A stretch of DNA of 64,000 bases, from IMG/VR virus record IMGVR_UViG_3300024331_000007, positions 64,001 through 128,000 of that record; one strand, written 5' to 3'. The DNA is from a virus. Its lineage: Duplodnaviria; Caudoviricetes. Each line of letters starts with the position of its first letter. Within the stretch, counting starts at the first letter, position 1. The notes under the pieces were generated by a model. That model was not told where the DNA came from. It made no database searches and was given only the letters and a program-made list of their open reading frames with translations. Below are positions 1 to 64,000 of this stretch, piece by piece. A program made the position numbers and the translations under genes.

Positions 1-147
1 TACTCGGGGGTCATTAAATGATACTGGAGGACAGCCGTTATTGCGAAGGATGATCCATTCCCAATCAGTGTATGCTTGATCCAGTAACGATTGATAGGCT
101 TCTTTCAGAAAGACATCAGTGTGGGCGGGTGTAAAAACTGAAATCAT
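1..147 (-). CDS. Glycosyltransferase family 2 (GT-A) N-terminus, runs off the window edge
   Basis: Hand translation MISVFTPAHTDVFLKEAYQSLLDQAYTDWEWIILRNNG matches the GT2 start pattern; AAGGAG SD upstream; absent from the ORF track. Confidence 0.65.
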   Translation of the reverse strand, partial: MISVFTPAHTDVFLKEAYQSLLDQAYTDWEWIILRNNGCPPVSFNDPRV

Positions 148-214
148 TAACGTACTCCTTGCGTAGTCTACGATTATATATAAACATCAAAGACTACGCA
201 AGAAGAATGTTTGG

Positions 215-1126
215 TTATCCAATTATGCTTAGACTTGTTCCACAATCGCTGCAAAACTTATTTGTGGCTTTGTTAACACGACCACAAGTTACGCACTTTG
301 GCTTCACATCAACTGTGATTGGTTTTACAACTTTGGTTTCGCCGATTGCACCGATCAACTTCAGAACAATCACTTCAGATGATTCGCAAGCAAAATCCGA
401 GGCACGATAGAAAGTTTGGTTGCTTTCGCTACCCGGTACAGTAATTCCAGCTTTGTTTTCAGGCATTGAACACTGTGCGAGCATAACGCTCTGGTTCATC
501 TGAGCAGGAGCCGCGCTTTTTGTAAACTCTCCCATACTACGAGTTTGAGCACAGTTTACGGCTCCGAATATTTGGCCTGATTGAGCACCGCCCAACGATC
601 CAGACGAGGTAGTAGATGAAACCAATCCGCCTTGAATATTCGAATTATAGAATGTCCACTCGCTGCTCCACGATGGTGCTGGTGTGGTTGTGATTATAAC
701 AGGAGGATTGTACCACGGATGGTTGTGCCAGTAATCATAATGGTACTGATGAATGACAGTTTGTGGAGCTTTGTATATTTTTTCAAATTTATATTCAACA
801 CGAACCAAACCATCTTCTGCTTCAATGCCACGATGCTTTTCAATATTTGCTGTGCGTTCGATGAACTTGAACTTGTTTCCCTTTGAGAGATTGCCGTTCT
901 TGATCCAGCGTTCAAGGTCCAGCTTGCCGTTTGGTTGAAGGATCAACCATCCATCAGTGGCTTCCACACCATCAATAGACACACGTACTTGTGCTCTGAC
1001 GCTGTTCATATTTTTGAGTAGGATTGAATATTCTGATCCGAATGGAACTGCTACTTCTCCATCATTCTCACGAAGAACTTTTCCATTGGCTTTTATAGAC
1101 GTGACAAATTTACGATGATACATCAT
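215..1126 (-). CDS. Hypothetical protein with C-terminal double zinc ribbon
   Basis: 303 aa, SD AAGGAG, ends CVTCGRVNKATNKFCSDCG. Confidence 0.75.
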   Translation of the reverse strand: MMYHRKFVTSIKANGKVLRENDGEVAVPFGSEYSILLKNMNSVRAQVRVSIDGVEATDGWLILQPNGKLDLERWIKNGNLSKGNKFKFIERTANIEKHRGIEAEDGLVRVEYKFEKIYKAPQTVIHQYHYDYWHNHPWYNPPVIITTTPAPSWSSEWTFYNSNIQGGLVSSTTSSGSLGGAQSGQIFGAVNCAQTRSMGEFTKSAAPAQMNQSVMLAQCSMPENKAGITVPGSESNQTFYRASDFACESSEVIVLKLIGAIGETKVVKPITVDVKPKCVTCGRVNKATNKFCSDCGTSLSIIG

Positions 1127-1218
1127 TGTATTTCTCCTTTAACCGCCCACAGACTAAGAGCGCGAACAAATTTACAGCAAGCCTGTTTGGATATGATGGG
1201 TATTCCCATCAATGTTAT

Positions 1219-1725
1219 TTATGCTTGAAAATCTATGATTGGAGTAATTTTAGGAGCTTTATTTTTACCATATAATCTTTTGTTTTCTTTTTGCTGCGCT
1301 ATTGCCGCTACTTTCCGTGCTTCTCTTTCTTCGGATGTAAACTCTCCTCTTAGTTTTTGAACACGAACACCAATTATTCGTTGTCCCTTACGTCGATCTT
1401 CATAAACGTTAGAAAACGATGATAAAACCGAATCTAAGTTACCTTTTGGATACACTCGTGCTGATTCTGGTAAAAATCTAAAAAGTTTTTCAGCTTCATT
1501 ATCAATAAAACTAAACCATTCCCCGTTTACTTGGCAATATCTATACTTGTCGTGCAATTCCTTCTCTAGGGTATTATGATCTACCGCTCGCCAAACGCCG
1601 ATAATTTCTATTTTGAATGGAAGTAGAATACCGAGGTCTTTGATCCGAATTTCAGGTGTTCTTGACTTACCGATTTTGTACCATCTAAAAACTTTTGTTC
1701 CAATTAGATAAACGTAACCAGCCAT
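1219..1725 (-). CDS. GIY-YIG superfamily nuclease, T5orf172/MUG113-like
   Basis: YVYLIG...YKIGKS...LEKELH...NGEWF. Confidence 0.75.
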   Translation of the reverse strand: MAGYVYLIGTKVFRWYKIGKSRTPEIRIKDLGILLPFKIEIIGVWRAVDHNTLEKELHDKYRYCQVNGEWFSFIDNEAEKLFRFLPESARVYPKGNLDSVLSSFSNVYEDRRKGQRIIGVRVQKLRGEFTSEEREARKVAAIAQQKENKRLYGKNKAPKITPIIDFQA

Positions 1726-1779
1726 ATTTCCTCTTTAAAGTAATTTTTATAGATTAACATATACAACACACCTAGTCAA

Positions 1780-1806
1780 TAAAAAACGCATCCCGAAGGA
1801 TGCGTC
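1780..1806 (-). terminator. Intrinsic terminator
   Basis: Minus strand ACGCATCC-TTCG-GGATGCGT followed by a T run. Confidence 0.75.
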
Positions 1807-1982
1807 TTTGGATAAAATGAATTTTGGTTAGACGTGAATGGCGTTTCTGAACACAATTGCAAATACACATAACCAAATAAATGTTTGATAATATTACACC
1901 AAAGCAGACCACTTTTGCCACAAAGAATAGAAATGATAGCTACAACAAGATAGGTCATTGCAAATCCTTTCAAATCTTGAAA

Positions 1983-2273
1983 TTAGTCGCAGAGACTAAC
2001 TGAGCAGTTAATGATGAGCTTTTTAGCTGTGGTATCAACGTGGCTTACACGATCAGAATTAGAGGCACGAAGACGAGACTGTAGACTTTGGCTTTTGGTG
2101 CAGTGCTTACTGGCGTAAAAAGCCGCAATAATGGCCTCAGACACGGCAGGAGTAATATCGCCAGCATAGGCAATGTCAATGCTGTCCTGCCAATCATCTG
2201 TCCAAGCATGCTGCCTGTAAGAGCCTTCAACTTGCGTCCTAGTTGCCGTCAGGAGTTTTCCACCGAATGCCAT
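1983..2273 (-). CDS. Hypothetical early protein (start revised to MAFGGK)
   Basis: GAGAGGAA SD and a sigma70-like promoter directly upstream of ATG 2273. Confidence 0.7.
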   Translation of the reverse strand: MAFGGKLLTATRTQVEGSYRQHAWTDDWQDSIDIAYAGDITPAVSEAIIAAFYASKHCTKSQSLQSRLRASNSDRVSHVDTTAKKLIINCSVSLCD

Positions 2274-2298
2274 ATTGTTTCCTCTCACCAACAAATCT

Positions 2299-2327
2299 AG
2301 TATACCAAACTTCCGAATAAGAGTCAA
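2299..2327 (-). promoter_or_regulatory. Sigma70-like early promoter
   Basis: TTGACT-17 nt-TATACT with extended -10 TG. Confidence 0.8.
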
Positions 2328-2526
2328 GCAGAAAACGAAAATAGTTAGGTTAGACTCGAAAAATGGCTTCTGCAAGTTGTTGATTCCATTGGTTGAAAAA
2401 ATCTGTTTTGACTATTTTTTGATGGTTAAGGGTTTTTGACGTATCCTTGCTTGCTCAGCGTAATTATAAATTTGATAAATCCTTTAAAATGATGGAGTTG
2501 CAGGCAAAAATAACCAAAAATAGTTG

Positions 2527-2555
2527 TTGACGGCAACACGAAAATTTGGTATACT
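2527..2555 (+). promoter_or_regulatory. Sigma70-like early promoter of the small-ORF array operon
   Basis: TTGACG (2527-2532)-17 nt-TATACT (2550-2555), extended -10 TG; ATG 6 nt downstream with no SD. Confidence 0.8.
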
Positions 2556-2561
2556 TATTAC

Positions 2562-2903
2562 ATGGTTGAGAAAGACAAAACGACTGTGAAGCGCAAAAAG
2601 CGCACCGACCGTACTCACATCATCTATCGCCTTGCTGTTGCGAATATGGAGTACATTGGAATCACCGCCAAAACTCAATCGACGGTTTTGAAGTCTGTCC
2701 GTCTTCGTTTCGCGAAGCATGCAGAACGTGCCAGAAACGAAAACAAGCCGTGGCCTCTTTACAAGGCAATTAGGAAGTTTGGAATTGACCAGTTTGAACT
2801 GGAAATCGTTGAAATTCTCCGTGGCAAGGCTGCTGCTCATGCTCGCGAAGTTGAGCTAATCAAGGTTCGCAATCCCAAACTTAATCTGGCGAGTGCAAAA
2901 TGA
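2562..2903 (+). CDS. Small GIY-YIG nuclease-like protein, first gene of the array operon
   Basis: HIIY...YIGIT...RFAKH...LYKAIRKFG...REVELI...LN pattern. Confidence 0.7.
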   Translation: MVEKDKTTVKRKKRTDRTHIIYRLAVANMEYIGITAKTQSTVLKSVRLRFAKHAERARNENKPWPLYKAIRKFGIDQFELEIVEILRGKAAAHAREVELIKVRNPKLNLASAK

Positions 2904-3115
2904 AAGTTGGCGATTGTGGTTGGGTAAAAATTCATGCTGACATGACTCAGAAATCTTTTGGTCAGATTGTCACTATTGTAACGGGTGGTGCTGTTACTGT
3001 TTTTCTTGTTCGATCTTCTTACCATCACGGCGCAATTGCTCCTTATTTTGAGGACGAGTTTGAATTGATAGAAAATGAAGGCGAAGCAATGGCTTTACTT
3101 TTGGAGTATGCATGA
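2900..3115 (+). CDS. Array member 1, SH3/KOW-like (MKVGD) with tail GEAMALLLEYA
   Basis: ATGA overlaps at both ends; shared tail. Confidence 0.8.
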   Translation: MKVGDCGWVKIHADMTQKSFGQIVTIVTGGAVTVFLVRSSYHHGAIAPYFEDEFELIENEGEAMALLLEYA

Positions 3116-3366
3116 TAGATAAAAATGGTCATGCGCTATCTATCGGTGATTGGGTAAAGTTCCGTCCCTCCGAAAAATTCCAAATCTATTTTGGAGAAAT
3201 TGTCGGAACGTGGCAGGGTCAAGAGTTCAATAAAGTTGGCGTGTGCGTTCGTGTTATTAATTATCCTCACCCACCTCAAAAAGATGGAACTTGGCATATG
3301 TATGATGCTTCCATGACATTCTTGACCAAAGAGCAATTATTGTTGGAACTTTTGGAGAACGCATGA
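3112..3366 (+). CDS. Array member 2, YopX-like start (DKNG...IGDWV) with tail KEQLLLELLENA
   Basis: SD GGAG inside previous tail; ATGA overlap. Confidence 0.8.
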   Translation: MIDKNGHALSIGDWVKFRPSEKFQIYFGEIVGTWQGQEFNKVGVCVRVINYPHPPQKDGTWHMYDASMTFLTKEQLLLELLENA

Positions 3367-3587
3367 CTGAGTGGCAGGGTTTTGAACTTCCAGATGGATC
3401 ATTGATTCGGTATCGTGACAATGGCGACGAACGTATTGGATCGATATTCACTAATATGTATCACCAGAAACAATTTTTAGACATAAACCCAAAAGCCAAA
3501 ATGTCAAATTGGAACATATCGCAATGGGAAATGTATTCAATAGCAACAGAAGCCGACGCAATGCTTTATTTGTTGGAGAACGTATGA
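3363..3587 (+). CDS. Array member 3, LPxG type, tail TEADAMLYLLENV
   Basis: ATGA overlap; shared tail. Confidence 0.8.
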   Translation: MTEWQGFELPDGSLIRYRDNGDERIGSIFTNMYHQKQFLDINPKAKMSNWNISQWEMYSIATEADAMLYLLENV

Positions 3588-3814
3588 CGAGCGCAGAATT
3601 TAAATCGCTGAAGCCGAATATGATTGTCTATCATGTTGAGGGAGGCAAAAAGGTTTTCGGTCATGTGTCTGCGATATATCGCGCCTATCCAAACCTTTTA
3701 GGTTTCAGTAGATTTAAAGATGCGTGGGCATCTTGGATTCCAATAGACGATCCAAAAGATTTTCATATGGCATCAGAAGCCGAATCTTTTTTGTGGAAGC
3801 TGGAGAACGCATGA
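3584..3814 (+). CDS. Array member 4 (start revised to MTSAEF), tail SEAESFLWKLENA
   Basis: ATG at 3584 overlaps previous TGA after GGAG. Confidence 0.8.
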   Translation: MTSAEFKSLKPNMIVYHVEGGKKVFGHVSAIYRAYPNLLGFSRFKDAWASWIPIDDPKDFHMASEAESFLWKLENA

Positions 3815-4047
3815 GCACATTGATTGGTCAAGATCGTAACGGACAATTGGTTGAGGTTGGCGATATTGTTCTGGTCATAGATCAGGAGATTCCAATTGAA
3901 TTGGCAGTCATTCTTGATTTTCAGTATCCATTTACGGACCCGATTGTTCTAAAATTTGCAGATGGTTCTGAAGTTCATAGGCAATCGGCAGAAATTGAGA
4001 AGGTTTCAAATGAAAAAGCTGTGTTGTGGAAGCTGGAGAATCTATGA
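3811..4047 (+). CDS. Array member 5 (start revised to MSTLIG), YopX-like DRNG...VGDIV, tail SNEKAVLWKLENL
   Basis: ATGA overlap after GGAG. Confidence 0.8.
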   Translation: MSTLIGQDRNGQLVEVGDIVLVIDQEIPIELAVILDFQYPFTDPIVLKFADGSEVHRQSAEIEKVSNEKAVLWKLENL

Positions 4048-4262
4048 TTAACCTTAATATGCTCCCAGATGGAACACTCCTTTGGTACGAACAAAACGAA
4101 GACAAGATTTTGGGAACATATTCCAAGAACACTGGCGAGTTTGTTGTTAGAGGGGTAGTTGATTCTCGTACAAATGATGCGTGGCCTATCAGGAATTTAT
4201 CAATGTATCGTATTGCGACTGAATCAGAAGAGATGATGTTGTACATGTTGGAGAACGCATGA
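4044..4262 (+). CDS. Array member 6 (start revised to MINLNM), LPDG type, tail TESEEMMLYMLENA
   Basis: ATGA overlap after GGAG. Confidence 0.8.
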   Translation: MINLNMLPDGTLLWYEQNEDKILGTYSKNTGEFVVRGVVDSRTNDAWPIRNLSMYRIATESEEMMLYMLENA

Positions 4263-4438
4263 ATCTACTTGGACGAATCGTACTGGACATTTTCGTGTTT
4301 GGGTTTCCTGTGCTTGCCATCGTTGGATTTGCCGCAGGCTGGAGAATTGTGAAAGTCGGCGGGCCAAAATTTGATCGTGAAGTGAAAGACTTTTTCACGT
4401 CCAAGGAAAAGTTGATGCTCAGAAAGTTGGAGTCATGA
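4259..4438 (+). CDS. Array member 7, 59 aa single-pass membrane protein with tail SKEKLMLRKLES
   Basis: Hand translation MNLLGRIVLDIFVFGFPVLAIVGFAAGWRIVKVGGPKFDREVKDFFTSKEKLMLRKLES; below the ORF track cutoff; ATGA overlaps at both ends. Confidence 0.8.
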   Translation: MNLLGRIVLDIFVFGFPVLAIVGFAAGWRIVKVGGPKFDREVKDFFTSKEKLMLRKLES

Positions 4439-4641
4439 ATATTGGTGATTACGTTAGGGTGCATTTGGAAACCGAGGCGAGGATTCGTGTTGGACGTATA
4501 GAAGAAATTGAAAAATACAGTGAATGCGCGTTTCCATATTACGTTCGATTCTCCGCCAGCAGAACTTGCTCTTGCTCGCGGAATGAACTAGAGATAATGT
4601 CTGAAGCTGAAGCAATGCTATACATGTTGGAGAACGTATGA
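4435..4641 (+). CDS. Array member 8, KOW/SH3-like (MNIGDYV), tail SEAEAMLYMLENV
   Basis: Clear paralog of 5650-5859. Confidence 0.85.
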   Translation: MNIGDYVRVHLETEARIRVGRIEEIEKYSECAFPYYVRFSASRTCSCSRNELEIMSEAEAMLYMLENV

Positions 4642-4829
4642 AGATCGGTGATTTGGTTTACGTATTGTTAGACCACAAACATCCAGTTGTGGGGGAAATT
4701 ATTTCCCTTGAGCCTGAGATTCGACTGAGGAATCTGTATGGACGAGAAGCTCCGTTGTTCTCTACAAGAGATACAATTAGGTTATTGACAGACGGCGAAG
4801 CGATGCTCTACAAACTGGAGAACGCATGA
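4638..4829 (+). CDS. Array member 9, KOW/SH3-like (MKIGDLV), tail TDGEAMLYKLENA
   Basis: ATGA overlap; shared tail. Confidence 0.85.
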   Translation: MKIGDLVYVLLDHKHPVVGEIISLEPEIRLRNLYGREAPLFSTRDTIRLLTDGEAMLYKLENA

Positions 4830-5020
4830 ATCCGAAGATTGGAGATTTTGTTCGAATTAAACAAACTGGAGAAGTTGGGCTTATTGTTAATTTGTTTCCA
4901 AAGGCCCGATACCCATTTTTGATTAATACTCAATCTATTGGTAATAACATGTATATGGAACGTGAGTTTCAATTTGCCACAAACGAAGAGGCCATGTTAT
5001 ACAAACTGGAGAACGCATGA
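4826..5020 (+). CDS. Array member 10, KOW/SH3-like (KIGDFV), tail TNEEAMLYKLENA
   Basis: ATGA overlap; shared tail. Confidence 0.85.
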   Translation: MNPKIGDFVRIKQTGEVGLIVNLFPKARYPFLINTQSIGNNMYMEREFQFATNEEAMLYKLENA

Positions 5021-5241
5021 AAAGAAAAACAAAGGTCGGTGACATAATTAGATTGTCATTCGCAGATTCGTCCATACTGCCAAGAATCGGACAGGTTGTT
5101 GATAAGAGAAAAACATTTTTCATCGTTGAAATTAATAAATGGAGATGGCTTGTAAAGCATACCGCTTATGGAGGGAAAAGATATTACATTACTCATTTGA
5201 CGGACGAAGAGGCGATGTTGTACAAGTTGGAGGATGCATAA
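5017..5241 (+). CDS. Array member 11, KOW/SH3-like (KVGDII), tail TDEEAMLYKLEDA
   Basis: ATGA overlap at start, TAATG overlap at end. Confidence 0.85.
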   Translation: MKRKTKVGDIIRLSFADSSILPRIGQVVDKRKTFFIVEINKWRWLVKHTAYGGKRYYITHLTDEEAMLYKLEDA

Positions 5242-5417
5242 TGTTTAAGGTCGGTGATTACGTTCGAATTTTGACGGGGCCGCGAAAAGGTATGATCGGT
5301 GAAATAACATCCACATATGGAAGTGGTATGTATGTTCATCCATTCTACATGTATCCATTCGAAGTCGAATACGTTTCACCCGAAGAAGCAATGGTCTACA
5401 AACTGGAGAACGCATGA
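5241..5417 (+). CDS. Array member 12 (start revised to MFKVGD), KOW motif protein, tail SPEEAMVYKLENA
   Basis: VGDYVRILTGPRKGMIGEI is a canonical KOW motif. Confidence 0.85.
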   Translation: MFKVGDYVRILTGPRKGMIGEITSTYGSGMYVHPFYMYPFEVEYVSPEEAMVYKLENA

Positions 5418-5653
5418 GGAAAGAAGACGGACTTGCGTTGCCAGAGGGAACGTTTTTATTTTACGATAATCCTCGTCTTGGAAGAAGTTGGTACGGTACT
5501 CTTCGTTTTGAGAGAGATCAGTATGGACAGATTGAGCCTTCGTTCGAATGGACGAGGAACGGTGATAAAAAATTCTGGCCGTTGAGGGCATGGAAATTAT
5601 ATCGTCTCGCCACTGATGAAGAAGTTATGCTATACCTTTTGGAGAACGCATGA
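5414..5653 (+). CDS. Array member 13, LPEG type, tail TDEEVMLYLLENA
   Basis: ATGA overlap; shared tail. Confidence 0.85.
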   Translation: MRKEDGLALPEGTFLFYDNPRLGRSWYGTLRFERDQYGQIEPSFEWTRNGDKKFWPLRAWKLYRLATDEEVMLYLLENA

Positions 5654-5859
5654 AGATTGGTGATTACGTCAAAGTCAAGCTGGAAATTTCCAAGCAGGTT
5701 CGAGTTGGCCGCATTGACTGTATTTTGAATAGTGGACTCTTTCATGAATATCCGATTCGTGTTGCATTTCCAGATGCAAAATTTTGTTCATGTACTCGGA
5801 ATGAAGTGAAGATTATCTCAAATGAAGAAGCAATGCTTTGGATGTTGGAGAACGCATGA
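5650..5859 (+). CDS. Array member 14, KOW/SH3-like (MKIGDYV), tail SNEEAMLWMLENA
   Basis: Paralog of 4435-4641 (VRVGRI...CSCxRNE). Confidence 0.85.
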   Translation: MKIGDYVKVKLEISKQVRVGRIDCILNSGLFHEYPIRVAFPDAKFCSCTRNEVKIISNEEAMLWMLENA

Positions 5860-6089
5860 AAGAAATAGATGCCAAGCAGCTTCCAAAAGATGCTACAATT
5901 TTTTATAATCAGGGTGGTCGTAGCAGAGCTTTTGGTTATATAGAGAAAAAAGATGGAGTATTCTATTTCATTCCAGCGTATTTTAGAGATAGCGATGTCG
6001 ATTTAAATCGATGGCGCATTTCTGCATGGTATGCCTACGAAGTAATGTCCACAGAAGAATTTGTTCTTTGGAGATTGGAGAACGCATGA
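5856..6089 (+). CDS. Array member 15 (start revised to MKEIDA), LP type, tail STEEFVLWRLENA
   Basis: ATGA overlap after GGAG. Confidence 0.8.
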   Translation: MKEIDAKQLPKDATIFYNQGGRSRAFGYIEKKDGVFYFIPAYFRDSDVDLNRWRISAWYAYEVMSTEEFVLWRLENA

Positions 6090-6295
6090 CATTCGATGAT
6101 ATGTGTGAACTCGAAGAAGGCACTGTTTTGTGGTGTGAAAATACTAATTGCCCTATACTTGGAAAATTGCATTTTCATAACGGCAACGAGCCGATGTTTC
6201 AACACAATTCAGTGGGATGGCTGATCAGAGATGCACATTTATATTCAGTTGCCACCGACGAAGAGGCCATGTTATACACATTGGAGAACGCATGA
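6086..6295 (+). CDS. Array member 16 (start revised to MTFDDM), LEEGT type, tail TDEEAMLYTLENA
   Basis: ATGA overlap after GGAG. Confidence 0.8.
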   Translation: MTFDDMCELEEGTVLWCENTNCPILGKLHFHNGNEPMFQHNSVGWLIRDAHLYSVATDEEAMLYTLENA

Positions 6296-6513
6296 CAAAG
6301 GAAGAAATTTGGAGTCTCCCCTCAGGATCATATCTCTGTTGTACAAATATGTTTGGTGATGCAAGGTTTGGACGGATTCGAAAGAGAAAAGATGCAAGAA
6401 TCTTTCATACTTTGACAGGGGATAGCAAGCCATTGTCATTTAAAATTAGCAGATTTGATTATTATCGCGTAGCTTCAAAAGAAGAATACGTTCTGTGGAG
6501 ACTTGAACGATGA
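6292..6513 (+). CDS. Array member 17 (start revised to MTKEEI), LPSG type, tail SKEEYVLWRLER
   Basis: ATGA overlap after GGAG. Confidence 0.8.
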   Translation: MTKEEIWSLPSGSYLCCTNMFGDARFGRIRKRKDARIFHTLTGDSKPLSFKISRFDYYRVASKEEYVLWRLER

Positions 6514-6959
6514 CTAAATCTCCGCTGGATTTTGAAACCATCGAGGAAGCCGAAGAGTTTATTCGAGGAGTTGAGGATTTAAATTTTCTTCCTGAAGATT
6601 TACAAATCATAGCTGTACTCGGCGATCATCATAGTTATGAAAAAATCGTTAATCCAACCGAAAAGGTTAAGTTGGCTGCTGTAATGGGGTTTGGTCGGAA
6701 TATTTTCTTCATGAAAGACCCCAGCGAAGAAATTTGTCAAACAGCGGTTTCAAATGATGGAGATGTAATCAAGTACATCAAGAATCCATCGCTGGAAACG
6801 CAACTCATCGCTGTTGCTAAAAGACCGTTGGCAATTGCATGGCTCAAAAATCCATGTGAGGAAGTTCAACTTGCGGCTATACACAAAGACAGCCGCGTGA
6901 TTGCTCACATAAATAATCCAACCGAAAATGCATTGATGTTGGCCAAACTAATAAACTAA
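6510..6959 (+). CDS. Helical repeat protein, DUF4116-like; last gene of the array operon
   Basis: Repeats of the form NP[ST]ExxQLxAV...xxIxyIxN. Confidence 0.65.
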   Translation: MTKSPLDFETIEEAEEFIRGVEDLNFLPEDLQIIAVLGDHHSYEKIVNPTEKVKLAAVMGFGRNIFFMKDPSEEICQTAVSNDGDVIKYIKNPSLETQLIAVAKRPLAIAWLKNPCEEVQLAAIHKDSRVIAHINNPTENALMLAKLIN

Positions 6960-6997
6960 AAATGCTCCCTAAACTCAATCAGTTTAGGGAGCATTTT
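6959..6997. terminator. Probable bidirectional terminator
   Basis: Perfect 14 bp inverted repeat AATGCTCCCTAAAC / GTTTAGGGAGCATT between convergent genes. Confidence 0.8.
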
Positions 6998-7012
6998 CGG
7001 TTTATGTGCTAG

Positions 7013-7558
7013 TTACTTGTTTCTAACAAATCTAGTAATTCCTAACTTGGAAAGAGCTTCCTGAACCATTTTAGTTTGACGAATGCAATCCTCAATGGAA
7101 TCGTGTGTGGCTTCTGGCGCTTCGATGTAAACCAAATCCAGTAATGTGCGGCTATCTCTTACCGCTCCATAACCCCAAGGAACTCCCTTACCGTATTCTG
7201 CAAAGATGTGAGTCAGTAGGGTAATATCCAGCGTCGGGCCTTGGCACCAAATTCTATTCTTCTGCCAGCAAAATTTAATGAGACTATCCAATGCTTCTGG
7301 TACTGGAACACGTCCTACATCATTGAAAATTTTCGCTTGTACTTCTGGCGAGCGCATAGTCCACCACCAACACGTATCGTCATCCTGACTTCTATGAGCC
7401 TGTTCGTCAAGGGACAGAAGCAAATCCAATTTTGGGTTTGTTGTAAAATCAGTAGTGATTTCAAATGGGTTGAACGCAATCGCAGAAATGCTCAAAATCT
7501 GGGCGTCGGGTTTTACGCCCATTGTTTCTATATCAATAGTTATATCAGTGAAGTTCAT
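7013..7558 (-). CDS. DEDDh 3'-5' exonuclease (Rv2179c / exonuclease VIII-like)
   Basis: IDIET, WCQGPTLD, RDSRT, HDSIEDC motifs. Confidence 0.8.
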   Translation of the reverse strand: MNFTDITIDIETMGVKPDAQILSISAIAFNPFEITTDFTTNPKLDLLLSLDEQAHRSQDDDTCWWWTMRSPEVQAKIFNDVGRVPVPEALDSLIKFCWQKNRIWCQGPTLDITLLTHIFAEYGKGVPWGYGAVRDSRTLLDLVYIEAPEATHDSIEDCIRQTKMVQEALSKLGITRFVRNK

Positions 7559-7572
7559 ATAACGATTATGAA

Positions 7573-8514
7573 TCAAACAAAGTTTGTTGTCAATTGATAA
7601 TATAGAAATTTCTCAAGTAGAACTGGAATGGTTTTATGGTCCCAATACGGAATGATAAGCAGAGGAATATTATTTTTAATACAATATGTTTCTTTGATTT
7701 TATCGCGCTCCTGAATTTGGCGAAACATTTCATCATCAGAAACAGATTTGCTGCCAAAATTGAATTTATCATAATGCTGTTTGCCATGAAATTCAATCAT
7801 CCCGCACAACTTTCCATTGCGAAATAATCCGAAATCGAATGGTAGTGTATTGACATTACGGCAATTCTTTATTCGATACTGTGGCTGAAACGAAATGCCT
7901 AATCTTTCTAGTTCTCTCCTAATTGATCGTTCGCCTTTAGATTCTCTACACGTAGGGCATCCTTGCCCATTTAGATGCGCGGATGGTTCTTGTTTGAAGT
8001 CTCCGTGCTTAGGACATACAATTAGAACTTTAGTATGCATATCAACGTAGACGCATTTTTCATATGAAAATTTTGAATTGTGTTTTTTATTACCTCTATC
8101 GATGAATATCGGCAGTGTCAATTTATCGTCGCGTCTTGCGCAAATCAGACACCCATATCCTTGTAAATGCGCCGTTGCTTCTTGCTTGAAATCTCCGTGA
8201 TCTGGGCAAGTTATGATTACAGAATTATTAGAGCCTGTGTAAGATGTTCTTTCGTAAGTAAATTTATAATGATGAGTTTTTCTTGCCTTCTCTATAAATT
8301 CTTGATTACTCATCTTTGAAGTTCCGCCGCATTTTGGACAACCTTGACCATTGATATGATTCTTTGGAAGTTGCCAGAAATCTCCGTGGGTCGGACAACC
8401 AATACAAATTTTGGTGTGATTATTGAGATAGACTACTTTATCGTAATTGTGTTTGTTCCGATGGGTAGGTTCTATCGACCCAATAAATTTTTGTAAGTTT
8501 GATCTACTAATCAT
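7573..8514 (-). CDS. Free-standing endonuclease: CxxHG/GCxxC zinc repeats plus C-terminal PD-(D/E)XK (Vsr/DUF559-like) domain
   Basis: Three CPxHGDFxQ...HxxGxGCxxC repeats; LPFDF...IEFHGKQHY...RDKIK...IPYW. Confidence 0.8.
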   Translation of the reverse strand: MISRSNLQKFIGSIEPTHRNKHNYDKVVYLNNHTKICIGCPTHGDFWQLPKNHINGQGCPKCGGTSKMSNQEFIEKARKTHHYKFTYERTSYTGSNNSVIITCPDHGDFKQEATAHLQGYGCLICARRDDKLTLPIFIDRGNKKHNSKFSYEKCVYVDMHTKVLIVCPKHGDFKQEPSAHLNGQGCPTCRESKGERSIRRELERLGISFQPQYRIKNCRNVNTLPFDFGLFRNGKLCGMIEFHGKQHYDKFNFGSKSVSDDEMFRQIQERDKIKETYCIKNNIPLLIIPYWDHKTIPVLLEKFLYYQLTTNFV

Positions 8515-8516
8515 AT

Positions 8517-9665
8517 CTATGAGTTTTGGTTTCCGCCTTCATCAATACGAAGCAATGTTGACAAGTTTTGAATAATCGGTTCAATGTTACCTGAGCTATT
8601 CGTAAAGGAATTTGCATTATTTACATACTTATCTCGCAAAGTTTGACCAGTGCCCGGTGTCAACGGAGTTCGTTGTTCAGTGCTTACATATTGCCAGATT
8701 GATCCAGAAAATCGGTATAATCTAGCCGGGAAATAGTCTTGTCTAAGTATATACTGGCCCACTGTGGGAGTCAATGGAAATTCATTAGCGACAGTGACCG
8801 GATAGCCATTTGCTGCTTCGCCGTTGTTCACCAAATGTCCTGTAAAACGTTGCTGAGGGCTTGATCCTACTGGCAATGTTCCCTTCTTTGGATTACCATC
8901 AACAAATAATGGTGCGTACAATGCATCCGTATTGTATCCGCTTTCTGGCACTTCAAATTCCGCCTGTTTTACAATCGCATCGTTCATTCCCTGATAAACC
9001 TGTCCTGAACTTGTGATATTGCCATATGTCGTTGTGTTTCCATTAACAATGATCGGGTTACCGTCAACTCCAATAACGGGTTGATTAAGAATGTCTTGAT
9101 ATTCTTGAGCATCGATCAATGGCGTACATTTCAAACGCCATAAATGACTCCACCAAGTAGGACTGAAACCCGCCGCTGGACGAGTTCCTTCCTGCACGAC
9201 ATAATAACGCTTCAATGCAACTGGAATAGTTTCATCCAGACTGAAAAACTCCTTCAAATTTGGAAGTTCCAGAACATCTCCGCTCATTAGCTTTCTGCCA
9301 AATGTATCAACCATGTTCTTTGTGTGCATGGTAATATAGAGCGTTCCTGCTGCAATCATTAAACCAAATTGGGTCAAATCCAAGTCCAAATCCTGAACAT
9401 TGTAATGGCAACGCAATCTATAAATGTCTTTGGCATACTTTCTATCGCGATTTTCCTGAAATAGCAAGTCTTGGATGTTCATTGCGCTCAAGTTTGGATA
9501 GATCGGTTGAGTGGCGTCATCCACGATGTTTGGATTTTCCGCTCCCAGATATTTGTGGACGTAGGTATCCACTCCCCCGACTGTGAACTGTTCGTAAACC
9601 AGTCTGTCGAACCAAATATAATCCAGCGCGGTTTTTTCATTCTTCCAAAGACTAATTCGTGGCAT
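8517..9665 (-). CDS. Neck / head closure protein, T4 gp14-like
   Basis: MPRISLW...EQFTVGGVDTYVHKYLG, DLLFQENRDRKY, GRKLMSGDVLELP; divergent from gp13. Confidence 0.7.
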   Translation of the reverse strand: MPRISLWKNEKTALDYIWFDRLVYEQFTVGGVDTYVHKYLGAENPNIVDDATQPIYPNLSAMNIQDLLFQENRDRKYAKDIYRLRCHYNVQDLDLDLTQFGLMIAAGTLYITMHTKNMVDTFGRKLMSGDVLELPNLKEFFSLDETIPVALKRYYVVQEGTRPAAGFSPTWWSHLWRLKCTPLIDAQEYQDILNQPVIGVDGNPIIVNGNTTTYGNITSSGQVYQGMNDAIVKQAEFEVPESGYNTDALYAPLFVDGNPKKGTLPVGSSPQQRFTGHLVNNGEAANGYPVTVANEFPLTPTVGQYILRQDYFPARLYRFSGSIWQYVSTEQRTPLTPGTGQTLRDKYVNNANSFTNSSGNIEPIIQNLSTLLRIDEGGNQNS

Positions 9666-9670
9666 ACCTG

Positions 9671-9693
9671 TATTTATCGATGGCTAATAAATA
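9671..9693. promoter_or_regulatory. Back-to-back T4-like late promoters
   Basis: ATAAATA on minus (9671-9677) and ATAAATA on plus (9687-9693) between divergent neck genes. Confidence 0.75.
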
Positions 9694-9713
9694 CAAAGAC
9701 ACATGGAGATACG

Positions 9714-10490
9714 ATGCCAGAAGAAATCAAAGGAAACGTTGTAGACCTTAATAAGCTCAAAAACAACCTATTCGACTATATCAAGCTGCGTTTGGGCGAC
9801 AAAATGGTTGAGGTTGAATTGGACCCTGAGCATTATGAGAATGCATTGACTCGTGCGGTTGAAGTGTTCCAAACTCGTAGTTCTGCGGCAGTTGAGGAGA
9901 GTTTTGCCTTTCTAAAAACCCAAAAAGATGTGCAGGTTTATACCCTTCCAGAAGAAATTCAGTATGTTCGTCAACTTTGGCGTCGTAATTTGGGTGATAT
10001 CGGAAACGCTGGCTCCCAGATTGATCCATTCAGCCAAGGATATTTGAATGTCTACATTTTGAATAGTGGACGTTCGGGTGGATTGCTCAACTATGAATTG
10101 TTCAAAGACTACGAATTTCAGGTTGATCGTATGTTTGGGGGTCAGATTGATTTCAACTTCAATTCGATTACTAAGAAACTTACTTTGATTCGTAAGACAT
10201 ATGGCAACGGTGAAACTATTCTGATGCAGACATACAACTTGAAACCATTGGTTCAGTTGCTTGTTGACTATCGTTCTCTCACTTTTATCAAAGAATATGC
10301 ATACTGCCTCGCAAAGCACTCTTTGGGAGAGGCTCGTGAGAAGTTTGGATCAATACCGGGACCGGGAGGCGGAACGACTCTCAATGGTGCTGCGCTCAAG
10401 GCAGAAGCAATGGCTGAAATGGATAAATTACACGAAGATATTTCGAATTTCCGATTTGGCGAAACTCCAACTGCATTTATTATTGGATAA
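9714..10490 (+). CDS. Neck / head-tail adaptor, T4 gp13-like (start revised to MPEEIK)
   Basis: YIKLRLGDKMVEVELDPEH, IKEYAYCLAKHSLGEAREKFGSIPGPGGGTTLNG; SD GGAG at 9705. Confidence 0.8.
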   Translation: MPEEIKGNVVDLNKLKNNLFDYIKLRLGDKMVEVELDPEHYENALTRAVEVFQTRSSAAVEESFAFLKTQKDVQVYTLPEEIQYVRQLWRRNLGDIGNAGSQIDPFSQGYLNVYILNSGRSGGLLNYELFKDYEFQVDRMFGGQIDFNFNSITKKLTLIRKTYGNGETILMQTYNLKPLVQLLVDYRSLTFIKEYAYCLAKHSLGEAREKFGSIPGPGGGTTLNGAALKAEAMAEMDKLHEDISNFRFGETPTAFIIG

Positions 10491-10534
10491 TGCTTGCAAT
10501 CAATTTCGTCTCATAGTAGACTAGGAACATATTC

Positions 10535-11119
10535 ATGAAAGTTGCAGAACTATTTGAGGGTGTGAACACCAATATTCTCGTTGTTGATGTTCAACCGGGA
10601 TACCGCCATCATTGTAATCGTATTGCTGGAAAGGTTTGCAATCTGCTAAACCAGCAATCAGGCAAGAAAGTTGTAATGTTCAACAGCGAAGAATTGACCA
10701 ACGACACGCTTGAGGATGTTCAGCAATACTACATGGATTATGACTTGGACCCTGAGTTGATTGAAGACGGTTCCATCAAGTTTGTGGAGAAGGAATATGC
10801 ATTTTTTCGAGATTGGATGGATAATGGTATTAGCGACCATATAATCATTAAAGTAGTCCGAGCAATGGTAATGCAAAGGGTTAATAGTAGTGAAGATTTA
10901 GATTTATCAGACATATTATATGAAGATGAACTTGAACAAGTTGATGATTTGGAAGGCGGCGCTATTTATTTACCATATTGGGCCAATATTGCCGAATTGA
11001 AACAACTGAGTCCGTTTTACATGTGTGGCGGTGGTCGTAAAGAGTGTCTGCGAGAAATCGAGCTAATCTGCAACGCATTCAACATTAGATACAAACGAAT
11101 AGATTCACTTATATATTAA
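10535..11119 (+). CDS. Isochorismatase-like cysteine hydrolase fold protein
   Basis: ILVVDVQP, EKEYAFF and GGGRKECL supply candidate D-K-C triad. Confidence 0.5.
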   Translation: MKVAELFEGVNTNILVVDVQPGYRHHCNRIAGKVCNLLNQQSGKKVVMFNSEELTNDTLEDVQQYYMDYDLDPELIEDGSIKFVEKEYAFFRDWMDNGISDHIIIKVVRAMVMQRVNSSEDLDLSDILYEDELEQVDDLEGGAIYLPYWANIAELKQLSPFYMCGGGRKECLREIELICNAFNIRYKRIDSLIY

Positions 11120-11128
11120 AAGGAACAA

Positions 11129-11782
11129 ATGATTATTGGTTTGAATGGCCTCATTGGGTCTGGAAAGGGCGCGGCATCGGATTATCTGCAAACAAAACAT
11201 AACTTCCAACATCTTAGTTTTGCAGATTCGTTAAAACATGCAGTTTCGGCGATTTTTGGTTGGTCGTTTGAAATGTTAAAGGGAGCGACACCTGAAAGTC
11301 GCGCATGGCGTGAGCAAATTGATCCGTGGTGGGCCAATAGGCTTAACATTCCTGACCTTACACCTCGTTGGATTCTACAACAATGGGGAACAGAAGTGGG
11401 CCGTCGCAGTTTTCATCCTGATATTTGGGTAGCAGCCCTCGAAAACAAGATTGTAAATTCGATAGGCGATTTTGTTATTGACGATTGCCGTTTTGCCAAC
11501 GAAATGGATATTATCCGTAAAAATAACGGAGCACTAGTTCGTATCAATCGCGGAGCATTGCCAGAGTGGTATGGAACTGCACTCAGTCAGTTGTCTCTTC
11601 AGAACGTTTATGGCAATGATCCAGATTATGTTGATGTGATGGCAACAAAATACCCCGATGTTCACGTAAGCGAATGGGGATGGGTTAACCAGCCTTTTAA
11701 CTATGAAGTGGAAAACAACGGAACACTGAAAGAATTACACGCCAAACTGGATGAAATCGTCGAAACCGAAGCGACCAAATAA
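11129..11782 (+). CDS. Deoxynucleoside monophosphate kinase, T4 gp1-like
   Basis: GLIGSGKG P-loop, SFADSLK, LQQWGTEVGR, DDCRFANE, HVSEW. Confidence 0.9.
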   Translation: MIIGLNGLIGSGKGAASDYLQTKHNFQHLSFADSLKHAVSAIFGWSFEMLKGATPESRAWREQIDPWWANRLNIPDLTPRWILQQWGTEVGRRSFHPDIWVAALENKIVNSIGDFVIDDCRFANEMDIIRKNNGALVRINRGALPEWYGTALSQLSLQNVYGNDPDYVDVMATKYPDVHVSEWGWVNQPFNYEVENNGTLKELHAKLDEIVETEATK

Positions 11783-11798
11783 GGTCGCTTTTGTTTTT
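11769..11798 (+). terminator. Intrinsic terminator
   Basis: AAGCGACC / GGTCGCTT followed by TTGTTTTT. Confidence 0.7.
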
Positions 11799-11884
11799 GA
11801 CCTCTATTTATCGAAAACCCCCAAAAATCAAAAATGACCTTTCAATCAATACCTCGTTAAACAGCCCTGTTTGATAGTAGATTG

Positions 11885-11891
11885 CTAAATA
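11885..11891 (+). promoter_or_regulatory. Late promoter CTAAATA for tail sheath
   Basis: Same hexamer precedes most structural genes; SD GAGGAG before ATG 11953. Confidence 0.65.
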
Positions 11892-11952
11892 TCTTCAGAC
11901 GCAGCATATAGTCCTGCATAAGGGACACATGTAAGTTTAACGAGGAGAATCC

Positions 11953-14900
11953 ATGAGCACACAGCAAATCTCACCGGGAGTTCAAGTAACCATTGTAGAC
12001 CAGACACAGTTCACGTCTGCTCCAGCGGGTACAGTCCCATTTATTCTTGTTGCAACTGCCGAGAATAAGCTAAATCAAAGCAACACTCTTGCTCAATTCA
12101 CAACTGCTAACACAGCAGGACAAATCTTTCTTGAAACAAGCCAACGTAGTTTGGTTAATGATTTCGGCGCACCAATTTTCGAGAATGTGCAGGGTACTCC
12201 AGTTAATGCCAGCGAACAGAATGAATATGGCTTGATGACAGCATATTCCTCTCTTGGTGTTAGCGATGCTGCATACATCATGCGAGCACCAATTGACTTG
12301 AACGTTCTTTCAGGTTCATTGACTGCTCCAGTTGGCAACCCACCAAACGGAACACTATGGCTTGATACAACAGCCACAAGCTGGGGACTATTCCAGTTTG
12401 ATGCTGCAACATTGACATTCCAGCCAATCGTTCCAACAAATGTTTCGGGTCAGGCAAAGTTGTTCGTTATCGATAACCCTGCTCAAACAACTGGAAACAT
12501 CAGCAGCCTACTTTCATTCTTGGGAGCAAACTGCCAGCCTCTTTCCTCAATCGGAAAGCCGGGGGACTATGCAATTGTTCCAGCAAACGACAGCAATCCA
12601 GTTTGGTTCCAGAATAGTTCTGGAGTTTGGGTTCTTGTTGGATCAAAGGCATGGCAGGATTCAGTTCCCGCCGTTGTTGGAACTGTTGCAAACCCAACAG
12701 CCGTCACAGGTAACTTGGTTATCAACGGGACAAACGTTGTGTTCTCATCTGCAAGTCTTTCATCAATTGTTGCGAACATTAATGCAGCGGCAATCGCAGG
12801 TGTAAATGCAGTTGCAGTTTCAAACCGCGTAGCTTTAACAGTTGATCTTCTTGCAAACGGAACTGGAAACGCAGTTGTTTCTGGTAACGTCACAGCTAAT
12901 ATTGGAATCACATCGGCTACTTACTTTGCTCCAGCCTATGAAGCAAGCCCATTCACACAGATTCCTCATTGGAATCCAACTGATCCAACACCAGAACCAA
13001 CAGGATCGGTTTGGTTCAACACAACGCCACAGCAGGAAGGCGCAAACATTATTGTTCGCGAATACGTGAGCAGCAGCAATTCATTTGTTGTCGAGAGCGT
13101 AACAATTGCAGATAATGATGCCGCCGTAAACCTAGTACTCGATCCAATTGGTGGAGGAATCAATATTCCAACTGGTTCGTTGTATCTTGAAACTGGCGCA
13201 TTCGGCTCAAATGCAGCATCTTTATTGCTTGAACGTATTGCAGGTGCCACAATCGTTACAGGAACAGTTGCAAATGCAGCCATTCTGAACGCTTCAACAC
13301 TCCAGATCAACACTGCTGAAGCGGGTGTCGGTTCCTTCTTGGGTAACGTCACAGTTACTGTTACAGGAACAGGCGCATCCAACCTTGTTGCCGCAATCAA
13401 CGCAGCATCAATCGTTGGAATCGGTGCAGGTTTGACAACAGATGGCAGAGTATTCATCGAAAATACAACAGGTGCAACATTCTTCCTATATGATGGAACC
13501 AATACTCCTTTGGCAACCGCTGGAATTACAGCACCTGCCAAGGTAAGTAACTGGGTAGCACCAGCTTATGTTGTGAGTGCAACCGCACCTACTGCTGATC
13601 CAGCAAATGGTTCAATTTGGTACTATGACGATCCAACTGTTGCTGATATTTTGGTTAACATTGGAAATGCATGGGCCAGCTATCGCACAGTTTCGGCTGA
13701 TGTTCGTGGTTTCAATTTGACCTTGACTGACGTAAACGGACCAATTGTTGCCTCCAGCGCACCATTGACACAAAGCAATGGTAATGCTCTTGCTTTCGGT
13801 GATCTTTGGATCAATACCTCTGATTTGAGCAATCTCCCAAGCATCTATCGATTCAGCACAGGTAATGTTTGGACTCAGATCAATAACACAGATCATACAG
13901 GCGCAAATGGAATTATCTTTGCTGATGCTCGTTGGTCTGCTTTCGGAAACGTCGATCCCGGTTTGGGAATTTTAACACCAATCAGCACATTGCTGACTGT
14001 TGCCCCTGCCGTTCTCGATCCAGATGCGCCAAGCTATGCTTTGTATCCTCGCGGTACATTGCTATTCAATACTCGTCGCAGCGGTTTCAACGTAAAGGAA
14101 TTTGAAACCAACTACTTTGCACCATCTAGCGGAGCGCAGTTCCTTGACACATGGGTAACTCTAAGTGGAAACAACGAAAGCGGAGTTGCTTTCCAAGGTG
14201 CTTCAGCACAACGCAATGTGGTTGTTAAGGCAATGATTTCAGCATTGGAGAATAGCTCACAGCTTCTTGATGAGTTTTACAACTTCAATCTTATGGCTGC
14301 ACCGGGCTATCCAGAATTGTTGCCAGCATTGGTTTCTATCAATGAAGCTCGTGGTGAAACAGCGTTCGTGGTAGCAGACAGTCCATTAACATTGGCTGCT
14401 AATGCAAATACCTTGAACACATGGGCCAACAATCTCAATCAGGCAACAACTGATGGAGTCGATGGCTTGACAACATTCTATGATTACGCTGCCGTTTACT
14501 ATCCAGCAGGTTTGACAACAGACTTGAGCGGCAACAACATCGTAGTTCCAAGCAGCTTCATGGCATTGCCAACAATTATCCAGAGCGATGCGGTTTCCTT
14601 CCCTTGGTTTGCACCAGCGGGAGCAAGACGCGGAGTTGTAACTAATGTTTCCTCTATCGGATATGTAGATGAGCAAACTGGGTCCTTTGTTACAAACAGC
14701 ATTTCGAAGGCATTGCGCGATATTCTATATCCTGCATTTGTAAATCCAATTACCAACTTTAATGCTGGTGGTGGAATCCAGATTTACGGACAGAAGACTC
14801 GCAGCGGTCAGAATACTGAACTAAGCCGCATCAACGTGGCTCGTTTGGTTATCTATCTCCGTCAGGCTTTGACTCAGATTGGTGGTCAGTATGTTTTCGA

Positions 14901-15156
14901 ACAGAATGATTCCATAACTCGTCACGGTATTGCTTTCCAGATTGGTGAGTTTCTAAAGAGCATTCAAGCTAAGCGTGGCATCACTGACTACGCAGTTGTT
15001 TGCGACTTGACGAACAACACTCCAGCGACAATCGACGCCAACGAACTATTCGTGGACGTTGCAATCGCACCAACCACAACAGCGGAATTTATCTATATTC
15101 CAGTAACTTTGGTTGGACAGGGTGTAATTACAACAAGCACAGTAACTGCTGGCTAA
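11953..15156 (+). CDS. Contractile tail sheath protein, gp18-like, with large insertion domains
   Basis: ISPGVQVTIVDQ start; FNLMAAPGY, AAVYYP, SFPWFAPAGARRG, IYGQKT, RINVARL, IDANEL motifs. Confidence 0.95.
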   Translation: MSTQQISPGVQVTIVDQTQFTSAPAGTVPFILVATAENKLNQSNTLAQFTTANTAGQIFLETSQRSLVNDFGAPIFENVQGTPVNASEQNEYGLMTAYSSLGVSDAAYIMRAPIDLNVLSGSLTAPVGNPPNGTLWLDTTATSWGLFQFDAATLTFQPIVPTNVSGQAKLFVIDNPAQTTGNISSLLSFLGANCQPLSSIGKPGDYAIVPANDSNPVWFQNSSGVWVLVGSKAWQDSVPAVVGTVANPTAVTGNLVINGTNVVFSSASLSSIVANINAAAIAGVNAVAVSNRVALTVDLLANGTGNAVVSGNVTANIGITSATYFAPAYEASPFTQIPHWNPTDPTPEPTGSVWFNTTPQQEGANIIVREYVSSSNSFVVESVTIADNDAAVNLVLDPIGGGINIPTGSLYLETGAFGSNAASLLLERIAGATIVTGTVANAAILNASTLQINTAEAGVGSFLGNVTVTVTGTGASNLVAAINAASIVGIGAGLTTDGRVFIENTTGATFFLYDGTNTPLATAGITAPAKVSNWVAPAYVVSATAPTADPANGSIWYYDDPTVADILVNIGNAWASYRTVSADVRGFNLTLTDVNGPIVASSAPLTQSNGNALAFGDLWINTSDLSNLPSIYRFSTGNVWTQINNTDHTGANGIIFADARWSAFGNVDPGLGILTPISTLLTVAPAVLDPDAPSYALYPRGTLLFNTRRSGFNVKEFETNYFAPSSGAQFLDTWVTLSGNNESGVAFQGASAQRNVVVKAMISALENSSQLLDEFYNFNLMAAPGYPELLPALVSINEARGETAFVVADSPLTLAANANTLNTWANNLNQATTDGVDGLTTFYDYAAVYYPAGLTTDLSGNNIVVPSSFMALPTIIQSDAVSFPWFAPAGARRGVVTNVSSIGYVDEQTGSFVTNSISKALRDILYPAFVNPITNFNAGGGIQIYGQKTRSGQNTELSRINVARLVIYLRQALTQIGGQYVFEQNDSITRHGIAFQIGEFLKSIQAKRGITDYAVVCDLTNNTPATIDANELFVDVAIAPTTTAEFIYIPVTLVGQGVITTSTVTAG

Positions 15157-15175
15157 ATCCTAAGGTTACGATAGA

Positions 15176-15203
15176 AGAGAGGCTGAATTTCAGCCTCTTT
15201 TTT
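15176..15203 (+). terminator. Intrinsic terminator
   Basis: AGAGGCTGA / TCAGCCTCT followed by T run. Confidence 0.8.
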
Positions 15204-15233
15204 ATGCTCATTTTCGAAATTTATGGTGATTGA

Positions 15234-15240
15234 CTAAATA
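15234..15240 (+). promoter_or_regulatory. Late promoter CTAAATA for tail tube
   Basis: Directly after terminator, before GGAG SD and ATG 15274. Confidence 0.65.
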
Positions 15241-15273
15241 CATGCAGAAGAAAATCTTCTGGAGAATAGAAAA

Positions 15274-15885
15274 ATGGCTACTGCATCGCTACTTAATTTC
15301 ACCGTTCCTCTCTCGGATATTGGAGAGGCAGCTAGTGGACAGGGCTTGATCATGCCAAAACTCAAGTACAGATTTCGTATTCTGTTCATTGGGTTTGGTG
15401 TTTCAACTGACACTACAGAATTGACTAAGCAGGTTATCGACTTCAAACGTCCTTCCGTAAAGTTCGATGAACAGGTCATTGATGTTTATAACTCCAAAGT
15501 ACACTATGCTGGAAAGCCAGCTTGGGACCCAACAACTGTAACCCTCCGTGATGATATGCTGGGAAACATTCAGTCGTTGGTTGGTCAACAGATGCAGCGC
15601 CAGTTCGATTTCTTGAATCAGGCTTCAGCTTCCTCGGCGTCTGATTACAAGTTCGAAATGCTCTGCCAGATGCTTGATGGTGGAAATGGACTCAGCGAAC
15701 CAACAATCCTCGAAACATGGGACTTGGTTGGTTGCTATGTTAGCAATGCTGATTATGATTCGCTTGATTACAAGACTTCAGACCCGGTAACAGTCAAGTT
15801 GAACATCGTATTCGATAACGCAATCCAGACTCAGTTTGGTATTGGTACTGCTGTTCCTCGTACCCTCGGCGTCCTAGCAACCTAA
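15274..15885 (+). CDS. Tail tube protein, gp19-like
   Basis: PKLKYRFR, YAGKPAWDPTTVTLRDD, WDLVGC, FDNA; follows sheath. Confidence 0.9.
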   Translation: MATASLLNFTVPLSDIGEAASGQGLIMPKLKYRFRILFIGFGVSTDTTELTKQVIDFKRPSVKFDEQVIDVYNSKVHYAGKPAWDPTTVTLRDDMLGNIQSLVGQQMQRQFDFLNQASASSASDYKFEMLCQMLDGGNGLSEPTILETWDLVGCYVSNADYDSLDYKTSDPVTVKLNIVFDNAIQTQFGIGTAVPRTLGVLAT

Positions 15886-15898
15886 TAGGAACGTTTTG

Positions 15899-15933
15899 AA
15901 AAGGCCCGTCTTTGTGATGGGCCTTTTTCTTTT
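15899..15933 (+). terminator. Intrinsic terminator
   Basis: AAAAGGCCCGTC / GATGGGCCTTTT plus T run. Confidence 0.75.
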
Positions 15934-15948
15934 GGGCTAAATAATAAT

Positions 15949-17178
15949 ATGGGAACTCTTGGATCAATTTTAAGCACAGGAATTAATGCTGTGAAGCGTC
16001 AGTCGTCTGACCACTTCACTACCTTGCGCGATTATCAACACGCAAGCAAGATTTTTCGACCAAATAACAGTTCTCTACTACCAAAAAGCAAAAATTGGTT
16101 TCATATTTTCTTTGAATTGGACCCAGCAGCAATTACAGCAGTAAATACTGCTCTTGCTGGAGCCGATGCTAACTTCAGAATCAATTGGGACCCAGATAAT
16201 TTGCCGATTCTCGGCATTCTGGCGAAAACAGTTAAACTACCCGGTTTTAAATTTGACGTTAAGAAAAACAACCAGTACAACCGATGGAGTCTGACAACGA
16301 CAAAGGTCAATTACGACCCCGTTGAGATAAGTTTCTGGGACGATACAGTCGATACGATTCGCGGATTTTGGTATGCGTACTATCAATACATGGTACAAGA
16401 CCCTAATTACGTCAGCTTCCAAGCCGCTCAGAGTCAGGGTATCGCAATTCCCTTTCAATGGATGCCAAGCATTCCTAATTTGGAGACTCTATATAGTACT
16501 CCATCAAATTGGGGAGTAAATTATGGCTTGGATACTGTCTCGTCTTCGGCAAACGTTAATGCTGTAGTGAGTTCTGCGCTGAACAGAACCAATCCATTCT
16601 TCAGAAGCATAAGAATTTACCAATTCAACCGTCAAACAAACGCCGATCCTTCGATTGGCCCACAATATTCAGAATATGTACTTGTAAATCCTGTAATTTC
16701 AAGTTTTGCCCATGATACTGTTGATTTTTCGTCTTCGGAATACATGCAAAACAAGATGACTGTAGAATTTGAAACGGTTCTTTACAATGCAGGCTTGGTT
16801 AATGATGATGAAATCGCAAGTTGGGATGCAGTGTTACAACGATTCTTTGATAACACGCCAAGTCCTCTGGCAGGAACAAATCCAAACCTTAACGAAGCAA
16901 ATCAATTGGGTTCTGTACTCGCATCTTCATTTGTTCTTGGAACGGAAGCAGTTCAATTGGGCAGGAATACAGGCCAAGCAACTACTGCAACAGTTTTGAC
17001 CGCAGCTATTGGCACGGCAACCACGATTGAATCAGCAATTAGCGGCCCTTCAAATCTTCAACTACAGGTTCCAACAGTTGTAGATGGTTATGGAACATCT
17101 GGTCAGCCGCCAAGTCTTCCAACACAGCTTATTCAGTCTGGAATTGTGCCGCTCATCGCTACAAAGGCAGGTGTGTAA
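15949..17178 (+). CDS. Tail-tube-like baseplate / tube initiator protein (gp48/gp54-like)
   Basis: LAKTVKLPGF...NQYNR...VNYDPVEISFWDD tube-fold pattern; synteny. Confidence 0.55.
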   Translation: MGTLGSILSTGINAVKRQSSDHFTTLRDYQHASKIFRPNNSSLLPKSKNWFHIFFELDPAAITAVNTALAGADANFRINWDPDNLPILGILAKTVKLPGFKFDVKKNNQYNRWSLTTTKVNYDPVEISFWDDTVDTIRGFWYAYYQYMVQDPNYVSFQAAQSQGIAIPFQWMPSIPNLETLYSTPSNWGVNYGLDTVSSSANVNAVVSSALNRTNPFFRSIRIYQFNRQTNADPSIGPQYSEYVLVNPVISSFAHDTVDFSSSEYMQNKMTVEFETVLYNAGLVNDDEIASWDAVLQRFFDNTPSPLAGTNPNLNEANQLGSVLASSFVLGTEAVQLGRNTGQATTATVLTAAIGTATTIESAISGPSNLQLQVPTVVDGYGTSGQPPSLPTQLIQSGIVPLIATKAGV

Positions 17179-17181
17179 ACT

Positions 17182-17493
17182 ATGGCAACCCTACAAACCA
17201 ACAATAATGCTATAGAACGCAACAGTTTTGATTATGCTCGGGCGTTCGCCGAGACTCAAAGTACCAATCCAACTATTGTAACTGAGTTGGAACAATCGTA
17301 TGTCCTTATTTCGCAGAATTTGGGGATCAGTGTATTCGACTTTATTCGGCTTTTAGAGAGTAAAGGCGATACGGCTCAGCAAGCAGTGTTTCTGGCTGCT
17401 CAATTAAACAGTGTTCGTCCTCGTAATGCTCTGTTGGGAGTGTCACCAACTAACAATACTCCAGCTTTTGTCTCGCGGGAGATAGCAGCATAG
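17182..17493 (+). CDS. Hypothetical structural-region protein
   Basis: 103 aa ORF in late operon. Confidence 0.6.
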   Translation: MATLQTNNNAIERNSFDYARAFAETQSTNPTIVTELEQSYVLISQNLGISVFDFIRLLESKGDTAQQAVFLAAQLNSVRPRNALLGVSPTNNTPAFVSREIAA

Positions 17494-17500
17494 GAGTAAC

Positions 17501-17935
17501 ATGGCAAACAAATTCCACAAATCGTTCTACATCATTAAGAACAAAGCTAAGTACATCGGGCGCAGACAGCCAATTTGCAGAAGCAGTTGGGAAAGCACCT
17601 TCTGTATCTTTTTGGATAACCATCCATCTGTCTTGCAGTGGGCAAGTGAGAGCGTTGCTATTCCCTATCGCGATCCATTGACCAATAAAGAGAAGCGTTA
17701 TTATCCAGATTTCTTTATGGTTTATGTGGATGCTATGGGCCAGAAGCATGCTGAGTTAATTGAAATCAAACCAGCTTCTCAAACGGGCCAAAAAAAGACA
17801 AAGAGCAAGCTGAACAATGCTCAGATTATTAAGAATCACGCAAAATGGAATGCCGCGCTACAGTATTGCGCGAAAAATGGAATACAGTTTAGGCTTTTGA
17901 CCGAAAACGAGATATTCAAAGCAGGTAAAAAGTAG
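17501..17935 (+). CDS. Head completion nuclease, T4 gp4-like (TnsA-type)
   Basis: RSSWE...QWASE...IPYRDP...YYPDF...EIKP...AKW. Confidence 0.9.
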   Translation: MANKFHKSFYIIKNKAKYIGRRQPICRSSWESTFCIFLDNHPSVLQWASESVAIPYRDPLTNKEKRYYPDFFMVYVDAMGQKHAELIEIKPASQTGQKKTKSKLNNAQIIKNHAKWNAALQYCAKNGIQFRLLTENEIFKAGKK

Positions 17936-17948
17936 GTATAATATAAGA

Positions 17949-18926
17949 ATGAGACGATTGTCAACAGAAGAGTTTATTCAAAAAGCAACAGCTATTCATA
18001 AGGATAGGTATGACTATAGTGCTGTTGTTTATACTCAATCAAAGGAAAAAGTAAATATAAAATGTAGCATACATGGAATGTTTCAGCAAACTCCAAATCG
18101 TCATTTGAACGGAGACGGATGTATCAAATGTGGGTTTTCCGCAATGAAAACAGCAAGGCGCATGACGACAGAGAATTTTATCAGAAACGCGAAAAAACGT
18201 CATAAGAATCAATACGATTACAGAGAAACCAAATATGTTAACAGTAGAACTAAAGTTTGGATTACGTGTAAGAAACACGGAAGATTTCAACAATTAGCTT
18301 CTGCTCATTTGTTGGGTATAGGATGTTTTGAATGTGGTAGAAAACGGGCTAACGACTCACTTTTGTTAGATACTTCCCATTTTATCAAAAAAGCGCAGTC
18401 TGTGCATGGAAATAGATTTTCATATAAAAAGTCTAAGTATAAGAACATCACAACAAATATTTGTATAACTTGTAAAATACATGGAGATTTTTTACAAAAA
18501 CCAAACACTCATTATGCTGGGGCTGGCTGTCAAAAATGTCAGGAATCAAGAGGGGAAAGCGCAATTAGACGTGTTTTAGAATCTAAAGGCATTATGTTTG
18601 CTAAAGAGCATCGTATGCGCGGTTGCATTCTTAAACGAGAGTTACCATTTGACTTTGCAATTTTTGAAAATCAAAAACTAAAAGGGCTTGTTGAGTATCA
18701 GGGGAAACAACATTACCTGCTTGGAAGTTTTGGTTCTAAATCGGATTCTATAGAAACACAGAAGAAGAATTTGCAATTGGTAAAGCGCAGAGATAGCGCA
18801 AAAGTTAGATTTTGTCAAAAGCGTAATTTACCGCTACTTACTATACCGTACTGGGAATTAAAAAATGTTACCAGTATTTTGGGTCAATTTATAAGTAACA
18901 TATTGACACAGAAGGAAGACTTATGA
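17949..18926 (+). CDS. Free-standing endonuclease, paralog of 7573-8514
   Basis: Three CxxHGxFxQ...GCxxC repeats; LPFDF...EYQGKQHY...IPYW. Confidence 0.8.
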   Translation: MRRLSTEEFIQKATAIHKDRYDYSAVVYTQSKEKVNIKCSIHGMFQQTPNRHLNGDGCIKCGFSAMKTARRMTTENFIRNAKKRHKNQYDYRETKYVNSRTKVWITCKKHGRFQQLASAHLLGIGCFECGRKRANDSLLLDTSHFIKKAQSVHGNRFSYKKSKYKNITTNICITCKIHGDFLQKPNTHYAGAGCQKCQESRGESAIRRVLESKGIMFAKEHRMRGCILKRELPFDFAIFENQKLKGLVEYQGKQHYLLGSFGSKSDSIETQKKNLQLVKRRDSAKVRFCQKRNLPLLTIPYWELKNVTSILGQFISNILTQKEDL

Positions 18927-19438
18927 AAATCAATACGAATCTTGAAGATGAGTTCAATCTGTCACCTATGTCATTGGACGAGTCAGAAGTAAACGAAGAA
19001 GCAGAAGAAACAGCCATTGAGCTACAAAATGAACCGACTACCATTGCTCATTATAAGGAACTTGACAAAATTGAGGCCGCTTTGCCACAAGTATTTGGTT
19101 TGGATGCTTCAGATAAGGAATTTGACGAATTGGCAGAATATGGCATTCAGGCTCATAAGGATTTGATGGAGCTTTCAAACAATATTGAACAGAGATTCGC
19201 CGCAGATGTGGCGTCGGCTGCTGGAAACATGCTTGGACACGCCATCAATGCCAGAACCAACAAGATCAAGAAAAAGCTGGATATGATTACACTCCAGCTA
19301 AAGAAGCAACTGGCCGATCACAAGACCAAAACCCTTGCAGAACCAGAAGAATTAGAGGGCGAGGGACAACTTTTGGATCGAAATGACATCCTCGCTCATC
19401 TTTTGGGGAAACCCGTTCAAAACAATGGAAAATCATAA
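18923..19438 (+). CDS. Candidate terminase small subunit
   Basis: Helical/coiled-coil protein ending QLLDRNDIL, reminiscent of the gp16-type DRNxLL tail; follows gp4. Confidence 0.4.
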   Translation: MKINTNLEDEFNLSPMSLDESEVNEEAEETAIELQNEPTTIAHYKELDKIEAALPQVFGLDASDKEFDELAEYGIQAHKDLMELSNNIEQRFAADVASAAGNMLGHAINARTNKIKKKLDMITLQLKKQLADHKTKTLAEPEELEGEGQLLDRNDILAHLLGKPVQNNGKS

Positions 19439-19457
19439 ATACAGCAGAGGTAATGCG

Positions 19458-20069
19458 ATGAAAAAGTTCAGCGAATTTTTGGCGGAAAGTGTCCGTAATT
19501 ACGAGTATAATGTCAAGTTGGCTTTCAAGCCTGACAATGAAATGATGGGTGCAATCGAAAACGCATTGCAGAAGTACAGCCTTGTGTCGATTACCGCACC
19601 AAAAAGTCTCCCAATCCAGCGCGTTGACAAGGACTTTCCCGGCTTCAAAGCTCCAGAAACCTATGTGTTCACCGTTGAACTTGCATACCCTTCCAGCGCA
19701 AACATGATTCGCCACACCATCGCCTCGGTTGGTTTCCAGTTTGAACAGGTTGCCGTTAGCTCACCTCAGCATGACGCCAGCATGGATAAGGAAGATAATG
19801 ATGTTGCTGCAAATACCAGCGACAAAGCATTACTTGATCGCCCATATGATCCACAGAACAACGAAGAAATCAGCGGTGAGAATTTCGGCGATAATTATAA
19901 TGATCGTCTAGTTAAGAACAGCATCGGCAGCACAGATCAGATGATACCTCGCGAATTTAAGCGCACAAATGGCAAAACTTTGAACGATAAAGAATTTAAA
20001 ATTGGCAAGGAGTCTGCTGTGGGGTCTAAACAGAATAAGATTCCTCCTGTGAAGTCTTTTGCTCGTTAA
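19458..20069 (+). CDS. Probable virion/internal head protein (start revised to MKKFSEFLAES)
   Basis: ATAAATA late promoter and GAGG SD; N-terminus resembles T4 capsid targeting sequence MKTYQEFIAE. Confidence 0.6.
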   Translation: MKKFSEFLAESVRNYEYNVKLAFKPDNEMMGAIENALQKYSLVSITAPKSLPIQRVDKDFPGFKAPETYVFTVELAYPSSANMIRHTIASVGFQFEQVAVSSPQHDASMDKEDNDVAANTSDKALLDRPYDPQNNEEISGENFGDNYNDRLVKNSIGSTDQMIPREFKRTNGKTLNDKEFKIGKESAVGSKQNKIPPVKSFAR

Positions 20070-20712
20070 ATTTTTGCAAGCGAATTGCGCGGTTTCTTTT
20101 TGAATTAGGATTATTTTCGCCTATAAAATTAGCACGAAGTCGAGCTTTGTATTCATCCGAATGAGTTTTGCCGAACATTGGATTTTTATGGCCAATTTTA
20201 CTGTCGGATATTTTCTTTTTGGCTGCATCCGTTCGTTTTTGTCCAGTTCTCGATTTGGACATTTTCTTACGAGTTCCTTCAGAAAATTTCATTCCTTTTG
20301 TTGTGGCAATTGGTTTCTTTCCTTTCTTAACATCTGACATCTTTTTCTTAGCCACCGCGCTCATGGTTTTTCCTATAGCCGATTCTCGCATTTTTCTTTT
20401 AGTTTCTTCAGAATGTTTCCATCCACTTATTCCTTGACCGCCATTTGTTCTATTTCTTAGACAGCCAGTTCCTAAATCAAGTCTACCAAAAATTCTAATA
20501 AGGGCTATTTCTAGCGAACAGGCTTCTTTATTTGATAAACCATCAAAAATCTTGAGTATAAATTTTTTGTCTTTTGGTGGTTTAGCTCCACAATTGGTAT
20601 GTGGATGATGTGTTCTATATTTCTTTCCTTTACCAATATAATAAGGTGTTCCTGCCTCTCCGTTTGGTGAAGAGTGCTCTCTTAGGTAAGCATACACATA
20701 ATAAATAGACAT
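20026..20712 (-). CDS. GIY-YIG homing endonuclease with NUMOD3 repeats
   Basis: YYVYAYLR...PYYIGKG...LE...LRNRTNGGQG; HSEETKRKM repeats; overlaps the convergent gene by 44 nt. Confidence 0.9.
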   Translation of the reverse strand: MSIYYVYAYLREHSSPNGEAGTPYYIGKGKKYRTHHPHTNCGAKPPKDKKFILKIFDGLSNKEACSLEIALIRIFGRLDLGTGCLRNRTNGGQGISGWKHSEETKRKMRESAIGKTMSAVAKKKMSDVKKGKKPIATTKGMKFSEGTRKKMSKSRTGQKRTDAAKKKISDSKIGHKNPMFGKTHSDEYKARLRANFIGENNPNSKRNRAIRLQKFNEQKTSQEESYSV

Positions 20713-20778
20713 GGCTGATACTCCACTTTAGTATTAGAGCGATTGGGCCTGCCAGCCGCGAACCGCATAAGTATTTAT
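20713..20778 (-). promoter_or_regulatory. Late promoter plus structured leader, copy 1
   Basis: ATAAATA CTTAT GCGGTT CGC GGCT GGCA GGCC C AATCGC TCTA ATACT AAAGTGG AGTAT CAGC C ATG. Confidence 0.75.
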
Positions 20779-20819
20779 CTCAAAATCCACAGGTTACGCT
20801 AAATATTACTGAGGTTTCT

Positions 20820-21134
20820 ATGAACAATGATGATCTAAAGAAGTTGCGAGACATTTGTACAGAAGGGGCTACGGACAATGGTTCTCATCAGTTTATTTTT
20901 GGCGATTCATTAGAAAAAGCAGCGCAGCATATTAGTAATCAGGCATATCAAGGGAAAACAAGAGAATCTTTTCTGAAAGGCGCAGAAAAATTACAAGGTA
21001 TCAAGACACTACTGATTTTTATGCGAGGAGAAAATGCCCCTCAGCATTTGTTTTTAACTGCATTGGTTGCATTGGGGAATGAAATAAACAGGCTGTATAC
21101 CGCAGCAGATTCGGTTTCTAATAAGGAAATATAA
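20820..21134 (+). CDS. Hypothetical late protein
   Basis: CTAAATA at about 20800 and GAGG SD. Confidence 0.65.
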   Translation: MNNDDLKKLRDICTEGATDNGSHQFIFGDSLEKAAQHISNQAYQGKTRESFLKGAEKLQGIKTLLIFMRGENAPQHLFLTALVALGNEINRLYTAADSVSNKEI

Positions 21135-21135
21135 A

Positions 21136-24100
21136 ATGATTGGCATGGACATGGGCCGCATACTTACGATTTTCAACAGCATGAAGAATGTTAACATGAG
21201 CGGCACCCCTGCGGCTGAAGAACCCGTCGAAGAAATCGAAACTAAGCCTTGTGCTGAATGCGTGAATTGCAGCGGTACGGGCCATCTCGATTTGGGATGG
21301 GGAGAAACTGTTCCCTGTTTGGAATGTCAAACAACGGGAAAGATTCTGGAATACAGTGATGGAGTTGATTCAGGTCCAATCGGTGACAGTGGAGCGGAAG
21401 ACGAAGGTCCAGCAGGTAAGTATGGCGCTGGAGAAATGTGGCAGAAAGATGAAATGGACTTTCCTCCTGAGAGTTTTTTCAAGACAAAAATTGCTGGCGA
21501 AAAGAAATCCGATCAGGATGTTAATGATCACGACTTAACTGTGGACGATCAACTTATACAGGATCATTTGGAAGAAGGCACCGATAAGTTGGATGAAGAA
21601 CGCGAAATGTGCCGCAGATGCGGAAATCCTACAACTGCACCGGGTATAGGGTTGTGTGACGATTGCTACAAAACTTCATATGAACATTCAATGGATAGAG
21701 TGAATCAAGTAACTCAAAAAAGACGCGCTGGAGATAGAGTTGTTGAGACAGCACCTCCAGATCAGGAAGATTGGGTTAAGAAAAACAAGTCTCGATTCAA
21801 GAAAGAATATGGCGACAAGAAGGGCGAAGAAGTTCTTTACGCTACGGCTTGGAAGAACCACAATAAGAAAAAGACCAACGAAGGTGAAAACACCGTGAAG
21901 AAGACAGTCGATGAATGTAATGGTTGTTCCGCTGGCGCTCCTGCCCAAGATCGTGATGCCGTTTCCGTCAATGCATCTTACAATAGTGACATGGACGAAA
22001 AGAGTGTTACTGTTACTGCTCGTAATGGTAGTGCTGATGAATTGATGCACATTCTCAAGCTGAGTGGCATTATGCCCGGTGAAGAGAAGACTGAGATTGC
22101 TCCTGAGCCACAGCCAGCCGCTGTTACTGGATTGTCGGCAGTAGTTGTTGGTGAAGGCAAAGAAGAAGTAGCAGCATCAATTGAAAACAAAAAGAAATAT
22201 GAACACAAATTTAAGCCGGGTAAGAGTGGCCGTATCTGCGTCCATGCTGGCTCCCATTCTCATTGTGGAAAGGTAGCAGATAATTATTTGCATGTTGGCT
22301 CACCTAAATGGAAAGCGGATAACGATAGACTACAGAGTAAATTGAACGAAGAGTTCCACCCAGACTTGCACGACAGTGACGCCGAAAGAGATTCGATGTT
22401 CTGCGACAGATGTTTTGGTTATCATGACGGTCCGTGCAAGGAAGAAACAAATTTCGAAGGATTGTGCGATCATTGTGGCGATAATGAAGCAATTGACGGC
22501 ACGAAATTCTGCCGTGATTGCCACGAATTAGGATTTGGTGAGGATTGGTATCAGGAACAGCTTGAAAAAGAAATGGCTGAACGCGATCCGTTTGCTATTC
22601 ACGAAGGACACATTTACGAATTGGATACACCTATTTGTTCCAATTGTGGATCGCCAAGAGAAGCAGGTATTCACAGCGGAGCAGATGAAGAAAAGCTCTG
22701 CGCTGATTGCTACAAGTATGCTCACATGGATGAATTGACCAATCCAGCCGACGAAGGTGCATACGATTTTGATAGAGACACAAATTGGGAACCAGATGAT
22801 TTCGAAGAAATGAATCGAAATGAAGCCAATGATTATACAAACGAATCAAAATTGAACGAAACTTCTGGTTATTATGTCACTGGATACACTCTAAAATCCA
22901 GTCAAGATAACAAATTTCGCCAGTGTTTTGTTAAATTAAATTTAGAAAGAGAACACTCTCTTAGCCCAAATTATATTCTTGTATTCGGTAAACAATTTGC
23001 AACTATTTTTGATGATTTAAACGAAGCAAAAAAAGCTGCTGCAAATGCTAAATCAATTTATAAATTACATAGCGTTTCAGTAAAGCCACAAATGGCAGAT
23101 ATTATTGAATTTCCTAAAAAAGTTCAAGAGAAGGTAACTAAAATGAATGAATCACTATCACCAAAAAGAGAAAACACTGGTTTGAACGGTGCTCCTAAGA
23201 CATGGCAGAATGAACCAAACGAACAGATGGCAGGTTGGAAGGCTCTCGTTCAGGATACCGAAGGATTGAGTCAGCCTCATGATATGTTCAATGCCGTGAA
23301 GGGTAGCGACAACATCATGACTGTTGCCTCAAAGAAGAGAGAAACAGAAAAGCCATCGGGTGATTTCGCCGCCAATGCTGTAATTGTTAGTGCAATTGCC
23401 GAAAAATTACAGAAGAAGTTCGATGTGCTGGAAGAATCAGATGATTCAGTTGAACGTATGACATGCTGCAAATGTGGCAAGAATACTTCGCGTTTCAATT
23501 GCAAGTGCGGTCACAAGATATGCTCAAGCTGCAAGGAAGCTCCAGCAAATAAGAAAAAGACTGTTAAGGAAGGTACACTAACAGAAGACCGTTGCATTTC
23601 GTGCGATGCCCGTATACCATCTGGCAGCGACATTGACCAGTGCAAGAAATGCTACAAAAAAGATCACCCAGAAGAAGGCAAGTCTAAAAAAAAGGTAACT
23701 GAAGCTAATTCCAGTAAAGCCGTAAACTGCTGTTCCTGCGGTAAAAACGGAATTGCCAAAAAATCCGAGAAATTTTCCAAATCTCATTGGACTAAGGCTC
23801 CAATGGAATGCAAGTCGTGTGGTCATAAGATTTGTACTCGCTGTAAAACACCTAAAAAGAAGGTAACTGAAGATGAATCTCTTTCGATTCGTTATTCAAA
23901 GAATCTTCCTGAGAAAAATACAGCACCATATACTCTATTGTTTACTGCAACTGATAAAAGCGGAGTAAAGAAAGGACATTTGGGTATTTGGGCTGACTCT
24001 GATCAGGAAGCTATTCAGAAAGGAATTGCAAAGATTGATCAGGAAAATAATTACGTCGGCAAAAAATATCAATTTGCTATTATTGGAATCGAAGACAATT

Positions 24101-25527
24101 TTGGTAGTCCTCGACGTAAACAAATTTATCCCGACAACAAGGTTGAGGAATCAACTGCTTCTAAAGTAGCCAAGCAGAAAGAAGACCATCCAGAAAAGTA
24201 TTGCAAGACAAAGAAGTGCCTCTATCGCACTGATGCTGACTATTGTCCAAAACATAAGCCAACAAAAAAGGTAAATGAATCTGGAAACTTCTCACAATAT
24301 TCAGATGAGTTCTATAATAAGGTTGCTGAACAAGAAAAACCAATGGAAGAGTTTTTGCGCAATGCTGGTTGGGAAAGCAAGGAAATTGTCGCACCTAACC
24401 AGAGAAAGCAATTGATGTGGTTACAACCCGGAAAGCCTTGGAGAGAATATAGTACTTTGAATGCTTATCATACCGCAAAAGGCATGACTGAATCTAAGAA
24501 TACTAAAGAACCAAAAAAGAAAAAGGTATGTTCTGATTGTGGTGGTTGCCCTCCAACTAAGGGTAGCAATTATTGCAAAAAATGCGCAGGTATGAACGAA
24601 TCCAAACTTGGCGATCTTTCTTGGCAGGGGAAGAATCCAAAAAAATTCTGGACCAAAATAACATACAATCTGGATAAGATACTATTCAAATTGTTTTGGG
24701 GTGAAACCTTTCCAAAGGATAGACCTCACTATGATACCAAGACAATTACAAAATATCTGAAGGACTATAACTTATCGGATGAGCAGATCAAGAACATTCG
24801 TCTCTGCGCCATTACAGCAATGAAATCTGCCATTAAGGATGCAGGTATCCCAGACGATAAAGTCTACAAGCTTCAGGATAGTTTTACAATTTACAATTTC
24901 ATCCCATCTTTCAATCGCGATGAAGAAAGACAGATGAGGGACGATATTGATACAGCCGCTCGACACAAATTTGAATTGCTTTTGAAGAAATATGGTCACG
25001 AATTAACGGAGTCTACAATGAAACCAATTGAAGTAACAGAAGAAGTATCCAAGTCGTCAGCAAAGAAGCTACAGGCAGCATTAGATAACCTTGAACAGAA
25101 GGTAAAGAAGTTGGGCGCACCTCCTTCTCCACAGACAAAGATCACGCAATCAATGGAACGCTTCACTGATAAGATTGCAGCTATCAAGGCAGCTTTGGCA
25201 AAGAGAAAAGGCGAAGACGAAGAGGAATCTTCTGAAGACGAAAAGCCAAAAGCCAAGAAGTCTGAAGGCGACGGCGAAAAGTCTGAAAAGAAACCTTTCG
25301 AAAAGAAGGAAAAGTCTGAGAAGTCTGAACCTGATGAAGAAGGCAAAGAAGCTGAGCCAAAGCCAAAGGAACAAAAAGAAACCGCCAGCAACAAGCCAAA
25401 TACAAACGGCGATGACAAGGCACCTGTTGGTAAGGTTAAGGATATTGGCAAAGGAATCTATGAGTCTGAAGTTGAAAAGATGCAGGGATTCCGCAGCATG
25501 CTTGTTGAAGGTTTTGAAAAAGAGTAA
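21136..25527 (+). CDS. 1463 aa modular zinc-finger-rich probable internal head polyprotein
   Basis: At least ten Cys clusters separated by recurring [LVMI]xE-[SGATD] sites; late region. Confidence 0.65.
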   Translation: MIGMDMGRILTIFNSMKNVNMSGTPAAEEPVEEIETKPCAECVNCSGTGHLDLGWGETVPCLECQTTGKILEYSDGVDSGPIGDSGAEDEGPAGKYGAGEMWQKDEMDFPPESFFKTKIAGEKKSDQDVNDHDLTVDDQLIQDHLEEGTDKLDEEREMCRRCGNPTTAPGIGLCDDCYKTSYEHSMDRVNQVTQKRRAGDRVVETAPPDQEDWVKKNKSRFKKEYGDKKGEEVLYATAWKNHNKKKTNEGENTVKKTVDECNGCSAGAPAQDRDAVSVNASYNSDMDEKSVTVTARNGSADELMHILKLSGIMPGEEKTEIAPEPQPAAVTGLSAVVVGEGKEEVAASIENKKKYEHKFKPGKSGRICVHAGSHSHCGKVADNYLHVGSPKWKADNDRLQSKLNEEFHPDLHDSDAERDSMFCDRCFGYHDGPCKEETNFEGLCDHCGDNEAIDGTKFCRDCHELGFGEDWYQEQLEKEMAERDPFAIHEGHIYELDTPICSNCGSPREAGIHSGADEEKLCADCYKYAHMDELTNPADEGAYDFDRDTNWEPDDFEEMNRNEANDYTNESKLNETSGYYVTGYTLKSSQDNKFRQCFVKLNLEREHSLSPNYILVFGKQFATIFDDLNEAKKAAANAKSIYKLHSVSVKPQMADIIEFPKKVQEKVTKMNESLSPKRENTGLNGAPKTWQNEPNEQMAGWKALVQDTEGLSQPHDMFNAVKGSDNIMTVASKKRETEKPSGDFAANAVIVSAIAEKLQKKFDVLEESDDSVERMTCCKCGKNTSRFNCKCGHKICSSCKEAPANKKKTVKEGTLTEDRCISCDARIPSGSDIDQCKKCYKKDHPEEGKSKKKVTEANSSKAVNCCSCGKNGIAKKSEKFSKSHWTKAPMECKSCGHKICTRCKTPKKKVTEDESLSIRYSKNLPEKNTAPYTLLFTATDKSGVKKGHLGIWADSDQEAIQKGIAKIDQENNYVGKKYQFAIIGIEDNFGSPRRKQIYPDNKVEESTASKVAKQKEDHPEKYCKTKKCLYRTDADYCPKHKPTKKVNESGNFSQYSDEFYNKVAEQEKPMEEFLRNAGWESKEIVAPNQRKQLMWLQPGKPWREYSTLNAYHTAKGMTESKNTKEPKKKKVCSDCGGCPPTKGSNYCKKCAGMNESKLGDLSWQGKNPKKFWTKITYNLDKILFKLFWGETFPKDRPHYDTKTITKYLKDYNLSDEQIKNIRLCAITAMKSAIKDAGIPDDKVYKLQDSFTIYNFIPSFNRDEERQMRDDIDTAARHKFELLLKKYGHELTESTMKPIEVTEEVSKSSAKKLQAALDNLEQKVKKLGAPPSPQTKITQSMERFTDKIAAIKAALAKRKGEDEEESSEDEKPKAKKSEGDGEKSEKKPFEKKEKSEKSEPDEEGKEAEPKPKEQKETASNKPNTNGDDKAPVGKVKDIGKGIYESEVEKMQGFRSMLVEGFEKE

Positions 25528-25539
25528 CGAGGGAACATC

Positions 25540-26205
25540 ATGAAGAGTTCTATTGATCTACTGAAGGAATATCGCGATCTTATCGAAGGGAGGGTATCTG
25601 TAAGCGAGGATGAAACCCCTCAAGAGATATCGCCCCGTGCCGATTTGGACAATTTCATGACCAAATGGGGATTTGTAAAGATCGACGATCCATTACATCA
25701 CAAGTTGCAATCCTATGTAAAGCGCAGCGTCTTTCTGAAGGTAATGATTGATGATGAAGATGATTTTTGGACAATTGAAGATGTAAATTCAGAGGGTGAA
25801 TACCTCGAAGATGGTATTGGTGTCGAATCATTAAAACAAACTGTCATGAAATTGATTCGTGCGGCAAAAGGTCTTCGTGAAAGCACCAACAACATTGTCA
25901 AGGGATCATGGATTCCTCGTCATGATGAAGGACAGTTAACTTGGAAGGACAGGGATGGAATTTATCTCGTTCTACCCGGTAGCAATTCGGCATATGGCAG
26001 CAATGATGGTGGATTCAGTTCAGTGGAAGACGCCGAAGAATTTAACCAAAAAGAACTCGGCGGAAAATGGAAGGTTCAAGTAAATGGAGAACCTCCACAG
26101 CATGGAAAGTTCAATACCTGTTCTGAGTGTGATGGAAAGGGCTGTCCAGAATGTGAGTTCACAGGTAAATACGATGTGGGTGTAAACTCGGAACATTACC
26201 TATAA
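25540..26205 (+). CDS. Probable internal head protein
   Basis: N-terminal MKSSIDLLKEYRDLIEG; C-terminal CSECDGKGCPEC. Confidence 0.55.
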   Translation: MKSSIDLLKEYRDLIEGRVSVSEDETPQEISPRADLDNFMTKWGFVKIDDPLHHKLQSYVKRSVFLKVMIDDEDDFWTIEDVNSEGEYLEDGIGVESLKQTVMKLIRAAKGLRESTNNIVKGSWIPRHDEGQLTWKDRDGIYLVLPGSNSAYGSNDGGFSSVEDAEEFNQKELGGKWKVQVNGEPPQHGKFNTCSECDGKGCPECEFTGKYDVGVNSEHYL

Positions 26206-26215
26206 GGGAGATACA

Positions 26216-26599
26216 ATGCATAAGTCAAGCAGTGAAATTTTAAGAGAATATGCCAACATTATCGCTGAAGGTGATTTGGGCAATCCATATAATAATACCG
26301 CCGAAGATACAGAAGACTTCAACTATGGCGAAGAGGGCGGTCCTATGCGTGATGCTATCAATCAGAATGCCGATGACGAAGAAAATGGCGTTGATCTTCC
26401 AGATGAATCCTTGATGGAACCAGAATCTAAAGACGATTCTGAATTTCTGACATATGATCAAGTTCCAGAAAATGATCCTGTCATTAATCTATCCCGCGAT
26501 TTACAGGTTGATTCCGACAAGATCAGTAGATGGCTGAGCAAAAACAAATATGAATTAACTCCTGTTGGTGGTTTATCTAATAAGGAAGGAAATATCTAA
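26216..26599 (+). CDS. Acidic probable internal head protein
   Basis: N-terminal MHKSSSEILREYANIIAEG, homologous to 25540 start. Confidence 0.55.
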   Translation: MHKSSSEILREYANIIAEGDLGNPYNNTAEDTEDFNYGEEGGPMRDAINQNADDEENGVDLPDESLMEPESKDDSEFLTYDQVPENDPVINLSRDLQVDSDKISRWLSKNKYELTPVGGLSNKEGNI

Positions 26600-26600
26600 T

Positions 26601-26909
26601 ATGGATCGTCGTCTTACTGATTTAGAAGGAACTAGCCTACCAAATGGTACTCCATTGAAGACTTGGCCTCGTCCAACTGGCTCTTTTCACGAGTGGCGTT
26701 ATGGAATCCTTGAACTCAGAAAAGGTCAGCCGTGGTTTCAATCCATTGCAGGTGCCGCATGGCCCATTCAATATTGGGATGACTTTGCTTTGGCATCGAA
26801 AGAAGAGTTTGTGATGAAGAAACTGGAACATGATAGAAGGAAATTGGAATCCTCCACGGACTTCTTCAGAAAATATTCAGATATTATCTCTGAAACTGAG
26901 AATAGCTAA
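26601..26909 (+). CDS. Array-family (LPNG type) domain fused to a head-protein motif (start revised to MDRRLT)
   Basis: SLPNGT...WPI..W...ASKEEFVMKKLEH then SSTDFFRKYSDIISE. Confidence 0.7.
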   Translation: MDRRLTDLEGTSLPNGTPLKTWPRPTGSFHEWRYGILELRKGQPWFQSIAGAAWPIQYWDDFALASKEEFVMKKLEHDRRKLESSTDFFRKYSDIISETENS

Positions 26910-27307
26910 TGAGAGAAATTTCAAAACTAAGACCTCGACGCTTTCCTGTTAATGAGGCAAAACAGGATATGATGGTCGCTGATAACGAAATAACTAATGG
27001 GTTAGATAGCGATCAGTCTGCTGCTTTACCAAATGCAAGATGGTATGATGGCGGGACGCCATATTTTCATTATAGAGCAATGGTTATGGCTGCAAGTTTG
27101 CCAAATCCACCTAAAATCGGCGTCTCGTCGTTCTCCCAAGATATGCCGTTTTCTTCTGGTTATACTCAAGCCGATGATGACATAATTTCAGCAGCAGCAA
27201 AACTGTGTGGCTATCCGGGTAAACGGCTAAGTAATTCAAGAAGTATGGAAAGTGATGAAATACATAAGGTTTCGCCTAATAATCACAATTCTGGTAAGCA
27301 TAAATAA
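26909..27307 (+). CDS. Hypothetical late protein
   Basis: 132 aa; stop codon overlaps the next late promoter. Confidence 0.65.
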   Translation: MREISKLRPRRFPVNEAKQDMMVADNEITNGLDSDQSAALPNARWYDGGTPYFHYRAMVMAASLPNPPKIGVSSFSQDMPFSSGYTQADDDIISAAAKLCGYPGKRLSNSRSMESDEIHKVSPNNHNSGKHK

Positions 27308-27361
27308 TATCGGTCGCGGATCACTAGTCCCACCGATTCTAATGCATACGGAGCATCAGCT
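27300..27361 (+). promoter_or_regulatory. Late promoter plus structured leader, copy 2
   Basis: ATAAATA AT ATCGGT CGC GGAT CACTA GTCC C ACCGAT TCTA ATGC ATACGGA GCAT CAGC T ATG. Confidence 0.75.
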
Positions 27362-28048
27362 ATGCCTATTTACTGCCAAGAATTTCTTGATCTAATCCAA
27401 TCTATTTCCTTTGATAACAAATATTTAAAATGGTATATAACTCTATGTGCCCAAGCGTCCTTGCGAGGATCAGATCGTTCTGTCATTAATCATAACATTG
27501 GATATGTCGAACAACATCACATTATTCCGAAATCTTTAAAAATTGTTAACGAAAAAGTTGATAAAAATTTAGTATACTTAACACCCAGAGAGCATTTTCT
27601 TTGTCATAGATTTTTAGCTAAGATGTTCAGTAATTCGTTATGGAAGAAGAAAATGAACGCTGCGGTTTTCATGATGTGTAATACTACTTACATGATTTCT
27701 AGTCGGCAATATGAATTTCTCAGATTCCAGCATTTCAAAACAAATATACCATCGATACATACTCGTAAGAAAATGGCAGCTAGTCTGAAAAACCTTATAT
27801 GGATTAAAAGAGAACAAACAAATGAATTTTTGCGAGTTTCATCGGAGAAAGCTCAGGAATTTTACAAACTAGGTTTTATTAAAGGCAGAAAACCTCGAAT
27901 CAATGCTCCAGTACATTCCATAGCAAATAGAAGAAAAATATCAATGTCCCATATACTACGAGTTAAAATTACTTGTGAATATTGTGGTTTGGTGTGTTCA
28001 AAACACATGCATACGAGATGGCATGGGAACAAATGTAAGGCTAAATAA
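27362..28048 (+). CDS. HNH homing endonuclease
   Basis: NKYLKWY...EQHHIIPKS...NLVYLTPREHFLCH; C-terminal CEYCG...RWHGNKCK. Confidence 0.85.
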   Translation: MPIYCQEFLDLIQSISFDNKYLKWYITLCAQASLRGSDRSVINHNIGYVEQHHIIPKSLKIVNEKVDKNLVYLTPREHFLCHRFLAKMFSNSLWKKKMNAAVFMMCNTTYMISSRQYEFLRFQHFKTNIPSIHTRKKMAASLKNLIWIKREQTNEFLRVSSEKAQEFYKLGFIKGRKPRINAPVHSIANRRKISMSHILRVKITCEYCGLVCSKHMHTRWHGNKCKAK

Positions 28049-28052
28049 CTAT

Positions 28053-29645
28053 ATGGGAAAAACGTTAGGCGAAACAGAACTAATTAAGCGTCCTCATAAA
28101 AAGACTGTTTACACAAAACAACAATTAGAAGAATTTCGTAAATGTGCAGACCCCGTAACTGGGCCATTTTACTTTTTAAGTAATTACTTCTATGTACAAC
28201 ATCCAAAACAGGGCAAGATGCTGTATAAGCCCTATTCCTATCAGATTCGTCTAATTGACGCTTATCACAACTTCAAAAGAATAGTGGCTATGATGCCCCG
28301 CCAGTGTGGGAAGACAGTTACCGCCGCTGGTTATCTTCTTTGGTCTTCCATGTTTAAAAGCGACCAAACTATTCTTATTGCTGCCCACAAGTTCTCAGGC
28401 GCATCAGAAATCATGAGCCGTATTAGATTTGGCTATGAAAATGTTCCTGATTTTATTCGTGCTGGTATCACAGAATACAATAAGCAAAGCATTGTATTTG
28501 ATAACGGGTCAAGAGTTATCGCACAAACCACAACAGAAACCACAGGTCGTGGTATGTCCATCTCCATCCTATATTCTGATGAGATGTCCTCAGTACGTCC
28601 AACGATTGCTCGTGAGTTCTGGACTTCCTGTTCTCTTACATTGAGCACAGGTGGTAAAGCAATTGTCACATCTACTCCAAACAATTCAGATGATCTTTTC
28701 GCAGACATCTGGCACAATGCCAACAAGACTGAGGATGAGTATGGAAATACTATTCCGAACGGACTTGGTTCTAATGGCTTTAAGGCCGTAACTGCAAAAT
28801 GGAGCGAACATCCCGAAAGAGATGATGCATGGGCAGATGAGCAGAGAGAATTGGTTGGAGATGAACGTTTCGCCAGAGAAATTCTGTGCGAGTTCATCAG
28901 CTTTGATGAAACTCTAATCAATCCATTCGTCCTGAATCAACTACAAGGAATTGATCCAATTGATAAGCAGGGGACTGTGCGCTGGTATGTTAAGCCCTCA
29001 AAGGGAAACATTTATCTGCTATCTCTTGATCCAAGTATCGGAACAGGCGGCGATCCCGCCGCAATTCAAGTATTTGAAGCCAAGAGCAATAGACAAGTTG
29101 CAGAATGGACTCATAACAAGACACCTATTGAAGCCCAAATAAAACTGCTCACCGATATTACCAAATATTTGGTTAGCGTCACTGAGAATAGTAGCAGTGT
29201 TTACTGGAGTATCGAAAACAATACCTTGGGCGAGGCTGCATTAGTTGAAATTCGACATGTTGGTGAAGAGAACATCCCCGGTATTTTCCTGAGCGAACCT
29301 ATAAAGATGGGTTCTGTTAGAAAATTTCGCAAGGGATTCAATACGACAAACTCCAACAAACTGAGTGCATGCGCCAAATTGAAGAATATGATTGAGCATA
29401 AGAAAATGCCAATCTACAGTCGAAAATTAATCAGCGAATTAAAGACCTTTGTCAGTGTTGAAAACACCTATCGCGCAAAGCCGGGTGAAACTGACGATTT
29501 GGTCACAGCCCTAATCACGTTGGTTCGTATGATGGAAGCTCTGAAGAACTACATCCCAGAATTGTCAGAAATTCGAGAGTTGAATGAGGATTCAAATATG
29601 CCTCTGCCGTTCAGCATGTCAACAAGCTCTAGCTCCTACTACTAA
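28053..29645 (+). CDS. terL: Terminase large subunit, T4 gp17-like (start revised to MGKTLG)
   Basis: PRQCGKT Walker A, GRG...ILYSDE Walker B, IVTSTPN, LSLDPSIG and DDLVTA nuclease motifs. Confidence 0.95.
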   Translation: MGKTLGETELIKRPHKKTVYTKQQLEEFRKCADPVTGPFYFLSNYFYVQHPKQGKMLYKPYSYQIRLIDAYHNFKRIVAMMPRQCGKTVTAAGYLLWSSMFKSDQTILIAAHKFSGASEIMSRIRFGYENVPDFIRAGITEYNKQSIVFDNGSRVIAQTTTETTGRGMSISILYSDEMSSVRPTIAREFWTSCSLTLSTGGKAIVTSTPNNSDDLFADIWHNANKTEDEYGNTIPNGLGSNGFKAVTAKWSEHPERDDAWADEQRELVGDERFAREILCEFISFDETLINPFVLNQLQGIDPIDKQGTVRWYVKPSKGNIYLLSLDPSIGTGGDPAAIQVFEAKSNRQVAEWTHNKTPIEAQIKLLTDITKYLVSVTENSSSVYWSIENNTLGEAALVEIRHVGEENIPGIFLSEPIKMGSVRKFRKGFNTTNSNKLSACAKLKNMIEHKKMPIYSRKLISELKTFVSVENTYRAKPGETDDLVTALITLVRMMEALKNYIPELSEIRELNEDSNMPLPFSMSTSSSSYY

Positions 29646-29653
29646 ATATAGAT

Positions 29654-31081
29654 ATGAGCCAACAATTCTTCTACGACGAAAATATTCGAAAATGGATGTA
29701 CCAAATTATCCGATTGTTTTCGGAGTTTACCGTACAATTCGGCCTTGATTCCAACGGAAACCAAATGTATAGCACCGTTCCTGTGATCTATGCCGATGCT
29801 ACTTTTTCTGCTGCCACTGTTGCCAAGTTGAATACAGAAAACACGATGGCAAATTTTCCAATGATCAGTATTTGGGTGTCGAATCTCAAATTTGAACGCG
29901 CCAATACATATACTCCAACCTTTGAAAATACGCTGGCAGTTCGTACCCGTCAATACGATGCTAATGTGGGAGCATATCTTCCTACACAGTCCAATGCTTA
30001 CACGGTAAAACGTTTTATCCCCGTCCCATACACCCTTCAGGTGAAAGTAGACATCGTAACCTCTAATACCCAACAAAAATGTCAAATTTTGGAACAGATT
30101 TTGCCTTTATTCAACCCCGCTTTGGAAATTCAGAAGGTTGATAATTATTTGGATTGGGAATCCCTCAGTTATTTGGAGTTGGATGACGTTACTTGGTCGA
30201 ATCGAAGCATTCCAGTTAATCAGGGAAGCGATAGCTCATACGATGTATGCACTCTCACATTCCATGCACCAATCTGGATGAGTTTGCCAGCCCGAGTAAG
30301 CAAGATGGGAGTTATTTTCAAGGTAATTGCAAATATCAACGGTGTTGCTGGACCAGATTTACAAGATATTATCTTCAATACGCGACAGGTTGTAACATAT
30401 AATAATTATGGTCTTCTTGTAAACAACGGCCAGATTCAGATTTATCAACAAACAAATTCAGTTAACGGATTAGCCCCAGACGTTCCTGATGCTTTTTGGG
30501 GTTTAACAACCGCCAACAGCACAGCAAATCTTGCGTCAGTATCCAGCAGTCCAGTATTTTATGGTCCTCCTTTGGAATGGACTGGAATCCTTGCGGCCTA
30601 TGGAAAGTTTAATAATGGCGTTTCAATGATTGGTTTATCGTATGATAACAGTCCAAATGAAATTTTGGGTACGATTACTGTAAATCCTATCGATCCGACA
30701 ATTTTGTTTTATAACGCCAATACTGCCACGCTGCCATCGAATACCCTTCCAGCCATTAACAGTGTTGTAAATCCGCAGGAAGTGGCACCCGGTATTGGTC
30801 TTGCAAATGCAACTATCGGTGATAGCTATTTGCTCACGGCAAACATAGGGACGATGTGGCCGTACAATAACGCCAACAGTAATGCATCGGCCAGTGTAAA
30901 TGACATCATTACCTATACTGGAAATTCTTGGGTAACTTCGTTTTCAGCATCCGAAAATGTCGGCAACATCGAGTTTGTCGAGGATAAGTCAACAAATCTT
31001 CAATACCAATGGAATGGAAATATTTGGATTAGAGGATGGAATGGACCGTATGATGCGGCTTCTTGGAGAATGATTATCTAA
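29654..31081 (+). CDS. Tail sheath stabilizer / tail completion protein, gp15-like
   Basis: FFYDENIR...VPVIY...PVPY...LEQILPLFNP. Confidence 0.8.
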   Translation: MSQQFFYDENIRKWMYQIIRLFSEFTVQFGLDSNGNQMYSTVPVIYADATFSAATVAKLNTENTMANFPMISIWVSNLKFERANTYTPTFENTLAVRTRQYDANVGAYLPTQSNAYTVKRFIPVPYTLQVKVDIVTSNTQQKCQILEQILPLFNPALEIQKVDNYLDWESLSYLELDDVTWSNRSIPVNQGSDSSYDVCTLTFHAPIWMSLPARVSKMGVIFKVIANINGVAGPDLQDIIFNTRQVVTYNNYGLLVNNGQIQIYQQTNSVNGLAPDVPDAFWGLTTANSTANLASVSSSPVFYGPPLEWTGILAAYGKFNNGVSMIGLSYDNSPNEILGTITVNPIDPTILFYNANTATLPSNTLPAINSVVNPQEVAPGIGLANATIGDSYLLTANIGTMWPYNNANSNASASVNDIITYTGNSWVTSFSASENVGNIEFVEDKSTNLQYQWNGNIWIRGWNGPYDAASWRMII

Positions 31082-31083
31082 AG

Positions 31084-31347
31084 TTATTCTGATTTTGGGT
31101 GGGATTTATCATCCAAAGATTTAGTGGCCCGAACAAACTTTCCACTATTTCTATTACGAATACTGCTTAGCAACCGCTTTTCAAGGTCTTCGGCGAGTTC
31201 CTGCCCATAATTTTCCTGTACGGTTTCAATCAGCTTGATTGCGCTTGCAATAATATGGGAGCCGCGAGCCTCAATAACGAGGGATGTGTCCTGCGAAGGG
31301 GCCAGTTCTACCAACTCTTCCAGCAATGTCTTTGTTTTGCTATTCAT
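31084..31347 (-). CDS. Hypothetical late protein (start revised to MNSKTK)
   Basis: ATAAATA-5 nt-ATG. Confidence 0.65.
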   Translation of the reverse strand: MNSKTKTLLEELVELAPSQDTSLVIEARGSHIIASAIKLIETVQENYGQELAEDLEKRLLSSIRNRNSGKFVRATKSLDDKSHPKSE

Positions 31348-31358
31348 GCAGGTATTTA

Positions 31359-32015
31359 TCATTCTTTAGATAGATTTTGATAATATAGCCTGACAGCCTT
31401 GCTCAGCTTTCGTTTAGTTTCTTCAGTCTGAGCTATTCCTTTGTTCCAAGGAACTCTTCCTTTAGTAGCCTCGGAAATTTTAGTTTTAGTATCTGTTGAG
31501 TGAGATATGCCTAAATTCCAAGGAGTTGAACCTGTCTTTGAGGTAGAAATTTTTTGTTTTGTATTTTCTGACAGTATTCTACCAGCCAATGATTTTGCTA
31601 GTTTATTTCTAGTTTCGGCTGAAACCATCTTACCTTTATGAGTTTTGCTGATCTTTCTTCTACCCTGTTCTGTTATTGGTTTTCTATATTTCACCGACTC
31701 TTGTATTTTTCGTCTAGTTTCAATGGAGGGATTTTTTAGACCTTCACCGCCATCTGTTCTATTTTGCAAACAGCCAGTTCCCAAATCTACACGTCCGAAT
31801 TTTGCAATCTGTTTAATCTCCTCAGTTAGTGCGTCGTTTTCGTTTAAATTAGTAGACAGAAATACAATGTTGGACTTATCTGAAAGTGGAGATACTCTAT
31901 GTTGATTACTAAATGCTCTGTTGCCTTTTCCCTTGCCTATATAATATGGAGTTCCAATATTACCATTGTTGCTATTCTTAGTTCGTAGATAAGCGTATAC
32001 ATAGAAGTCAGTCAT
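31359..32015 (-). CDS. GIY-YIG homing endonuclease with NUMOD3 repeats (start revised to MTDFYV)
   Basis: YVYAYLR...PYYIGKG...LQNRTDGGEG; ATAAATA-5 nt-ATG. Confidence 0.9.
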   Translation of the reverse strand: MTDFYVYAYLRTKNSNNGNIGTPYYIGKGKGNRAFSNQHRVSPLSDKSNIVFLSTNLNENDALTEEIKQIAKFGRVDLGTGCLQNRTDGGEGLKNPSIETRRKIQESVKYRKPITEQGRRKISKTHKGKMVSAETRNKLAKSLAGRILSENTKQKISTSKTGSTPWNLGISHSTDTKTKISEATKGRVPWNKGIAQTEETKRKLSKAVRLYYQNLSKE

Positions 32016-32029
32016 GTCGATATTTATGA

Positions 32030-32062
32030 AAAATGGCACACGATCAAATCGTGCGCCATTTT
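32030..32062. terminator. Terminator-like hairpin
   Basis: AAAATGGCACACGAT / ATCGTGCGCCATTTT. Confidence 0.65.
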
Positions 32063-32074
32063 GTAACTAAGTAA

Positions 32075-32292
32075 TTATTTTGACTTTCGAGCTTTGACTC
32101 TAATAGGTTCACCAATTACTGCTCCCCCTTCTTCTCGTTTGGTATAAAGAACTGCATCTCCTTTAGAATCGAACCATAAAATCCATTGTGGATTTTTGCA
32201 GCCGGTTCAATATATCCTATAGTTCCCATGCCATTTTTTTCATTTCCATATTCCCCAATTTTAACACCAGATTTTCCTATTCCTATTTGCAT
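32075..32292 (-). pseudogene. Small ORF apparently broken by a one-base indel in an A run
   Basis: Strong SD GAGGAG; frame 0 stops after 58 aa, the -1 frame continues NPQWILWFDSKGDAVLYTKREEGGAVIGEPIRVKARKSK. Confidence 0.4.
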
Positions 32293-32350
32293 TTTATTTC
32301 TCCTCTTTATGTAGTGGTCGTTGTTACTCTACACAAATATCAATATATCT

Positions 32351-32746
32351 TTAAAAACATCCGCCATCACTGTGTCTGTGGCGTCCCAATGCATAACTTT
32401 CAACATGCATGAAGAAATCCAGAACTACCTCTTTGTTGGTGAGCCATTGTTCAAGATCAGATTCCCACGTTGTCCACCCCAAATTATCAACCATTTCTTC
32501 GAGAAATTTCATTAAATCATAGGAATCAAAATGTCTGCATGATCTACTGAAGAATAGGAACGAGTCATTATGCTCGCATTTATGTAATCTCTGTAGAGCG
32601 GCACGAGCCTCGTTGATAACTTCTATACCTTTCTCAGAAGCATGCCAAACCTTTTCTCCGTCATAAAAACCAACAAGAGTGTCAATGGCCAATCTTGCAG
32701 TCAGCGCAATCCCCAAATAATCTGGACCTCTTCCACGAAAGCTCAT
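32351..32746 (-). CDS. Hypothetical protein
   Basis: ORF packed directly behind the ASCH gene. Confidence 0.6.
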   Translation of the reverse strand: MSFRGRGPDYLGIALTARLAIDTLVGFYDGEKVWHASEKGIEVINEARAALQRLHKCEHNDSFLFFSRSCRHFDSYDLMKFLEEMVDNLGWTTWESDLEQWLTNKEVVLDFFMHVESYALGRHRHSDGGCF

Positions 32747-32747
32747 A

Positions 32748-33059
32748 TTATACCAGATGAAAACGAACAACAGTTACTGGAGATTTTCCAGTAATGTCTG
32801 GGTAATGACGCATCATACCTTGGATAGCATCATCAACATCCTGAAATCCATCGTCCTGTAGAACCTCCAAAGGACAGGTTTCCAGAGTGTAATGCTTAAC
32901 TGATTCAACAACTGCTGGATATCCAGCAATCGTGATATTCTCTGTGAAGTCGCGATATCCCTTACGAAGGGTCACGCGCTTCGATCCATCAAGAATACCA
33001 TCGATTAAATCATCTGCTAAACGTAGCGTTGTTTCCTGTATCGGTCTTAATTCTGCCAT
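32748..33059 (-). CDS. ASCH domain protein
   Basis: ILDGSKRVTLR (GxKxxTxR motif). Confidence 0.7.
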   Translation of the reverse strand: MAELRPIQETTLRLADDLIDGILDGSKRVTLRKGYRDFTENITIAGYPAVVESVKHYTLETCPLEVLQDDGFQDVDDAIQGMMRHYPDITGKSPVTVVRFHLV

Positions 33060-33061
33060 AA

Positions 33062-33379
33062 TTACTCCAATAGCTTTGTAATTGCTTCTTCGATTTCGGT
33101 TTGGTCAACATATCCAACAATAGACTTGGCGAAATATCCGTTGTGAAAGAATAGCAATGCGGGAATACCTCGCACATCATAGTTTGACGGCGTAATAGGG
33201 TTGGTGTCAACATCCATCTTTGCAACCTTGACAGTTCCCTGATACTTGTTTGCAATGGCCTCTACTGTAGGGGCTATAGCTCTACAAGGACCGCACCAAG
33301 CGGCCCAAAAGTCCACCAATACCAATCCCTTTGCTTCCAATACCTCTTCCTTGAATGTTGCGTCAGTTAAATTCAGCAT
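33062..33379 (-). CDS. trxA: Thioredoxin
   Basis: VDFWAAWCGPC, VRGIP. Confidence 0.95.
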   Translation of the reverse strand: MLNLTDATFKEEVLEAKGLVLVDFWAAWCGPCRAIAPTVEAIANKYQGTVKVAKMDVDTNPITPSNYDVRGIPALLFFHNGYFAKSIVGYVDQTEIEEAITKLLE

Positions 33380-33388
33380 AATTACCTC

Positions 33389-33574
33389 TTATTCTTGCGC
33401 GTACCTAGTTGGATAATCGTATTGTGGATTCTGCATCTGGCATGCGGCATTATTTGTATTACTATGCACCCAAATTAATGAGTCTGTTTCATCTCCCGAA
33501 ACACAATTTCCGTCGGGATGTATTACATTTCCAGTTGGCGAAAGATATGCTTCAGGATGTATTACTTCCCCCAC
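33389..33574 (-). CDS. Small hypothetical protein
   Basis: 61 aa; internal repeat VIHPE / VIHPD. Confidence 0.5.
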   Translation of the reverse strand: MGEVIHPEAYLSPTGNVIHPDGNCVSGDETDSLIWVHSNTNNAACQMQNPQYDYPTRYAQE

Positions 33575-33602
33575 ATACTATACAAGTTGTCATAATGTCC
33601 TC

Positions 33603-34595
33603 TTAAAATCCTACCTTGTCTTGTTGTCCATCACCCTTGATTTTATGCTTCATTGTCTTGAGACGATCCAAAACAACATCATAGTCTTGGTCAAGGCAAC
33701 GAACTGCTGCTGTCATTTCGCGAAGGTGCGCAATGCTCAAGCCCTTAGTATCGGCAACCCATTTTTCAAGTTCTTCAATATCGCCGAGAATATGCTTGAG
33801 ATAAGTCTTGCGAGCTTCGGGAGAGGGCATATCAACCAAAATTCTTTCATCAAAACGGCTTGGACGATTAACAATACGTGCACCCAAACGATCAGGATAG
33901 TTGGTTGTGGCAAGCATAACGATTCTATCAACTTGATTCTCGCCATCCAGCAAAGCAAGCAAATCGTGCTCACCGAACTTCTCGATAATTTCGTCAATAT
34001 CTTCCATGATGCAGATAATGCGACGTTCTGGTTCAATACGACGCAATGCTTCTAATCCCATTGATGTGATCTTTGGGTGATCACACATAATAACAATGCC
34101 TCCGTTGTCCAACAAATACTTGTTGAGAAGCGTGATTGTGGCGGTTTTTCCGCTACCGGGAGGTCCAAATAAAAGGATACCTCTCTTGTATAGCAATCCG
34201 TGCTTACGATATCGTTCTTCCATGTCCCAAAATTTTGCCATTCCAGCCAATACCTTTTCGCTGGAACTATCAGGCAATTCCACCAACGAATCGGTGATTA
34301 CCTTGATCTTTTTGGCATAGAGTCCGTTGTCATCCCGATCAAACACATAAACACCGGGAGGAATTGATTCTCTGGTTACGCCAGCGGGACGAAATGTATC
34401 GTTCGCTCCTACTTGCCATTGGCGAAATTCAAAACTTGATTTACTTGATGCTGTGCACCCATCAATTTCATCCCAATCATTAGATGGGCTGGATAGGGTT
34501 TTCGCGTTCATTTCTCGTTGTCTGTCGCTGATTTCTGGTTCATTAACCAGCATATCGTTAAGAATCTCGTCGTCAGTTTTTCCATTTATCGTCAT
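33603..34595 (-). CDS. AAA+ ATPase
   Basis: GPPGSGKT, MEDID, TTNYP, RPSRFD. Confidence 0.9.
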   Translation of the reverse strand: MTINGKTDDEILNDMLVNEPEISDRQREMNAKTLSSPSNDWDEIDGCTASSKSSFEFRQWQVGANDTFRPAGVTRESIPPGVYVFDRDDNGLYAKKIKVITDSLVELPDSSSEKVLAGMAKFWDMEERYRKHGLLYKRGILLFGPPGSGKTATITLLNKYLLDNGGIVIMCDHPKITSMGLEALRRIEPERRIICIMEDIDEIIEKFGEHDLLALLDGENQVDRIVMLATTNYPDRLGARIVNRPSRFDERILVDMPSPEARKTYLKHILGDIEELEKWVADTKGLSIAHLREMTAAVRCLDQDYDVVLDRLKTMKHKIKGDGQQDKVGF

Positions 34596-34599
34596 AGTT

Positions 34600-35052
34600 T
34601 TATAGTGACACGTCTTCCATGCCAGCCGTGCGTAATCTTACTACATGGCCGATCATAAAGTTTTTGGATTCAAGTCCTTTTAGAATGCCCAAATATCGAT
34701 TTCGAAGCAGGGCTACTTCGTTTATTAAACATTCGTAATCAACCACTTCCTGTTCGCCATCTGTGTACTTTTCAGCATCGCGACTGGTTAGTGCTCTATT
34801 ATAGCCTTCCATATATTGCTGGAAATGTTTGCGGCGAATCTTACGAAGCTGAATGTTCATATAGTTCAGAATCGCTTCGATTTCCTGTAATTGATTAAAT
34901 CGGTGTTCAGTAACACCGGGAAGATCAGCTAAATTTTTCTCAACATTGCCACGAATAGCTATTTCCTTCTTTGCCAATTCGAGTTCATGTTCATAGTAAT
35001 TAATGAAGTTTGGTATCTCGCCGAGATTTGCTACGATTTTATTATAAAACAT
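34600..35052 (-). CDS. uvsY: Recombination mediator UvsY
   Basis: YNRALTSRDAEKYTDGE...LLRNRYLGILKGL...LRTAGMED; near uvsX. Confidence 0.8.
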   Translation of the reverse strand: MFYNKIVANLGEIPNFINYYEHELELAKKEIAIRGNVEKNLADLPGVTEHRFNQLQEIEAILNYMNIQLRKIRRKHFQQYMEGYNRALTSRDAEKYTDGEQEVVDYECLINEVALLRNRYLGILKGLESKNFMIGHVVRLRTAGMEDVSL

Positions 35053-35054
35053 GA

Positions 35055-35309
35055 TTAGTCTTCGTACTCGTTATTGAAGTTGTCTTCGCCGTCCGTAAAA
35101 GCATCTTCCTCTTCAGAAATAGCTGCATAAGCCTCACCCAAATCACTATCAAGGTCTGCAATAGCTGCTTGTTCTTCTTTGCTTAATACTGAGGAAAGAT
35201 AGCTGAAAAGTTGCTCAGCGGCGGAAGCCTGATCCCTGCGTGGAATATAATCCACAAGCAATTGCCAACATTCTGTTATGAGTTCTGGTGTTTCCTTTGT
35301 CATTTTCAA
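35055..35309 (-). CDS. Hypothetical acidic protein
   Basis: 84 aa between uvsY and uvsX region. Confidence 0.65.
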   Translation of the reverse strand: MKMTKETPELITECWQLLVDYIPRRDQASAAEQLFSYLSSVLSKEEQAAIADLDSDLGEAYAAISEEEDAFTDGEDNFNNEYED

Positions 35310-35399
35310 TACCTTTTATTAGATGTTTTCTGTGGTATGTAGATTCATTATAATCCAGTGGATGTTGCCTGTAAAGCCTTTTTCGATAAATACAGTATT

Positions 35400-36077
35400 A
35401 TGCTTCTTGACGAACTCAGCAGACCGAAAATTGGAAAAGATATTGAATCGACGGCCTTTGATTACTTCAATCAGAGAAAAACTGCCACGTCCAGTGAACA
35501 AGCTGAAGCTATGCAACTCGCCCTTCTAAAGAAGCTAAAAGTAATGGGCTGGAAGAAGATTGGTGAAGGCACTTACAGCTATGTATTCGAGAACAGCGAG
35601 AAACCATATATTCTGAAAGTCAATAAGCGAGAAGATAAGGGTTTCATGGCATATGCTGAACTAATCAAGAAAAGCCGAAATCCTCATTTTCCTAAAATCA
35701 GTGACCGAAAATCTTTGGAAGTCGAAGATGTTGACGGTTACCGTCGAATCTTTCAAGTCTATCTAATCGAAAAGCTACGTGTGATGCCTGCAAGAGAAGC
35801 AATTGATGTTTCGTATGATCTGGAAAGAATCGTTCTGTACCCATATCACACATTGGAGCAGGTATTCACAAACTCTGTTAGAGGAGCGGTTGGAAACATT
35901 GGTGGAAAAGTTCCAGATTATCTTCGTCGTAATCCTCTTTTAGTTACTGCCTGTCAAATTGTTGGCAGGCACATGAAAACTTTTGGCATGCGTTCCGATC
36001 TTCACGAAGAAAACATTATGGAACGCGCTGATGGAACAACTGTTATTACTGACCCTTATGCAACGATTGCAGGCTAA
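35400..36077 (+). CDS. Protein kinase-like (ePK/APH fold) protein 1 (start revised to MLLDEL)
   Basis: IGEGTYSYVF, YILKV, YLIEKL, DLHEENIM, VITDP; late promoter ATAAATA 35386-35392. Confidence 0.75.
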   Translation: MLLDELSRPKIGKDIESTAFDYFNQRKTATSSEQAEAMQLALLKKLKVMGWKKIGEGTYSYVFENSEKPYILKVNKREDKGFMAYAELIKKSRNPHFPKISDRKSLEVEDVDGYRRIFQVYLIEKLRVMPAREAIDVSYDLERIVLYPYHTLEQVFTNSVRGAVGNIGGKVPDYLRRNPLLVTACQIVGRHMKTFGMRSDLHEENIMERADGTTVITDPYATIAG

Positions 36078-36079
36078 CT

Positions 36080-36757
36080 ATGTTTCTGAATGAACTCACA
36101 AAATCGTATCCACTGGACCCGCAAGCTATAGATGCGGCTAAGACGTTTTACAAAAAGATACCTGATTTGCCAGTAAAAAATGGTAAGGTTGATGACGACG
36201 CCATTGACTATGAAGCGGATTTCGAGCTAGTTCGTAAAATGAAAGCACTCGGTTGGACTGAATCTCATACTGAGGGCTGGTACAGTACTGTATTTGTAAA
36301 ACCTTCCGAACCTTATGTTCTAAAAATTAATAAGCGTGTTGATCGTCCGTATGCTTGGTTTGCTCTGCTGGCTTCCAAATTTCCAAATGAACATTTTCCT
36401 AAAATTGGTAATGCAAAGATCATTAAAGTTCAAACAATGAATTATCGAATTTATGCAATTGAAAAGCTATCACCATTCCAAGACAAACTTGATGCCAAGT
36501 ATATTGCTGGATTTTGCAAATGGTCAGTTAAAACACAAGACGATCTGCAATATCAATTGAACTACGGTAAGCAAGTTGAAGAAAGTGTTGCTGGTTTGCG
36601 TGGTCAAACTGCTGGTCTAATTTCAGCATGTCAGATTCTCAAAAAATATGGAAGTGGTTTTCATATTGACATACACAGTAACAACATTATGCTTCGCGGC
36701 AGAACCAGTGTCATCACTGATCCATTCACACCTATTGAAGATGCTTTGGATAGTTAA
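36080..36757 (+). CDS. Protein kinase-like protein 2, tandem paralog
   Basis: EGWYSTVF, YVLKI, YAIEKL, DIHSNNIM, VITDP. Confidence 0.75.
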   Translation: MFLNELTKSYPLDPQAIDAAKTFYKKIPDLPVKNGKVDDDAIDYEADFELVRKMKALGWTESHTEGWYSTVFVKPSEPYVLKINKRVDRPYAWFALLASKFPNEHFPKIGNAKIIKVQTMNYRIYAIEKLSPFQDKLDAKYIAGFCKWSVKTQDDLQYQLNYGKQVEESVAGLRGQTAGLISACQILKKYGSGFHIDIHSNNIMLRGRTSVITDPFTPIEDALDS

Positions 36758-37008
36758 CGAACAAAGAACTTAGGTATTGAACCGTGATACCTACCGCTGA
36801 ATCCATACCTGTCTAACTTTGAAAAATTATCGGACTTGACGCTGTACAGTAATGTTATATTCCTTTCTGCAATTTCTAAAAGGTAGAAACATTTTGGATT
36901 TGGAATCCCAGCCCTCCAATTTTGGGTTAACTGTGCTCTGAAAATATGTCGATAGTTTCTCATAGTAATTGGAGGCGGCGGGAAGACTGTCCCGCCACAG
37001 GTTATTTG

Positions 37009-38067
37009 TTATTCCGCGACAATTGCAGATACTGGCGCAACAATGATCTTTTCCTCGTCAAATTCCTTCATAATCTTGTCAAGGATTCCGTCTTTGTTGG
37101 TGAGATATTCTTTACGCCAATACTTGTGCGCTTCACCGTTTACGTCAGTGTATACATAACGATTGCCTTCTTTCACAATCGTCTTGTATTGTTCGAACAA
37201 CTCAAAGAGTCCAGAATAAGGGTCCATTCCAGTTGCATATGGAATCCTTACTTCCATTGTTTCAAAAGGCTTGTTGTATCGCGACTTCATAATCTTGCAA
37301 CCAGCGCGAATACCCAAAACTTCTGATCCCTTGACTCCCTCTTCGTCTTCCTTCAATTTCAATGGCTTCATTGCAACTACGATACTGCTTGCAAAAACGA
37401 AGCCTGAACCACCGCTGACAATTGCATCTGGATTGTATGGGTCTTGGCTTGCATATGTGTGATTCGTCGCAACCAAACCTATATTCAATTCTCCAAACAT
37501 ATTGACGCAATTGGTAACAAGAGCCTTCAACTGCTTGGCCTTGATACCCATATCGCCCTTCATGTTGCCAGATTCGAATTGTTCAACGCTTGTGGGCGAG
37601 AGAAGCATACCCAAACTATCCACAACGAATAGAACGAGTGGTCTTTCCTCTTCTGGAATTTCTTTGTACTCCTTGACGAAATCGCTGACTAGCTTGGCAA
37701 CATCATTTGTCATTGACATGCTAAGTTTAAGCATTTTTTCTTCGCTCGTATCAACACCGAATGCCTGTAGCCAAGGCTCGTCCAAGGCGTTTTCGGTATC
37801 AACAAGGATAACAAAGATACCCAAATCCTGTGCGTTCTTTACAATGTTTCCACTGACGATCAAACTCTTTCCTGATGCTGGTTCTCCTGCGAAAACTGTT
37901 ACCTTTCCAAGAGGAACGCCAGCGTCAAAGCGTCCAGAGATTCGATAGTTCAGTGCGTAATTACCAGTCGAAATCCAAACATCTGGATCGTGGAAACCAA
38001 TGCTAATTCCGTCAATACTTTTTGTAATGGTACGTCTAAATTTTGAAACATCAAACGGCTTCGCCAT
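37009..38067 (-). CDS. uvsX: RecA-like recombinase UvsX
   Basis: GEPASGKS, DTENA, VVDSLGML, ATNHTY, SGGSG. Confidence 0.95.
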   Translation of the reverse strand: MAKPFDVSKFRRTITKSIDGISIGFHDPDVWISTGNYALNYRISGRFDAGVPLGKVTVFAGEPASGKSLIVSGNIVKNAQDLGIFVILVDTENALDEPWLQAFGVDTSEEKMLKLSMSMTNDVAKLVSDFVKEYKEIPEEERPLVLFVVDSLGMLLSPTSVEQFESGNMKGDMGIKAKQLKALVTNCVNMFGELNIGLVATNHTYASQDPYNPDAIVSGGSGFVFASSIVVAMKPLKLKEDEEGVKGSEVLGIRAGCKIMKSRYNKPFETMEVRIPYATGMDPYSGLFELFEQYKTIVKEGNRYVYTDVNGEAHKYWRKEYLTNKDGILDKIMKEFDEEKIIVAPVSAIVAE

Positions 38068-38098
38068 ATTATTTCTCCGAATATAATGTAATGTATGA

Positions 38099-38125
38099 AC
38101 GAAGCCGCATTGCTGCGGCCTCGTT
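38099..38125 (-). terminator. Hairpin between gp32 and uvsX
   Basis: GCCGCA-GCAA-TGCGGC stem with flanking AACGA/TCGTT pairing. Confidence 0.55.
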
Positions 38126-38139
38126 ATTTGTGGTATGGT

Positions 38140-39153
38140 TTATGCCTTTGATTCAGCTTTTGCTTCTGCTGTTTTCTTACCGCGCTGCTTAATCATCTCA
38201 AGGATCGCGCTGGCAGACTTGTTCTCACCTGCTGGAGCAGCAACAGATTCCGTTTCAGCGTGAGAAGTTTCCTTCTTGCTTGCTTCGGTCTTTGTTTCTG
38301 TCTGAGTCGAATCGGTTGTACCTTCCTTCTCAGTTCTTGCTCCCGCTGGGCGATAGAAGCTACCCCAACGTTCCTGATCGTAAGCTTCACCATTGACTGA
38401 TGCTGCAAACATTTCACGAATGATGTTAAGTTCTTCTTCGGATGGCTTCTTGCCAAGGAAGTCGCTGAGATTGCTCAGACCGTGCTTCTCGATGGCAGCA
38501 AGTTCGTCCTGTGTAAGAGCAGATTCGCGGCGAGCATAAGAGCTAATACCGTAATCTGCATACTGGCCCTTTGTTGACTTTGTGATACGGAAGTCAGAAC
38601 CTGCCTCGTAATCGCAAGGAAGATTAATCATTTCTGCATCCATCAAACCAGCCTTGACCAAGTTATAAAGCTGCTTGTTCAAGCTGAAACGACGAATTGG
38701 ATTCTCAGGAACGGAATCTTCTTGGACTGCGCTCTTACGAACGAATCCCTGCATAATGTATTGTGGCTTCTTCCAGTAAATGTTGGCCTTTTGAGTAAGA
38801 GCCTCATCACCGCTTGCCTTGGCTTCCTTGTACCATGCGCGAACTTCACTGAGGATAGGGCATCCCTGTGGATATAGTTCACGACCAAACATTTCAACGC
38901 AAGGTACGCTGACTGTTACTTGTTTGGTTTCGCCGCCCTTGATACCGTTGAATGGCAGCTTGATCTGGAGTTTTTCAACCCAGAAAAATGTGTTGTCTTG
39001 ATTGCCGTCAGGAAGGAAACGGAGTTCAGAAGTTGTGTCGGGTTTCGCATTCCAGAATGGAAAAAATGCGTTGTCGAAGTTTTGACCTTTATTTTTTTCT
39101 GCTTGAGCTAATCTCGCACGAATGGCTTGAAGTGTGCTATTAGGGTTTCCCAT
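38140..39153 (-). CDS. Single-stranded DNA binding protein, gp32-like
   Basis: LRFLPDG...FFWVE...VPCVEM...CPIL...YWKK...DYGISSY. Confidence 0.85.
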   Translation of the reverse strand: MGNPNSTLQAIRARLAQAEKNKGQNFDNAFFPFWNAKPDTTSELRFLPDGNQDNTFFWVEKLQIKLPFNGIKGGETKQVTVSVPCVEMFGRELYPQGCPILSEVRAWYKEAKASGDEALTQKANIYWKKPQYIMQGFVRKSAVQEDSVPENPIRRFSLNKQLYNLVKAGLMDAEMINLPCDYEAGSDFRITKSTKGQYADYGISSYARRESALTQDELAAIEKHGLSNLSDFLGKKPSEEELNIIREMFAASVNGEAYDQERWGSFYRPAGARTEKEGTTDSTQTETKTEASKKETSHAETESVAAPAGENKSASAILEMIKQRGKKTAEAKAESKA

Positions 39154-39320
39154 GATGATTCTCCATATATACCATGTAATTTAATTAGTGTGACCATGAT
39201 TGTACTGCTTCCATGTTTGTCACTCTTTATCAAGAGTAACATTGTATTTAGTCTGAGTCAACGAGTTTTTTGGTTGAAAACGAAAAATAATTTTGTACTC
39301 GGTAAACGAAAACTTCAAAG

Positions 39321-39400
39321 CTAAATACTTGACGTAACAAATGCAGTCCACGAGTCGCCAAACTCTGACTGCCCTATCGGTCTGGGAGGACCAACAGCAC
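39321..39400 (+). promoter_or_regulatory. Late promoter plus structured leader, copy 4
   Basis: CTAAATA...GCAGTC CAC GAGT CGCCAA ACTC T GACTGC CCTA TC GGTC TGGGAG GACC AA CAGC AC ATG. Confidence 0.7.
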
Positions 39401-39721
39401 ATGCGTATTTACTTCTCTAATTTCCTAAACGCTGTTTCTGGAACAGCGTCGGCTGGCGTTCCTGTAGATATTGAAGGTTATTACTCAGAACTCATAAATG
39501 GTTGCAATACTAAATTCCAGCCGTTTCATCGTGCTATATTTTACTCAACCAACAACGGAAATGCCGCACCTGAATGCACGTTGGTTGTTCAATATTATGG
39601 TAGCGAAGATGATAAATTGCAATCCAAAAATTTGACTGGCAATGTCATTTTTAGTGGATCATCGTGCGAAGACATCCGTCAAAAATTTTTGAACCAAGCC
39701 TTAGAAAACCTTACAAAATGA
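39401..39721 (+). CDS. Hypothetical protein (start revised to MRIYFS)
   Basis: SD GGAGG in leader hairpin; ATGA overlap with next gene. Confidence 0.65.
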   Translation: MRIYFSNFLNAVSGTASAGVPVDIEGYYSELINGCNTKFQPFHRAIFYSTNNGNAAPECTLVVQYYGSEDDKLQSKNLTGNVIFSGSSCEDIRQKFLNQALENLTK

Positions 39722-40306
39722 ACATTTACTACATTTACGCATATCTTCGTAAAGTTCAAACACTACATGGAGAAGCTGGAACCCCCTTATTACATCGGCA
39801 AGGGGTGTGGTCCTAGAATGTATGTGAATCATTCGGATTGCGGCGGAAAAATACCCAAAGATCGTCGTTTCATTTTGAAGATTTTTGAGAACTGCTCTGA
39901 AAATCAAGCGTTTGAGCTAGAACGAGCGTTGATAAAGATATTCGGTAGGATCGACATTGGAACTGGGTGTCTTCGTAATCTTACGGATGGTGGAACTGGC
40001 TCTAGTGGTAAAATCATCACCGAGGAATCTCGTAAACGAATGTCAATTGGGCAGAGTAGGAGAACTGAATACCCAAAAGGTTTGCCAGTATCGGAAGAAA
40101 GAAGACAAGCTCAAAGAGAAAAGATGACTGGCAAACCAGCATGGAATAAAGGAAAATCTTGGTCTAAAGAGACTAGACAAAAGTTATCAGATTCCCATAT
40201 GGGTAAGACTAGCCCAAGAAAAGGTGTTACCTTATCTGTTGAAACCAAAAGAAAAATTTCAGAATCCCTTAAAAAGAGAAACCAAATTATCACCACTGCG
40301 ACATAG
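39718..40306 (+). pseudogene. GIY-YIG/NUMOD3 endonuclease split by a +1 frameshift
   Basis: MNIYYIYAYLRKVQTLHGEAGTP in frame 0; PYYIGKG...LRNLTDGG in +1 frame; junction ACCCCCTTAT at 39781. Confidence 0.8.
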
Positions 40307-42875
40307 AATCTATTCCGCTTGCGTCATTTGGCATAGCAATTGAACGAACACCGCGAGGTTGAAGTTTTGGTACTTCCTTACCTGCATCATCAACATCTCT
40401 TTCTGGTGTACTCAGCAACGAAAAGGGACTCAATTTGCCAGTTGTATTTTCGTGCTTTTCAATTTCTGCTGGCTTACGAAACTTTGTACCAAGATGCACA
40501 TTTGTCCAAGTTAAAGGACCTGACCATCCAGTTGAAGATGGTACATCAGCTTCTAATAGTCCAGATTCCTGTAATAGGTCATCAATAATACCCTTGCTTT
40601 CTGGAAGTTCTTTTTCATTGTTCTTAGCTGAAATTCGTCTGAGTTCTTCACGAAATTCTGGATTACCCATGAAGAACGCTTCAAAGAACGAACGAGAACC
40701 AAATCCCTTATCTTTGAACTGACCATTTCGAGTAATTATCCAGCCGAGTTTCTTGTTTTCGGCAGGCCCAAAGATAACTGAGAAGTACGACTTTTTCCAA
40801 ATCTGATTGTCTGGATTGTTGACAATTCTCTCAAAGTCTAAATCTTTCAACAACTTTTCCATAATCAACTTGTCTTGATTTGCTTTGGCTTCCTTGCCTT
40901 TAAAACCAAACAGTTCAGTTAATTGGCTTTCTTTTACGGGACGATTTTTCATAAAATTAGTGTGAGCTTTAGATAGTTTTCCGTCGGTATCAAACATTGG
41001 CTCCCATTGATACTCGTCTGTGGTATCCTGTTCTTCATTATCTTCAAAATCATCCATATCTTGAAAATCTTCATTTAGTGATTCGCCTAAATATGCTTTC
41101 GCCATCAAATGACCCTTATAGAAATCATCCGTGGCAAGCGTTTTAACGTAGTCTTCAAAGCTGCCATTTCCAAATTCCGATGTGTCGTAGCCTTTTGAAT
41201 CTGGTTCAACAACATACTTCTGCCAAAGATCAGTGAGATATTGTTTCAATTCTTCGGGCGACTTTCCTTCTGGTTTGTCGTATCCTCTGGCAGCAAAGTC
41301 TTTTGCCTTGGCGTCCCGTTCATATTTTGCCAGATACTTCTGAAATTCTGGATCGTTGTCCAATTCATTGTTTTCAACGATCTTCTTGAGTCTGCTCATT
41401 TCAGATTCAAGATTCATCTGTCCTGTGCCTCTAATTTCATCAGAGGTAGGAATGGAGCCGTTCATACCTCCATACTCAAAAGGGCGGTAATCCTCAGCAT
41501 CTTCCTTGGCTTGGTGAATTAATGTTAAGTCTTCCTCACCAGCAATCTTTCCAGCGTCTTCTTGTTCTCGACGTGCGCTATTTCCGCTGTATCCGCATAT
41601 GTCACAGCCTTCTCCGCCACAAGAAATACATTGCTCGCCTGTGAATTTTTCAGGTGTGTCTTCAATATCTTCATTTACTTCGCCAGTTACTGCATTTCTA
41701 TCTGAATCTTCAGCACGTTTCCAATTATAATCTTCCTGTCCCAATTCTATAGCTTTTTGTTCTTCTGGTGTCAATTCTTCTTCATTATCAACGCCGCCGT
41801 CCATAATAACATCTTGGCCTTCGCCTTGACCATTGGCAGCATTAACCCACTTTTCAAATTCGTCCTGTTCTTTTACCTTGCCATGTGAACGATAGGCTCT
41901 CATAACATGTGGAAGCGCAAGCTGGCTCTCTTCATCCAGAGATTCACCATCAAACGCATCTTCGAACACTTCATCATCAGCTTCTAATTCTCCAGCGGTT
42001 CCAGTCAAAGCTGGGCTGTTCTTGGCATATCCACCCTTTGAAGAAAGGCTTGCCAAAGTCTTCTTGATTTCGAGGTAACGCTCTCTTGTAGCAGCGAGGA
42101 TCGAAGAAACGTAAGGCTTCGAAGCAGATTCAGACTTCTTCTGCTTATGATAAAACTTGTTCAGGGAAACCATTTCTTCGACAAGCTGGCAAATGTCACG
42201 GCCAACATTATCGTATGGAGTTCCGCCATTTTCAATGTGACGAGCCATAGCACGAGCCGCTACAAGGTTCTTGAATGGCAATAGGAAACGTTCATTCTTG
42301 GCATTGACCAAATAAATTCTGGCAATGCGGCGGCTTCGGCTGCCGCGAACTTCGGGATCAACTTTTGTGGTGTGCTTAATGACGATCTTGATTGGCTCGC
42401 CGTCCAGTTTTTGGTGGCTTGTCTTAGCTGTGCCGTCAATAGGCAAAAACGTGCCTTCAAACATAGGCAAAATGTCTTCAGTGACAAGTTTCAAATCTTT
42501 TTCGACATCGCGACGATTAATCTGACTCTTGTTAATGTTTCGAACATCAAAACCGAGTAAATGCATTTTAGCGAACTGGCGAATATCTTGTAGGAAGGCA
42601 TACCATTCTGTGCGAGTCTCTGTATCGGAGTCGCCCAAGTCCTGACCAAAATAGATTTTAAGGGAGTTTGCGCTCTCGCTGTCGTCCAACAATGAGACAA
42701 CCACAGTGCCTTTATTTTCCCCTTTTTTATTAACGAAGTTGAACGAAAAGACCTTTATTTCACCGGGATCGTCGGTGAAATGACCAGCTTCATCAACCGA
42801 ATCGGCTATGTCAAAGCGATCTTTTAGAAGGTTAATCAAGTCTGAGCTACAATTCTCGACGGGAAGTGGGCACAT
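40290..42875 (-). CDS. Large acidic hypothetical protein, possibly virion associated
   Basis: 861 aa; CISCGGEGCDICG; several xxE-[SDN] sites. Confidence 0.6.
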   Translation of the reverse strand: MCPLPVENCSSDLINLLKDRFDIADSVDEAGHFTDDPGEIKVFSFNFVNKKGENKGTVVVSLLDDSESANSLKIYFGQDLGDSDTETRTEWYAFLQDIRQFAKMHLLGFDVRNINKSQINRRDVEKDLKLVTEDILPMFEGTFLPIDGTAKTSHQKLDGEPIKIVIKHTTKVDPEVRGSRSRRIARIYLVNAKNERFLLPFKNLVAARAMARHIENGGTPYDNVGRDICQLVEEMVSLNKFYHKQKKSESASKPYVSSILAATRERYLEIKKTLASLSSKGGYAKNSPALTGTAGELEADDEVFEDAFDGESLDEESQLALPHVMRAYRSHGKVKEQDEFEKWVNAANGQGEGQDVIMDGGVDNEEELTPEEQKAIELGQEDYNWKRAEDSDRNAVTGEVNEDIEDTPEKFTGEQCISCGGEGCDICGYSGNSARREQEDAGKIAGEEDLTLIHQAKEDAEDYRPFEYGGMNGSIPTSDEIRGTGQMNLESEMSRLKKIVENNELDNDPEFQKYLAKYERDAKAKDFAARGYDKPEGKSPEELKQYLTDLWQKYVVEPDSKGYDTSEFGNGSFEDYVKTLATDDFYKGHLMAKAYLGESLNEDFQDMDDFEDNEEQDTTDEYQWEPMFDTDGKLSKAHTNFMKNRPVKESQLTELFGFKGKEAKANQDKLIMEKLLKDLDFERIVNNPDNQIWKKSYFSVIFGPAENKKLGWIITRNGQFKDKGFGSRSFFEAFFMGNPEFREELRRISAKNNEKELPESKGIIDDLLQESGLLEADVPSSTGWSGPLTWTNVHLGTKFRKPAEIEKHENTTGKLSPFSLLSTPERDVDDAGKEVPKLQPRGVRSIAMPNDASGIDSMSQW

Positions 42876-42876
42876 T

Positions 42877-43617
42877 TTAGTTTTTCTCCAGTTTTTTAGA
42901 CTCGTAGAATTTCTTACGCGAATCCAATATTTTCTTTCTAACTTCGGCAGTCCATTTTTTCCCTATATGCGCCACAGCAATTTTGTTGCGTGCTTCTAAT
43001 GAATGTGTTTTACCATACATAGAATTTTTGGAACCAGTGGTGGCATTACTAATTTTTATTTTAAATTCTTCAGTTCGTGTTTTTCCAATTTGGGACTTTG
43101 ACATTTTGGCTTTAGATTCATCTGAAAAGATTCTACCTGTCATTAATTTTCGCATCTTATTTTTATGCTCAGTAGTATGTTTCTTTCCAGCATGACCGAA
43201 TGTTCCTTTTTGACCCATTCGTGACTCGGACATTCTTTTTCTGCTTTCTTTACTAAAAACCTGCTTGGTTCTTGCTTTTCGTATTTTTTCTTTAGTTTCT
43301 TCCGATAATTTGCCTTTTCCTTGCGCCTTAGATGATATGTTATAACCAAACGTTTTATTTGTTGTGTCAAACTTCGTGATATACAGTTCTTCAATCTCAT
43401 TCAATTTATCTGACGATTCAATATTAGTTTCAATTACTTCAAATACGAAAGCATTTACACCATGTTTGCGTATGGAATTATAAAGTGGAAAAGCCGATCC
43501 ATTACGAGCAAAATAGCAGTGTTTATTCCATCGTCTACTAGCGGGTTCTTGGATAGTTTGACCGATGTACTTCTTTCCATTGGTCAAATTCGTTATCTGG
43601 TAGATTGAGCCATTCAT
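42877..43617 (-). CDS. GIY-YIG homing endonuclease with NUMOD3 repeats (start revised to MNGSIY)
   Basis: GSIYQITNLTNGKKYIGQT...GYN; CTAAATA-5 nt-ATG. Confidence 0.9.
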   Translation of the reverse strand: MNGSIYQITNLTNGKKYIGQTIQEPASRRWNKHCYFARNGSAFPLYNSIRKHGVNAFVFEVIETNIESSDKLNEIEELYITKFDTTNKTFGYNISSKAQGKGKLSEETKEKIRKARTKQVFSKESRKRMSESRMGQKGTFGHAGKKHTTEHKNKMRKLMTGRIFSDESKAKMSKSQIGKTRTEEFKIKISNATTGSKNSMYGKTHSLEARNKIAVAHIGKKWTAEVRKKILDSRKKFYESKKLEKN

Positions 43618-43641
43618 AACAGTATTTAGTACAAAAAGACA

Positions 43642-43756
43642 ATGGACGGGTTTTTGGGCCAACCCGTCCATCTAAGACTATTTGATCTTACCAAGCTGTA
43701 TAATTCAGCGCCCTCATAAGATAATGGACGGAGTTTTAAACAATCTCTCCGTCCAT
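43642..43756. terminator. Two related hairpins ATGGACGG / CCGTCCAT
   Basis: 43642-43671 and 43724-43756; first is followed by TGTCTTTTT on the minus strand. Confidence 0.55.
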
Positions 43757-43822
43757 CCTGAAACAAATTGGTTTTGAAACCGAATAACATCTTCGGTAGT
43801 AAAGTACGCTTACTATTAAGTA

Positions 43823-44296
43823 TTATTTGTGTCCATTGTGACCGTCTTGATGACCACCACCGTGGAATCCGTTGTTTCCTCCGTGAAAACCTTCACCATG
43901 ACCCTGACTTCTGTGTTCGTCGCGGGGATGATTAAATCCTCGTGGTGCGGGAGCGTGATTCCAGATGTGAGAATGATCCCATCTGTCGCGATCACGCCAT
44001 CCATAATGTGAATGGCACCATCTATCATAACCGCGTCCGTGCCAGTGGTAACCATACCAAGGTCCAACTCCGATGAAAAATCCATCGATAAACCAGTCAG
44101 AACTATAGTATCCATATGGAACGCAGTCGTATGGATAATATGGATAATAACCCCATTGGCACACTGGCTCAACGTATACCGGTGTTTCAACAACTGGACC
44201 TACGCCTACCCCAACGCCAACGCTGACTTGTGCCTTGGCAACCGTTAGACCACCGAGCATAATCATCAACAATATTAGGTACTTTGCGTATTTCAT
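43823..44296 (-). CDS. Secreted Gly/His/Tyr-rich protein resembling an Acidobacteria family
   Basis: Signal peptide ending AKA-Q, then VSVGVGVG...CQWGYYPYYPYDCVPYGYY...WF...FIGVGPW. Confidence 0.55.
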   Translation of the reverse strand: MKYAKYLILLMIMLGGLTVAKAQVSVGVGVGVGPVVETPVYVEPVCQWGYYPYYPYDCVPYGYYSSDWFIDGFFIGVGPWYGYHWHGRGYDRWCHSHYGWRDRDRWDHSHIWNHAPAPRGFNHPRDEHRSQGHGEGFHGGNNGFHGGGHQDGHNGHK

Positions 44297-44308
44297 TATT
44301 TCCTCCGT

Positions 44309-44779
44309 TTATACAGCATGGCCTATAAGTGCTGGAGAAAGATGAACCATTTCTGGTGTAACCTTATAAACGAAATCTGGTTCAACATTCAGCAGGCTCA
44401 AACCACCTTTTAAGCAACATGCTGTTACAAATTCGCTGCAAATCCATTCATCACTATTATGCCATGATGTATGGGCGGCGATTCCCAAAATAGTCGAAAA
44501 ATCATATGATTTGCCAATTTGTGAGTGGGCAAATGTTAAAATTGCCTCTTCTGTGGCATCATCGACGGGGATAGCATATACCCTCTGTCTTTTAATCTTG
44601 CTTGGCTTAATGTAATCCACAGCACGTATTTTAATACCACCAACGGCGCGAGCACCCAAAAAAGTACCATCGGGAAGTACAAATTCAACATGTGACCAAA
44701 GACTTCCGCCTTGGAACCATGATACCGCACCTGAAATTACATCAGTTTCGGTTACAAATCTCAGTTTTATAACGCCCAT
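44309..44779 (-). CDS. Permuted papain-like (NlpC/P60, YiiX/YaeF-type) hydrolase
   Basis: WSHV...GKSYD...WICSEFV. Confidence 0.7.
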   Translation of the reverse strand: MGVIKLRFVTETDVISGAVSWFQGGSLWSHVEFVLPDGTFLGARAVGGIKIRAVDYIKPSKIKRQRVYAIPVDDATEEAILTFAHSQIGKSYDFSTILGIAAHTSWHNSDEWICSEFVTACCLKGGLSLLNVEPDFVYKVTPEMVHLSPALIGHAV

Positions 44780-44829
44780 AACTCTCTCCTAGTATAGACA
44801 CCATTTCAGTTGAAAAGGTGCGCTAATAT

Positions 44830-45036
44830 TTAGGAGTCGAGTAGTCTTTCAGCTAGACTTTTGGCATAATCGGCAAGGAATTTGTTGGAATATATTGACT
44901 TTTCATCAGTAGCTTTGTGTTTTTCTAAGTCCTTCAGGATATGTTCGATAGTTCCGGGTGTAACTTCGTCACGTATTAGTGTATATAAAAACGGTATAAG
45001 ATAATTGTCGGGCATTTGGTTTCCTTTTACGTCCAT
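44830..45036 (-). CDS. Small hypothetical protein
   Basis: ORF packed in minus-strand operon. Confidence 0.5.
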   Translation of the reverse strand: MDVKGNQMPDNYLIPFLYTLIRDEVTPGTIEHILKDLEKHKATDEKSIYSNKFLADYAKSLAERLLDS

Positions 45037-45893
45037 AGTTTGTGACGAACTTTGATGAGGCGAATCATCATTGATTCTTCCTCTTTTTCGTACTGTTTTT
45101 CAAGTTTGCTGAGGAGTTTATGGGCTTTATCGCCTTGTTTTTTCAATTCTTCTGAATAATTATCCCCATCAAGTACTGCCCACATAATCGTATGTTTGTC
45201 ATTCGTCTTTTCAGATGCGATTCGACGCTTTTCTTCGCAGTAATCATGAAATCCAGACACCTTCATTGGATCAGGGCGATTTGGATAAATGTCCTTCCAC
45301 CAAATATAGAGGGCGAGAACTTCCTTAGCTTTAATTGCTTGATCGGTTGGTGTTCCATACTTCGGATCGTTCTTGTCATAGCAACCATAATCTTCGTTGT
45401 GGACCAGAGCCATTTGCCATTTGAGATTTTCGATTCCAGCTTCGCGACTTCTCCAGTGCATGAATGGAAGTTTGTAACGGAATGGAACTTTGTAGTTTTC
45501 ATTATGCCAGAAAATTTCAGCGGCAAGTTCAATTTCAACGAAATCTACAAGAGTATCAAACATGCAATATAGGAAGCGATTGTCAACGTCTCTCCATTGT
45601 CCTCGTTTCAAATGTTCTTTGTGCGCGACAAGAGCATGAGTTTGCGATACAAATCGATTATCAAGGTAGCATCTGGCATCATGAAATTTGGTTGGAATAT
45701 AGCTCACAACTGCTTGAATACTATTCAATGCAGAATCAGCCAGCCAAAACCTGAATGGATGCGCGGCTTTAGCCTCAATGCGCCAGTTGGCCCATTCCGC
45801 ACCAGTGCCGCTGGCTGGTTTGTTAACTCCGCGAATCCAATTTGCAAATTTACTACTTGACCAATATCTTCCCATTTTCTTTCCTCTTGTCAC
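45027..45893 (-). CDS. Conserved-looking phage hypothetical protein
   Basis: 288 aa, Trp-rich. Confidence 0.65.
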   Translation of the reverse strand: MTRGKKMGRYWSSSKFANWIRGVNKPASGTGAEWANWRIEAKAAHPFRFWLADSALNSIQAVVSYIPTKFHDARCYLDNRFVSQTHALVAHKEHLKRGQWRDVDNRFLYCMFDTLVDFVEIELAAEIFWHNENYKVPFRYKLPFMHWRSREAGIENLKWQMALVHNEDYGCYDKNDPKYGTPTDQAIKAKEVLALYIWWKDIYPNRPDPMKVSGFHDYCEEKRRIASEKTNDKHTIMWAVLDGDNYSEELKKQGDKAHKLLSKLEKQYEKEEESMMIRLIKVRHKLWT

Positions 45894-46007
45894 GCCTATA
45901 ACAAATCAACATGATTTGAATAAAACAATACACTGCCCCGGCAATTATGAAGCCAGCAAAGCCAAAAGTCAGAGCCAGCAATATTGTTAAATCCCACAAG
46001 GTTGTGG

Positions 46008-47348
46008 TCATAGTTGTTCAGCTTCTTGCGTTTCCATATCAAGAACCCCAGCATCGTTCTTTTTGGTTTCGTCTTCAAGGAATTTGAAATTCTTGAGTTT
46101 GAAGGAATCACATTCGTCCAGACGATCAATACGTACCACAACACCCTCCGCTGGAACTTCTTTGTTGTTGAACGGACACATCTGATCGTAGACGTAACGA
46201 GTCTCCAGTTTGTTCATAAACTCATCCCGCCATCTCGCAAGGCCATCTTCGCCCCATGACGATACATTTGGTGCCCAACCTAAAAATAGAGAAACGGGTC
46301 CATAGAACAATTCATGCATCATTTGAAGCCCGTATTTATTGCAAAATTCTCTCACTTGTGGAACAGAAAGTTCAAGTGTTTTTCCGTCCACATTTGTAGT
46401 CTTAACACGATAAACGATAAACTTGTGTTCGCCCTTGGCACAACCATAATGATATGGGCGTCCACCAGATGCAGCTTGAATCGCTCCCCCGTCTGGTTTG
46501 TAACCAACAATCTCTCCATAGACAGTGTAGCTTGCTGGAATCTTGTCTTCAATCTCCTTCGCAACAACACCCCAAACATCTTCGCCAAACTTTCCTCCCA
46601 CGCTTTTAACAACCTTGCGTGAACTATACGCGAACTTGTATGTTGCCTCTTCGAGATGCGCTCCGCATTTCTTCATCAACTTTGAAATCCAGCACAGGTT
46701 TCTGTTGACAAGTAGCTTTCCGTAAATGGCAGAAGTTCCATGCCACTTATCGCTGATGCTTACATAGTCAGTTGGTTGAATTTTATGGATATTCTTACGA
46801 AGATTGTCAGTATCAAAATGAAATTTGAATTGTCCATCTACGATACTGTTCTTCAAAGAAAGCGCCTTGGAATTAACATTGCCACTAGAAGAACCACTCT
46901 TCCCAACAATATACTTTTGACAAATATCATGTCCGTCTATCTTATCAAAGGCATCTCCTACCTTCAGTGGAATGCTTCGTCCGTCATTGTGACCAAATAC
47001 ATATTCCAAGCTGCTCAAAGGAATCCAGAACCCCTCGCTCTTAACCCTGAGAAACTTTGCACACTTTATTCTGCGATGCGTTTCTAAATATCCAGTTTTT
47101 GATGAATCTATGTTACCCATTTCGGCACGACGATATAGATTGTTTGCAGACACAAACTCATGACTGAGTTGGGTTTCAACTGGAAAGAAAAGGCCGAGTT
47201 CTCCAGATTGAGCATCTTTATGGACAATTACGTTATTGCCAAAAATGATAGCAGACTTGATACGATCTGCTTTCGGAATCTGGACAAATTCTTTAAGTGA
47301 CACAATTGTAGCACAGTAATTTTTGTTTTTTGGTTCTTCAAGATTCAT
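46008..47348 (-). CDS. ATP-dependent RNA ligase (Rnl2 / DRB0094-like)
   Basis: DKWHGTS (motif I), YGEIVG (III), FIVY (IIIa), EGVVV (IV), KLKN (V). Confidence 0.85.
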   Translation of the reverse strand: MNLEEPKNKNYCATIVSLKEFVQIPKADRIKSAIIFGNNVIVHKDAQSGELGLFFPVETQLSHEFVSANNLYRRAEMGNIDSSKTGYLETHRRIKCAKFLRVKSEGFWIPLSSLEYVFGHNDGRSIPLKVGDAFDKIDGHDICQKYIVGKSGSSSGNVNSKALSLKNSIVDGQFKFHFDTDNLRKNIHKIQPTDYVSISDKWHGTSAIYGKLLVNRNLCWISKLMKKCGAHLEEATYKFAYSSRKVVKSVGGKFGEDVWGVVAKEIEDKIPASYTVYGEIVGYKPDGGAIQAASGGRPYHYGCAKGEHKFIVYRVKTTNVDGKTLELSVPQVREFCNKYGLQMMHELFYGPVSLFLGWAPNVSSWGEDGLARWRDEFMNKLETRYVYDQMCPFNNKEVPAEGVVVRIDRLDECDSFKLKNFKFLEDETKKNDAGVLDMETQEAEQL

Positions 47349-47404
47349 GCGACACCTTTTCTGTAATTGTAGCAAATTTCCGAATGATTTGCAATAGGTT
47401 TAGG

Positions 47405-47476
47405 ATAAATACAAATGCGATTCGCGGTGCTGAAACACCCAATCGCTCTATCAAGGTCTTGGAGGACCGACAGCAT
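47405..47476 (+). promoter_or_regulatory. Late promoter plus structured leader, copy 3
   Basis: ATAAATA CAAAT GCGATT CGC GGTG CTGAAA CACC C AATCGC TCTA TCAA GGTC TTGGAG GACC GA CAGC AT ATG. Confidence 0.75.
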
Positions 47477-48085
47477 ATGGCTATTTACCTAGAACAAGAT
47501 TCAGAATTTATTCCTACTTGGTTATATGTAAAGCAACATAATCAAACTGGATTAAAATATTTCGGTCAAACCAAATCAGACAACCCATATACTTACAAAG
47601 GTTCAGGAAAATATTGGCTACGGCATCTATCGGTGCATGGAAATGATATATCCACAATTTGGTGTTATCGTTTCACCAACAAACAAAATTTGGTTGATTT
47701 TGCCACTAGATTCTCAACACAAAATAATATTGAAAAGTCTAAAGAGTGGGCAAATCTAATGAACGAAAATGGTCTTGGTGGGTTTTCTAGTGCATCAAAA
47801 CAAAAGGCACTGTCACCAAAAAGTAGAGCAAAGGCTGTTAAAACTAGATTGACCAAATTGAAATGTGGGAAGATTTATCTCAACACCGCACAATACATTC
47901 TAATCGATCCTGTGGGTAATAAAACTGTTTTGGTTGGAAGATCAAACTTAAATAAATGGTGCAACGATAGGGGATTCACGAGAGGCGTTGTCGAATGGAT
48001 ACTTTTAACTCAGAAGCCAACATCTCGTGGTAAATTGAAAGGTTGGACAATTACCTGTCGCTCGGCCCGTTGTGACTGGATTTGA
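47477..48085 (+). CDS. GIY-YIG (Seg-like) endonuclease (start revised to MAIYLE)
   Basis: WLYVKQH...KYFGQT...YKGSGKYW...ANLMNENG. Confidence 0.8.
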   Translation: MAIYLEQDSEFIPTWLYVKQHNQTGLKYFGQTKSDNPYTYKGSGKYWLRHLSVHGNDISTIWCYRFTNKQNLVDFATRFSTQNNIEKSKEWANLMNENGLGGFSSASKQKALSPKSRAKAVKTRLTKLKCGKIYLNTAQYILIDPVGNKTVLVGRSNLNKWCNDRGFTRGVVEWILLTQKPTSRGKLKGWTITCRSARCDWI

Positions 48086-48137
48086 GATACGGTAAAGTCG
48101 CTAAATACAACGTATCATCATTCTATATGGGTATGCA

Positions 48138-48596
48138 ATGAATATTAGAGAAATCAAAAATATAGCATCTCGATCAGCCATTGTAATCAAAGGTGATCCC
48201 GAAGATATTGAAGAAAATGATAATGCTGATGCGTTTTACAATGACATAAGAGATTTTTTGCAAGAACTCAATTTTTCAGTAAGTTTTGATGCTGGTTTGG
48301 AACACACATCACCAAAAACCGCCGATCTTTGGATCGGTCACAGTCGAGGAGCAGATCGTCTTAGATTTGCCTCTCCCGGTATTTGTTTGATTGGTCTAAA
48401 CACGCCCCAAGCCGCCGAAGGAGATGATTTTCCGATCATCAACAATGTTCGTGATCCTCTATCTCATATGAAATATGTAAATGGAAAGCTGGAAGATACG
48501 GAATCGGAGAAATTGAATGACCGATGGCACTATCTTTTTACAAATGTAATGAAAAAGAGATTAAAAGAAATTTTGATTCAACGAGAATTACTTTGA
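48138..48596 (+). CDS. Hypothetical late protein
   Basis: CTAAATA at 48101; MNIREI start; GHSRG nucleophile-elbow-like motif. Confidence 0.55.
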   Translation: MNIREIKNIASRSAIVIKGDPEDIEENDNADAFYNDIRDFLQELNFSVSFDAGLEHTSPKTADLWIGHSRGADRLRFASPGICLIGLNTPQAAEGDDFPIINNVRDPLSHMKYVNGKLEDTESEKLNDRWHYLFTNVMKKRLKEILIQRELL

Positions 48597-48851
48597 TTTG
48601 TATGCCTCTGAAAATCTTCGAAAGCAAAAACTCTGTTTCCCCCACCTTGTTTGAATACAAGGATTTCCTTTTATTTCTCCGCAAGTAGGACAATTTACCA
48701 GCAATGGATCAGCCTTAAATTCTTCATCTGTTGGAGTCCAGTTCATATGATGGTCTGGAAATGTATCAAAATGTCCTTGTTGTACTTCTGAAAAACAAGT
48801 CGGACACCACTCGCCGCTTTTTCTAAATTCTTCTTCGGAATTATATATCAT
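48588..48851 (-). CDS. Small zinc-finger protein
   Basis: CPTC...CPTC...C...C. Confidence 0.55.
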   Translation of the reverse strand: MIYNSEEEFRKSGEWCPTCFSEVQQGHFDTFPDHHMNWTPTDEEFKADPLLVNCPTCGEIKGNPCIQTRWGKQSFCFRRFSEAYKSK

Positions 48852-49013
48852 GGTCAACTCTCTTCTGTTCACATAAACAACATTCTTTAGAACGATCATA
48901 GCACGAACAATGGTATCCCATATCACTCTTTGGGCATGTTTTGTGAACGCTGTATTCCGCCGATAGTTCTTCGTCGCCCATAAAATCAGCGAGTTGTGAT
49001 TCTTTCAGTGACA

Positions 49014-49889
49014 TTAGAAATTATCGCATTCTCCTCTCACTGGAATAACTTTGACTCCATTTTTTCTCCAACAATCACGGATGACAATTGGACGGTCATC
49101 AATAGCCAAAAAAATCTGTTCTTTTGGCATCTTAGCAAGTATATCAGATTTCACATTTACATCTGGACGGCTGTCGCTACCGCGTCTCATGAACAAATAA
49201 TCATATGGTATGGCATATTTATCCAGCCAAGAAATTGTCAAAGTTTGGTAAGTATCTGGACGACCGGAAACTATACATATAGTATAATCCTTTGCTAATT
49301 CCTTTACCCATTGTATCACAAAGTCGATTGGAGAATCGTCCCCCATTGCCAAAAAATATGCATACCAATTTTTCTTTTCGCTTTGTAAGAAATGTTCACG
49401 ATGAGTTCCATCGCAAAGAGTGCCATCCAAATCACAAATAACGATTGGCTTGTTTCCAAAATTTATCATGCCAGCATTCAAAGCCATTCCATGAATAACC
49501 GCCTTGCCGATTGGCTTTGGGCGCTTTGAGTCGCGATCAACACACGTTGCAAGATCAGTCTTCGTATCTTCAATTTCAAACTGAACACAACTATTGATAT
49601 TAATACCGACATTGTTTGAAAATTGTCTCCACATATCCTCGTGCTTTTGAGTCAGATTTGTGTCGTCAATGACCGGTGTTAGTTTGTTTCTGAGAAGAAC
49701 TTCTGCAATAGCTCTCTCGATTTGTACAATTATCTCTTCGCGCTTGCCTGACCAAACATTGTCAAACACCATCGCACGTAGATCGTCACGATTGATACGT
49801 CCAGCGTTTCCACTGTCCTTTACGAATTGCTTTGCGAAGGTGCTCTTTCCGCTTCCCGGCAAGCCCTTCATCATTTTTACTTTTGGCAT
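49014..49889 (-). CDS. pseT: Polynucleotide 5'-kinase / 3'-phosphatase
   Basis: GLPGSGKST, RINRDDLR, DLDGTL HAD motif, IDDR. Confidence 0.9.
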   Translation of the reverse strand: MPKVKMMKGLPGSGKSTFAKQFVKDSGNAGRINRDDLRAMVFDNVWSGKREEIIVQIERAIAEVLLRNKLTPVIDDTNLTQKHEDMWRQFSNNVGININSCVQFEIEDTKTDLATCVDRDSKRPKPIGKAVIHGMALNAGMINFGNKPIVICDLDGTLCDGTHREHFLQSEKKNWYAYFLAMGDDSPIDFVIQWVKELAKDYTICIVSGRPDTYQTLTISWLDKYAIPYDYLFMRRGSDSRPDVNVKSDILAKMPKEQIFLAIDDRPIVIRDCWRKNGVKVIPVRGECDNF

Positions 49890-50056
49890 TTATTTTCCGT
49901 ACCTTTTTGCTGCTTTCCAAGCAGCCAGTTCTGTTTTTCCAGTTCCAATGTCCTGACCATCCCTACCCGGAAAATCACATATTCTAAATGTTCCGTCCAT
50001 CTCATAACAATACGAGCATGGAAGAATCTTTTTTACCTTTTGCTTATATGACAGTT

Positions 50057-50362
50057 TCACTTTTGCTGGGCCTTGATTACAAGTTTCGCAACCGATACTG
50101 CCAGAGATGCAAAAAGATTTTCGTCTCCTGCCCCCTCACGGACCCTAACTCGAAATTCAGGAGGAATCATTTCAAGGATTCCAATGAGTTCCTTTTTAGT
50201 TTCGCTTTCCTGTCCGTCTTTTACGGCTTCAATCGACGCTGTCTTTGGTTTATCCTTGCAAGAATCGCAAATTTCATACTGGACAGTTTTGTTTGGGTCA
50301 GGACAACGACATTGTGTGATGGTCGTTCCGCACTCGCTACATTTGGTAATGAAGTGGCTCAT
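50057..50362 (-). CDS. Small protein with N-terminal zinc motif
   Basis: CSECG...QCRC...CDSC. Confidence 0.55.
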   Translation of the reverse strand: MSHFITKCSECGTTITQCRCPDPNKTVQYEICDSCKDKPKTASIEAVKDGQESETKKELIGILEMIPPEFRVRVREGAGDENLFASLAVSVAKLVIKAQQK

Positions 50363-50369
50363 AAAACTC

Positions 50370-51503
50370 CTACTCAATAATGTGTGGGATGAACTGACTT
50401 GTATTGCCAGTCACTAGTGAAGCATCCTCACGAATGCCCATGCCAGCGGATTCTCCGTCAACAACCCAACTACCAATCACAGGATACCGATTGTCAAACT
50501 TCGGAAGAGAAGCCAAGCCTTGATAAACAAATGGCGCATCATAGTCACCTTCCGTTTCCGTTGTAGTAATTCCGTGCTCCACAACCTTGATGTTTGCTCC
50601 CTCTCGTGAAATGAAAGGCTTGCGAACATATGATAGATTGTGTCCAACAAAATAGTTCTCGTCAAAATATGCGGGTAACAAGAGTTCATCATTTGGGTAC
50701 ATTTCCCACAGTACCGCAAGCAATGCCTTGTTTGACCACATCATCTTCCACGCGGGTTCGATGAACGCACAGGCAGAGTTTGGAATGAACTTACCAAATT
50801 CGTCCTGAATCAGATTCTCCCACGGATAGAGTTTGAACAATGTACGAATTTGTTCATTGTCCAGATCAACCAAATCTCCAGTATTGGCATCATGCCCAAT
50901 GTCAGGAATTGCAATTGTTCGTACATCTACTCCAGCCTGTCTCGCAGTTTCCGCAAGATACGCGATTGTCATACCGTCTTCGCGATTCTCCAGTGCTGCA
51001 AAATGAATTGGTGTTTCCTGAATGTATTCGTTAATGTCTTTCCACTTTGCAACAAGCCTTTCATGCAAAGAGTTGAACTGGTCATTGTTTGCAAAACGAT
51101 CCTGTAGCCAATACCACTGAATAACAGAAGCCTCCAGCAAACTTGTCGGGGTATCAGCATTGTATTCCAACAGCTTAATGTTTGTTCCATCATAGGCCAA
51201 ATCAAATCGACCATATATTGCTGGTGGCTCAGTTTCCCATGTATGACGAATCAAACTTTCAGCTAACGGTCCAATACCCATCTTCGAAAATAGATTATTG
51301 TCGATAATGTATTGGCCTGCTGCGAGGCACATTTCCTGTAAACGATTGGTTGCGTTTTCCAGACGAGTTATTTCAGGCATGGAGAAAGAGTAATAGGCGC
51401 TCTCATTCCAATAAATTCCATCGTCAGTTGTGTGATAAAGCAAACCTTGTGACTCAACCGTTGATTCCCAATTGCTACGTGGAGAAATACTAATCCTCTT
51501 CAT
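50370..51503 (-). CDS. Glutathionylspermidine-synthase-like ATP-grasp ligase (YgiC/YjfC family)
   Basis: GRFDLAY, LLEYNADTPTSLLE, SNKALL, KPFISREG, GMGIRED. Confidence 0.9.
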   Translation of the reverse strand: MKRISISPRSNWESTVESQGLLYHTTDDGIYWNESAYYSFSMPEITRLENATNRLQEMCLAAGQYIIDNNLFSKMGIGPLAESLIRHTWETEPPAIYGRFDLAYDGTNIKLLEYNADTPTSLLEASVIQWYWLQDRFANNDQFNSLHERLVAKWKDINEYIQETPIHFAALENREDGMTIAYLAETARQAGVDVRTIAIPDIGHDANTGDLVDLDNEQIRTLFKLYPWENLIQDEFGKFIPNSACAFIEPAWKMMWSNKALLAVLWEMYPNDELLLPAYFDENYFVGHNLSYVRKPFISREGANIKVVEHGITTTETEGDYDAPFVYQGLASLPKFDNRYPVIGSWVVDGESAGMGIREDASLVTGNTSQFIPHIIE

Positions 51504-51653
51504 CCGTGTCCTCAATCTCTCTTAGATGTTCACACAGTCCCAATTCACGAAACATTATGCGCGAATAGTTGTTTGGCAAATCAATTGCTTCGCCTTTTCG
51601 CAATTTATCGTAGTCTTCCAAGGTAATTACTGCAATATCACCTGCTTGTCGCA

Positions 51654-52082
51654 TTATTCGCCGCCACTACTGCTGTGACCACCGCTGAACGAACTGCCAA
51701 ATCCGCCCCTTGAAACCGAAGAATACGAACGTGCGCTGCCATATGAACGGATCGTGCTGCCTGTGGACGAATATGGTGAAACGTATATCACAGAAGGACT
51801 CACTGGACGGTATCCGCCGCCATACACATAACCGGGACGACTATTGAATGTTCCGCCGAAAACGTAGTGATAGATTAAAATGTCGCGGAGCAAATGATCG
51901 TCATTTGGATTTTGGCCATTGGCCGTCTGTGGCTGGGCCTGACAAAATCGGTCATCAACAATTTGGTTGTTCTTGTCAACGCAAGATTTTACGTCTTGCT
52001 GCTTATCATCGTCACATCCAATCATGGACGCGGCGGCTGCTAGGGCGAGAGCGCCCAAAATAACTGACTTTGATTTCTTCAT
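51654..52082 (-). CDS. YgiB/YjfM (DUF1190)-like lipoprotein
   Basis: Lipobox MIG-C, two Cys, ends SRGGFG...; adjacent to YgiC-like gene. Confidence 0.7.
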   Translation of the reverse strand: MKKSKSVILGALALAAAASMIGCDDDKQQDVKSCVDKNNQIVDDRFCQAQPQTANGQNPNDDHLLRDILIYHYVFGGTFNSRPGYVYGGGYRPVSPSVIYVSPYSSTGSTIRSYGSARSYSSVSRGGFGSSFSGGHSSSGGE

Positions 52083-52278
52083 TTTATTTCCTTTGCTTGA
52101 GTTTAACTATGTGAGGAATAATTATATTTTCTACCCAATCAGTAACCCATTTGGGGTCTGGTAATTCCATTATGTTACGACAACATCTATCGCACATAAA
52201 AAGTTTAGTATCTATATGTTGATGGGTTTTCTCTCTACCGCACAAAATACAAGATTCGTCAAAAGGTGTCATATATAA

Positions 52279-52608
52279 CTATCTTACTAGATTTTGAGTC
52301 AGAAGTCCACCAAGAAAATGTAAAAGTTTGGTATACATTCCGCCTGCGTACAACCAAAATACAAGTCCAATGAAAAAGATAATGACTGACATTTTAAGTG
52401 GCATTGCAAATTTTGGTGTCTCTTGAGGATATAGAGGCATGTTAACTCGTTTCGTAAAGAAAAATAGTATGAAACCAATCAACAGAAGTAGGATTGAAAA
52501 TATTTGATCCTCAGTCCGTACTGGAGTGTAACTCTCCAGTATCAGGCCAAGGATCATGAAAAAAGATGCTGCGAGAAATGTTGGAATATGAATTGTATGT
52601 TTCATCAC
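52279..52608 (-). CDS. Small multi-pass membrane protein
   Basis: Three hydrophobic segments. Confidence 0.6.
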   Translation of the reverse strand: MMKHTIHIPTFLAASFFMILGLILESYTPVRTEDQIFSILLLLIGFILFFFTKRVNMPLYPQETPKFAMPLKMSVIIFFIGLVFWLYAGGMYTKLLHFLGGLLTQNLVR

Positions 52609-52635
52609 ATTTCTCGCAGGTTATGAAAGTTTGGT

Positions 52636-54024
52636 TTAGAAGTCCGATCCACCGCCGCTGTCAAAGCTGCTGCTGGAATCGTCACTGAAACTGCTGGAAT
52701 CGTCTTGGAAACTAGCCTGTGAATCGTTACTATCCTGATAGTTGCTCGAATCGTCTTGGAAACTAGCCTGTGAATCATCACGAGATGGTTCCGAATACGA
52801 AGGTGATGTATATGCTGGTTCACGATATACTGGTTCAGAATAAGATGGTCGAGACAACGCTTCTCCAAGAAGAACACCAGTCAGCAAGCCGCTTGAATCA
52901 TCGTGATAATGGTCTTCGTGGATAATGGTTGTGGAACCCTGTTGTACTGGAGTCGAACTGTAGGACGGGGTTGGAGCATAGTTCGGCTCACGGAACGAAG
53001 GAGTTTCAACTTCGGGCGCGGACTCTTCAGCAACAGAACCATATGAAGCATTCTTTGCTGCCTTTTTACGAGCCTTCTTCGTAGCTGAATCGCCCTCAGT
53101 TGAGATTCCCTTGAGTTCACGGAGAATGCTGTTGTACTGAGATGAAATATTCTCGTAAGCTTCTTTGCTCAGCGTGTTGTCAGATGGATCATATTGCAGA
53201 GAACCACTTAGATTTGCAAACTCAGAAGCAAGTCCGTCCAATTCAGCCTGTGACGCGGATACCTTCACACCCAAAGCAGCCTTCTCTCTGAGAGCATCGG
53301 TTAGACGCGCAAGCAAGCTAGTGACAGCATTCCGAGCGGAAATTGCATCAAGCTGGGCAAGTTTATTTGCCCTATGGATGCGACCATAATAGATAACCAG
53401 CCAAACAATTCCGCCAATGAACACAAGACCAAGTAACAGTTTCAAAAATGTGAAAAATCCAGACAAATCTGTCGGTTTCGAGTTCTTGATAATGACAGTT
53501 TGCGACCCACTTTTTTGGGCAGGCAAAGATGCAGTCTGCACGGCAGAAATTCTCTGTGTTGCCTGACGGATGCCGTTCGCAAGACCTAAACCAAAATTAC
53601 CAGAAGCAAGAAATGGACCAACTGAGTTTTTCTTAATCTCTGCCCTAACATTAAAGTTCAGAGATGTATTCTGATAATTTGGGCCGGGATAAATCCCAAT
53701 AAGGTGCTTGGGCGTCATTGAAACCATGAAAACAAGAATGTTGCCCTTAAGTCCACCCGCCCGATTTTGCCACGAATTGCAGGACTTTTGCATACGACTA
53801 AGGAAGTTTTCTTGAGTATCGTTTGCAGAAAGGTTGTAGGTGATAACATGCGCGTCAACTGACTCGCGTTCAAGTGCTGGCAAAGCTGTCTGAATCTGAT
53901 TAATATCAGACGGACTAAGAATCTTTGCAGCATCAACGACTGACGCATTGCAATCTACCGTCTGTGCCAACATTGGCACAGACGATAGGGCAATAAGAGC
54001 AACAAGCGAAAAAATCTTCTTCAT
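52636..54024 (-). CDS. TPM domain membrane protein
   Basis: Signal peptide; VVDAAKILS...ILVFMVS...IGIY...FGLGLANGI; TM helix; Ser/Asp/Gly-rich tail. Confidence 0.75.
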   Translation of the reverse strand: MKKIFSLVALIALSSVPMLAQTVDCNASVVDAAKILSPSDINQIQTALPALERESVDAHVITYNLSANDTQENFLSRMQKSCNSWQNRAGGLKGNILVFMVSMTPKHLIGIYPGPNYQNTSLNFNVRAEIKKNSVGPFLASGNFGLGLANGIRQATQRISAVQTASLPAQKSGSQTVIIKNSKPTDLSGFFTFLKLLLGLVFIGGIVWLVIYYGRIHRANKLAQLDAISARNAVTSLLARLTDALREKAALGVKVSASQAELDGLASEFANLSGSLQYDPSDNTLSKEAYENISSQYNSILRELKGISTEGDSATKKARKKAAKNASYGSVAEESAPEVETPSFREPNYAPTPSYSSTPVQQGSTTIIHEDHYHDDSSGLLTGVLLGEALSRPSYSEPVYREPAYTSPSYSEPSRDDSQASFQDDSSNYQDSNDSQASFQDDSSSFSDDSSSSFDSGGGSDF

Positions 54025-54062
54025 AAGTTTCAAAACTCTCTTTCTTGAGGTTTGGTTAGAGG

Positions 54063-54725
54063 TTACTTGATGGATGCCAACAGAGCATCAACGTCAGCGC
54101 TGTTTGTCTCTTCCTGTGCTGGCAGAGTTGAAACTGCTGAATCAAACTTCGCGCTGGCAACATCGTTACGTGCTTGCATGCGCTGAGTAATGTTGTCGAT
54201 TGAATGCGTGTCGGCTGTGTTCAACATCGAACCCATCGAAGAGATAGCATGTGCCGCTGCTTCCTTAGACTTGCTATCACGATCAAGGCGCTCAAGTTCG
54301 TGAACACGAAGAACAAGTTGATCGTGCTGATTTTCAAGACGCTGCTTGATGTTTTGCATCTGTGCAACAGTCTGAGACTGTGAAGCAATCTGGCTGTCGT
54401 AAGAGGTTGATTGTGAAATTTCAGTGAGAACAAGCGATGCCTTCGAACGAGCCAGATCAGCCGCATTTGCATCGGTACTCTGCTTCAAGCGAGAGATGGT
54501 TGCCTTGTCGGTTTCAATCTTCGCATCGAGTTCGGCCTTTTCCCGCTTCATTGTGCGAAGTGCGCCGTCCTGTACTGCAACGTCTGTTGCATAGTGAGTC
54601 AATTCCGCTTCAATGTCGCGAACCTGTTGGCGAACGGCTGAAGGGGAGTTAAGGTCAATAACCTTGTCGAGAAGATCATTGATGTTGCCGCGAACTGTGA
54701 GACTTGCCTTTGAGAAGATACTCAT
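54063..54725 (-). CDS. pspA: PspA/IM30 family protein
   Basis: MSIFSK...VRGNINDLLDK N-terminal amphipathic helix, long coiled coil, ends VDALLASIK. Confidence 0.75.
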   Translation of the reverse strand: MSIFSKASLTVRGNINDLLDKVIDLNSPSAVRQQVRDIEAELTHYATDVAVQDGALRTMKREKAELDAKIETDKATISRLKQSTDANAADLARSKASLVLTEISQSTSYDSQIASQSQTVAQMQNIKQRLENQHDQLVLRVHELERLDRDSKSKEAAAHAISSMGSMLNTADTHSIDNITQRMQARNDVASAKFDSAVSTLPAQEETNSADVDALLASIK

Positions 54726-54880
54726 ATGTTTTGTTTCCTTTTCCTTAGAATTTGGTTATGCCATTACTGGCGATTCTTGTTCTGTAGGTGAATCACAATG
54801 TTGCCAACAATTCCAATAATTGCCAGCACAGCTATGATACCCAATAATGCCTTATCTGTAGGATTCATAATGATCCTTTC

Positions 54881-56461
54881 TTAGCCCAAAAGTGTCTTGC
54901 GCATTCCAGCAAGAGTTACAGTGTTGAAGACTTTTCCATCCCTGAATCTCAGAACATATTCTCCAAGATCATCGAGGTTTGGAAGACGATCAACCAACTC
55001 GTATCCGATTTCTGGATTTACAGCCTTCAGGAATCCACGCGCCGATTTCTTCACGCCGCCCTTGTCAGTCTTTGGGTCTTTGAAGAGTTCAACCAATTCT
55101 CCATCAACCACAATAGCTGTTGCCTTGACTGCATTTCCAAAACTGTCGCGACTGTTGAACTGGTATGTGAAAGAACCAACCCCCAACACAACGTTACCGC
55201 TTGCAAAACCCTTGTTATACAGACCTTCAAGAATTTCCGCTGCTCTCTGGAGCGTGATGCTGTCTCCGTAGATCAGGCCGATGTGAGAATCCAAAAGTTT
55301 GAAACCCTTGTCCGTTGTAGTTCCGCCAAAGATTTCCCACAAGCATTCAATTGCTCCCTTGTACTCCGGGCTTCCAACTGGTGCGTCAGGATCGCCAACG
55401 ATGATCTTCACTGGATCGCCGCTATCGGGACGGATAACCACCTTGCCTTCGCGACTCATGATTACATCCTTGAGTTCGACGCAAACCTTTGTCACAACTG
55501 CCCAAAAGTCATAGGTATCTGCAACGTAGCTTATGATTCCATCAGGCTGAACTTCCGAGAACATGCGCTTTGCGCTCATCACTTCAGCATGATACAGATA
55601 TTCATCTTCCGTCAAATCAGGGAAAGCGTTTTTCAATGCTTCCTTAGAATCTTCGCGGAGTTTCTTCATTTCCTTGACGAACTTGAGGATTTGCGCGGAG
55701 CTAACGGCATGCTCACTTGCGCGAACGGACCCGCCAACCAATTCATTGTCGGAATCAGCGAAGTAATAATCTTCAAGATAATCAATGGCCGATTCGGTAT
55801 CGGTTCCAGTGAAACTCAACAGGTGAGCCGATCCAGAACGCGCCCCGTCTTCGATTCCAGACATGCCGCGATTTTCAAAACCGTGTGCTTGCCACTGAAC
55901 AAATTCCTTCGAAGAACCTGTGAGTTCGGCGTACTTGTCAAGCAACTTACGATATTCGTATGCAATAGTTGCGTTTGTGAGTGGCTTCCAAAGCTGAGTG
56001 CTAACAGCCGTCTCAATAAAGTTTACAAGCCAGTAGAAGTCTGGAAGTGTATTGAACCATACACAAACCGGGACGCGCATGTTAACACGAGCGCCTTCAG
56101 GAAGGGAGAAATATGCCAACGGCAAATATCCAAGATCGTGCAAAGCAGCAATGCGATGGGCGCTGACCTTTCCCTTGCCCAATGCGTTATCCATTCGGCG
56201 CTGATAGTGGCGAACTGCTTTTTCCTTTGGAAGATCGAAGAACGATTCGTTCCACAACTCAACCAAATATTCCATTACAACTGCGCCTTGGTGACCGTAG
56301 TTGACGACCTTATCGTCAAAAGACGGAAGCATGTTTGCCCATTTGCTAGAACGCGGGGTCATGTTCGAAAAGACGAGCGTCGTACCGCTTGGGTACATAT
56401 CCGCGTGCCCATCTTTGTAAAAATCCTTGCTGGTTGTTGCTCTTGGCTTAAACATATTCAA
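54881..56461 (-). CDS. nadV: Nicotinamide phosphoribosyltransferase-like enzyme (NadV/Nampt; possibly Namat of NARP1)
   Basis: DFYK..H...YP, TDT, ASEHAV, SYVADTYD, VIRPDSGDP, IYGDSIT, KKSARG. Confidence 0.9.
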   Translation of the reverse strand: MNMFKPRATTSKDFYKDGHADMYPSGTTLVFSNMTPRSSKWANMLPSFDDKVVNYGHQGAVVMEYLVELWNESFFDLPKEKAVRHYQRRMDNALGKGKVSAHRIAALHDLGYLPLAYFSLPEGARVNMRVPVCVWFNTLPDFYWLVNFIETAVSTQLWKPLTNATIAYEYRKLLDKYAELTGSSKEFVQWQAHGFENRGMSGIEDGARSGSAHLLSFTGTDTESAIDYLEDYYFADSDNELVGGSVRASEHAVSSAQILKFVKEMKKLREDSKEALKNAFPDLTEDEYLYHAEVMSAKRMFSEVQPDGIISYVADTYDFWAVVTKVCVELKDVIMSREGKVVIRPDSGDPVKIIVGDPDAPVGSPEYKGAIECLWEIFGGTTTDKGFKLLDSHIGLIYGDSITLQRAAEILEGLYNKGFASGNVVLGVGSFTYQFNSRDSFGNAVKATAIVVDGELVELFKDPKTDKGGVKKSARGFLKAVNPEIGYELVDRLPNLDDLGEYVLRFRDGKVFNTVTLAGMRKTLLG

Positions 56462-56526
56462 ATCCTCTCATTACTGCAATTGTTTTACATCAGCTTCCTT
56501 GCAATCTTCCGCAAGTTCATCGCCAT

Positions 56527-56721
56527 TTATTTTTCGCCTACATACAAAGCCTTTCTTTGAATGTAAGTATTTGGGGCATTGTCATTGATTTTGTCTACTG
56601 CTGCCAAAGCTCGTTCTTTTGTTGAAAAGGTTATTTCGATTGTTGATGCAACAATGCTGCTCAATCCGCCTGTTGCATATGTCGTAATCAAAACACTGTG
56701 GTCTGGTGAATATGAAGACAT
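56527..56721 (-). CDS. Small hypothetical protein
   Basis: 64 aa between prs-like and nadV-like genes. Confidence 0.55.
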   Translation of the reverse strand: MSSYSPDHSVLITTYATGGLSSIVASTIEITFSTKERALAAVDKINDNAPNTYIQRKALYVGEK

Positions 56722-56722
56722 A

Positions 56723-57610
56723 TTAAACTCTCACAATCGTAAGGTTTGGGTTAGTTGTGTCAACGTTGGGGAACGGATTAGCTGTGTAGATGTGCTTGAT
56801 TCCCGCTTCAGTGATTACGGCAAGACCCTTCGAAAAGATTCCGTGGGTGACGTAAAGTTCAATTCTTGGTTCAGTAACACCGACTCTGTTACTGAATGCT
56901 GTTACTTCAAAAGTGATTGCCTTTGCCAATTCAGTGAACGTTCGTCCACCATCGCAAATGTCGTCAACAATCAAAAATGTTTTTGTGTAATGTTCTGCTG
57001 GAATGTGAATCTGTGTCCCAGTGATTTCTCCGTTCTTCGGATCGCGAATTTTGCTGGCAGTAATCATGGGAAGATTGAATTTCTTCGCAACCTTGCCAAC
57101 CTTCTTCATTGCTCCAGCATCAGGAGATACAAGAATATATTGCTCTGCTGTTCCATTGACTTCGCGATAGCGATTGCGGCCAAGAACGTTTCCAAGGAAC
57201 GTCTCAGGCCCAATGTTGTGAACGCGATTGACGAGAGCAAGCGAAACATCACTGTGAACATCCCAAAGTTCAACAGAGTCAAAGTTGAGACTGTTGATAA
57301 TGTCGGCAATAGGACGAACGCCCAATGCTTCTCCTTCGGCACACACTCTATCCTGCCTTGCGTAAGGAAGATAGGGGCAAACGAGATTCAATTTGACATT
57401 TGGTTCGATGCGACGAAACGCATCCACGAGCATAACTAATTCCAGAACCTTATCGGAATCAGTAAGATTGGCAGTGATTGTGACGGTGTTGTGTTCAGTT
57501 TTCCAGCTTGTGATTCGAACGTGGATTTCCCCGCCGCTGAACTTCAACATTGTGTATTCGGGTAAACTTCCAACCTGCTTATGAGGAATCGATGCGTAAA
57601 TTTTAAACAT
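56723..57610 (-). CDS. prs: Ribose-phosphate pyrophosphokinase-like enzyme (possibly Adps of NARP1)
   Basis: FSGGE, PYLPYARQDR, DVHS, VSPDAGA, IVDDICDGGRTF, THGIFS. Confidence 0.9.
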   Translation of the reverse strand: MFKIYASIPHKQVGSLPEYTMLKFSGGEIHVRITSWKTEHNTVTITANLTDSDKVLELVMLVDAFRRIEPNVKLNLVCPYLPYARQDRVCAEGEALGVRPIADIINSLNFDSVELWDVHSDVSLALVNRVHNIGPETFLGNVLGRNRYREVNGTAEQYILVSPDAGAMKKVGKVAKKFNLPMITASKIRDPKNGEITGTQIHIPAEHYTKTFLIVDDICDGGRTFTELAKAITFEVTAFSNRVGVTEPRIELYVTHGIFSKGLAVITEAGIKHIYTANPFPNVDTTNPNLTIVRV

Positions 57611-57801
57611 TTCGCCCTTTCGTTACTTTCCTGCCCACATCAAGTATAGCACATAAACGATGACGCCTTGCAAAATAAACTCGCCAGTAGCACGAGCGGG
57701 ATTCGATGTTATGCTAAAGCCACATTTGTAAAAGTACTCCCATCGACCATAAAAGATCATTGCCATGAATAACGTTGCAGAGAAATGTAGTGCAAAAACC
57801 A

Positions 57802-58083
57802 TTACTTCTCGAATCCAAGAGCAACTTTCTCTTCATGCGACAACTTGTTCAATGCAGACTTGCGAAGTTCCGATGTTACCTCGTCGCTGTATTCAGCAAA
57901 TGATTCGAAAATAGTCAGCGATTTCTTCTGTACATCTCCATCGCCGATCCCCATAGTTCCTCTGCCGTTTGCCGCTCTGTTGGCATCAATATGATGAGTG
58001 AAATATGCCACATGTAGCATCGGTCCACGGCCTTCGATATTGTCGGCGTTTTCCAGAACTTCGTAAACATCAAAGCGTTTCAT
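57802..58083 (-). CDS. Hypothetical early protein
   Basis: SD and sigma70-like promoter upstream. Confidence 0.7.
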   Translation of the reverse strand: MKRFDVYEVLENADNIEGRGPMLHVAYFTHHIDANRAANGRGTMGIGDGDVQKKSLTIFESFAEYSDEVTSELRKSALNKLSHEEKVALGFEK

Positions 58084-58103
58084 ATTTCCCTTTCACTGTA
58101 TTC

Positions 58104-58132
58104 AGTATACGTTCGATTTTAAAGTTTGGCAA
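58104..58132 (-). promoter_or_regulatory. Sigma70-like early promoter
   Basis: TTGCCA-17 nt-TATACT. Confidence 0.7.
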
Positions 58133-58146
58133 GTAAAAACCAAATT

Positions 58147-58521
58147 TTAGATTTTATTTACAGTTGGTGTTCTAACTTCTCGATTTTCAGATATTTCCCA
58201 AAGTTCATCTACGTTGTAATGAGGCTGATAGATAGCGCGACCTTTATACAGAAACCACTCGCGAGTCCGATGCTCCATTGACGTGATTGCACATTTGAAA
58301 GCAGTTGCAACTATTTCGCTTTTGCTCATCTCGGGTGATAGAAACCAGCGGCGAGTATGTTGCAATTCAATAGCACCTGTAATAGTGTCGGCTTCCAAAT
58401 ATGTTGCGGCCAAATATACGGCTTTGGTTGTGTTTGATTCAACAACGACAAATGTATAATCCTGAAAATTGCATTCAGAGACAATTTCTTTCGCTGTCTG
58501 AATCCAGTTTTGATTTTCCAT
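58147..58521 (-). CDS. Hypothetical protein (start revised to MENQNW)
   Basis: GGAG SD; EHRTREWFLYKGRAIYQPH. Confidence 0.65.
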   Translation of the reverse strand: MENQNWIQTAKEIVSECNFQDYTFVVVESNTTKAVYLAATYLEADTITGAIELQHTRRWFLSPEMSKSEIVATAFKCAITSMEHRTREWFLYKGRAIYQPHYNVDELWEISENREVRTPTVNKI

Positions 58522-58529
58522 AACAACTC

Positions 58530-61100
58530 CTACCAATACTTGTGAATGAAATGTGCAAGGATAATTATTCCACCGACAAGCATAGATGTGCAAAAAGCAA
58601 ACCACAATATTGCCATTGTTCGCAGAATATTTGTTTCAAGGAAAAGAGCATCGCAAATCTTTTCGAGGAATGACCGCTTAAAAAATCGACGGTCAATTGC
58701 AGGACGACTATTAGTGTTGTTAAACATTAGTCGTCCACCTTGTAGAATGCCGCGACGTTTTCAAATTCATCAACACTCAGGTTAATGTCCGTGAAACAAC
58801 GATCTTTCAATGCCAGAGCGACGTATTCAATCTTTTCAAGTTGATAAAGCCAATTGGAATAACGTTCTTTGGCGTATCTAAGATCGTAGGAGGAGTCCAT
58901 AAGATTTTCGGCGCGGTTTATAACGTCCTCTTCAGTTGGCGTCACGAGAGGTCCGAAAATCCAATACTTTTTTCGTGGCGTTCTAAACCTATCATAGACT
59001 TCTTCTGTGGATTCTTTACGCTTCTTTTCGATGTATTCACGAGTGTCAGCGATTGATTCCAGAACCTTGTCCAGAATAAACTTGTTTGCCATTATATCCC
59101 TTCCTTCAAACGAAAATATTGATCCGCTCCCAATGGTCTTCCAAGCAGCTTTTCCTGTAGGAAATATGCCGCCTCAGACAACTTTTGAGCAGACTCAAAC
59201 TTGTTCTGTTTTACAGCATTGATGATGTGAGTTTTGTATCGCGCTATATTGCGCTTTTGCTGATTGCGCACAATAAGCATTTCCTCTTTTGAGAATGGAA
59301 CAAAGAACTTTTCGAGGAAGGAAGTGCGAGCCGCCGAGGATTGCTGTCCGCTGTGTCCACCAGTTACGAACGCGACATACTGACCGAATCGAGTGTACAA
59401 GCCATGATAGCTAGCAACAACGATGCCATCATGAGCCTTGACTCGTTCGATAATTTCTTTTTGTAATTTTGTCATTTTCTCTTCCGAGTACTCAGCATGG
59501 CAATGCCCGTTCCGTAAAGATCGGCGTTATGGTCAAACTGCATATCTTCAATTTCCTCAACAAGTTTTTCACGATCTTTGGCGTTTTTACGAGCCACTGC
59601 ACGAACGGCTTTCCGTTCATGTTGTGCAGCTAATGTTGCAAACTCCATAATAGCACGAATTGCCGCCTTATTCCACGGTTCGGGGAAACGATGTAAAGAA
59701 TGCTTCTGAATTAACTGTTTCACGAGTTTGTTTTTAGTTGGCATCGTTTTTACCCTTTGAAATTTCACCTTTTGCAATAAGGTCGTCTAATTTTTTCCAC
59801 GTCGCCAAATACCATCTAATAGTGATTGGACGATTTCCAGCCATCGTTCGAAGACTCGCGATTGATCGAATTAATCGAATGCGAGTAATAATATCAGATA
59901 GTGACATCAGTTTCCCTTCAGAATTTCTTCCACTGCGTTTAGCTTGGATTCAATGTACTTTTCAATTCATTACCAAAAAACCTCAACAAGATAAAGCCCC
60001 TCAGGGATAAGATCACGATTTACAAGATCAGTAAAAATGATGTGGGCTAAATAATCGCCGCATCCCACCTTTACAAATTCATCCAAACATTTTTGCTCAT
60101 ATAATGACAGTTCCTGCTTTCGTCCGATGAATTTAGATTCGCTGTCATTACTCAATCCCTGATCCGAAACAATCTGAAATTTATGGCCGTAAATGTGGGA
60201 TACAAAATTATCGAAGTCTTTGTAATCAACTGATCGAATTGTTTGTATTACAAAAGGTAATTGCGTCATTATTTTGTACCTTCTTTCAAAATTTTCACAT
60301 AAAGATCGCTGGCAGTTGAGCATAAAATTCTGGACGCATCTTTCAAACCGTTTTCGTACCAAAACCGCCGATTGTCCATTAGTTGATAATGTGCGCGAAG
60401 AAAAAACTTTCGAATCTCCGAAAGAGATGAGTTGGAAATAATTTCATCCATTAGCTCAAATCCTCCATAATCAGACTCGTGCAACCAGCAGCCTCGGCTA
60501 GTTCATATGCCTCGAAGCGGAAAAAATCTTCTCTCGGCCTTCCGTAGTGGTAAACCTTGTTTTCCTTCAGCCACGCCTGATACCGCGTTATGCGGCCTTC
60601 AAAATCGGGAGTCGTGTAGCATTGTGGATATTGAAACTCGTATGGAAGGTCCGCATCCGTCAACAGTTTGATTGACTCAACAAGATCGACACGATAGGCC
60701 ATTTCAGTATCCTTTCCAGTTAGCTAATGAGATGAGTGATGAAATGCGAGATGCCGATGGCAAGCAAGGTGGCGAAAAAGCTAATGATTCCCGCTGCCAT
60801 AAAAGTTGCTTTTACTTCGCGAGCAACAATTTCTTTATCATTGCTGCGCAACTTTTCTCTATCGACCACTGTGCCACAAATCACCATCGTAAGCACGCCA
60901 TAAAAACCAATCCAGCCTAAAAATTCGTAGATCATCAATTACTCCTTATCCATTCGTCCGAAAAAATATGCTGTACATACACCAGCGGCAAAAAAGTACA
61001 TGTCGTCAAACCACGTAATAAAAGAATGATTGGTTTGAAAAACATAAATGGCAATGCCAAGTCCAGCGCCAATGATTATACTAATTGCTGTTCTGGCTCT
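58530..61100 (-). other. Run of about ten tightly packed small hypothetical early ORFs, several membrane-type
   Basis: ORFs 58530-58727, 58727-59092, 59092-59475, 59472-59744, 59970-60269 region, 60269-60484, 60451-60702, 60720-60938, 60939 onward with overlapping start/stop junctions. Confidence 0.6.
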
Positions 61101-61105
61101 CATGG

Positions 61106-61351
61106 TTACCGAGCCTTTCGTTTGGATGGTACTGGCGCAAGCGAATTTGTGCAAACCATGCCGATGAATTTACCAGCGGAAACACTGCCAACATAGCACA
61201 TTCCCATCGTATTAGCCTTGGGAGCGCCGTGCACGTTGATAACGCGCACGATAGCGCCTTCGCCAAGGCCATTCACCGGGGGATTAAGAACGTCGAAAAG
61301 AACAGGGCTGTAGGAGTAAATCGAATTGACGCGAACCCTGCGATTTGACAT
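61106..61351 (-). CDS. Small SH3-like early protein (MSNRRV), in frame with an upstream ORF
   Basis: Own promoter and GAGAGGAA SD identical in design to the 2273 gene. Confidence 0.65.
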   Translation of the reverse strand: MSNRRVRVNSIYSYSPVLFDVLNPPVNGLGEGAIVRVINVHGAPKANTMGMCYVGSVSAGKFIGMVCTNSLAPVPSKRKAR

Positions 61352-61378
61352 TCGTTTATTCCTCTCACCAACAAATAT

Positions 61379-61407
61379 AGTATACCAAACTTCATCATTG
61401 AAGTCAA
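61379..61407 (-). promoter_or_regulatory. Sigma70-like early promoter, homolog of 2299-2327
   Basis: TTGACT-17 nt-TATACT, shared GAAGTTTGGTATACTANATTTGTTGGTGAGAGGAA. Confidence 0.8.
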
Positions 61408-61638
61408 GGGCAAAGTTTGGTTTTGGCCGATATTTGGCCCCTGCGCTTGTGTTGATGGACATGTATTTGCCGTTTTCATCCTTGTTAAAACATCCACCAA
61501 AAATCTTTACATTGTGAAGCTCTTTCCAGCCATCAACTTGATCTTTTAACTCTAGTGCTTTTCTTTGCTTGACTTCCCAAATATGAGAATGGGCGTTTTG
61601 AAATGCCGTAGGAATTTCGTCCATGTAAACTATGTGAC

Positions 61639-61893
61639 TCATGACCACTCCAGCATGAACAGTACATATTCAGATTTGCTTTTAAATGTGAAAGTGAGTA
61701 TATCAGTCCCCCAAACTGCATTAACTTTGATACCGAAATGTTCCATCCATTTTTGGCAGGCAAAATTCAAAGACTCCTGCGCCGATTGACTATCTTGTTT
61801 ATATTTTTTGGGGATGGTTGAAAGATAATCATTTGCCTTCATAAATGCGCTTCCCATCGTTTGAACATCAACTGTTAATGACTCGTCATTCAT
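61639..61893 (-). CDS. Second array member, tail FKSKSEYVLFMLEWS
   Basis: TGGAGTGGTCATGA junction. Confidence 0.8.
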   Translation of the reverse strand: MNDESLTVDVQTMGSAFMKANDYLSTIPKKYKQDSQSAQESLNFACQKWMEHFGIKVNAVWGTDILTFTFKSKSEYVLFMLEWS

Positions 61894-62129
61894 GACCACT
61901 CCAACATGTACAAAACATAATCTTCTTTGCTATCAAACACGATGTATCCATAACGCTCGTTTTTCTTTCCTTTGTTTTTATGAACAAGAATAGCACGAAA
62001 AGCGTCATGATATCTTTGATTCAATTCTTCCTGTGTCATTAGTATAAGTGTATCTGCTCCAAATAACGATTCCCATGCATTCAAGTGGGCTGAATAGATG
62101 GCATCAAATCTCGCTCGATATTTTTTCAT
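61890..62129 (-). CDS. Second array member, tail FDSKEDYVLYMLEWS
   Basis: TTGGAGTGGTCATGA junction. Confidence 0.8.
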   Translation of the reverse strand: MKKYRARFDAIYSAHLNAWESLFGADTLILMTQEELNQRYHDAFRAILVHKNKGKKNERYGYIVFDSKEDYVLYMLEWS

Positions 62130-62365
62130 GTCCACTCCAATGTCGTTAAAACAAATGATTCCTTGTTTTCAAATTCAAGGTAGTACCATCCTTGTCCGCG
62201 TTCATCATCTATTGTTAAAAGCCTAGCGTTGCATTTATCCTTGAAAAATTTAACAAGGGTGTCATCGTCGTAATTAAATGAGAACTCGTATCGGCAAGCG
62301 TCAATAACATGACACCATACCTCGGGTATATCAGTTACCTTTACGAGTTGTTTTAGATGTCCCAT
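62126..62365 (-). CDS. Second array member, tail FENKESFVLTTLEWT
   Basis: TTGGAGTGGACATGA junction. Confidence 0.8.
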   Translation of the reverse strand: MGHLKQLVKVTDIPEVWCHVIDACRYEFSFNYDDDTLVKFFKDKCNARLLTIDDERGQGWYYLEFENKESFVLTTLEWT

Positions 62366-63375
62366 TTAATTTCGTACCAATGACGCATCCACCCCGCCAA
62401 CCAAGAATCCATTTGTAATGATAGTTCAGGACTCTTTTTTGGGAGAGGAGAATTGGCTTCAATCGTCTTCAACACATCAAGTCTTTCATTGAGGATATCG
62501 ATGACATTGTTATATGGCAACTGTCCATTCTTGATTTGCAGAAGAAAATCAACATATTCTGACGAGAATGGAAATTCCAGATTCTTTCTGGTCAGTAACG
62601 CAATTCCTTCATCGACGACCCGCAAAGCATGCATTGTTGCTTTCCAGTCAACGTTATCGATAGAAGCAGCATCTGCGCGACTTCCATATTTGTCAAGATG
62701 TTCCTGAACAACCTTGAGGCTCGTTTCAAACGTGCTGGTGTAAGGCAGAACCTTTTCCAATAGTTTGATGCAAGGCTTCATATTTCTATGATGGTCAACG
62801 GCATACTCGGTGATCTGAAAATATTTTGGAAACTTTTCAGCAACTACAGACGCCTTCATCAAGAATGGCGGCAGATAATCCAACGGTCTAGCTCCCTTAG
62901 TTGAATTACTGATTGCTTCCTTAAACAGATTCTCAGCAGCACGAACAGCATTCAGCCGTTCGCCCTTGAAAGAGTACAGAGAAGCCTGATTCACAGCATA
63001 TCCAACTAAAGCTGCCATGTTGGATGTAAGGAATCTATTCCTCAATTCTCGGCAGAAGCCTAGAAACAGAGGATCGTGCAAAACCTGATCGGCTTTAGTA
63101 AACTCAACAGCATATGCCAATTCCAAGGCATACGTTTGACCACCCAAAAAGTCATAAGCAAAAACCTGCACAGGAATGAACTCTTCATCCATGTCCTCGG
63201 CAGAGTTGCGGGTATTCTTTTCAGTGTTTGTCTTTTTGACAATATTCTGGATTCGCTTGCCGACAAGAATGTCATTCAAATCAGGCAAAACAACATGCTT
63301 CAAGTCCACGTCAGACGTTGGGGTCTGCGTTCCATATAGAAACGATCCATATCTAGTTGTAAATAGTTTTCTCAT
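62353..63375 (-). CDS. Pol-beta superfamily nucleotidyltransferase (RlaP / Nrdc.11-like)
   Basis: YGSFLYGTQTPTSDVD; DWKATMHALR; FLLQIKNG. Confidence 0.8.
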   Translation of the reverse strand: MRKLFTTRYGSFLYGTQTPTSDVDLKHVVLPDLNDILVGKRIQNIVKKTNTEKNTRNSAEDMDEEFIPVQVFAYDFLGGQTYALELAYAVEFTKADQVLHDPLFLGFCRELRNRFLTSNMAALVGYAVNQASLYSFKGERLNAVRAAENLFKEAISNSTKGARPLDYLPPFLMKASVVAEKFPKYFQITEYAVDHHRNMKPCIKLLEKVLPYTSTFETSLKVVQEHLDKYGSRADAASIDNVDWKATMHALRVVDEGIALLTRKNLEFPFSSEYVDFLLQIKNGQLPYNNVIDILNERLDVLKTIEANSPLPKKSPELSLQMDSWLAGWMRHWYEIKWDI

Positions 63376-63384
63376 GTTGCTCCC

Positions 63385-63413
63385 ATTTTAGCAGAAACGC
63401 CATAAAGAGTCAA
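63385..63413 (-). promoter_or_regulatory. Sigma70-like early promoter
   Basis: TTGACT-17 nt-TAAAAT, then GGGAG SD and ATG 63375. Confidence 0.7.
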
Positions 63414-63430
63414 CCGAAACAACGAAGGGG

Positions 63431-63853
63431 TTAAATCTGAGGTTTTAAAGGGGTTTCGTTGGGTTCTTCGGGTGGTTTCGCAGAGGGGGCATCGCTCATA
63501 ACCTGAGGATTATATCCGTGAAAACCAGTGTATGGAAGTGCTTTTTCAGTAGTGAGCAATTCCTGCTCTTTTTTGATCAATGTTTGTTTCAGTGCAATAT
63601 CTTCGCGTTTTTGCTTTTCCTGATTATCCAACAGTCGATTAATTAACTCTTGCTTTTGTTGCGATATATCAACTTCAGAAGTCAAAACTCGAATTGCATT
63701 TGCTTGGATTTTCTCATTTGATTCAATAGAGTCAAATCTTTTTTCCAATGTCAATTGCTGCTTAACAACATATCCAACGCTGCTTGCCAGTGCAACTAAA
63801 ATAGATGCTATACTGGCCGCTGTTGCCAAACGATTTTTCAAGTCTGCTTTCAT
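63431..63853 (-). CDS. Membrane-anchored coiled-coil protein
   Basis: N-terminal TM helix then heptad-rich region. Confidence 0.6.
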   Translation of the reverse strand: MKADLKNRLATAASIASILVALASSVGYVVKQQLTLEKRFDSIESNEKIQANAIRVLTSEVDISQQKQELINRLLDNQEKQKREDIALKQTLIKKEQELLTTEKALPYTGFHGYNPQVMSDAPSAKPPEEPNETPLKPQI

Positions 63854-64000
63854 GATTGGTTTTCGTGTTGCTTTATTTTCGTCATTGCGTCTTCGGCCAG
63901 TTTAGGTAAATCATGCCATGACCAAAATCCATTTTCTTTCGGCCCTTTGTGCAATGCATTCGCCGTTTCTGTGAGAAGTTGAGCCAATCTATTACGAATT
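63850..64000 (-). CDS. Partial hypothetical protein, start outside window
   Basis: Open frame IRNRLAQLLTETANALHKGPKENGFWSWHDLPKL...QS ending in ATGA overlap. Confidence 0.55.
   Translation of the reverse strand, partial: IRNRLAQLLTETANALHKGPKENGFWSWHDLPKLAEDAMTKIKQHENQS

Follow-up and report, generated by a model that had tools for sequence, protein, structure and literature searches.

Is the C-terminal ending shared by 17 consecutive mini-proteins of a soil jumbo phage a portable tag set on diverse bodies, or is it part of the proteins' own fold? The earlier note on this DNA had proposed the former, with variable bodies brought by a common tail to one docking partner. We consider it probable that these genes form a translationally coupled operon of diverged barrel paralogs, transcribed early from a host-type promoter, and that the supposed tag is the C-terminal helix of the domain. 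Unless marked as genome positions, coordinates refer to the window, which is the whole 64,000-nt stretch that was analysed; the phage genome is 360 kb.

Organization of the operon

Seventeen tiny genes in close linkage, with a flanking gene on either side, make up a single predicted early operon. The promoter, the GIY-YIG gene, the 17 mini-ORFs (m01–m17), the repeat gene, and the terminator described in the earlier note are all in place at their coordinates:

2527..2555, + strand: sigma70-type promoter, TTGACG-17-TATACT, with an extended-10 TG
2562..2903, + strand: putative protein of 113 aa with a GIY-YIG nuclease domain, opening the operon (Pfam, PHROG)
2900..3115, + strand: m01, predicted A-type barrel, degenerate tail EAMALLLEYA
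3112..3366, + strand: m02, predicted A-type barrel, degenerate tail KEQLLLELLENA
3363..3587, + strand: m03, predicted B-type barrel (LPDGS...W.I..W..Y)
3584..3814, + strand: m04, predicted B-type barrel
3811..4047, + strand: m05, predicted A-type barrel
4044..4262, + strand: m06, predicted B-type barrel (AlphaFold me94da32b6f81, pLDDT 83.1, 5 strands and helix 61–71)
4259..4438, + strand: m07, membrane mini-protein, not a barrel (one TM helix, Kyte–Doolittle 19-mer 2.46)
4435..4641, + strand: m08, predicted A-type barrel
4638..4829, + strand: m09, predicted A-type barrel
4826..5020, + strand: m10, predicted A-type barrel
5017..5241, + strand: m11, predicted A-type barrel, stop TAA, TAATG junction to m12
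5241..5417, + strand: m12, predicted A-type barrel, sole member above a Pfam cut-off (KOW)
5414..5653, + strand: m13, predicted B-type barrel
5650..5859, + strand: m14, predicted A-type barrel (AlphaFold mced5ec43335c, pLDDT 92.4)
5856..6089, + strand: m15, predicted B-type barrel
6086..6295, + strand: m16, predicted B-type barrel
6292..6513, + strand: m17, predicted B-type barrel, tail EEYVLWRLER
6510..6959, + strand: helical repeat protein, 149 aa, units NP[ST]xE.QL.AV, last gene of the operon
6959..6997, either strand: intrinsic terminator, 17–18 bp stem, T-runs on both strands

The promoter is the top + strand match (10/12), although promoter-like sites taken together are no more frequent in this region than shuffling would predict. 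Because its -10 element ends 6 nt before the first ATG, the transcript is predicted to be near-leaderless. The mini-genes are consecutive ORFs of 58–84 aa that extend from 2900 to 6513, and the overlaps reported earlier are seen at every one of their junctions: counted from the GIY-YIG gene through to the repeat gene, there are 18 junctions, of which 17 are ATGA and one (m11/m12) is TAATG. At junctions after mini-genes, GGAG typically lies 5 nt upstream of the next ATG. Judged from the sequence, the operon thus appears to be translationally coupled, with stop/start overlaps, Shine–Dalgarno (SD) sequences inside the upstream genes, one strong promoter, and one terminator, the last of which reads on both strands and is common to the operon and a convergent gene (7013–7576).

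The first gene is a putative member of the GIY-YIG nucleases (PF01541), with a marginal pass in Pfam (22.8 bits, cut-off 22.6; profile positions 3–78 of 78) and matches to four PHROG homing-endonuclease families (E = 3e-8 to 0.0023). The last gene, joined to m17 by ATGA, matches phrog_5925, a family of unknown function (E = 2.3e-25, residues 64–145), and more weakly DUF4116; it has two paralogs at genome 137.6–138.9 kb.

Fold and diversity of the mini-proteins

Sixteen of the 17 mini-proteins form one family of old, strongly diverged paralogs with two subtypes, A and B. Full-length profiles of the two subtypes align (Prob 98.6 per cent, E = 8e-16, 73 columns), with a score that comes partly from the tail, because profiles built from the 17 local sequences only and stripped of their tails gave no significant alignment. 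The closest paralog of m14 is m08 (45 per cent identity without the tail). Both subtypes are modelled as five strands followed by a C-terminal helix; in m14, the strands span residues 6–10, 17–25, 36–39, 45–48, and 53–56, and the helix spans residues 58–67.

The tail corresponds to this modelled helix (block pLDDT of 93–96 in the A-type model), and the A-type model superposes on PWWP and extended-Tudor domains over 66–68 of 69 residues at 2.3–2.5 Å, helix included. Fold searches return Tudor, PWWP, KOW, and eS4 barrels (VIA-align Z of 7–8.8, Foldseek TM of 0.65–0.72). The models place the array barrels in the SH3-like/Tudor/KOW beta-barrel fold class, and from the pLDDT values and the full-length superpositions we infer that the helix packs on the barrel. 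The picture of unrelated bodies with a portable tag is not supported within the array, where A and B are one family by profile and the tail is a helix of the modelled domain. The earlier note had also named what would speak against its proposal, namely that the tail is an integral helix of a single ordinary domain family and that the members have no shared partner; the models point to the first of these two.

Searches of profile databases yielded little. Against Pfam KOW (PF00467), m12 scores 26.8 bits (cut-off 22.3), the other array members give either no match or one below the cut-off, and 2 of 91 scanned homologs match at E ≤ 0.1. The cut-off of 25 for Pfam DSRB (PF10781) is not reached by m08 (14.1 bits) or m09 (11.9 bits), the matches covering the N-terminal 26–32 residues. 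In PHROG profiles (E ≤ 0.01), 16 of the 17 mini-proteins have no match, and m10 matches phrog_16289 (E = 0.0019) over 21 residues. The barrel family is without a Pfam or PHROG model and is undescribed, in agreement with the earlier statement that no named system of this design is known: no named family in these searches covers the mini-proteins.

The family is common in uncultured large phages. It has at least 44 copies in the 360-kb phage genome and 173 representative clusters in public metagenomes (E ≤ 1e-3). One phage contig (L022) carries 38 copies in tandem, and another (L025) has 20 within a piece of 20 kb. On a relative's contig, ~11 small genes, versus 17 here, lie between 113-aa and 154-aa genes. 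Diverged tandem paralogs, a copy number that varies between relatives, and saturated pS (see below) mark the family as a lineage-specific expansion. Repeated DNA in the array is limited to the last 45 nt (60–78 per cent identity), which indicates that the mini-genes are old copies and not products of recent conversion. Elsewhere in the window, there is one further copy:

26601..26909, + strand: lone barrel-family member, tail helix SKEEFVMKKLEH internal, with ~23 residues after it

Two further proteins have the tail internally: a member extended by 40 aa and a two-barrel protein (P0139).

The domain is thus probably a five-strand SH3/Tudor/KOW-like barrel, closed by a ~10-residue amphipathic helix, [ST]-x-E-E-A-M-L-[WY]-x-L-E-N. 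No other part of the domain is as conserved as this helix, which is kept by selection on the peptide and whose L-E-N-A-stop codons (TTG GAG AAC GCA TGA) double as the SD and start of the next gene. The early placement, the lineage-specific expansion, and the variable loops suggest that the variable loops and strands may serve as a library of small binders that target host or defence components soon after infection. The helix, being constant, would cap the barrel and present a single invariant face, with or without contact to a shared partner.

The terminal peptide and its distribution

The earlier note had assigned one tail pattern to every member. Taken literally, the pattern is a consensus that ~6 of 17 tails match strictly and 14 match loosely (by eye on the tail table), and the tails of m01, m02, and m07 are degenerate; L-E plus one or two residues, on the other hand, ends all 17 mini-proteins. 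The conserved hydrophobic residues of the tail (A, M, L, W/Y, L; six consecutive positions) are not confined to a single helix face, and a simple cap would need fewer.

The reported synonymous variation of the EAMLY codons is confirmed by the use of all six Leu codons at position -3 and of four Ala codons at position -5. Across E-E-A-M-L, synonymous sites are saturated (pS = 0.85, pN = 0.26), whereas pS is lower at L-E (pS = 0.58, pN = 0.02; Nei–Gojobori, 14 members in both cases). The tail is kept by peptide-level selection, as had been argued, and is frozen also as ribosome-binding site and next start only in its last codons, TTGGAGAACGCATGA. The L-E-N-A-stop codons are nearly fixed (YTG GAG AAC GCA TGA) and, because they form the next gene's SD and overlapping start, are under a second, nucleotide-level constraint. 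SD and overlap are valid only as such an added constraint on the last four codons.

The same ending is found well beyond the array. Of 638 crude gene calls, 61 have a hydrophobic-L-x-x-L/F-E motif no more than four residues from the C-terminus, versus 1.0 expected from the motif's internal frequency, and exactly one or two residues nearly always follow it. The motif ends four body types: the barrels (at least 44), family C (~49), the helical family D, and the membrane family E together with m07, whose tail KLMLRKLES is of the family C/E type. Family C has an alpha-beta-beta-beta-alpha arrangement with dsRBD/NinX-like structural neighbours, and there the motif is the end of a ~22-residue helix. 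Family D is present in the window as follows:

61639..62365, - strand: three coupled family D genes, helical body, ending in ...S.x.YVL[FY]MLEW[ST]

Families D and barrel have only the last strand and helix in common. Profile comparisons align the barrels with D over 20 columns (P = 2.5e-5) and with C over 12 columns (P = 0.0012), the similarity being confined to the C-termini in both cases. The same families with the same endings occur in a distant 353-kb phage. The same terminal peptide thus stands on unrelated folds, which is one mark of a tag-and-dock system, and on membrane proteins the motif must be free of any barrel. A purely structural role of the tail leaves unexplained why the ending is also present on membrane proteins and other folds.

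In a widened form of the tag-and-dock proposal, the motif would be an autonomous signal by which ~100 small proteins with several different folds reach a single partner or fate, for example a hub protein, a protease, a compartment, or the membrane. The excess of terminal motifs, the four body types, the alignments limited to C-termini, the membrane proteins on which the helix cannot be a barrel cap, and the recurrence in the 353-kb phage all argue for it, as do 45 other ATGA-coupled genes with unrelated C-termini, which indicate that coupling alone does not force the ending. We still regard it as rather unlikely. No partner or candidate receptor was found for it; the motif is modelled within an integral helix in barrels and in family C, and the barrel helix (pLDDT >90) superposes on the packed helix of PWWP and extended-Tudor domains, which bears on its separability from the carrier fold; and an internal position of the motif is tolerated. 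Moreover, tail variants in the two phages (LEN in barrels, LEWS in D, LES in C, KFEE or KLES in E) track family and not phage, a pattern that inheritance explains better than co-evolution with a partner specific to each phage, and a hydrophobic-hydrophobic-x-x-L-E sequence could arise by convergence where an amphipathic C-terminal helix terminates on an in-frame GGAG. If the proposal were true, an ancient signal would be carried by at least four unrelated body types and ~1/6 of the phage's genes, and in distant jumbo phages by members of the same families; it would amount to a code for sorting or docking on the scale of a phage's proteome.

It is improbable that the conserved junction is mainly a recombination handle for the shuffling, gain, and loss of mini-gene cassettes, with the tail as its scar. 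In its favour, A-type and B-type genes are intermingled in the array, a relative has a different number of copies, no DNA of the array other than the 15-nt junction is nearly identical, and family D shares with the barrels no more than the final strand and helix, the outcome expected of a crossover close to the junction. However, 15 nt is short for homologous exchange, recent conversion tracts and long identical repeats are absent from the array, and the peptide is kept despite different junction DNA (LENS with TTGGAGAATTCATGA in L022, LEN with TAATG in L025).

Scarcely credible is conservation of the tail only as the SD and start/stop overlap of the next gene, with no selection on the peptide: it would account for the last 15 nt being almost identical at 15 of 17 junctions, for GAG at E(+1) in 16 of 17 members, and for the lower pS at L-E, but it is contradicted at positions -9 to 0, where E-E-A-M-L is kept despite saturated synonymous sites, and by an invariant Leu although TTG GAG is a weaker SD than AAG GAG or GAG GAG, by other coupled genes that put the SD in different frames and residues, and by the persistence of the peptide with GAA codons and non-coupled neighbours (L-E as CTA GAA or TTG GAA elsewhere in the phage's own genome and in the 353-kb phage, where L-E-N is TTG GAA AAC TAA and a separate AAGGAG follows the stop).

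Comparison with known systems

For a tail that is the C-terminal helix of its domain, the nearest folds are SH3-like/Tudor/KOW/PWWP barrels (for example PHF19 Tudor 6wau, Pdp1 PWWP 2l89, ribosomal eS4 KOW, PetP 2n5u, and PsaE). These domains resemble the array barrels in having a five-strand barrel of ~55 residues, a G-D-x-V hairpin at the N-terminus, and a G-x-I strand, and PWWP, extended-Tudor, and eS4 domains also have a helix in the same place after the barrel. They differ in sequence (9–24 per cent identity, with scores in the tool's common-arrangement range) and are without the invariant E-E-A-M-L-[WY]-x-L-E-N helix. Escherichia coli DsrB (PF10781), DUF1918, and DUF2187 are likewise stand-alone, single-domain SH3-like barrels of ~60 aa, and DsrB-like matches include weak N-terminal Pfam hits (E = 0.02–0.2) and a language-model neighbour (0.88); yet all matches are below the cut-off (14 bits versus 25), and these families have neither the tail motif nor arrays.

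Poxvirus ankyrin-PRANC/F-box proteins and encapsulin cargo-loading peptides provide examples of many proteins per genome with one short C-terminal motif, which is separable and has a known receptor (the SCF ligase and the interior of the HK97-fold shell, respectively). They have in common with the phage, and with the design proposed in the earlier note, that a single conserved motif terminates a variety of proteins from the same genome. Here, however, the models make the motif the final helix of the domain in both of the largest families, and no receptor was found.

The zinc ribbon of Bacillus phage G, with ~35 copies, is a lineage-specific expansion of a small domain (Iyer et al. 2021, PMC7824862). 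Such expansions in jumbo phages are of unknown function and are thought to be related to regulation or conflict, and the barrel family is not mentioned in that review (PMC7824862). In both cases, a single tiny domain recurs tens of times in a genome of >200 kb, but the zinc ribbon has another fold, and the array barrels are start/stop-coupled, with last codons that double as the next ribosome-binding site.

The mini-gene operon and its phage

The operon reported by the earlier note, with its promoter, GIY-YIG gene, 17 coupled ORFs of 58–84 aa, repeat gene and terminator, is present in all its parts:

2527–2555, + strand: sigma70-type promoter (TTGACG, 17-nt spacer, TATACT, with TG), its −10 hexamer ending 6 nt upstream of the first ATG
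2562–2903, + strand: GIY-YIG protein of 113 aa, the first gene after the promoter
2900–6513, + strand: 17 mini-ORFs of 58–84 aa (m01–m17), with ATGA overlaps between neighbours and TAATG once
6510–6959, + strand: coupled gene for a 149-aa repeat protein (phrog_5925)
6959–6997: bidirectional terminator, the operon end

The 6 nt between the −10 hexamer and the GIY-YIG ATG (window 2550–2564) are too short for any Shine–Dalgarno (SD) sequence, and the mRNA translated for this first gene would have little or no leader; the promoter predicts such an early transcript from about 2562 to 6997. In the genes that follow, the SD is placed within the tail of the preceding gene. Another sigma70-type promoter, at 2299–2327 on the − strand, has an equal score (10/12) and also carries TG. 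The two promoters point away from each other over about 200 bp, an arrangement suggestive of divergent control of early genes. The 149-aa repeat protein was rejected as a conserved partner of the arrays, as pieces of two other phage contigs (L022 and L025) have no homolog of it. It has only two paralogs in this genome, and its tail-like end is a shortened copy of its own repeat unit.

The window covers bases 64,001–128,000 of an IMG/VR virus record of soil origin, which is 359,890 bp long and ~90 per cent complete. Because the window codes for a tail sheath, a T4-type large terminase and a gp15-like protein, the phage can be classed on its gene content as a jumbo myovirus, to which isolated phages are only distant kin. 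Against 50,697 isolated-phage records, neither the locus (megablast) nor a typical barrel homolog (tblastn) had any match, and an 861-aa protein (window 40290–42875) matched only jumbo phages among isolated phages in tblastn, distantly and partially. A sequencing-run search found the stretch in just two soil-metagenome DNA runs, one of them probably its source, and listed no RNA run as containing it; contigs from the two runs contributed nothing further. A 313-aa protein (window 7573–8514, − strand) has three copies of a zinc-ribbon-like unit (CP.HG.F.Q....H..G.GCP.C), with a different C-terminal domain after the repeats.

Fold and spread of the barrel family

The bodies of the mini-proteins are diverged, as had been noted, but they do not appear to be unrelated. 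Without their tails, the local bodies form two clusters, an A type (K-I-G-D-x-V...G-x-I) and a B type (L-P-x-G-x-x-L...W-x-I-x-x-W-x-x-Y). Tail-stripped profiles of the 17 local sequences only did not align significantly and were later replaced by wider ones; once homologs were included, type A matched type B in a profile alignment of 73 columns (Prob 98.6 per cent, E 8e-16). AlphaFold models of m14 (A type; pLDDT 92.4, 91-sequence alignment) and m06 (B type; pLDDT 83.1, 40 sequences) both consist of five strands and a C-terminal helix, and in both models that helix is the tail. Structural neighbours of the models are Tudor, PWWP, KOW and eS4 barrels (Z 7–8.8), with several alignments spanning 66–68 of 69 residues, helix included; the viral neighbours are small phage proteins, all uncharacterised. 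A two-copy homodimer prediction for m14 scored 0.02, a value counted neither for nor against a dimer. The array member that differs from the barrels, m07, has one strongly hydrophobic transmembrane (TM) segment and the tail KLMLRKLES. Only m12 passed a Pfam cut-off (KOW), and PHROG profiles assigned the mini-genes to no family. Pfam DUF7205 was rejected, since its precomputed matches are weak or faint and confined to a few of the homologs; it was absent from our own Pfam scans and has no literature.

Among 1.84 billion proteins, a profile of the 17 members matched 173 representative clusters (E ≤ 1e-3), nearly all of them 60–95 aa long, matched along their whole length and ending in ...[ST][DE]EEAML[WY]xLEN(x). 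At least 44 barrel members are encoded in this genome, at more than ten loci; L022, a 16.5-kb metagenomic contig, has 38 in tandem, with the junction TTGGAGAATTCATGA (L-E-N-S-stop), and L025, a 20-kb segment from a phage contig of 353 kb, has 20. A scan of IMG/VR with two degenerate tail DNA patterns gave no matches, and none of the 44 matches from a pattern search for related loci was confirmed by tblastn. Database entries of relatives (P0018, P0022, P0048, P0077, P0078, P0093 and others) frequently start with M/L-E-[VT]-G-[EVT]-[RSF]-M. These ‘MEVGERM’-like extensions are the upstream tail (…LEN[AS]-stop) in the +2 frame, and such starts are a systematic start-codon miscall that the coupled junction brings about; their presence in the entries shows that the relatives share the same junction.

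Larger relatives, of 153–257 aa, are encoded at genome positions 147,645–149,591 (L014). Two of these have a Cys-rich N-terminal region followed by one barrel and the tail, and the third has two successive barrels with one tail at the end; fusions are thus a further use of the barrel module. In L022 (4050–5390, 11610–12887) and L025 (7107–8456), barrel arrays flank a CCA-adding/poly(A) polymerase-type enzyme, accompanied in L022 by an RNA ligase; the window, too, encodes an RNA ligase (46008–47375, − strand), which carries a PHA02142 OB-fold domain. The RNA-enzyme neighbourhood may be no more than conserved gene order, or may point to a connection with tRNA repair.

Selection and dual coding at the tail

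All 17 mini-proteins close with L-E plus one or two residues. The common tail holds for the majority, which carry [ST]-x-E-E-A-M-L-[YW]-x-L-E-N-A, and is degenerate in m01, m02 and m07. Leu(−3) is encoded by all six codons and Ala(−5) by four, and L-E-N-A-stop is nearly always YTG GAG AAC GCA TGA. Synonymous and nonsynonymous differences per site (pS and pN; Nei–Gojobori counts) are 0.85 and 0.26 for E-E-A-M-L, and 0.58 and 0.02 for L-E. The synonymous variety and these counts therefore corroborate the earlier proposal that the tail peptide is under selection. At the nucleotide level the last tail codons are constrained further, since they supply both the SD (GGAG, 5 nt ahead of the ATG) and the overlapping start. 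Dual coding is seen here in a clear form, with the end of each protein also providing the following gene with its ribosome-binding site and start codon. Explaining the tail fully by SD and overlap nucleotides is ruled out for all positions upstream of the last four codons. Furthermore, some members in L025 end in TTG GAA AAC TAA, followed by a separate AAGGAG, and L-E-N is therefore independent of the SD role. The mini-gene copies are old, because repeated DNA in the array is limited to the 45-nt gene ends, at 60–78 per cent identity.

Other signals were dropped because the tail motif does not match their consensuses: a T4-type prohead-protease site (L/I-x-E), an ssrA-like degron, a PDZ ligand, a clamp-binding peptide and a cationic membrane-targeting helix.

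The same ending on other bodies

Similar endings close three other types of small protein in this genome:

Genome 245,000–268,500 (L027 and L028, outside the window): family C, ~49 coupled mini-genes
Window 61639–62365, − strand: family D, three genes
Genome 138,070–138,527: further family D locus
Genome 129,156–130,519 (L033): family E, five tandem membrane mini-proteins with 1–2 TM segments

Family C (MTDKEFV.S.YP.A...AW..A...I...ML.KLES) has an alpha-beta-beta-beta-alpha topology, dsRBD/NinX-like structural neighbours and junctions that are mostly AAGTTGGAATCATGA; its expansion is even larger than the barrel array, and its relatives were found only in the close kin L034. Family D, with five members in this genome, has a helical body ending in ...S.x.YVLFMLEW[ST], resembles the barrels in no more than the final strand and helix, and has its type of ending in nine tandem genes of L025 (3515–5704). 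Members of family E end in [FMV]L.K[LF]E. plus 0–1 residues (e.g. RLMLRKLEE, RFLDKLES); two genes in L025 (1129–1621) are similar to them, and the likeness of m07 to this family is confined to the tail.

Of 638 crude gene calls, 61 have a loose form of the motif no more than four residues from the C-terminus, compared to 1.0 expected from the internal rate. The C-terminal residues of 45 other ATGA-coupled genes are unrelated, and coupling alone is therefore insufficient for the motif. Profile comparisons of the barrels with families D (20 columns, P 2.5e-5) and C (12 columns, P 0.0012) aligned the ends only. The locus thus shows a single C-terminal motif at the end of several protein families that are unrelated to each other, all within one phage.

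Given this recurrence on unrelated bodies, membrane proteins included, a shared docking signal to a common partner, as the earlier note proposed, keeps some, if lower, probability. Such a signal is not established, because no partner was found and, in the two largest families, the helix is an integral part of the fold; the alternative that the tail is an ordinary helix of one domain family accounts for the helix but not for the unrelated bodies. A free C-terminus is dispensable, since a few proteins have the tail helix inside the chain (the one at window 26601–26909, a member extended by 40 aa and the two-barrel P0139). A tag/partner pair specific to each phage is disfavoured by tail variants that track family rather than phage in the two phages compared.

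The best supported reading is that one small barrel-plus-helix domain would have undergone a lineage-specific expansion, that the expanded genes would be expressed early as a coupled operon, and that the ‘tag’ would be the last helix of the barrel domain, dual-coded at its end. From the early placement, expansion and variable loops, we infer that the barrel proteins may form a binder library for host takeover or anti-defence. Small early phage proteins are mostly without known function, yet this class has yielded host-takeover factors and anti-defence proteins.

Should the motif prove to serve docking or sorting, phage proteomes would gain a new principle of organisation, and the motif would offer a way to pull down the shared partner; if it does not, the locus remains a useful model of mini-gene array expansion. 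Dual coding at the junctions is also relevant to gene calling, given the false ‘MEVGERM’ extensions in many relatives’ entries, and the barrel-family signature now makes it possible to group hundreds of ‘hypothetical’ genes from metagenomes of soil and peat. Pfam, PHROGs and the searched literature do not describe the barrel family, its dual-coded junction or the ending common to several families, and neither a comparative review of jumbo phages (PMC7824862) nor full-text literature searches yielded a description of the family. The barrel fold itself is already known, and so are expansions of small domains in jumbo phages (PMC7824862); the locus defines a large, widespread family without a Pfam or PHROG model, with a confident predicted fold and a simple sequence signature.

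Follow-up and report, generated by a model that had tools for sequence, protein, structure and literature searches.

The 15-base sequence YTGGAGAACGCATGA, which recurs through one operon of a 360-kb T4-like phage, reads as a composite seam that superimposes a ribosome site and the overlap of stop and start on the last codons of a common protein tail. It joins 17 mini-genes that lie head to tail and are predicted to be translationally coupled. Exchange of whole units mediated by these seams is, in our judgement, probably what has reshaped the array. A preliminary description of this DNA had proposed such a cassette seam; the anatomy of the seam and the turnover of units at it agree with that proposal, whereas a codon bias that had been offered as proof of homogenisation does not serve as such. 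The window refers throughout to the whole 64,000-nt stretch of DNA that was analysed, and positions are counted from its first letter.

Organization of the operon and its seams

The operon comprises the following parts, in which g0 to g16 denote the mini-genes and L009, L010, L011, L012 and L014 denote relatives that carry comparable arrays.

2527-2555, + strand: candidate sigma-70-like promoter ahead of the operon (TTGACG, 17 nt, TATACT, with a TG extension), a consensus match only and the top score in 1700-7200
2562-2903, + strand: GIY-YIG endonuclease-like gene at the operon head, 113 aa (Pfam PF01541); its stop overlaps the g0 start (ATGA)
2900-3115, + strand: g0, 71 aa, tail ..LLLEYA; variant seam 3101-3115, in which TAT replaces AAC
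3112-3366, + strand: g1, 84 aa, barrel type; exact seam 3352-3366
3363-3587, + strand: g2, 74 aa, second body type; seam 3573-3587, ENV variant (GTA); L014 ortholog at 9097, 50%
3584-3814, + strand: g3, 76 aa; exact seam 3800-3814
3811-4047, + strand: g4, 78 aa; seam 4033-4047, ENL variant with the sole AAT, then CTA; L014 ortholog at 9536, 77%, likewise AAT
4044-4262, + strand: g5, 72 aa, second body type; exact seam 4248-4262; the orthologous seam of L009 is AAT ACA
4259-4438, + strand: g6, 59 aa, membrane helix, tail ..MLRKLES; short seam 4427-4438; orthologs in L009, L011, L014 and L010
4435-4641, + strand: g7, 68 aa, barrel, paralog of g13; seam 4627-4641, ENV variant
4638-4829, + strand: g8, 63 aa, barrel; exact seam 4815-4829; L014 ortholog at 8512, 55%
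4826-5020, + strand: g9, 64 aa, barrel; exact seam 5006-5020
5017-5241, + strand: g10, 74 aa, tail ..KLEDA; seam 5227-5243, TAATG overlap; L009 ortholog 56% identical in protein and ~68% in DNA, seam AAC GCA TAATG
5241-5417, + strand: g11, 58 aa, barrel; exact seam 5403-5417; orthologs P0010 (90%) and P0011
5414-5653, + strand: g12, 79 aa, second body type; exact seam 5639-5653; missing from two related contigs
5650-5859, + strand: g13, 69 aa, modelled as an SH3-like barrel; exact seam 5845-5859
5856-6089, + strand: g14, 77 aa, second body type; exact seam 6075-6089
6086-6295, + strand: g15, 69 aa, second body type; exact seam 6281-6295; relative P0020 47% identical
6292-6513, + strand: g16, 73 aa, tail ..WRLER; short seam 6502-6513; L014 ortholog at 10945, 48%
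6510-6959, + strand: 149-aa repeat protein without the tail, at the operon end; 71% identical to L014 11160-11612
6959-6997, no strand assigned: hairpin of 17-18 bp after the last gene, with T runs on both strands; the only strong hairpin and a candidate two-way terminator

The ten exact copies of YTGGAGAACGCATGA all lie on the + strand between 3352 and 6295. Chance expectation is 0, no exact copy occurred in 100 shuffles, and the whole 359,890-bp genome holds the sequence at those 10 sites only. When up to three mismatches were permitted, further seams appeared at 3101, 3573, 4033, 4627 and 5227, and two short seams with one codon fewer lie at 4427-4438 (TTGGAGTCATGA) and 6502-6513 (CTTGAACGATGA). 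The total is 17 seams (10 exact and 7 variant), one at each border from g0/g1 to g16/149-aa gene, which agrees with the one repeat per gene boundary that had been described. The overlap between stop and start is ATGA at 16 of these borders and TAATG at the other, and an ATGA overlap also links the GIY-YIG gene to g0. No intergenic DNA separates the units, and the seams sit within coding sequence. Promoter-like sites numbered 11, against 13.2 expected, with none at any seam.

The codons of the 15-mer specify Leu-Glu-Asn-Ala (L-E-N-A), the last four residues of a conserved C-terminal helix. GGAG is formed by the G of the Leu codon together with GAG, and ATGA by the A of GCA together with TGA, so the earlier interpretation of GGAG and CATGA as a Shine-Dalgarno sequence and a stop/start overlap was correct, with both signals laid over the last codons of the shared tail. 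All 14 ATGA seams with four codons (the LExx register) have GGAG 5 nt ahead of ATG; the spacing is 8 nt in the TAATG seam at g10/g11 and only 2 nt in the short seam at g6/g7, while the short seam between g16 and the 149-aa gene has no GGAG. All bases of the 15-mer except two have a coding or initiation reason. GAG is found in 15 of the 16 ATGA seams of the array compared with 11 of 33 at the other tailed ATGA junctions of the genome, and the array, in its LENA register, has the most uniform seam in the genome.

Gene callers often place starts too early, inside the seam, which gives N-termini such as M-E-x-G-E-R-M, and they can miss whole units (for example, 10372-10530 in L014).

A common tail on different bodies

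The tail, with the consensus ..EEAML[YW]xLENA, is carried by SH3-like barrels, by bodies of a second soluble type and by a membrane helix, which gives at least three kinds of body. The structure model of g13 predicts a five-strand SH3-like barrel followed by the C-terminal helix (residues 58-68, pLDDT 89). Bodies of at least three unrelated types are 15-35% identical between units, with the paralog pair g7/g13 at 46%, and no Pfam or PHROG family matched the units above threshold, which makes them ORFan-like. The family matches 173 metagenomic protein cluster representatives, of which >130 are small proteins whose sequence ends either at ..AMLWKLEN itself or one residue later with A, L, S or V. 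Because the family is present in >130 metagenomic protein clusters, the peptide is under selection. The codons upstream of LENA vary freely.

Turnover of units in relatives

The gain, loss and reordering at the repeat that had been predicted are reflected in the relatives, which lack fixed content or order and in which homology blocks end at seams. A 547-bp ENA contig lacks g12, its g11 and g13 orthologs lying side by side with the 4-nt overlap preserved. Gene lengths and cluster membership indicate that g12 is likewise missing between g11 and g13 in a 1130-bp JGI contig, and the g11 orthologs P0010 and P0011 have the g13 ortholog directly after them. Homology with L009 (about 85-90%) ends at the g6 ATGA and resumes at the seam before g10, two other units standing in place of g7-g9, and DNA identity jumps at the g10/g11 seam from ~68% in g10 to ~88% in g11. 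L014 has 19 units between conserved flanks (92% and 71% protein identity), five of which match this array; the unit order differs because the g8 ortholog (8512) precedes the g2 ortholog, and blastn blocks end at seams. Orthologous DNA in L014 is 75-85% identical to that of this array, and the same seam joins mostly different units.

L011 and L012 have one unit in common, preceded by different neighbours, and homology begins at the ATGA. An extra membrane unit, absent from this array, lies between 18-20-nt direct seam repeats in L009 and L014. The GIY-YIG gene is 80-92% identical in L010, L011 and L014, yet the array that follows it differs. The seam marks the limits of the indels and replacements that distinguish relatives. 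These alignments suggest that relatives gained, lost and reordered whole genes at seams, and the apparent reordering and replacement could be differential loss from a larger ancestral array.

Codon bias and likeness among seams

The Asn codon of the seam is AAC in 12 of 13 cases, whereas it is AAC in 12 of 43 (28%) in the array bodies (Fisher 5e-5) and the genome-wide AAC share is 0.40, at a window GC of 0.415. The count in the preliminary description and the bias itself are real, also in comparison with the rest of the genome, but the DNA-level homogenisation that it was said to imply does not follow, since a context rule, C before G, fits equally well. In this lineage, AAC stands before G in 25/25 cases and AAT before other bases in 4/4, and in the g5 seam of L009 both bases have changed jointly, from AAC GCA to AAT ACA. 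The non-tail ATGA junctions of the genome have C before G in 3/4, and ATG is mildly depleted upstream of starts (41 compared with 63-116 for permuted triplets). The AAC bias need not reflect copying, because it follows this context rule and the non-tail ATGA junctions lean the same way. It concerns one free nucleotide, and its near-fixation is either a by-product of copying or due to a further AUG, 4 nt ahead of the re-initiation codon, being weakly selected against.

All of these context observations would be expected if function alone accounted for the array, that is, if the repeat were kept for its tail, ribosome site and overlap, if illegitimate rearrangements arose anywhere and selection kept those at gene borders, and if AAC served to avoid a second AUG. 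The coding or initiation reasons for all but two bases of the 15-mer are in line with this explanation, as are the tail synonymous sites of the window, which are not homogenised. However, two seams of the array keep T before G (TAT GCA and GAT GCA), AAT GCA TGA occurs in 5/5 such seams of L011 and L012, and L010 has AAT GCA twice in TAATG seams; AAT-GCA is in free use in AT-rich relatives. Random breakpoints would almost never remake an in-frame tail and an ATGA overlap, whereas all new adjacencies observed have both. Nor does constraint explain the rare double-variant seams of neighbouring units in L014 or the spatial autocorrelation of seams. We consider function alone a conceivable but rather unlikely account.

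That autocorrelation is seen in neighbouring seams, which are closer to each other than random pairs (P=0.007 in this array and 0.02-0.04 in L014, modest values for which several window sizes were tried). In L014, two rare seam haplotypes each recur in adjacent units whose bodies are unrelated, and two unrelated units have an identical tail of 33 nt; the P value for seam or tail sharing among unrelated units there is 0.003. Speaking against concerted evolution of the seams, seam type tracks the orthologous unit in 3/3 pairs. The likeness of adjacent seams and the shared haplotypes of L014 appear to be signs of DNA-level seam copying that are independent of AAC.

A model of seam-mediated exchange

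Since the units abut without intergenic DNA and have unrelated bodies, tail and seam are the only stretch in which they could pair in register. Homologous or microhomology-driven exchange at the tail or seam would delete, insert, replace or move whole units, and each exchange would re-create the tail, the ribosome site and the overlap. The route may be UvsX-type recombination by the phage or template switching between the 14-21-nt direct repeats, and the same exchanges, or short conversion patches, would keep neighbouring seams alike. As had been noted for UvsX, a RecA/UvsX-like gene is encoded in the window (37225-37974, - strand). The statement that no site-specific recombinase is present holds for the whole 360-kb genome, in which no tyrosine or serine recombinase (integrase/resolvase) was found; PF00589 was absent from it, and the control genomes all matched.

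Weighing against seam exchange, breakpoints at gene borders are also expected from selection for intact genes. In the window, free sites flanking the core show no homogenisation (Leu first base 11 T and 5 C; Lys third base 3/3), and the synonymous choices in the upstream part of the tail agree with codon usage (P=0.17). A more elaborate version, which we put forward tentatively and hold to be doubtful, is that the seam is an evolved, self-homogenising recombination module, a coding-embedded counterpart of the promoter-early stem-loops (PeSLs) discussed below. Co-infecting jumbo phages would then trade single tagged mini-genes via UvsX-type recombination, possibly as one-unit circles, with tag, ribosome site and coupling restored each time.

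It is very improbable that the array is simply young, its units being recent tandem duplicates with too little time for the seams to diverge. The tandem arrangement of same-sized units with identical seams and the 46% identity of g7 and g13 would suit a recent origin, but the divergence of the bodies, at 15-35% identity and in at least three unrelated types, already contradicts it. In addition, the synonymous sites of the conserved tail are saturated, and L014 uses the same seam for mostly different units even though its orthologous DNA is just 75-85% identical. A site-specific recombinase target akin to integron attC is hardly credible, for although promoterless one-gene units behind one promoter-like site resemble integron cassettes, the 360-kb genome yielded no tyrosine or serine recombinase, and the seam lies inside coding sequence with no inverted-repeat arms visible.

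Comparison with known systems

ATGA or TAATG coupling with the downstream Shine-Dalgarno sequence inside the upstream gene is established in phage and bacterial operons. The array resembles these operons in its 16 ATGA and one TAATG overlaps and in GGAG 5 nt ahead of the start. It differs from them in that one signal recurs at 17 borders in a row and doubles as the invariant end of a portable protein tail.

In T4 rII studies, short direct repeats have reportedly served as endpoints of deletions and duplications, events that are said to be sporadic and usually destructive. The array repeats, 14-21 nt long and 180-250 nt apart, are substrates of the kind reported, and the extra membrane unit between 20-nt repeats fits. 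Unlike in the rII events, each array repeat is positioned so that the product would be a working operon.

Integron cassette arrays consist of promoterless one-gene units behind a single promoter, with content and order varying between relatives; content and order vary in the array too, and a similar layout may be indicated by one promoter-like site (2527-2555) and one terminator-like hairpin (6959-6997), which are consensus matches only. The array differs in having no IntI-type integrase or attC-like folded site, and its units would be translationally coupled and have a common protein tail.

The closest known parallel is the shuffling mediated by PeSLs in T4-type phages (PMC2839356), and the idea of a cassette seam is less new than the preliminary description implied. 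PeSLs are mobile regulatory cassettes of these phages (Arbiol et al. 2010, PMC2839356; Comeau et al. 2014, PMC4122927), intergenic elements of ~100 bp with a sigma-70 promoter and a terminator hairpin, and mini-circles have been demonstrated for them (PMC2839356, PMC4122927). In both systems, small non-essential genes in a variable part of a T4-like genome are each flanked by a short element that recurs from gene to gene. This element delimits the insertions, deletions and replacements seen between close relatives, no dedicated recombinase being involved, and it carries expression signals along. Because PeSL and seam each bring their own expression signals, every recombinant would be viable. 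The array seam differs from a PeSL in comprising 14-21 nt of exact repeat within ~45 nt of tail-coding similarity, inside coding sequence, and in combining the end of a peptide tail with a ribosome site and the overlap of stop and start, with neither promoter nor hairpin. The seam would thus extend the PeSL idea of repeated expression signals as recombination points to a coding-embedded repeat that doubles as a protein tag, and a giant phage could in this way keep a fast-changing library of ~60-90-residue proteins with one docking-like helix in a single operon without an integrase.

Seam repeats at every border of the array

The window covers bases 64001–128000 of a virus record that is made up of one contig and carries T4-like genes. 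The array consists of 17 mini-genes (units g0–g16) of 58–84 codons with zero intergenic DNA, lying behind a GIY-YIG gene. Each unit comprises a body and a shared C-terminal tail, and the units meet at a short repeat, the seam, in which the tail end (LENA), GGAG and a stop/start overlap are combined. The features of the locus are as follows.

2527–2555, promoter-like site upstream of the 113-aa GIY-YIG gene
3352–6295, + strand, span of the 10 matches to YTGGAGAACGCATGA in the window
3101, 3573, 4033, 4627 and 5227, variant seams with up to three mismatches
4427–4438 and 6502–6513, shorter seams
6510–6959, 149-aa closing gene after the array, made of I-K-N-P-S/T..Q-L-A-A-type repeats
6959–6997, strong, two-way, near-perfect hairpin of 17–18 bp with T runs on both strands

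No further copies of YTGGAGAACGCATGA occur in the 359,890-bp genome, and 100 shuffles yielded no match. Exact, variant and short seams together cover 17 of 17 borders, from g0/g1 through g16/149-aa gene, with an ATGA overlap at 16 and TAATG at one; this pattern count bears out the preliminary description, which had reported ten exact and seven variant copies at gene boundaries. A search of the locus found no promoter-like or terminator-like sites at the seams. The hairpin stands between the array operon and a convergent exonuclease gene.

Unit bodies and the shared tail

The unit bodies, which share pairwise identities of just 15–35%, include a barrel type, a second soluble type and, in g6, a membrane type. 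A g13 model based on 50 relatives predicted a five-strand SH3-like barrel followed by a C-terminal helix (residues 58–68, pLDDT 89), and a fold search with this model returned generic SH3-like matches only (TM 0.6–0.7), including PsaE, Tudor and the variable chain of ferredoxin-thioredoxin reductase. Searches of Pfam and PHROGs gave no above-threshold match for the units. Among 1.84 billion cluster representatives, a profile search gave 173 hits, more than 130 of which were proteins of 60–90 residues matching end to end.

Every unit ends in ..EEAML[YW]xLENA or a near variant, and related tails occur in ~90 open frames elsewhere in the genome. The C-terminal ends among the profile hits were LEN (32), LENA (31), LENL (13), LENS (8) and LENV (7); the last residue is the product of any NNA codon, as it should be if that residue is set by the A of ATGA. 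Judged from these sequences, the tail is a peptide under selection. The metagenomic protein P0146 (142 aa) consists of two fused units, its degenerate first tail (..IIYRLAQ) continuing into a second barrel unit, which looks like a seam minus its stop. A sister array outside the window (G000:C1:255700–256900, − strand) has tails of the form ..EEAMLWKLEN[ALVS]; its seams carry GAA as frequently as GAG and CTA besides TTG, and are far less uniform than those of the array studied.

Many called proteins (P0026, P0044, P0055, P0084, P0085, P0100 and P0106) and the window frames at 3724, 4026, 5838, 6011 and 6217 begin with M/L-[ED]-x-G-E-[RSF]-M. This motif results from reading the upstream seam in the frame of the downstream gene, and these N-termini are thus start-codon artefacts. 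The residue after G-E betrays the upstream Asn codon, with R denoting AAC G.. and C denoting AAT GC.

Coding constraints on the seam and the Asn codon

A base-by-base codon reading of the 15-mer indicates that the functional part of the preliminary description, in which GGAG serves as the Shine-Dalgarno sequence and CATGA as the stop/start overlap, is sound. The Leu codon needs a final G and Glu needs GAG, placing GGAG 5 nt before ATG, while Ala needs GCA, whose last base opens the ATG, and the stop is TGA. Only two positions of the 15-mer are left free: the first base of Leu (T in 11 units, C in 5 others) and the third base of Asn. In the codon preceding Leu, residue and third base both vary, and further upstream in the tail Ala is written with four codons and Leu with five. 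Homogenised DNA upstream of LENA was rejected for the window (167 shared codons vs 153 ± 14 expected from codon usage, P = 0.17), and the 90% identity between g9 and g15 over their 50-nt tails was not significant after correction for pairs (P = 0.13).

The reported use of AAC for Asn in 12 of 13 tails is a real bias: the bodies have AAC in 12 of 43 cases (Fisher 5e-5), and the AAC share is 0.40 genome-wide, or 0.37 before a G-starting codon. DNA homogenisation, as read from this bias earlier, does not follow from it alone: the bias tracks the following base and is not diagnostic. In this phage and two close relatives, the codon was always AAC when the next base was G (12, 2 and 11 cases) and always AAT when it was not (1, 1 and 2 cases), and in the g5 seam of L009, a related contig of 911 bp, both bases had changed together. 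AAT before G would create a second ATG 4 nt ahead of the real one; ATG is mildly depleted ahead of starts, and C precedes G at 3 of 4 non-tail ATGA junctions of the genome. That a second ATG is universally avoided is contradicted by AAT GCA in the related contigs L010, L011 and L012 and by TAT GCA and GAT GCA in the window: L011 and L012 (31–34% GC) have AAT GCA TGA in 5 of 5 such seams, and two TAATG seams of L010 read AAT GCA. The idea that the tail has a TAC bias of its own was rejected, the excess being mostly codon context (TAC before A, 0.56 genome-wide). Since the bias follows a context rule with exceptions, the AAC evidence is equally compatible with seam copying and with weak selection and cannot decide between them.

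Sharing of seams at the DNA level

GAG occurs in 15 of the 16 ATGA seams of the array vs 11 of 33 tailed ATGA junctions elsewhere in the genome and, by a hand count from the tail list, in 5 of 11 same-register junctions. Neighbouring seams of the array are more similar than random pairs (P = 0.007, 21-nt window), as are those of the related contig L014 (P 0.02–0.04); similarity between neighbouring bodies was not detectable. Two adjacent units of L014 with unrelated bodies have in common 21 nt of a rare ..KLVYA seam bearing two amino-acid changes, and another adjacent pair has a second rare 21-mer (..ENL together with the opening codons of the following gene). An identical 33-nt tail with a rare Met-to-Leu change is also present in two L014 units without body similarity (best pair P = 0.003).

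Turnover of units among relatives

Close relatives of the array are rare. INPHARED phage records contained no DNA or protein match, IMG/VR no match to three codon-degenerate tail patterns, and a metagenome pattern scan gave seven chance matches and no arrays. A word-index protein search with the unit alignment as query recovered the window's own proteins only, a search anchored on the exonuclease found no match, and one anchored on the 149-aa gene found only a distant repeat-domain match in a contig without an array (L001). In this distant T4-like contig, a 400-aa protein (9113–10315) finishes with the repeats of which the 149-aa gene is built.

The relatives that were found differ from the window in unit content and order. 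In an ENA contig (ERZ27252313, 547 bp), orthologs of g11 (P0010, 90%, 21–197) and g13 (P0002, 81%, 194–403) overlap by 4 nt, with g12 absent between them. A 1130-bp JGI contig (from 3300075153) also has g11 followed by g13, judged by gene lengths and cluster membership, and its flanking genes of 65 and 69 aa are unlike g10 and g14 in size. In L009 the g5 tail is followed in turn by g6, a second unit of the membrane type, a different barrel unit, g10 and g11; its homology to the window stops at the ATGA of g6 and resumes at the seam before g10, and identity rises stepwise at the g10/g11 seam.

L014, which has the GC content of the window, retains the GIY-YIG gene (92%) and the closing gene (71%) with 19 units between them, a total that includes one unit overlooked by the gene caller. 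Only g2, g4, g6, g8 and g16 have orthologs there, with that of g8 preceding that of g2; blastn blocks terminate at seams, and 11 exact copies of the window's 15-mer are present. The extra membrane unit of L009 and L014, absent from the window, has 18–20-nt direct repeats of a KLES seam on both sides. The overlooked unit, P0169 (L014, 10372–10530), is a 52-aa membrane unit ending in ..MLRKLES, with the g6 ortholog on one side and the next unit on the other; the caller skipped it for an overlapping 73-aa frame from 10461, and the true next unit begins at 10527. L011 and L012 have one common unit behind differing neighbours, with homology starting at ATGA, and L010, L011 and two contigs known without DNA hold yet other unit sets within the same flanks.

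The GIY-YIG gene (2562–2903), unlike the array that follows it, changes little, with 80–92% conservation in relatives. In the window its coupling to g0 is by ATGA; in relatives a short spacer carrying a separate ribosome site comes between them. In JGI 3300050821 (8639 bp) and JGI 3300075153 (3846 bp) a radical-SAM gene of 282–284 aa is placed after the GIY-YIG gene and ahead of the array; it is absent from the window, L010, L011 and L014. The Rv2179c-like exonuclease and DUF723/treble-clef gene (7013–8514) are on the − strand in the window and on the array strand in L010 and L014, as is the exonuclease in L012. Since the orientation of the 382-aa gene is conserved, a local inversion or re-insertion is suggested.

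Proposed route of unit exchange

The proposal that the seam is a cassette crossover site withstood its refuting test among relatives, whose unit content and order vary and whose homology blocks end at seams, and gains independent support from the shared seams; the argument from AAC is not diagnostic. Because new adjacencies all have an intact seam and the bodies lack homology, in-register exchange is possible in the tail/seam only. Such exchange, by recombination or template switching from seam to seam inside a single genome or among co-infecting ones, could delete, insert, replace or move units and would leave neighbouring seams locally alike. The genome encodes a RecA/UvsX-like gene, in line with the UvsX reported earlier, and no tyrosine or serine recombinase was found in it; family searches for UvsY and RegB were uninformative, with 0 matches in this genome and in the controls alike. 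Differential loss from a larger ancestral array could mimic replacement and reordering. From the comparison of related loci, we infer that seam-to-seam recombination or template switching is the probable source of both the turnover and the likeness of seams.

Comparison with known systems

The sole resemblance of the array to an integron is that seemingly promoterless units follow a single promoter-like site. The nearest described system is the promoter-early stem-loop (PeSL) cassette of T4-type phages, a repeated promoter/stem-loop element of ~100 bp that marks the limits of indels and replacements among close relatives and gives rise to mini-circles (PMC2839356, PMC4122927). The seam would work similarly, in that it appears to bound unit turnover between relatives, but it is no PeSL itself: it has neither promoter nor hairpin, is coding and is much shorter. 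Shuffling elements as a kind are already known, and the seam is of moderate novelty as a candidate phage shuffling element embedded in coding sequence.

Follow-up and report, generated by a model that had tools for sequence, protein, structure and literature searches.

How does one C-terminal tail come to be carried by proteins of unrelated fold, and what does it do there? The question is raised by a 64,000-nucleotide stretch of viral DNA (the window, bases 64001–128000 of a 359,890-bp virus record), in which an open reading frame (ORF) for a 59-residue membrane protein lies among genes for soluble barrels and ends in a tail like theirs. The initial annotation of the window took this to mean that the tail is a portable tag, and suggested that the membrane protein could anchor the tagged assembly to the membrane. 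The two halves of this proposal are examined below together with the DNA that encodes the tail, which turns out to hold part of the answer.

The source phage and its mini-gene operon

The nearest relatives of the tail sheath, at ~40% identity, are those of PA5oct, Paride, Phosso and Atu_ph07, on which basis the source can be classed as an uncultured, T4-like jumbo phage of ~360 kb from soil. The operon of interest is headed by a sigma70-type promoter match (TTGACG-17-TATACT with an extended TG; 2527..2555, plus strand), the best site in a promoter scan whose number of sites was no higher than in shuffled sequence; the promoter type would imply early expression. A divergent sigma70-type match with an identical −10 hexamer stands back to back with it (2299–2327, minus strand). 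The first gene encodes a GIY-YIG-domain protein (2562..2903, plus strand) and is a constant neighbour of the membrane family in relatives. It is followed by an array of 17 coupled mini-genes (2900..6513, plus strand), made up of 16 soluble barrel-type genes with the tail and the 59-residue membrane gene, and the last gene encodes a 149-residue DUF4116-like helical-repeat protein with a tail-like helix at its end (6510..6959, plus strand). A 17–18 bp hairpin with T-runs on both strands (6959..6997) is a candidate bidirectional terminator. The whole mini-gene array is bracketed by this single promoter match and single terminator candidate, with none at the gene junctions.

The barrel neighbours are SH3/KOW-like and carry KIGDxV at the start of a five-strand barrel. 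In the predicted structure of one of them, the barrel is followed by a C-terminal helix (residues 57–66, pLDDT 91), and the model matches PsaE, Tudor and KOW domains with Z scores of 7–9; the fold is a common one, and its matches include the SH3-fold Lon factor 5ycq (Z 6.7). In the DUF4116-like protein, the last repeat closes in the tail-like helix, which is invariant in the orthologue, and the repeat opens with P-S/T-E-E, similar to the opening of the barrel tails, and may be where the motif originated. Three related records (L016, L063 and L064) have the repeat gene and most of the barrel array inverted onto the opposite strand relative to window 2900–6959, as seen at L016:2869–4946, and the promoter region contains inverted repeats.

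A small gene for a predicted inner-membrane protein

The 59-residue gene (4259..4438, plus strand) encodes a putative single-pass membrane protein of an unnamed nine-member phage family, and its translation ends in TSKEKLMLRKLES. Its ribosome-binding site (RBS), GGAG, is embedded in the tail of the upstream gene, at the Leu-Glu codons, and precedes the ATG by 5 nt (4250..4253), and its start overlaps the stop of that upstream barrel gene as ATGA (4259..4262). Downstream, a second ATGA overlap joins it to the next gene (4435–4438), whose initiation region (4421..4438) has AGAAAG at 8 nt from the ATG and GGAG at only 2 nt, and whose predicted RBS is the weakest in the array. The coupling, initially described as the same as that of the neighbours, is the same in its ATGA overlap but not in its RBS geometry. 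The ORF is absent from the ORF track, as the initial annotation reported, probably through a 60-residue cut-off, yet it is called by public gene callers.

An orthologue, P0002, whose 28-kb contig carries the same operon, shares 83% protein and 75% DNA identity with it. The comparison gives a dN of 0.12, a dS of about 2.4 (saturated) and a dN/dS of about 0.05; third positions hold 28 of the 45 changes, and the last 17 residues are identical over many synonymous changes. Because dN is low, dS high and most changes fall at third positions, the substitution pattern marks the ORF as a real protein-coding gene, which speaks against the untranslated ORF that the initial annotation had allowed for. 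The contrary view, that this is a junk ORF lying between two coupled genes and resembling the tail by convergence or chance, has the shortness of the ORF as its one argument and faces the low dN/dS, nine homologues and a tail score above all nulls (see below); we regard it as scarcely credible. The JGI gene call for P0002 (65 residues) places the start six codons too early. Its name there, FliR, is unsupported, since FliR is an export protein of about 260 residues with multiple membrane passes (Bac_export_1), whereas the family proteins have 59–69 residues and match Bac_export_1 in one member only (E 0.044).

Three helices are predicted for the protein: a transmembrane helix at residues about 7–28, followed by basic residues (4277..4342, plus strand; from hydropathy and AlphaFold2), an amphipathic helix at residues 35–46 with a hydrophobic moment of 1.8 (4361..4396, plus strand), and a tail helix at residues 49–58 (4403..4432, plus strand), whose core, M-L-R-K-L-E, lies at 4415–4432. 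Amphipathicity is strong over residues 36–47, and a Thr-Pro or Thr-Ser break parts the tail helix from the amphipathic one. The Kyte–Doolittle 19-mer hydropathy peaks at 2.46 over residues 7–25, against at most 1.77 among the 16 barrel neighbours. AlphaFold2 models of six family members have three helices and zero strands (helices 3–33, 35–46 and 49–58, at a pTM of 0.35, too low for packing to be read). The same six members reach hydropathy peaks of 2.4–2.8 and carry 4–5 Lys/Arg after the helix versus 0–1 before the mature start. With one hydrophobic helix of ~20 residues and a positive-inside bias, the protein is predicted to be a single-pass inner-membrane protein; the positive-inside rule would place its N-terminus outside and its C-terminus, with the tail, in the cytoplasm, and the amphipathic helix probably lies on the cytoplasmic face of the membrane. 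The hydrophobic peak and the all-helical models agree with the initial description of a transmembrane helix in place of a β-barrel. An SH3/KOW-like barrel was rejected as the fold of this protein, given the all-helical model and the lack of barrel similarity outside the tail.

A membrane family that keeps its tail

Together with eight relatives, the 59-residue protein forms a family of nine. Searching 1.84 billion representatives with a profile that included the tail brought in four members, while a body-only query, from which the tail had been left out, found three new members, every one of them with the tail. No tail-less homologue was retrieved, even by the body-only query, within the lengths searched: where the initial annotation had envisaged that homologues might lack the tail residues, 9/9 keep them. 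M-L-R-K is invariant across the nine and is followed by Leu or Phe (M-L-R-K-[LF]). Mean identity rises from 37% in the membrane helix to 76% at residues 37–47 and 93% at residues 53–58, the tail.

The family had no match in Pfam, PHROGs, PDB sequences or BFVD, and a search of the ESM Atlas with the 59-residue protein gave generic helix matches only. Relatives were likewise absent among cultured phages, and pattern scans of viral and metagenome contigs returned zero. All members whose context was readable lie in this operon, at varying positions: in mid-array in the window and in the related record L001, right behind the GIY-YIG gene in L013, L014 and L017, and before a radical-SAM gene in L016.

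One tail core on many bodies

Scored against a profile of its 16 neighbours, the tail of the 59-residue protein reaches 12.5 bits, a value attained by 0/1359 shadow ORFs, 0/145 long genes and 1/20000 shuffles; in about seven rows of the tail scoring, a more internal L-E was taken as the anchor in place of the terminal one, so that some class scores come out lower and the column counts hardly change. By this measure the protein belongs to a lineage-wide set of tails of the form hydrophobic-L-x-K-L-E, the core ending 1–2 residues before the stop. Within the set, it represents an R-K-L-E-S subtype, and its barrel neighbours an A-M-L-Y/W-K-L-E-N-A subtype. Barrel tails have Tyr/Trp at −2 in 14/16 cases and Ala at −5 in 10, where the 59-residue protein has Arg and Leu, as do membrane and third-family tails. 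Assignment to the barrel subtype fails also at the end (N-A versus S-stop) and in the distance of GGAG from the next start (5 nt versus 2 nt). Thus the tail described at first as the same shares its core with the neighbours' and differs in subtype and, because of this difference, it was probably not copied from an adjacent gene.

The tail is widespread in the source genome and sparse in relatives. By a simple codon-usage heuristic for gene calling, which makes genome counts approximate, 75 of the 414 small genes of the source (about one in six) carry the tail core, compared with 0/234 in Paride and 4/479 in Atu_ph07 (400 kb); a looser pattern finds it in 79 small genes against 5/208 large ones in the source genome. 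Because the arrays of Paride and Atu_ph07 are dense as well, dense gene overlap alone does not produce the tail. Six pairs of orthologues shared by the window and L001 have tails identical at 64/72 positions and bodies at 272/427 (p about 1e-5).

Other membrane bodies also bear it. Directly after the family orthologue in L001 lies an uncalled ORF for a 52-residue single-pass membrane protein (L001:6198–6356, plus strand), whose body is unrelated and whose last seven residues are identical to those of the orthologue; a search for homologues of this ORF found none. The public gene call at this place begins in a wrong frame region. Six further membrane ORFs with the tail are present in the source genome. 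Just past the window, a tandem array of six two-helix membrane proteins carries it (genome 128.8–130.5 kb; L002:1310–3020, minus strand), one with 25 extra residues after the tail and one with a degenerate tail; an hhalign comparison of this array with the 59-residue family gives a probability of 62%, driven by the tail and hydrophobicity, and a search of the source genome with the family profile A6 matched only the 59-residue gene. An 81-residue two-helix membrane protein with the tail is encoded inside the other large mini-gene array (L062:1029–1274, plus strand; genome 266028–266273), a placing that mirrors that of the 59-residue gene. Three mini-genes elsewhere in the window (61639–62365, minus strand) end in L-E-W-S/T; the F-x-S-K-E before their tails recalls the 59-residue protein, probably by chance, because other family members have T-P-x-T-I there.

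The recurrence of the tail on other membrane bodies, and its place as the most conserved part of the family, support the initial claim that it works independently of the barrel. Another possibility is that the tail is a structural or stabilising element of each body, a terminal amphipathic helix packing on it or on the membrane surface and shielding the C-terminus from host proteases, which spread by recombination and is retained for stability with no specific reader. The barrel model, with a confident tail helix right after the last strand, is in keeping with such a role, as are the body-specific Ala and Tyr/Trp of barrel tails and, in the membrane family, the conservation of the adjoining amphipathic helix. 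Yet the same five residues, the exposed R-K included, are invariant on bodies that share no surface, and packing by hydrophobicity alone would accept substitutions, as is seen in the membrane helix. On balance, we consider a purely structural tail decidedly unlikely.

Tail DNA as the start of the next gene

Across the source genome, 97/106 tails stop 1–2 residues past the Glu. GGAG falls on the L-E codons in 17/25 tails with two residues after the Glu versus 5/31 with one, and Arg is encoded by AGA/AGG in 13/16 coupled tails. Codon choice shifts with RBS spacing while the L-E residues stay. Of the eight members of the membrane family for which DNA is available, only three have the ATGA and one a well-spaced GAGG, and the tail is kept also where the GGAG site and the overlap are missing; M-L-R-K-L/F is retained with synonymous codon variation, in support of a peptide that is read. 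Because the residues persist while codons, RBS and overlap vary, the peptide itself appears to be selected, with the RBS overlaid where spacing permits. Part of the R-K conservation may nonetheless act at the nucleotide level, given that the tail Arg is AGA in 8/8 members, a codon with a genome use of 23–27%.

A natural deletion illustrates the double role. Over 10 kb, L063 and L064, records from two other samples, match L016 at 99% identity apart from a missing 665 bp. The absent segment spans the body of the membrane gene and two further genes, its breakpoints show no repeat, and the barrel genes with their tails are kept. The remnant consists precisely of the membrane gene's final seven codons, together with the GAGG site that serves the radical-SAM gene, and forms a 7-codon mini-ORF between the GIY-YIG stop and the radical-SAM start (L063/L064:6335–6362, compared with L016:5485–6177). 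The tail DNA has here outlived the loss of its body, and a remnant of this kind would offer a route by which a new body could acquire the tail. The initial annotation overlooked the next gene's start signals within the tail DNA; these alone would provide a route for swapping bodies upstream of the tail.

It could be argued that the tail is mainly a translational coupler, inherited by new bodies through recombination just upstream and read as a peptide by no partner. Selection would then maintain the stop/RBS/start unit, and perhaps also a nascent peptide by which termination and re-initiation are promoted. The 7-codon remnant of tail residues, the fixed distance of most tails from the stop and the RBS-like codon choice all fit this reading. 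It is harder to reconcile with M-L and L-E persisting in codons that give no RBS and in the absence of overlap, or with the equally dense arrays of relatives that lack the motif, and we think it unlikely.

The same deletion weighs on the anchor proposed initially, in which tails bind each other or a scaffold and the 59-residue protein tethers the barrel assembly to the membrane. Co-transcription with 16 tailed barrels, the fact that family members always lie in this operon and the predicted cytoplasmic side of the tail would suit a tether. However, the gene body is deleted in near-identical phages that retain the barrels, although other membrane members could substitute; the membrane members vary in position and copy number (one in the window, two unrelated ones in L001); and the 59-residue tail is without the barrel-type Ala and Tyr/Trp. 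The membrane gene, lost from phages 99% identical to a carrier, is dispensable at this one locus; both records are fragments, so that another membrane member may lie elsewhere in these phages. A predicted complex of the cytoplasmic part with a barrel scored 0.02, which carries no weight either way. Anchoring of a putative tagged assembly, disfavoured by the gene loss, the varying position and the tail subtype, strikes us as improbable. The initial proposal is partly supported: portability of the tail gains support and the anchor none.

A proposed dual-coded module

With moderate confidence, we favour the tail as a dual-coded module, at once a peptide motif read by one common, putative partner and the start site of the next gene. 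The 59-residue ORF would be an early, accessory gene, and its product a small protein of the inner membrane in which a single transmembrane helix (N-out, C-in) is followed by an amphipathic helix lying on the cytoplasmic face and by the C-terminal tail helix, free in the cytoplasm. The tail peptide would act as a short helical recognition motif, read by a partner of host or phage origin, a Clp-type ATPase or another hub being candidates, and the 59-residue protein would be one more client of this partner, acting at the membrane, rather than an anchor of barrels. The tail DNA, which includes the stop and the next gene's RBS and start, would tend to stay in place when its body is lost or exchanged, and would so spread to new bodies. 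We infer the topology, the early expression and the common partner. Several points count against this model, among them that, with the amphipathic helix conserved at 76%, the tail might pack on its own body, and that the two positions at which barrel and non-barrel subtypes differ fit own-body packing as readily as a shared core.

The analysis found no partner for the tail. In keeping with the model, the source phage encodes ClpP, ClpX, ClpS and a ClpA-like ATPase (L060:1065–2642, minus strand; L061; genome 179986–180549), and Clp genes are known for this phage group (PMC7824862). ClpS is encoded beside ClpX, which has a zinc-binding domain, the ClpA-like ATPase stands beside a DnaJ-like gene, and ClpP is divergent. 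Considered as readers of the tail, the phage Clp genes do not track it, since they occur also in tail-less relatives. A hub candidate in the window is a 330-residue AAA-type ATPase (33603–34595, minus strand) ending in V-G-F, reminiscent of the IGF docking motif.

A wider version of the model is more speculative, and we offer it tentatively: the tail as a proteome-wide address label, by which a hundred-odd mini-proteins, soluble and membrane-bound, would form an interchangeable adaptor library for a single receptor such as a Clp ATPase. With the label encoded in the DNA that starts the next gene, new bodies would be tagged automatically, and the membrane members would extend the system to membrane targets.

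Comparison with known systems

Shared terminal motifs are of a known kind. In phage T4, gp43, gp55 and gp33 carry interchangeable C-terminal motifs that bind the sliding clamp and are read by this one hub (PMC2988020). There, too, one short C-terminal motif is found on unrelated phage proteins, but these are three large replication and transcription proteins whose hydrophobic-acidic epitope sits at the end of a flexible linker, as opposed to 75 or more mini-proteins including membrane ones; the 59-residue tail, basic and helical, does not qualify as a clamp-binding tail. LarA and HspQ bear transferable C-terminal signals for the Lon protease (PMC10665427), and ClpX recognises C-motif 2, as in FtsZ and MuA (PMC3983244). 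These signals resemble the tail in being short C-terminal sequences, and they work on foreign bodies; the LarA degron, however, consists of five unstructured residues, whereas the phage tail is a predicted helix. The R-K-hydrophobic of the tail is similar to the end of C-motif 2 (R/H-x-K/R-K-hydrophobic), of which only the last three positions match (R-K-L), the first being Met in 9/9 members, and the barrel tails depart further in having Tyr/Trp instead of Arg.

At the level of gene arrays, the hyperplastic regions of T4-type phages, with their PeSL cassettes (PMC2839356), offer a parallel in their small non-essential genes, sigma70-like promoters and reshuffling by gain and loss. PeSL cassettes are non-coding promoter-stem-loop repeats, however, and the unit repeated here is a coding tail with an RBS; PeSL cassettes were rejected for the array junctions, which hold zero promoters or stem-loops, and the observed deletion has no end repeats.

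Further afield, the ankyrin/PRANC and F-box adaptors of poxviruses combine a variable body with a constant terminal module in a large DNA virus and address eukaryotic ubiquitin ligases; the plan of body plus module is similar, there is no sequence relation, and the poxvirus families are not known to have a bacterial counterpart. T4 Imm, holins and antiholins are small phage inner-membrane proteins encoded by accessory genes. The 59-residue protein is like them in size, membrane helix and accessory nature, and unlike them in standing in an early-operon context rather than a lysis cassette.

New in the present case are the scale, the extension to membrane proteins and the dual coding. A full-text literature search, with most subscription papers outside its reach, found no description of the tail. 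The nine-member membrane family, the search for tail-free homologues, the negative controls in cultured relatives and the deletion that leaves the tail are newly described here.

Significance

The membrane family removes the simplest objection to the tail as a module, namely that it is the mere last helix of one fold. The 59-residue protein is the cleanest test object, since its tail cannot pack on a barrel. The deletion that spares only the tail shows how a ribosome-binding site and a coding tag can move together, and by this route genes could be born both tagged and coupled. Should one partner indeed read the tail, a sixth of this phage group's small ORFans could be accounted for at once as clients of a single pathway; should none do so, the locus still provides a new family of small membrane proteins and a clear case of dual coding.

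Follow-up and report, generated by a model that had tools for sequence, protein, structure and literature searches.

An approximately 85-base module, repeated far beyond chance, heads selfish nuclease genes in a 359,890-bp (~360-kb) phage genome and in uncultured T4-like phages of IMG/VR, and its conserved fold appears, judging from the pairing kept in alignments, to be under selection on the strand antisense to the nuclease gene. Such selection points to an antisense RNA encoded within the module and away from a simple mRNA leader. No selfish genes are commoner in large phages than homing endonucleases. How a phage copes with dozens of these is, to our knowledge, understood only for a few genes of T4 and Aeh1. 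If the antisense reading is true, the module represents a widespread additional class of phage regulatory RNA and offers a tidy test system, in which 85 bp contain two promoters and a pair of hairpins; if that RNA acts as a brake, it would be a new way of domesticating selfish nucleases.

A portable module at the head of homing endonuclease genes

The genome (IMG/VR record IMGVR_UViG_3300024331_000007; Duplodnaviria; Caudoviricetes) carries exactly 16 module copies according to a covariance model, R1, with scores of 54.6-99.7 bits (E = 6e-11 to 2e-23) and no weaker R1 match up to E = 1 across the whole genome. Four of them (54.6-81.9 bits) lie in the window, the 64,000-nucleotide stretch analysed here (record positions 64,001 to 128,000; Table 1). 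A preliminary description of the window had reported four copies of a structured 5' leader, and each was confirmed where it had been placed, together with its anatomy: all four sites carry TAAATA, the 6-bp stem P1 (GCGGTT/AATCGC, ATCGGT/ACCGAT, GCAGTC/GACTGC and GCGATT/AATCGC), a C-N-C element facing N' (three G:C pairs and one A:T), the 4-bp stem P2, YCTA, a hairpin around the SD, CAGC and ATG-NNT-ATT-TAY. The metagenome search that it had proposed yielded at least 200 distinct copies in two pattern scans of IMG/VR; all IMG/VR counts below rest on the matches listed. Its authors could not assign the element to Rfam, and indeed no Rfam 15 family matched the window at gathering thresholds, while six module copies compared with Rfam gave a sole match, sR55, at chance level (E = 4).

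At most copies the downstream gene has NUMOD3 and GIY-YIG-type N-termini; HNH-type PHROG matches occur behind two copies and DUF723/DUF4379 behind one. GIY-YIG, HNH, treble-clef zinc-finger and unassigned ORFs are all headed by this one module, with the junction right after TATTTAY, which implies module swapping. The earlier claim that endonucleases of different families carry the element thus holds generally and needs correction at two copies: copy 3 is followed first by a 106-aa ORF of no assigned family and then by a frameshifted GIY-YIG gene, and the protein behind copy 4, which no Pfam, PHROG or NCBIfam model matched, is SegE-like as a lead from its ESM-Atlas neighbours only. A portable control unit of free-standing homing endonuclease genes is the best explanation for so compact a module, common to unrelated nuclease families, absent from Rfam and present in 16 copies here and at least 200 in IMG/VR.

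Table 1. Module copies in the window, their parts and adjoining genes (positions in the window)
Feature	Position	Strand	Remarks
Module copy 1	20701..20778	-	R1 74.1 bits
Forward box	20778-20772	-	
Hairpin B	20766-20739	-	
Hairpin A	20737-20715	-	
ATG	20712	-	
Mirrored box	20707-20701	-	TATTTAT
Predicted antisense RNA, copy 1	20713..20778	+	start set at 6th nt after mirrored box; 3' end not defined
Homing endonuclease, 228 aa	20026..20712	-	GIY-YIG-type with NUMOD3 motif
Module copy 2	27300..27373	+	R1 54.6 bits
Forward box	27300-27306	+	overlaps stop codon of upstream ORF
Hairpin B	27309-27337	+	
Hairpin A	27339-27359	+	
ATG	27362	+	
Mirrored box	27367-27373	+	
Predicted antisense RNA, copy 2	27300..27361	-	
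Homing endonuclease, 228 aa	27362..28048	+	HNH-type, phrog_655; directly 5' of, and overlapping, terminase large subunit
Module copy 3	39321..39412	+	R1 70.7 bits
Forward box	39321-39327	+	CTAAATA; 15 nt from P1, decayed box remnant in gap
Hairpin B	39343-39372	+	CAC/T variant
Hairpin A	39374-39397	+	
ATG	39401	+	
Mirrored box	39406-39412	+	
Predicted antisense RNA, copy 3	39321..39400	-	
gp32-like SSB gene	38140-39153	-	copy 3 antisense direction is towards it
ORF, 106 aa	39401..39721	+	starts with the module's M-R-I-Y codons
GIY-YIG endonuclease gene, frameshift-broken	39718..40306	+	N-terminal 32 codons in one frame, remainder in another
Module copy 4	47405..47488	+	R1 81.9 bits
Forward box	47405-47411	+	
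Hairpin B	47417-47446	+	
Hairpin A	47448-47473	+	
ATG	47477	+	
Mirrored box	47482-47488	+	
Predicted antisense RNA, copy 4	47405..47476	-	
RNA ligase gene	46008-47348	-	copy 4 antisense direction is towards it
Protein, 202 aa	47477..48085	+	SegE/GIY-YIG-like (lead)

Two facing late boxes enclose two hairpins

The module is mirror-symmetric in its order: (A/C)TAAATA, about 5 nt, a bulged hairpin made of P1 and P2 (hairpin B), an 8-bp hairpin holding the SD (hairpin A), 4-7 nt and TATTTAY. Hairpin A is built from the CTA of YCTA, the SD stem and CAGC; it had been taken for a shorter helix between a YCTA linker and a CAGC spacer, which is wrong, as these two pair together and lengthen it to 8 bp. 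The bulge nucleotides of hairpin B (C-N-C/C on the mRNA, G-N-G/G on the antisense strand) are invariant, and the flanking stems vary freely. As had been noticed, TATTTA is the reverse complement of TAAATA, and TATTTAY is the late box (A/C)TAAATA read on the opposite strand, giving two facing boxes about 75 bp apart.

The reported junction of the element with a T4-type late box proved general: (A/C)TAAATA stands 2-15 nt ahead of P1 in 16/16 copies of this genome, and TAAATA was found in 112 of 113 IMG/VR copies among the matches listed, a sample picked independently of either box, with exactly 5 nt between box and P1 in 96 of the 113. TATTTA had been described as a conserved feature of codons 2-4. 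What is kept, however, is its distance to CAGC, which is 4-6 nt in 95 of the 97 IMG/VR copies having both (5 nt in 77; matches listed) and mirrors the 5-nt spacing of the forward box, whereas its offset from the start codon is 5, 3 or 4 among the matches listed and so covers all three reading frames. This combination shows that the signal lies in the nucleotides themselves and not in the codons. The corresponding gap, between mirrored box and GCUG, is looser in this genome (5-8 nt) than in IMG/VR, and one copy, g324621, keeps the box as CTAAATA despite different codons.

The late machinery is represented by a distant homologue of T4 gp55 encoded in the phage genome, and ATAAATA is enriched 3-4 fold in its intergenic DNA. 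In eleven ORFs of the genome ATAAATA is followed after exactly 5 nt by ATG, which calibrates the start site; T(-1)/G(+1) is present on both sides of the module.

Pairing is kept on the strand opposite the nuclease gene

Read on the mRNA strand, the element is conserved and covarying, as first proposed: 94.1% of alignment cells are paired, against 68.8% in shuffles (0/500), both sides change in 15 of 16 pairs, and slid controls pair at 24-43%. In sense-fitted alignments the cells that deviate from Watson-Crick pairing are A·C in 109 instances and G·U in 9. Among the IMG/VR matches listed, P1, N:N' and P2 on the mRNA strand (leaving out the loop-closing pair) contain 37 A·C and 0 G·U, and pair 3 of the extended SD hairpin is A·C in 16/16 copies of this genome and 104/104 listed IMG/VR copies (120/120). 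Pairs 1-8 of the SD hairpin hold 27 A·C and no G·U in this genome; hairpin B there has 2 A·C and 5 G·U, four of the latter at the loop-closing pair, and its wobbles are neutral evidence.

An A·C on the mRNA strand is a G·U on the opposite strand, where paired cells make up 98.3% of 301 in this genome (77.3% in shuffles; 0/500) and 99.3% of 1962 in 104 listed IMG/VR copies (78.1% in shuffles; 0/500), and 15-16 of 19 pairs show compensatory change on both sides. The antisense fold exceeds the sense fold in stability by about 5 kcal/mol in 14/15 copies of this genome and 98/102 listed IMG/VR copies, a gap located in the SD hairpin (sense -3.6, antisense -7.1 kcal/mol). If the antisense reading is true, a G·U/A·C pair giving stability to a helix in only one of the two transcripts would be a neat design principle.

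Strand asymmetry alone is no proof of RNA, because hairpins of single-stranded DNA tolerate G·T wobble too. The module could then be a one-strand DNA hairpin or a promoter/nuclease-ORF recombination cassette akin to the PeSL cassettes known from T4-type phages, with selection acting on something other than RNA structure, and its swapping among ORF families would suit this. We consider it improbable: recombination conserves sequence and not compensatory pairing of the extent found, and the 5-nt spacing from box to hairpin base, equal at either side, indicates RNA 5' ends. Invariant bulges beside varying stems, and a GGA in or beside the loop of the SD hairpin, the arrangement of CsrA-like sites, could instead indicate a shared operator, bound at bulges and loop by a phage or host RNA-binding protein that sets all nuclease genes jointly. 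Such an operator seems very improbable, since antisense RNAs typically have bulged stems too, no protein presents itself as a candidate, and an operator would account neither for the mirrored box nor for the asymmetry between the strands.

A predicted antisense RNA over the SD

The reading we prefer, at somewhat less than an even chance, is that two facing late promoters produce the nuclease mRNA and, as a brake on it, an antisense RNA of about 65-75 nt with two hairpins that covers the SD. From the forward box, transcription of the nuclease gene would begin at the base of hairpin B, and the mirrored box, in the first codons of the gene, would start the antisense RNA at or beside GCUG, the complement of the invariant CAGC. 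We infer that this RNA would form an 8-9-bp 5' hairpin with an anti-SD in its loop, then the bulged P1/P2 hairpin, and would continue into a U-rich stretch complementary to the forward box. Its complementarity to the mRNA, complete from its own 5' end to just before the AUG, would block the SD or cause the duplex to be degraded, and nuclease output would so be kept low. By extension, and tentatively, in many uncultured phages, T4-like and jumbo, the free-standing homing endonucleases may carry a brake resembling a type I antitoxin, a two-hairpin antisense RNA of ~70 nt driven by a late promoter in codons 2-4, which would constitute a large uncatalogued sRNA family.

As for the 3' end of the predicted RNA, hairpin B is followed on the antisense strand by the U-rich stretch complementary to the forward box; this hairpin reaches only about -9 kcal/mol, the tail is only moderately U-rich in this genome, and a simple terminator scan called nothing at two copies. 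In at least four copies of this genome the start codon of a divergent neighbour lies 17-19 nt past the forward box, so that the antisense transcript cannot stop efficiently there and may be the neighbour's mRNA leader.

Neighbouring genes and the direction of transcription

The upstream gene is divergent at 13 of the 16 copies in this genome (3/4 in the window) and at 120 of 183 IMG/VR copies among the matches listed, which makes read-through hairpin control of the T4 type unlikely. The preliminary description had proposed such control, with AUAAAUA and UAUUUAU pairing in read-through RNA to bury the start codon and late RNA, devoid of the 5' arm, being translated, as in T4 e, soc and I-TevI. 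The boxes are complementary over 6-7 nt, and since both are invariant, covariation does not speak against a TAAATA:TATTTA helix; minimum-free-energy folds of extended RNA often close this helix, the T4 precedent is well documented, and TATAAATA hairpins upstream of metagenomic endonuclease genes were interpreted in this way (Dassa et al. 2009). We nevertheless do not favour it and think it quite improbable. A co-oriented upstream gene is missing at most copies, with equal conservation of the box; the helix consists of A-U pairs only; the sense SD hairpin is weak (-2 to -4 kcal/mol), with the wobble pairs sitting on the opposite strand; and both covarying hairpins lie 3' of the late start and would form in early and late RNA alike.

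Prevalent divergence also fits an outward promoter and leader for the flanking host gene, with the mirrored box and antisense hairpins serving the divergent upstream gene. Late transcription would thereby be restored, the hairpins being a protective 5' structure or a processing site, and the fold would belong to the 5' UTR of the host gene or to an intercistronic RNA and would not regulate the nuclease. At the four copies with close neighbours, whose SD and ATG come 17-19 nt after the module, there is no space for a promoter of their own, and 59 of 81 divergent gaps among the IMG/VR matches listed are without an own late box. The downstream neighbour is convergent in 87 of 133 copies among the matches listed, so many nucleases lie backwards inside a host transcription unit. 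Copy 3 adjoins a gp32-like gene, recalling segG, near which RNase E processing stabilises gene 32 mRNA; invading endonucleases may also bring promoters that affect neighbouring genes (both from the review by Edgell et al.). A module serving its neighbour would show a selfish element paying for its insertion.

We regard this as unlikely, though to be taken seriously. The mirrored box is kept with co-oriented upstream genes (35/38) as it is with divergent ones (48/58), the antisense fold equally so, and in the co-oriented cases the transcript is only antisense to the 3' end of the upstream gene. Some divergent neighbours do have their own late boxes. The neighbours of copies 3 and 4 (SSB, RNA ligase) are of the replication/repair type, which in T4 is usually early or middle, and are not obvious clients of a late promoter. 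The strongest strand-specific selection, that on the anti-SD hairpin, would moreover be left unexplained.

Relation to known systems

Late-promoter hairpins that sequester the RBS are known for T-even I-TevI, I-TevII, I-TevIII and segB and for Aeh1 mobE (PMC2988022). The module shares with them a TATAAATA-type late box directly 5' of a homing endonuclease gene, RNA structure around the SD and, presumably, the aim of low, late-only nuclease expression. Theirs, however, requires sequence 5' of the late start, present in read-through RNA only, while both hairpins of the module lie 3' of the start; the module also has pairing selected on the opposite strand, a second, facing late box and mostly counter-oriented neighbours. 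We rejected an RBS hairpin of the I-TevI class, as the sole upstream-dependent helix is 6-7 A-U pairs and the SD hairpin (-3.6 kcal/mol) contains the invariant A·C; co-directional embedding in an early or middle unit was rejected on the divergence of upstream genes counted above.

Conserved 5' hairpins with TATAAATA precede free-standing endonucleases among the 'fractured genes' of the GOS metagenome (Dassa et al. 2009; PMC2677866); ten of them include the late box, two conserved motifs pair in the stem, and they were interpreted as sense-strand translational attenuators. A mirrored box, antisense selection and a covariance model were not found in that paper. These loci, too, are metagenomic and phage-like, with GIY-YIG and other endonucleases behind the hairpin, and, compared by description, the hairpins may well belong to the same family as the module.

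In the T4-like cyanophage S-PM2, a homing endonuclease gene has an antisense RNA, CfrI, to which we know of no relation of the module fold. CfrI, as outlined in PMC2984593 after Millard et al. 2010, is ~225 nt long and spans the endonuclease gene and psbA, whereas the module is a compact unit at the gene head.

The predicted arrangement also resembles RNA-IN/RNA-OUT of IS10/Tn10 (PMC5006887 and work cited therein), where the gene of a selfish element is kept in check by a structured antisense RNA of ~70 nt, whose promoter opposes that of the mRNA and which is complementary to the translation initiation region. That system, proven experimentally, works with sigma-70 promoters and a single stem-loop, and its 35-nt overlap takes in the AUG; the module, predicted from sequence, would use T4-type late boxes, two hairpins and an overlap of ~60-65 nt ending just before the AUG. 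Like RNA-OUT it has a conserved, stable antisense fold (98.3% and 99.3% of cells paired). Its mirrored late box, with matching spacing and independent of reading frame, may act as a facing promoter.

A widespread structured module precedes nuclease genes

The element of about 85 bases that heads nuclease genes in this phage is a widespread, uncatalogued regulatory module. Its four sites in the window (copies 1-4, copy 1 on the (-) strand) have the anatomy reported in the preliminary description, apart from the points taken up below. When the complete 359,890-bp genome was scanned with a structural pattern (the window being bases 64,001-128,000 of the IMG/VR record), further copies outside the window came to light, and a covariance model of the mRNA-sense strand built from eight copies (R1) retrieved exactly 16 (hereafter own copies) at 54.6-99.7 bits, with none weaker up to E = 1. 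The maintenance of pairing seen in the window stems was borne out: in the mRNA-sense reading 94.1% of cells were paired, as compared with 68.8% in shuffles (0/500) and 24-43% in slid controls, and changes on both sides occurred in 15/16 pairs. No Rfam family was matched in a gathering scan of the window or a permissive scan of six copies. The copies found by R1, their covariation and the lack of an Rfam match therefore indicate that the repeat is real and structured and is no chance pattern.

Two pattern scans of IMG/VR, each hitting at least 120 contigs, together yielded at least 208 distinct copies in which the architecture is complete; the contigs bearing them range from a few kb to 360 kb. 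The first scan required both of the promoter-like boxes described below, and the second required one common sequence of stem P1 and neither box. Among 50,697 phage records, there was no match to the window (megablast) or to a typical leader (blastn). R1 detected no copy in five cultured phages carrying homologous GIY-YIG genes (S-SRM01, Motura, RSP15, S-N03 and ACG-2014f), and thus no cultured host of the module was found. When three large module-bearing IMG/VR records were searched at the DNA level for close relatives of the window, only a single short 64% match emerged. The sequencing runs found for the window were two soil-metagenome DNA runs and no RNA run; for one recurrent IMG/VR locus, none was found.

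The module is mirror-symmetric: a late-promoter box, (A/C)TAAATA (forward box), is followed after ~5 nt by hairpin B, 1 nt, hairpin A, 4-7 nt and the same box on the other strand (mirrored box, TATTTAY, early in the nuclease gene). Hairpin B consists of P1, two single-base bulges flanking one pair, and P2. Hairpin A contains the Shine-Dalgarno (SD) sequence, and its extent needs revision: the CTA previously described as a linker pairs with the invariant CAG(C) when both strands are folded, so that this hairpin measures 8-9 bp rather than 4-5. At the third pair of hairpin A the mRNA strand has A·C, and the opposite strand hence G·U, in 16/16 own copies and in 104/104 copies among the IMG/VR matches listed. 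By eye, CAGC and the P2 loop showed no consistent complementarity that would indicate a pseudoknot. In copy 3 the usual box beside P1 has decayed into what looks like the remnant of a 3-nt deletion, and CTAAATA occurs afresh at a distance of 15 nt on the upstream side of P1 (see table).

The mirrored box is a nucleotide signal resembling a late promoter

Box spacing was measured in 113 copies among the IMG/VR matches listed, picked independently of both boxes. The forward TAAATA was 5 nt from P1 in 96 of these, and TATTTA occurred 4-6 nt past CAGC in 95 of the 97 copies having both (5 nt in 77). Relative to the start codon, TATTTA was offset by 5, 3 or 4 nt and thus appeared in all three frames; own copy g324621 has the same frame-independent placement. 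The fixed spacing to CAGC, together with the use of all three frames, therefore establishes TATTTAY as a nucleotide signal whose position is set with respect to the hairpin, and not as a peptide. A conserved M-x-I-Y peptide or GIY motif was rejected as the main cause of the conservation, since the box is retained as a nucleotide sequence in other frames too.

The mirrored box shares both its spacing and T(-1)/G(+1) with the forward promoter. Across the phage genome, ATAAATA is enriched in intergenic DNA, and many genes have it 20-36 nt upstream. In eleven ORFs genome-wide it lies exactly 5 nt before the ATG, a sharp peak, neighbouring spacings accounting for 1-2 cases each, and from this the start was calibrated as the sixth base past the box; these ORFs are candidates for leaderless late mRNAs. 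At least two of the eleven are GIY-YIG paralogues without the module. The T4 late sigma factor gp55 has a distant homologue in the genome, with 84 residues aligned at 27% identity (E 4e-6). In T4, TATAAATA is the sequence recognised by the late transcription machinery. A variant box, ATAAGTA (TACTTAT on the mRNA strand), recurs at the mirrored position in IMG/VR loci including L149, L165, L205, L221 and L086 and in own copy g254703; a single occurrence at the forward position as well suggests that it is a weaker form of the promoter that is tolerated.

Pairing appears to be selected on the antisense strand

In sense-model alignments of 107 copies among the IMG/VR matches listed, cells departing from Watson-Crick pairing comprised 109 A·C and 9 G·U; in P1, the bulge-flanked pair and P2, without the loop-closing pair, there were 37 A·C and 0 G·U among the matches listed. 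A model of the antisense strand (R2) had 98.3% of 301 cells paired in the phage genome, 27 of them G·U, and 99.3% of 1962 cells in 104 copies among the IMG/VR matches listed. R2 pairing surpassed all 500 shuffles in both sets, slid versions being 30-56% paired. Strand-symmetric mutation cannot yield such ratios, and it therefore appears that selection acts on pairing of the strand opposite to the nuclease gene. The sense strand, to which the fold had been assigned, is probably the wrong one, since both the A·C/G·U ratios and R2 pairing favour the antisense strand.

The antisense strand had the lower minimum free energy, by ~5 kcal/mol, in 14/15 own copies and in 98/102 IMG/VR copies among the matches listed. 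This gap resides almost wholly in hairpin A (-3.6 kcal/mol on the mRNA strand vs -7.1 on the antisense strand in the phage genome), hairpin B being equal on both strands. Within the phage genome hairpin A alone carries the asymmetry; hairpin B there has 2 A·C and 5 G·U, four of the latter at the loop-closing pair.

Two facing late promoters as a model

The best-supported reading is that two facing late promoters produce the nuclease mRNA and a predicted antisense RNA. The forward promoter would yield an mRNA with hairpin B as its 5' end, and the mirrored promoter an antisense RNA predicted to begin at or beside GCUG, to form hairpins A and B, the anti-SD lying in the loop of A, and to be complementary to the entire mRNA leader as far as the AUG. 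In the manner of IS10 RNA-OUT, it may block ribosome binding or provoke decay of the duplex. The invariant G·U/A·C pair would leave the SD helix stable on the antisense RNA and weak on the mRNA. A simple terminator scan at two copies called no terminator.

The main alternative is that the outward promoter and the hairpins serve a divergent neighbour gene. An upstream neighbour is divergent at 13/16 own copies and at 120/183 IMG/VR copies among the matches listed; in four own copies its SD and ATG lie 17-19 nt past the module, and most divergent gaps among the IMG/VR matches listed lack a late box of their own. However, co-oriented (35/38) and divergent (48/58) settings among the matches listed retain the mirrored box equally well; such conservation, independent of context, speaks against service to the neighbour as a full explanation. 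Spacer A-richness does not differ between the two settings (2.23 vs 2.14). A brake on the nuclease by antisense RNA and service to the neighbour could coexist if termination after hairpin B is partial.

In T-even phages, nuclease genes have a late promoter embedded in a hairpin that sequesters the ribosome-binding site and forms on read-through RNA only (PMC2988022). The preliminary description had proposed such a mechanism, with TAAATA pairing to TATTTA in read-through RNA and hiding the start codon; this is probably wrong, as the module lacks two defining features of the T-even scheme. Dassa et al. 2009 (PMC2677866) reported that metagenomic endonuclease genes are preceded by hairpins containing TATAAATA and two self-complementary motifs, and took these for T-even-type attenuators. 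Compared by description, the hairpins probably belong to the same family as the module, seen, probably, before its symmetry and strand bias were recognisable. As described in PMC2984593, CfrI of cyanophage S-PM2 is an antisense RNA opposite a homing endonuclease gene, and a different kind of transcript from the one predicted here.

Genes headed by the module and their surroundings

Eleven downstream ORFs encode GIY-YIG-type proteins of the YVY...YIGKG kind and a twelfth a classical GIY-YIG protein, NUMOD3 occurring in most of the twelve; two are HNH-type and one has a DUF723/DUF4379 treble-clef finger. The copy 4 protein is SegE/GIY-YIG-like solely through its ESM-Atlas neighbours, and the 106-aa ORF headed by copy 3 belongs to no known family; the gene after it is of GIY-YIG type and carries a frameshift. 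The module is absent from at least eight other nuclease-like genes of this phage.

The downstream neighbour is convergent at 87/133 IMG/VR copies among the matches listed; with the divergent upstream neighbours, this places many of the nucleases backwards among their neighbours. Copy 3 is flanked by a virion protein gene and a gp32-like SSB gene, and copy 4 by polynucleotide kinase and RNA ligase. Copy 2 is co-oriented, directly ahead of the terminase large subunit, and its overlap with the preceding stop codon (see table) indicates insertion of the module flush against the gene before it. The PHROG match of the terminase ORF begins well inside the profile, and its start may therefore be interrupted or shortened.

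Positions of individual features in the window or genome
Feature	Sequence	Position	Strand
ORF with ATAAATA 5 nt before ATG	window	8517-9665	-
ORF with ATAAATA 5 nt before ATG; GIY-YIG paralogue without module	window	31359-32015	-
ORF with ATAAATA 5 nt before ATG; GIY-YIG paralogue without module	genome	290135-290743	
gp55 homology within a 314-aa ORF, outside window	genome	283830-284075	-
Copy 2 forward box overlapping stop codon of upstream 132-aa ORF	window	27300-27307	+
Copy 2 HNH endonuclease overlapping 5' part of terminase large subunit ORF	window	27362-29645	+
Copy 3 box beside P1, decayed to GTAACA	window	39328-39342	+
GIY-YIG endonuclease gene split by frameshift near GTPYYIGKG, overlapping the preceding module-headed 106-aa ORF by ATGA	window	39718-40306	+
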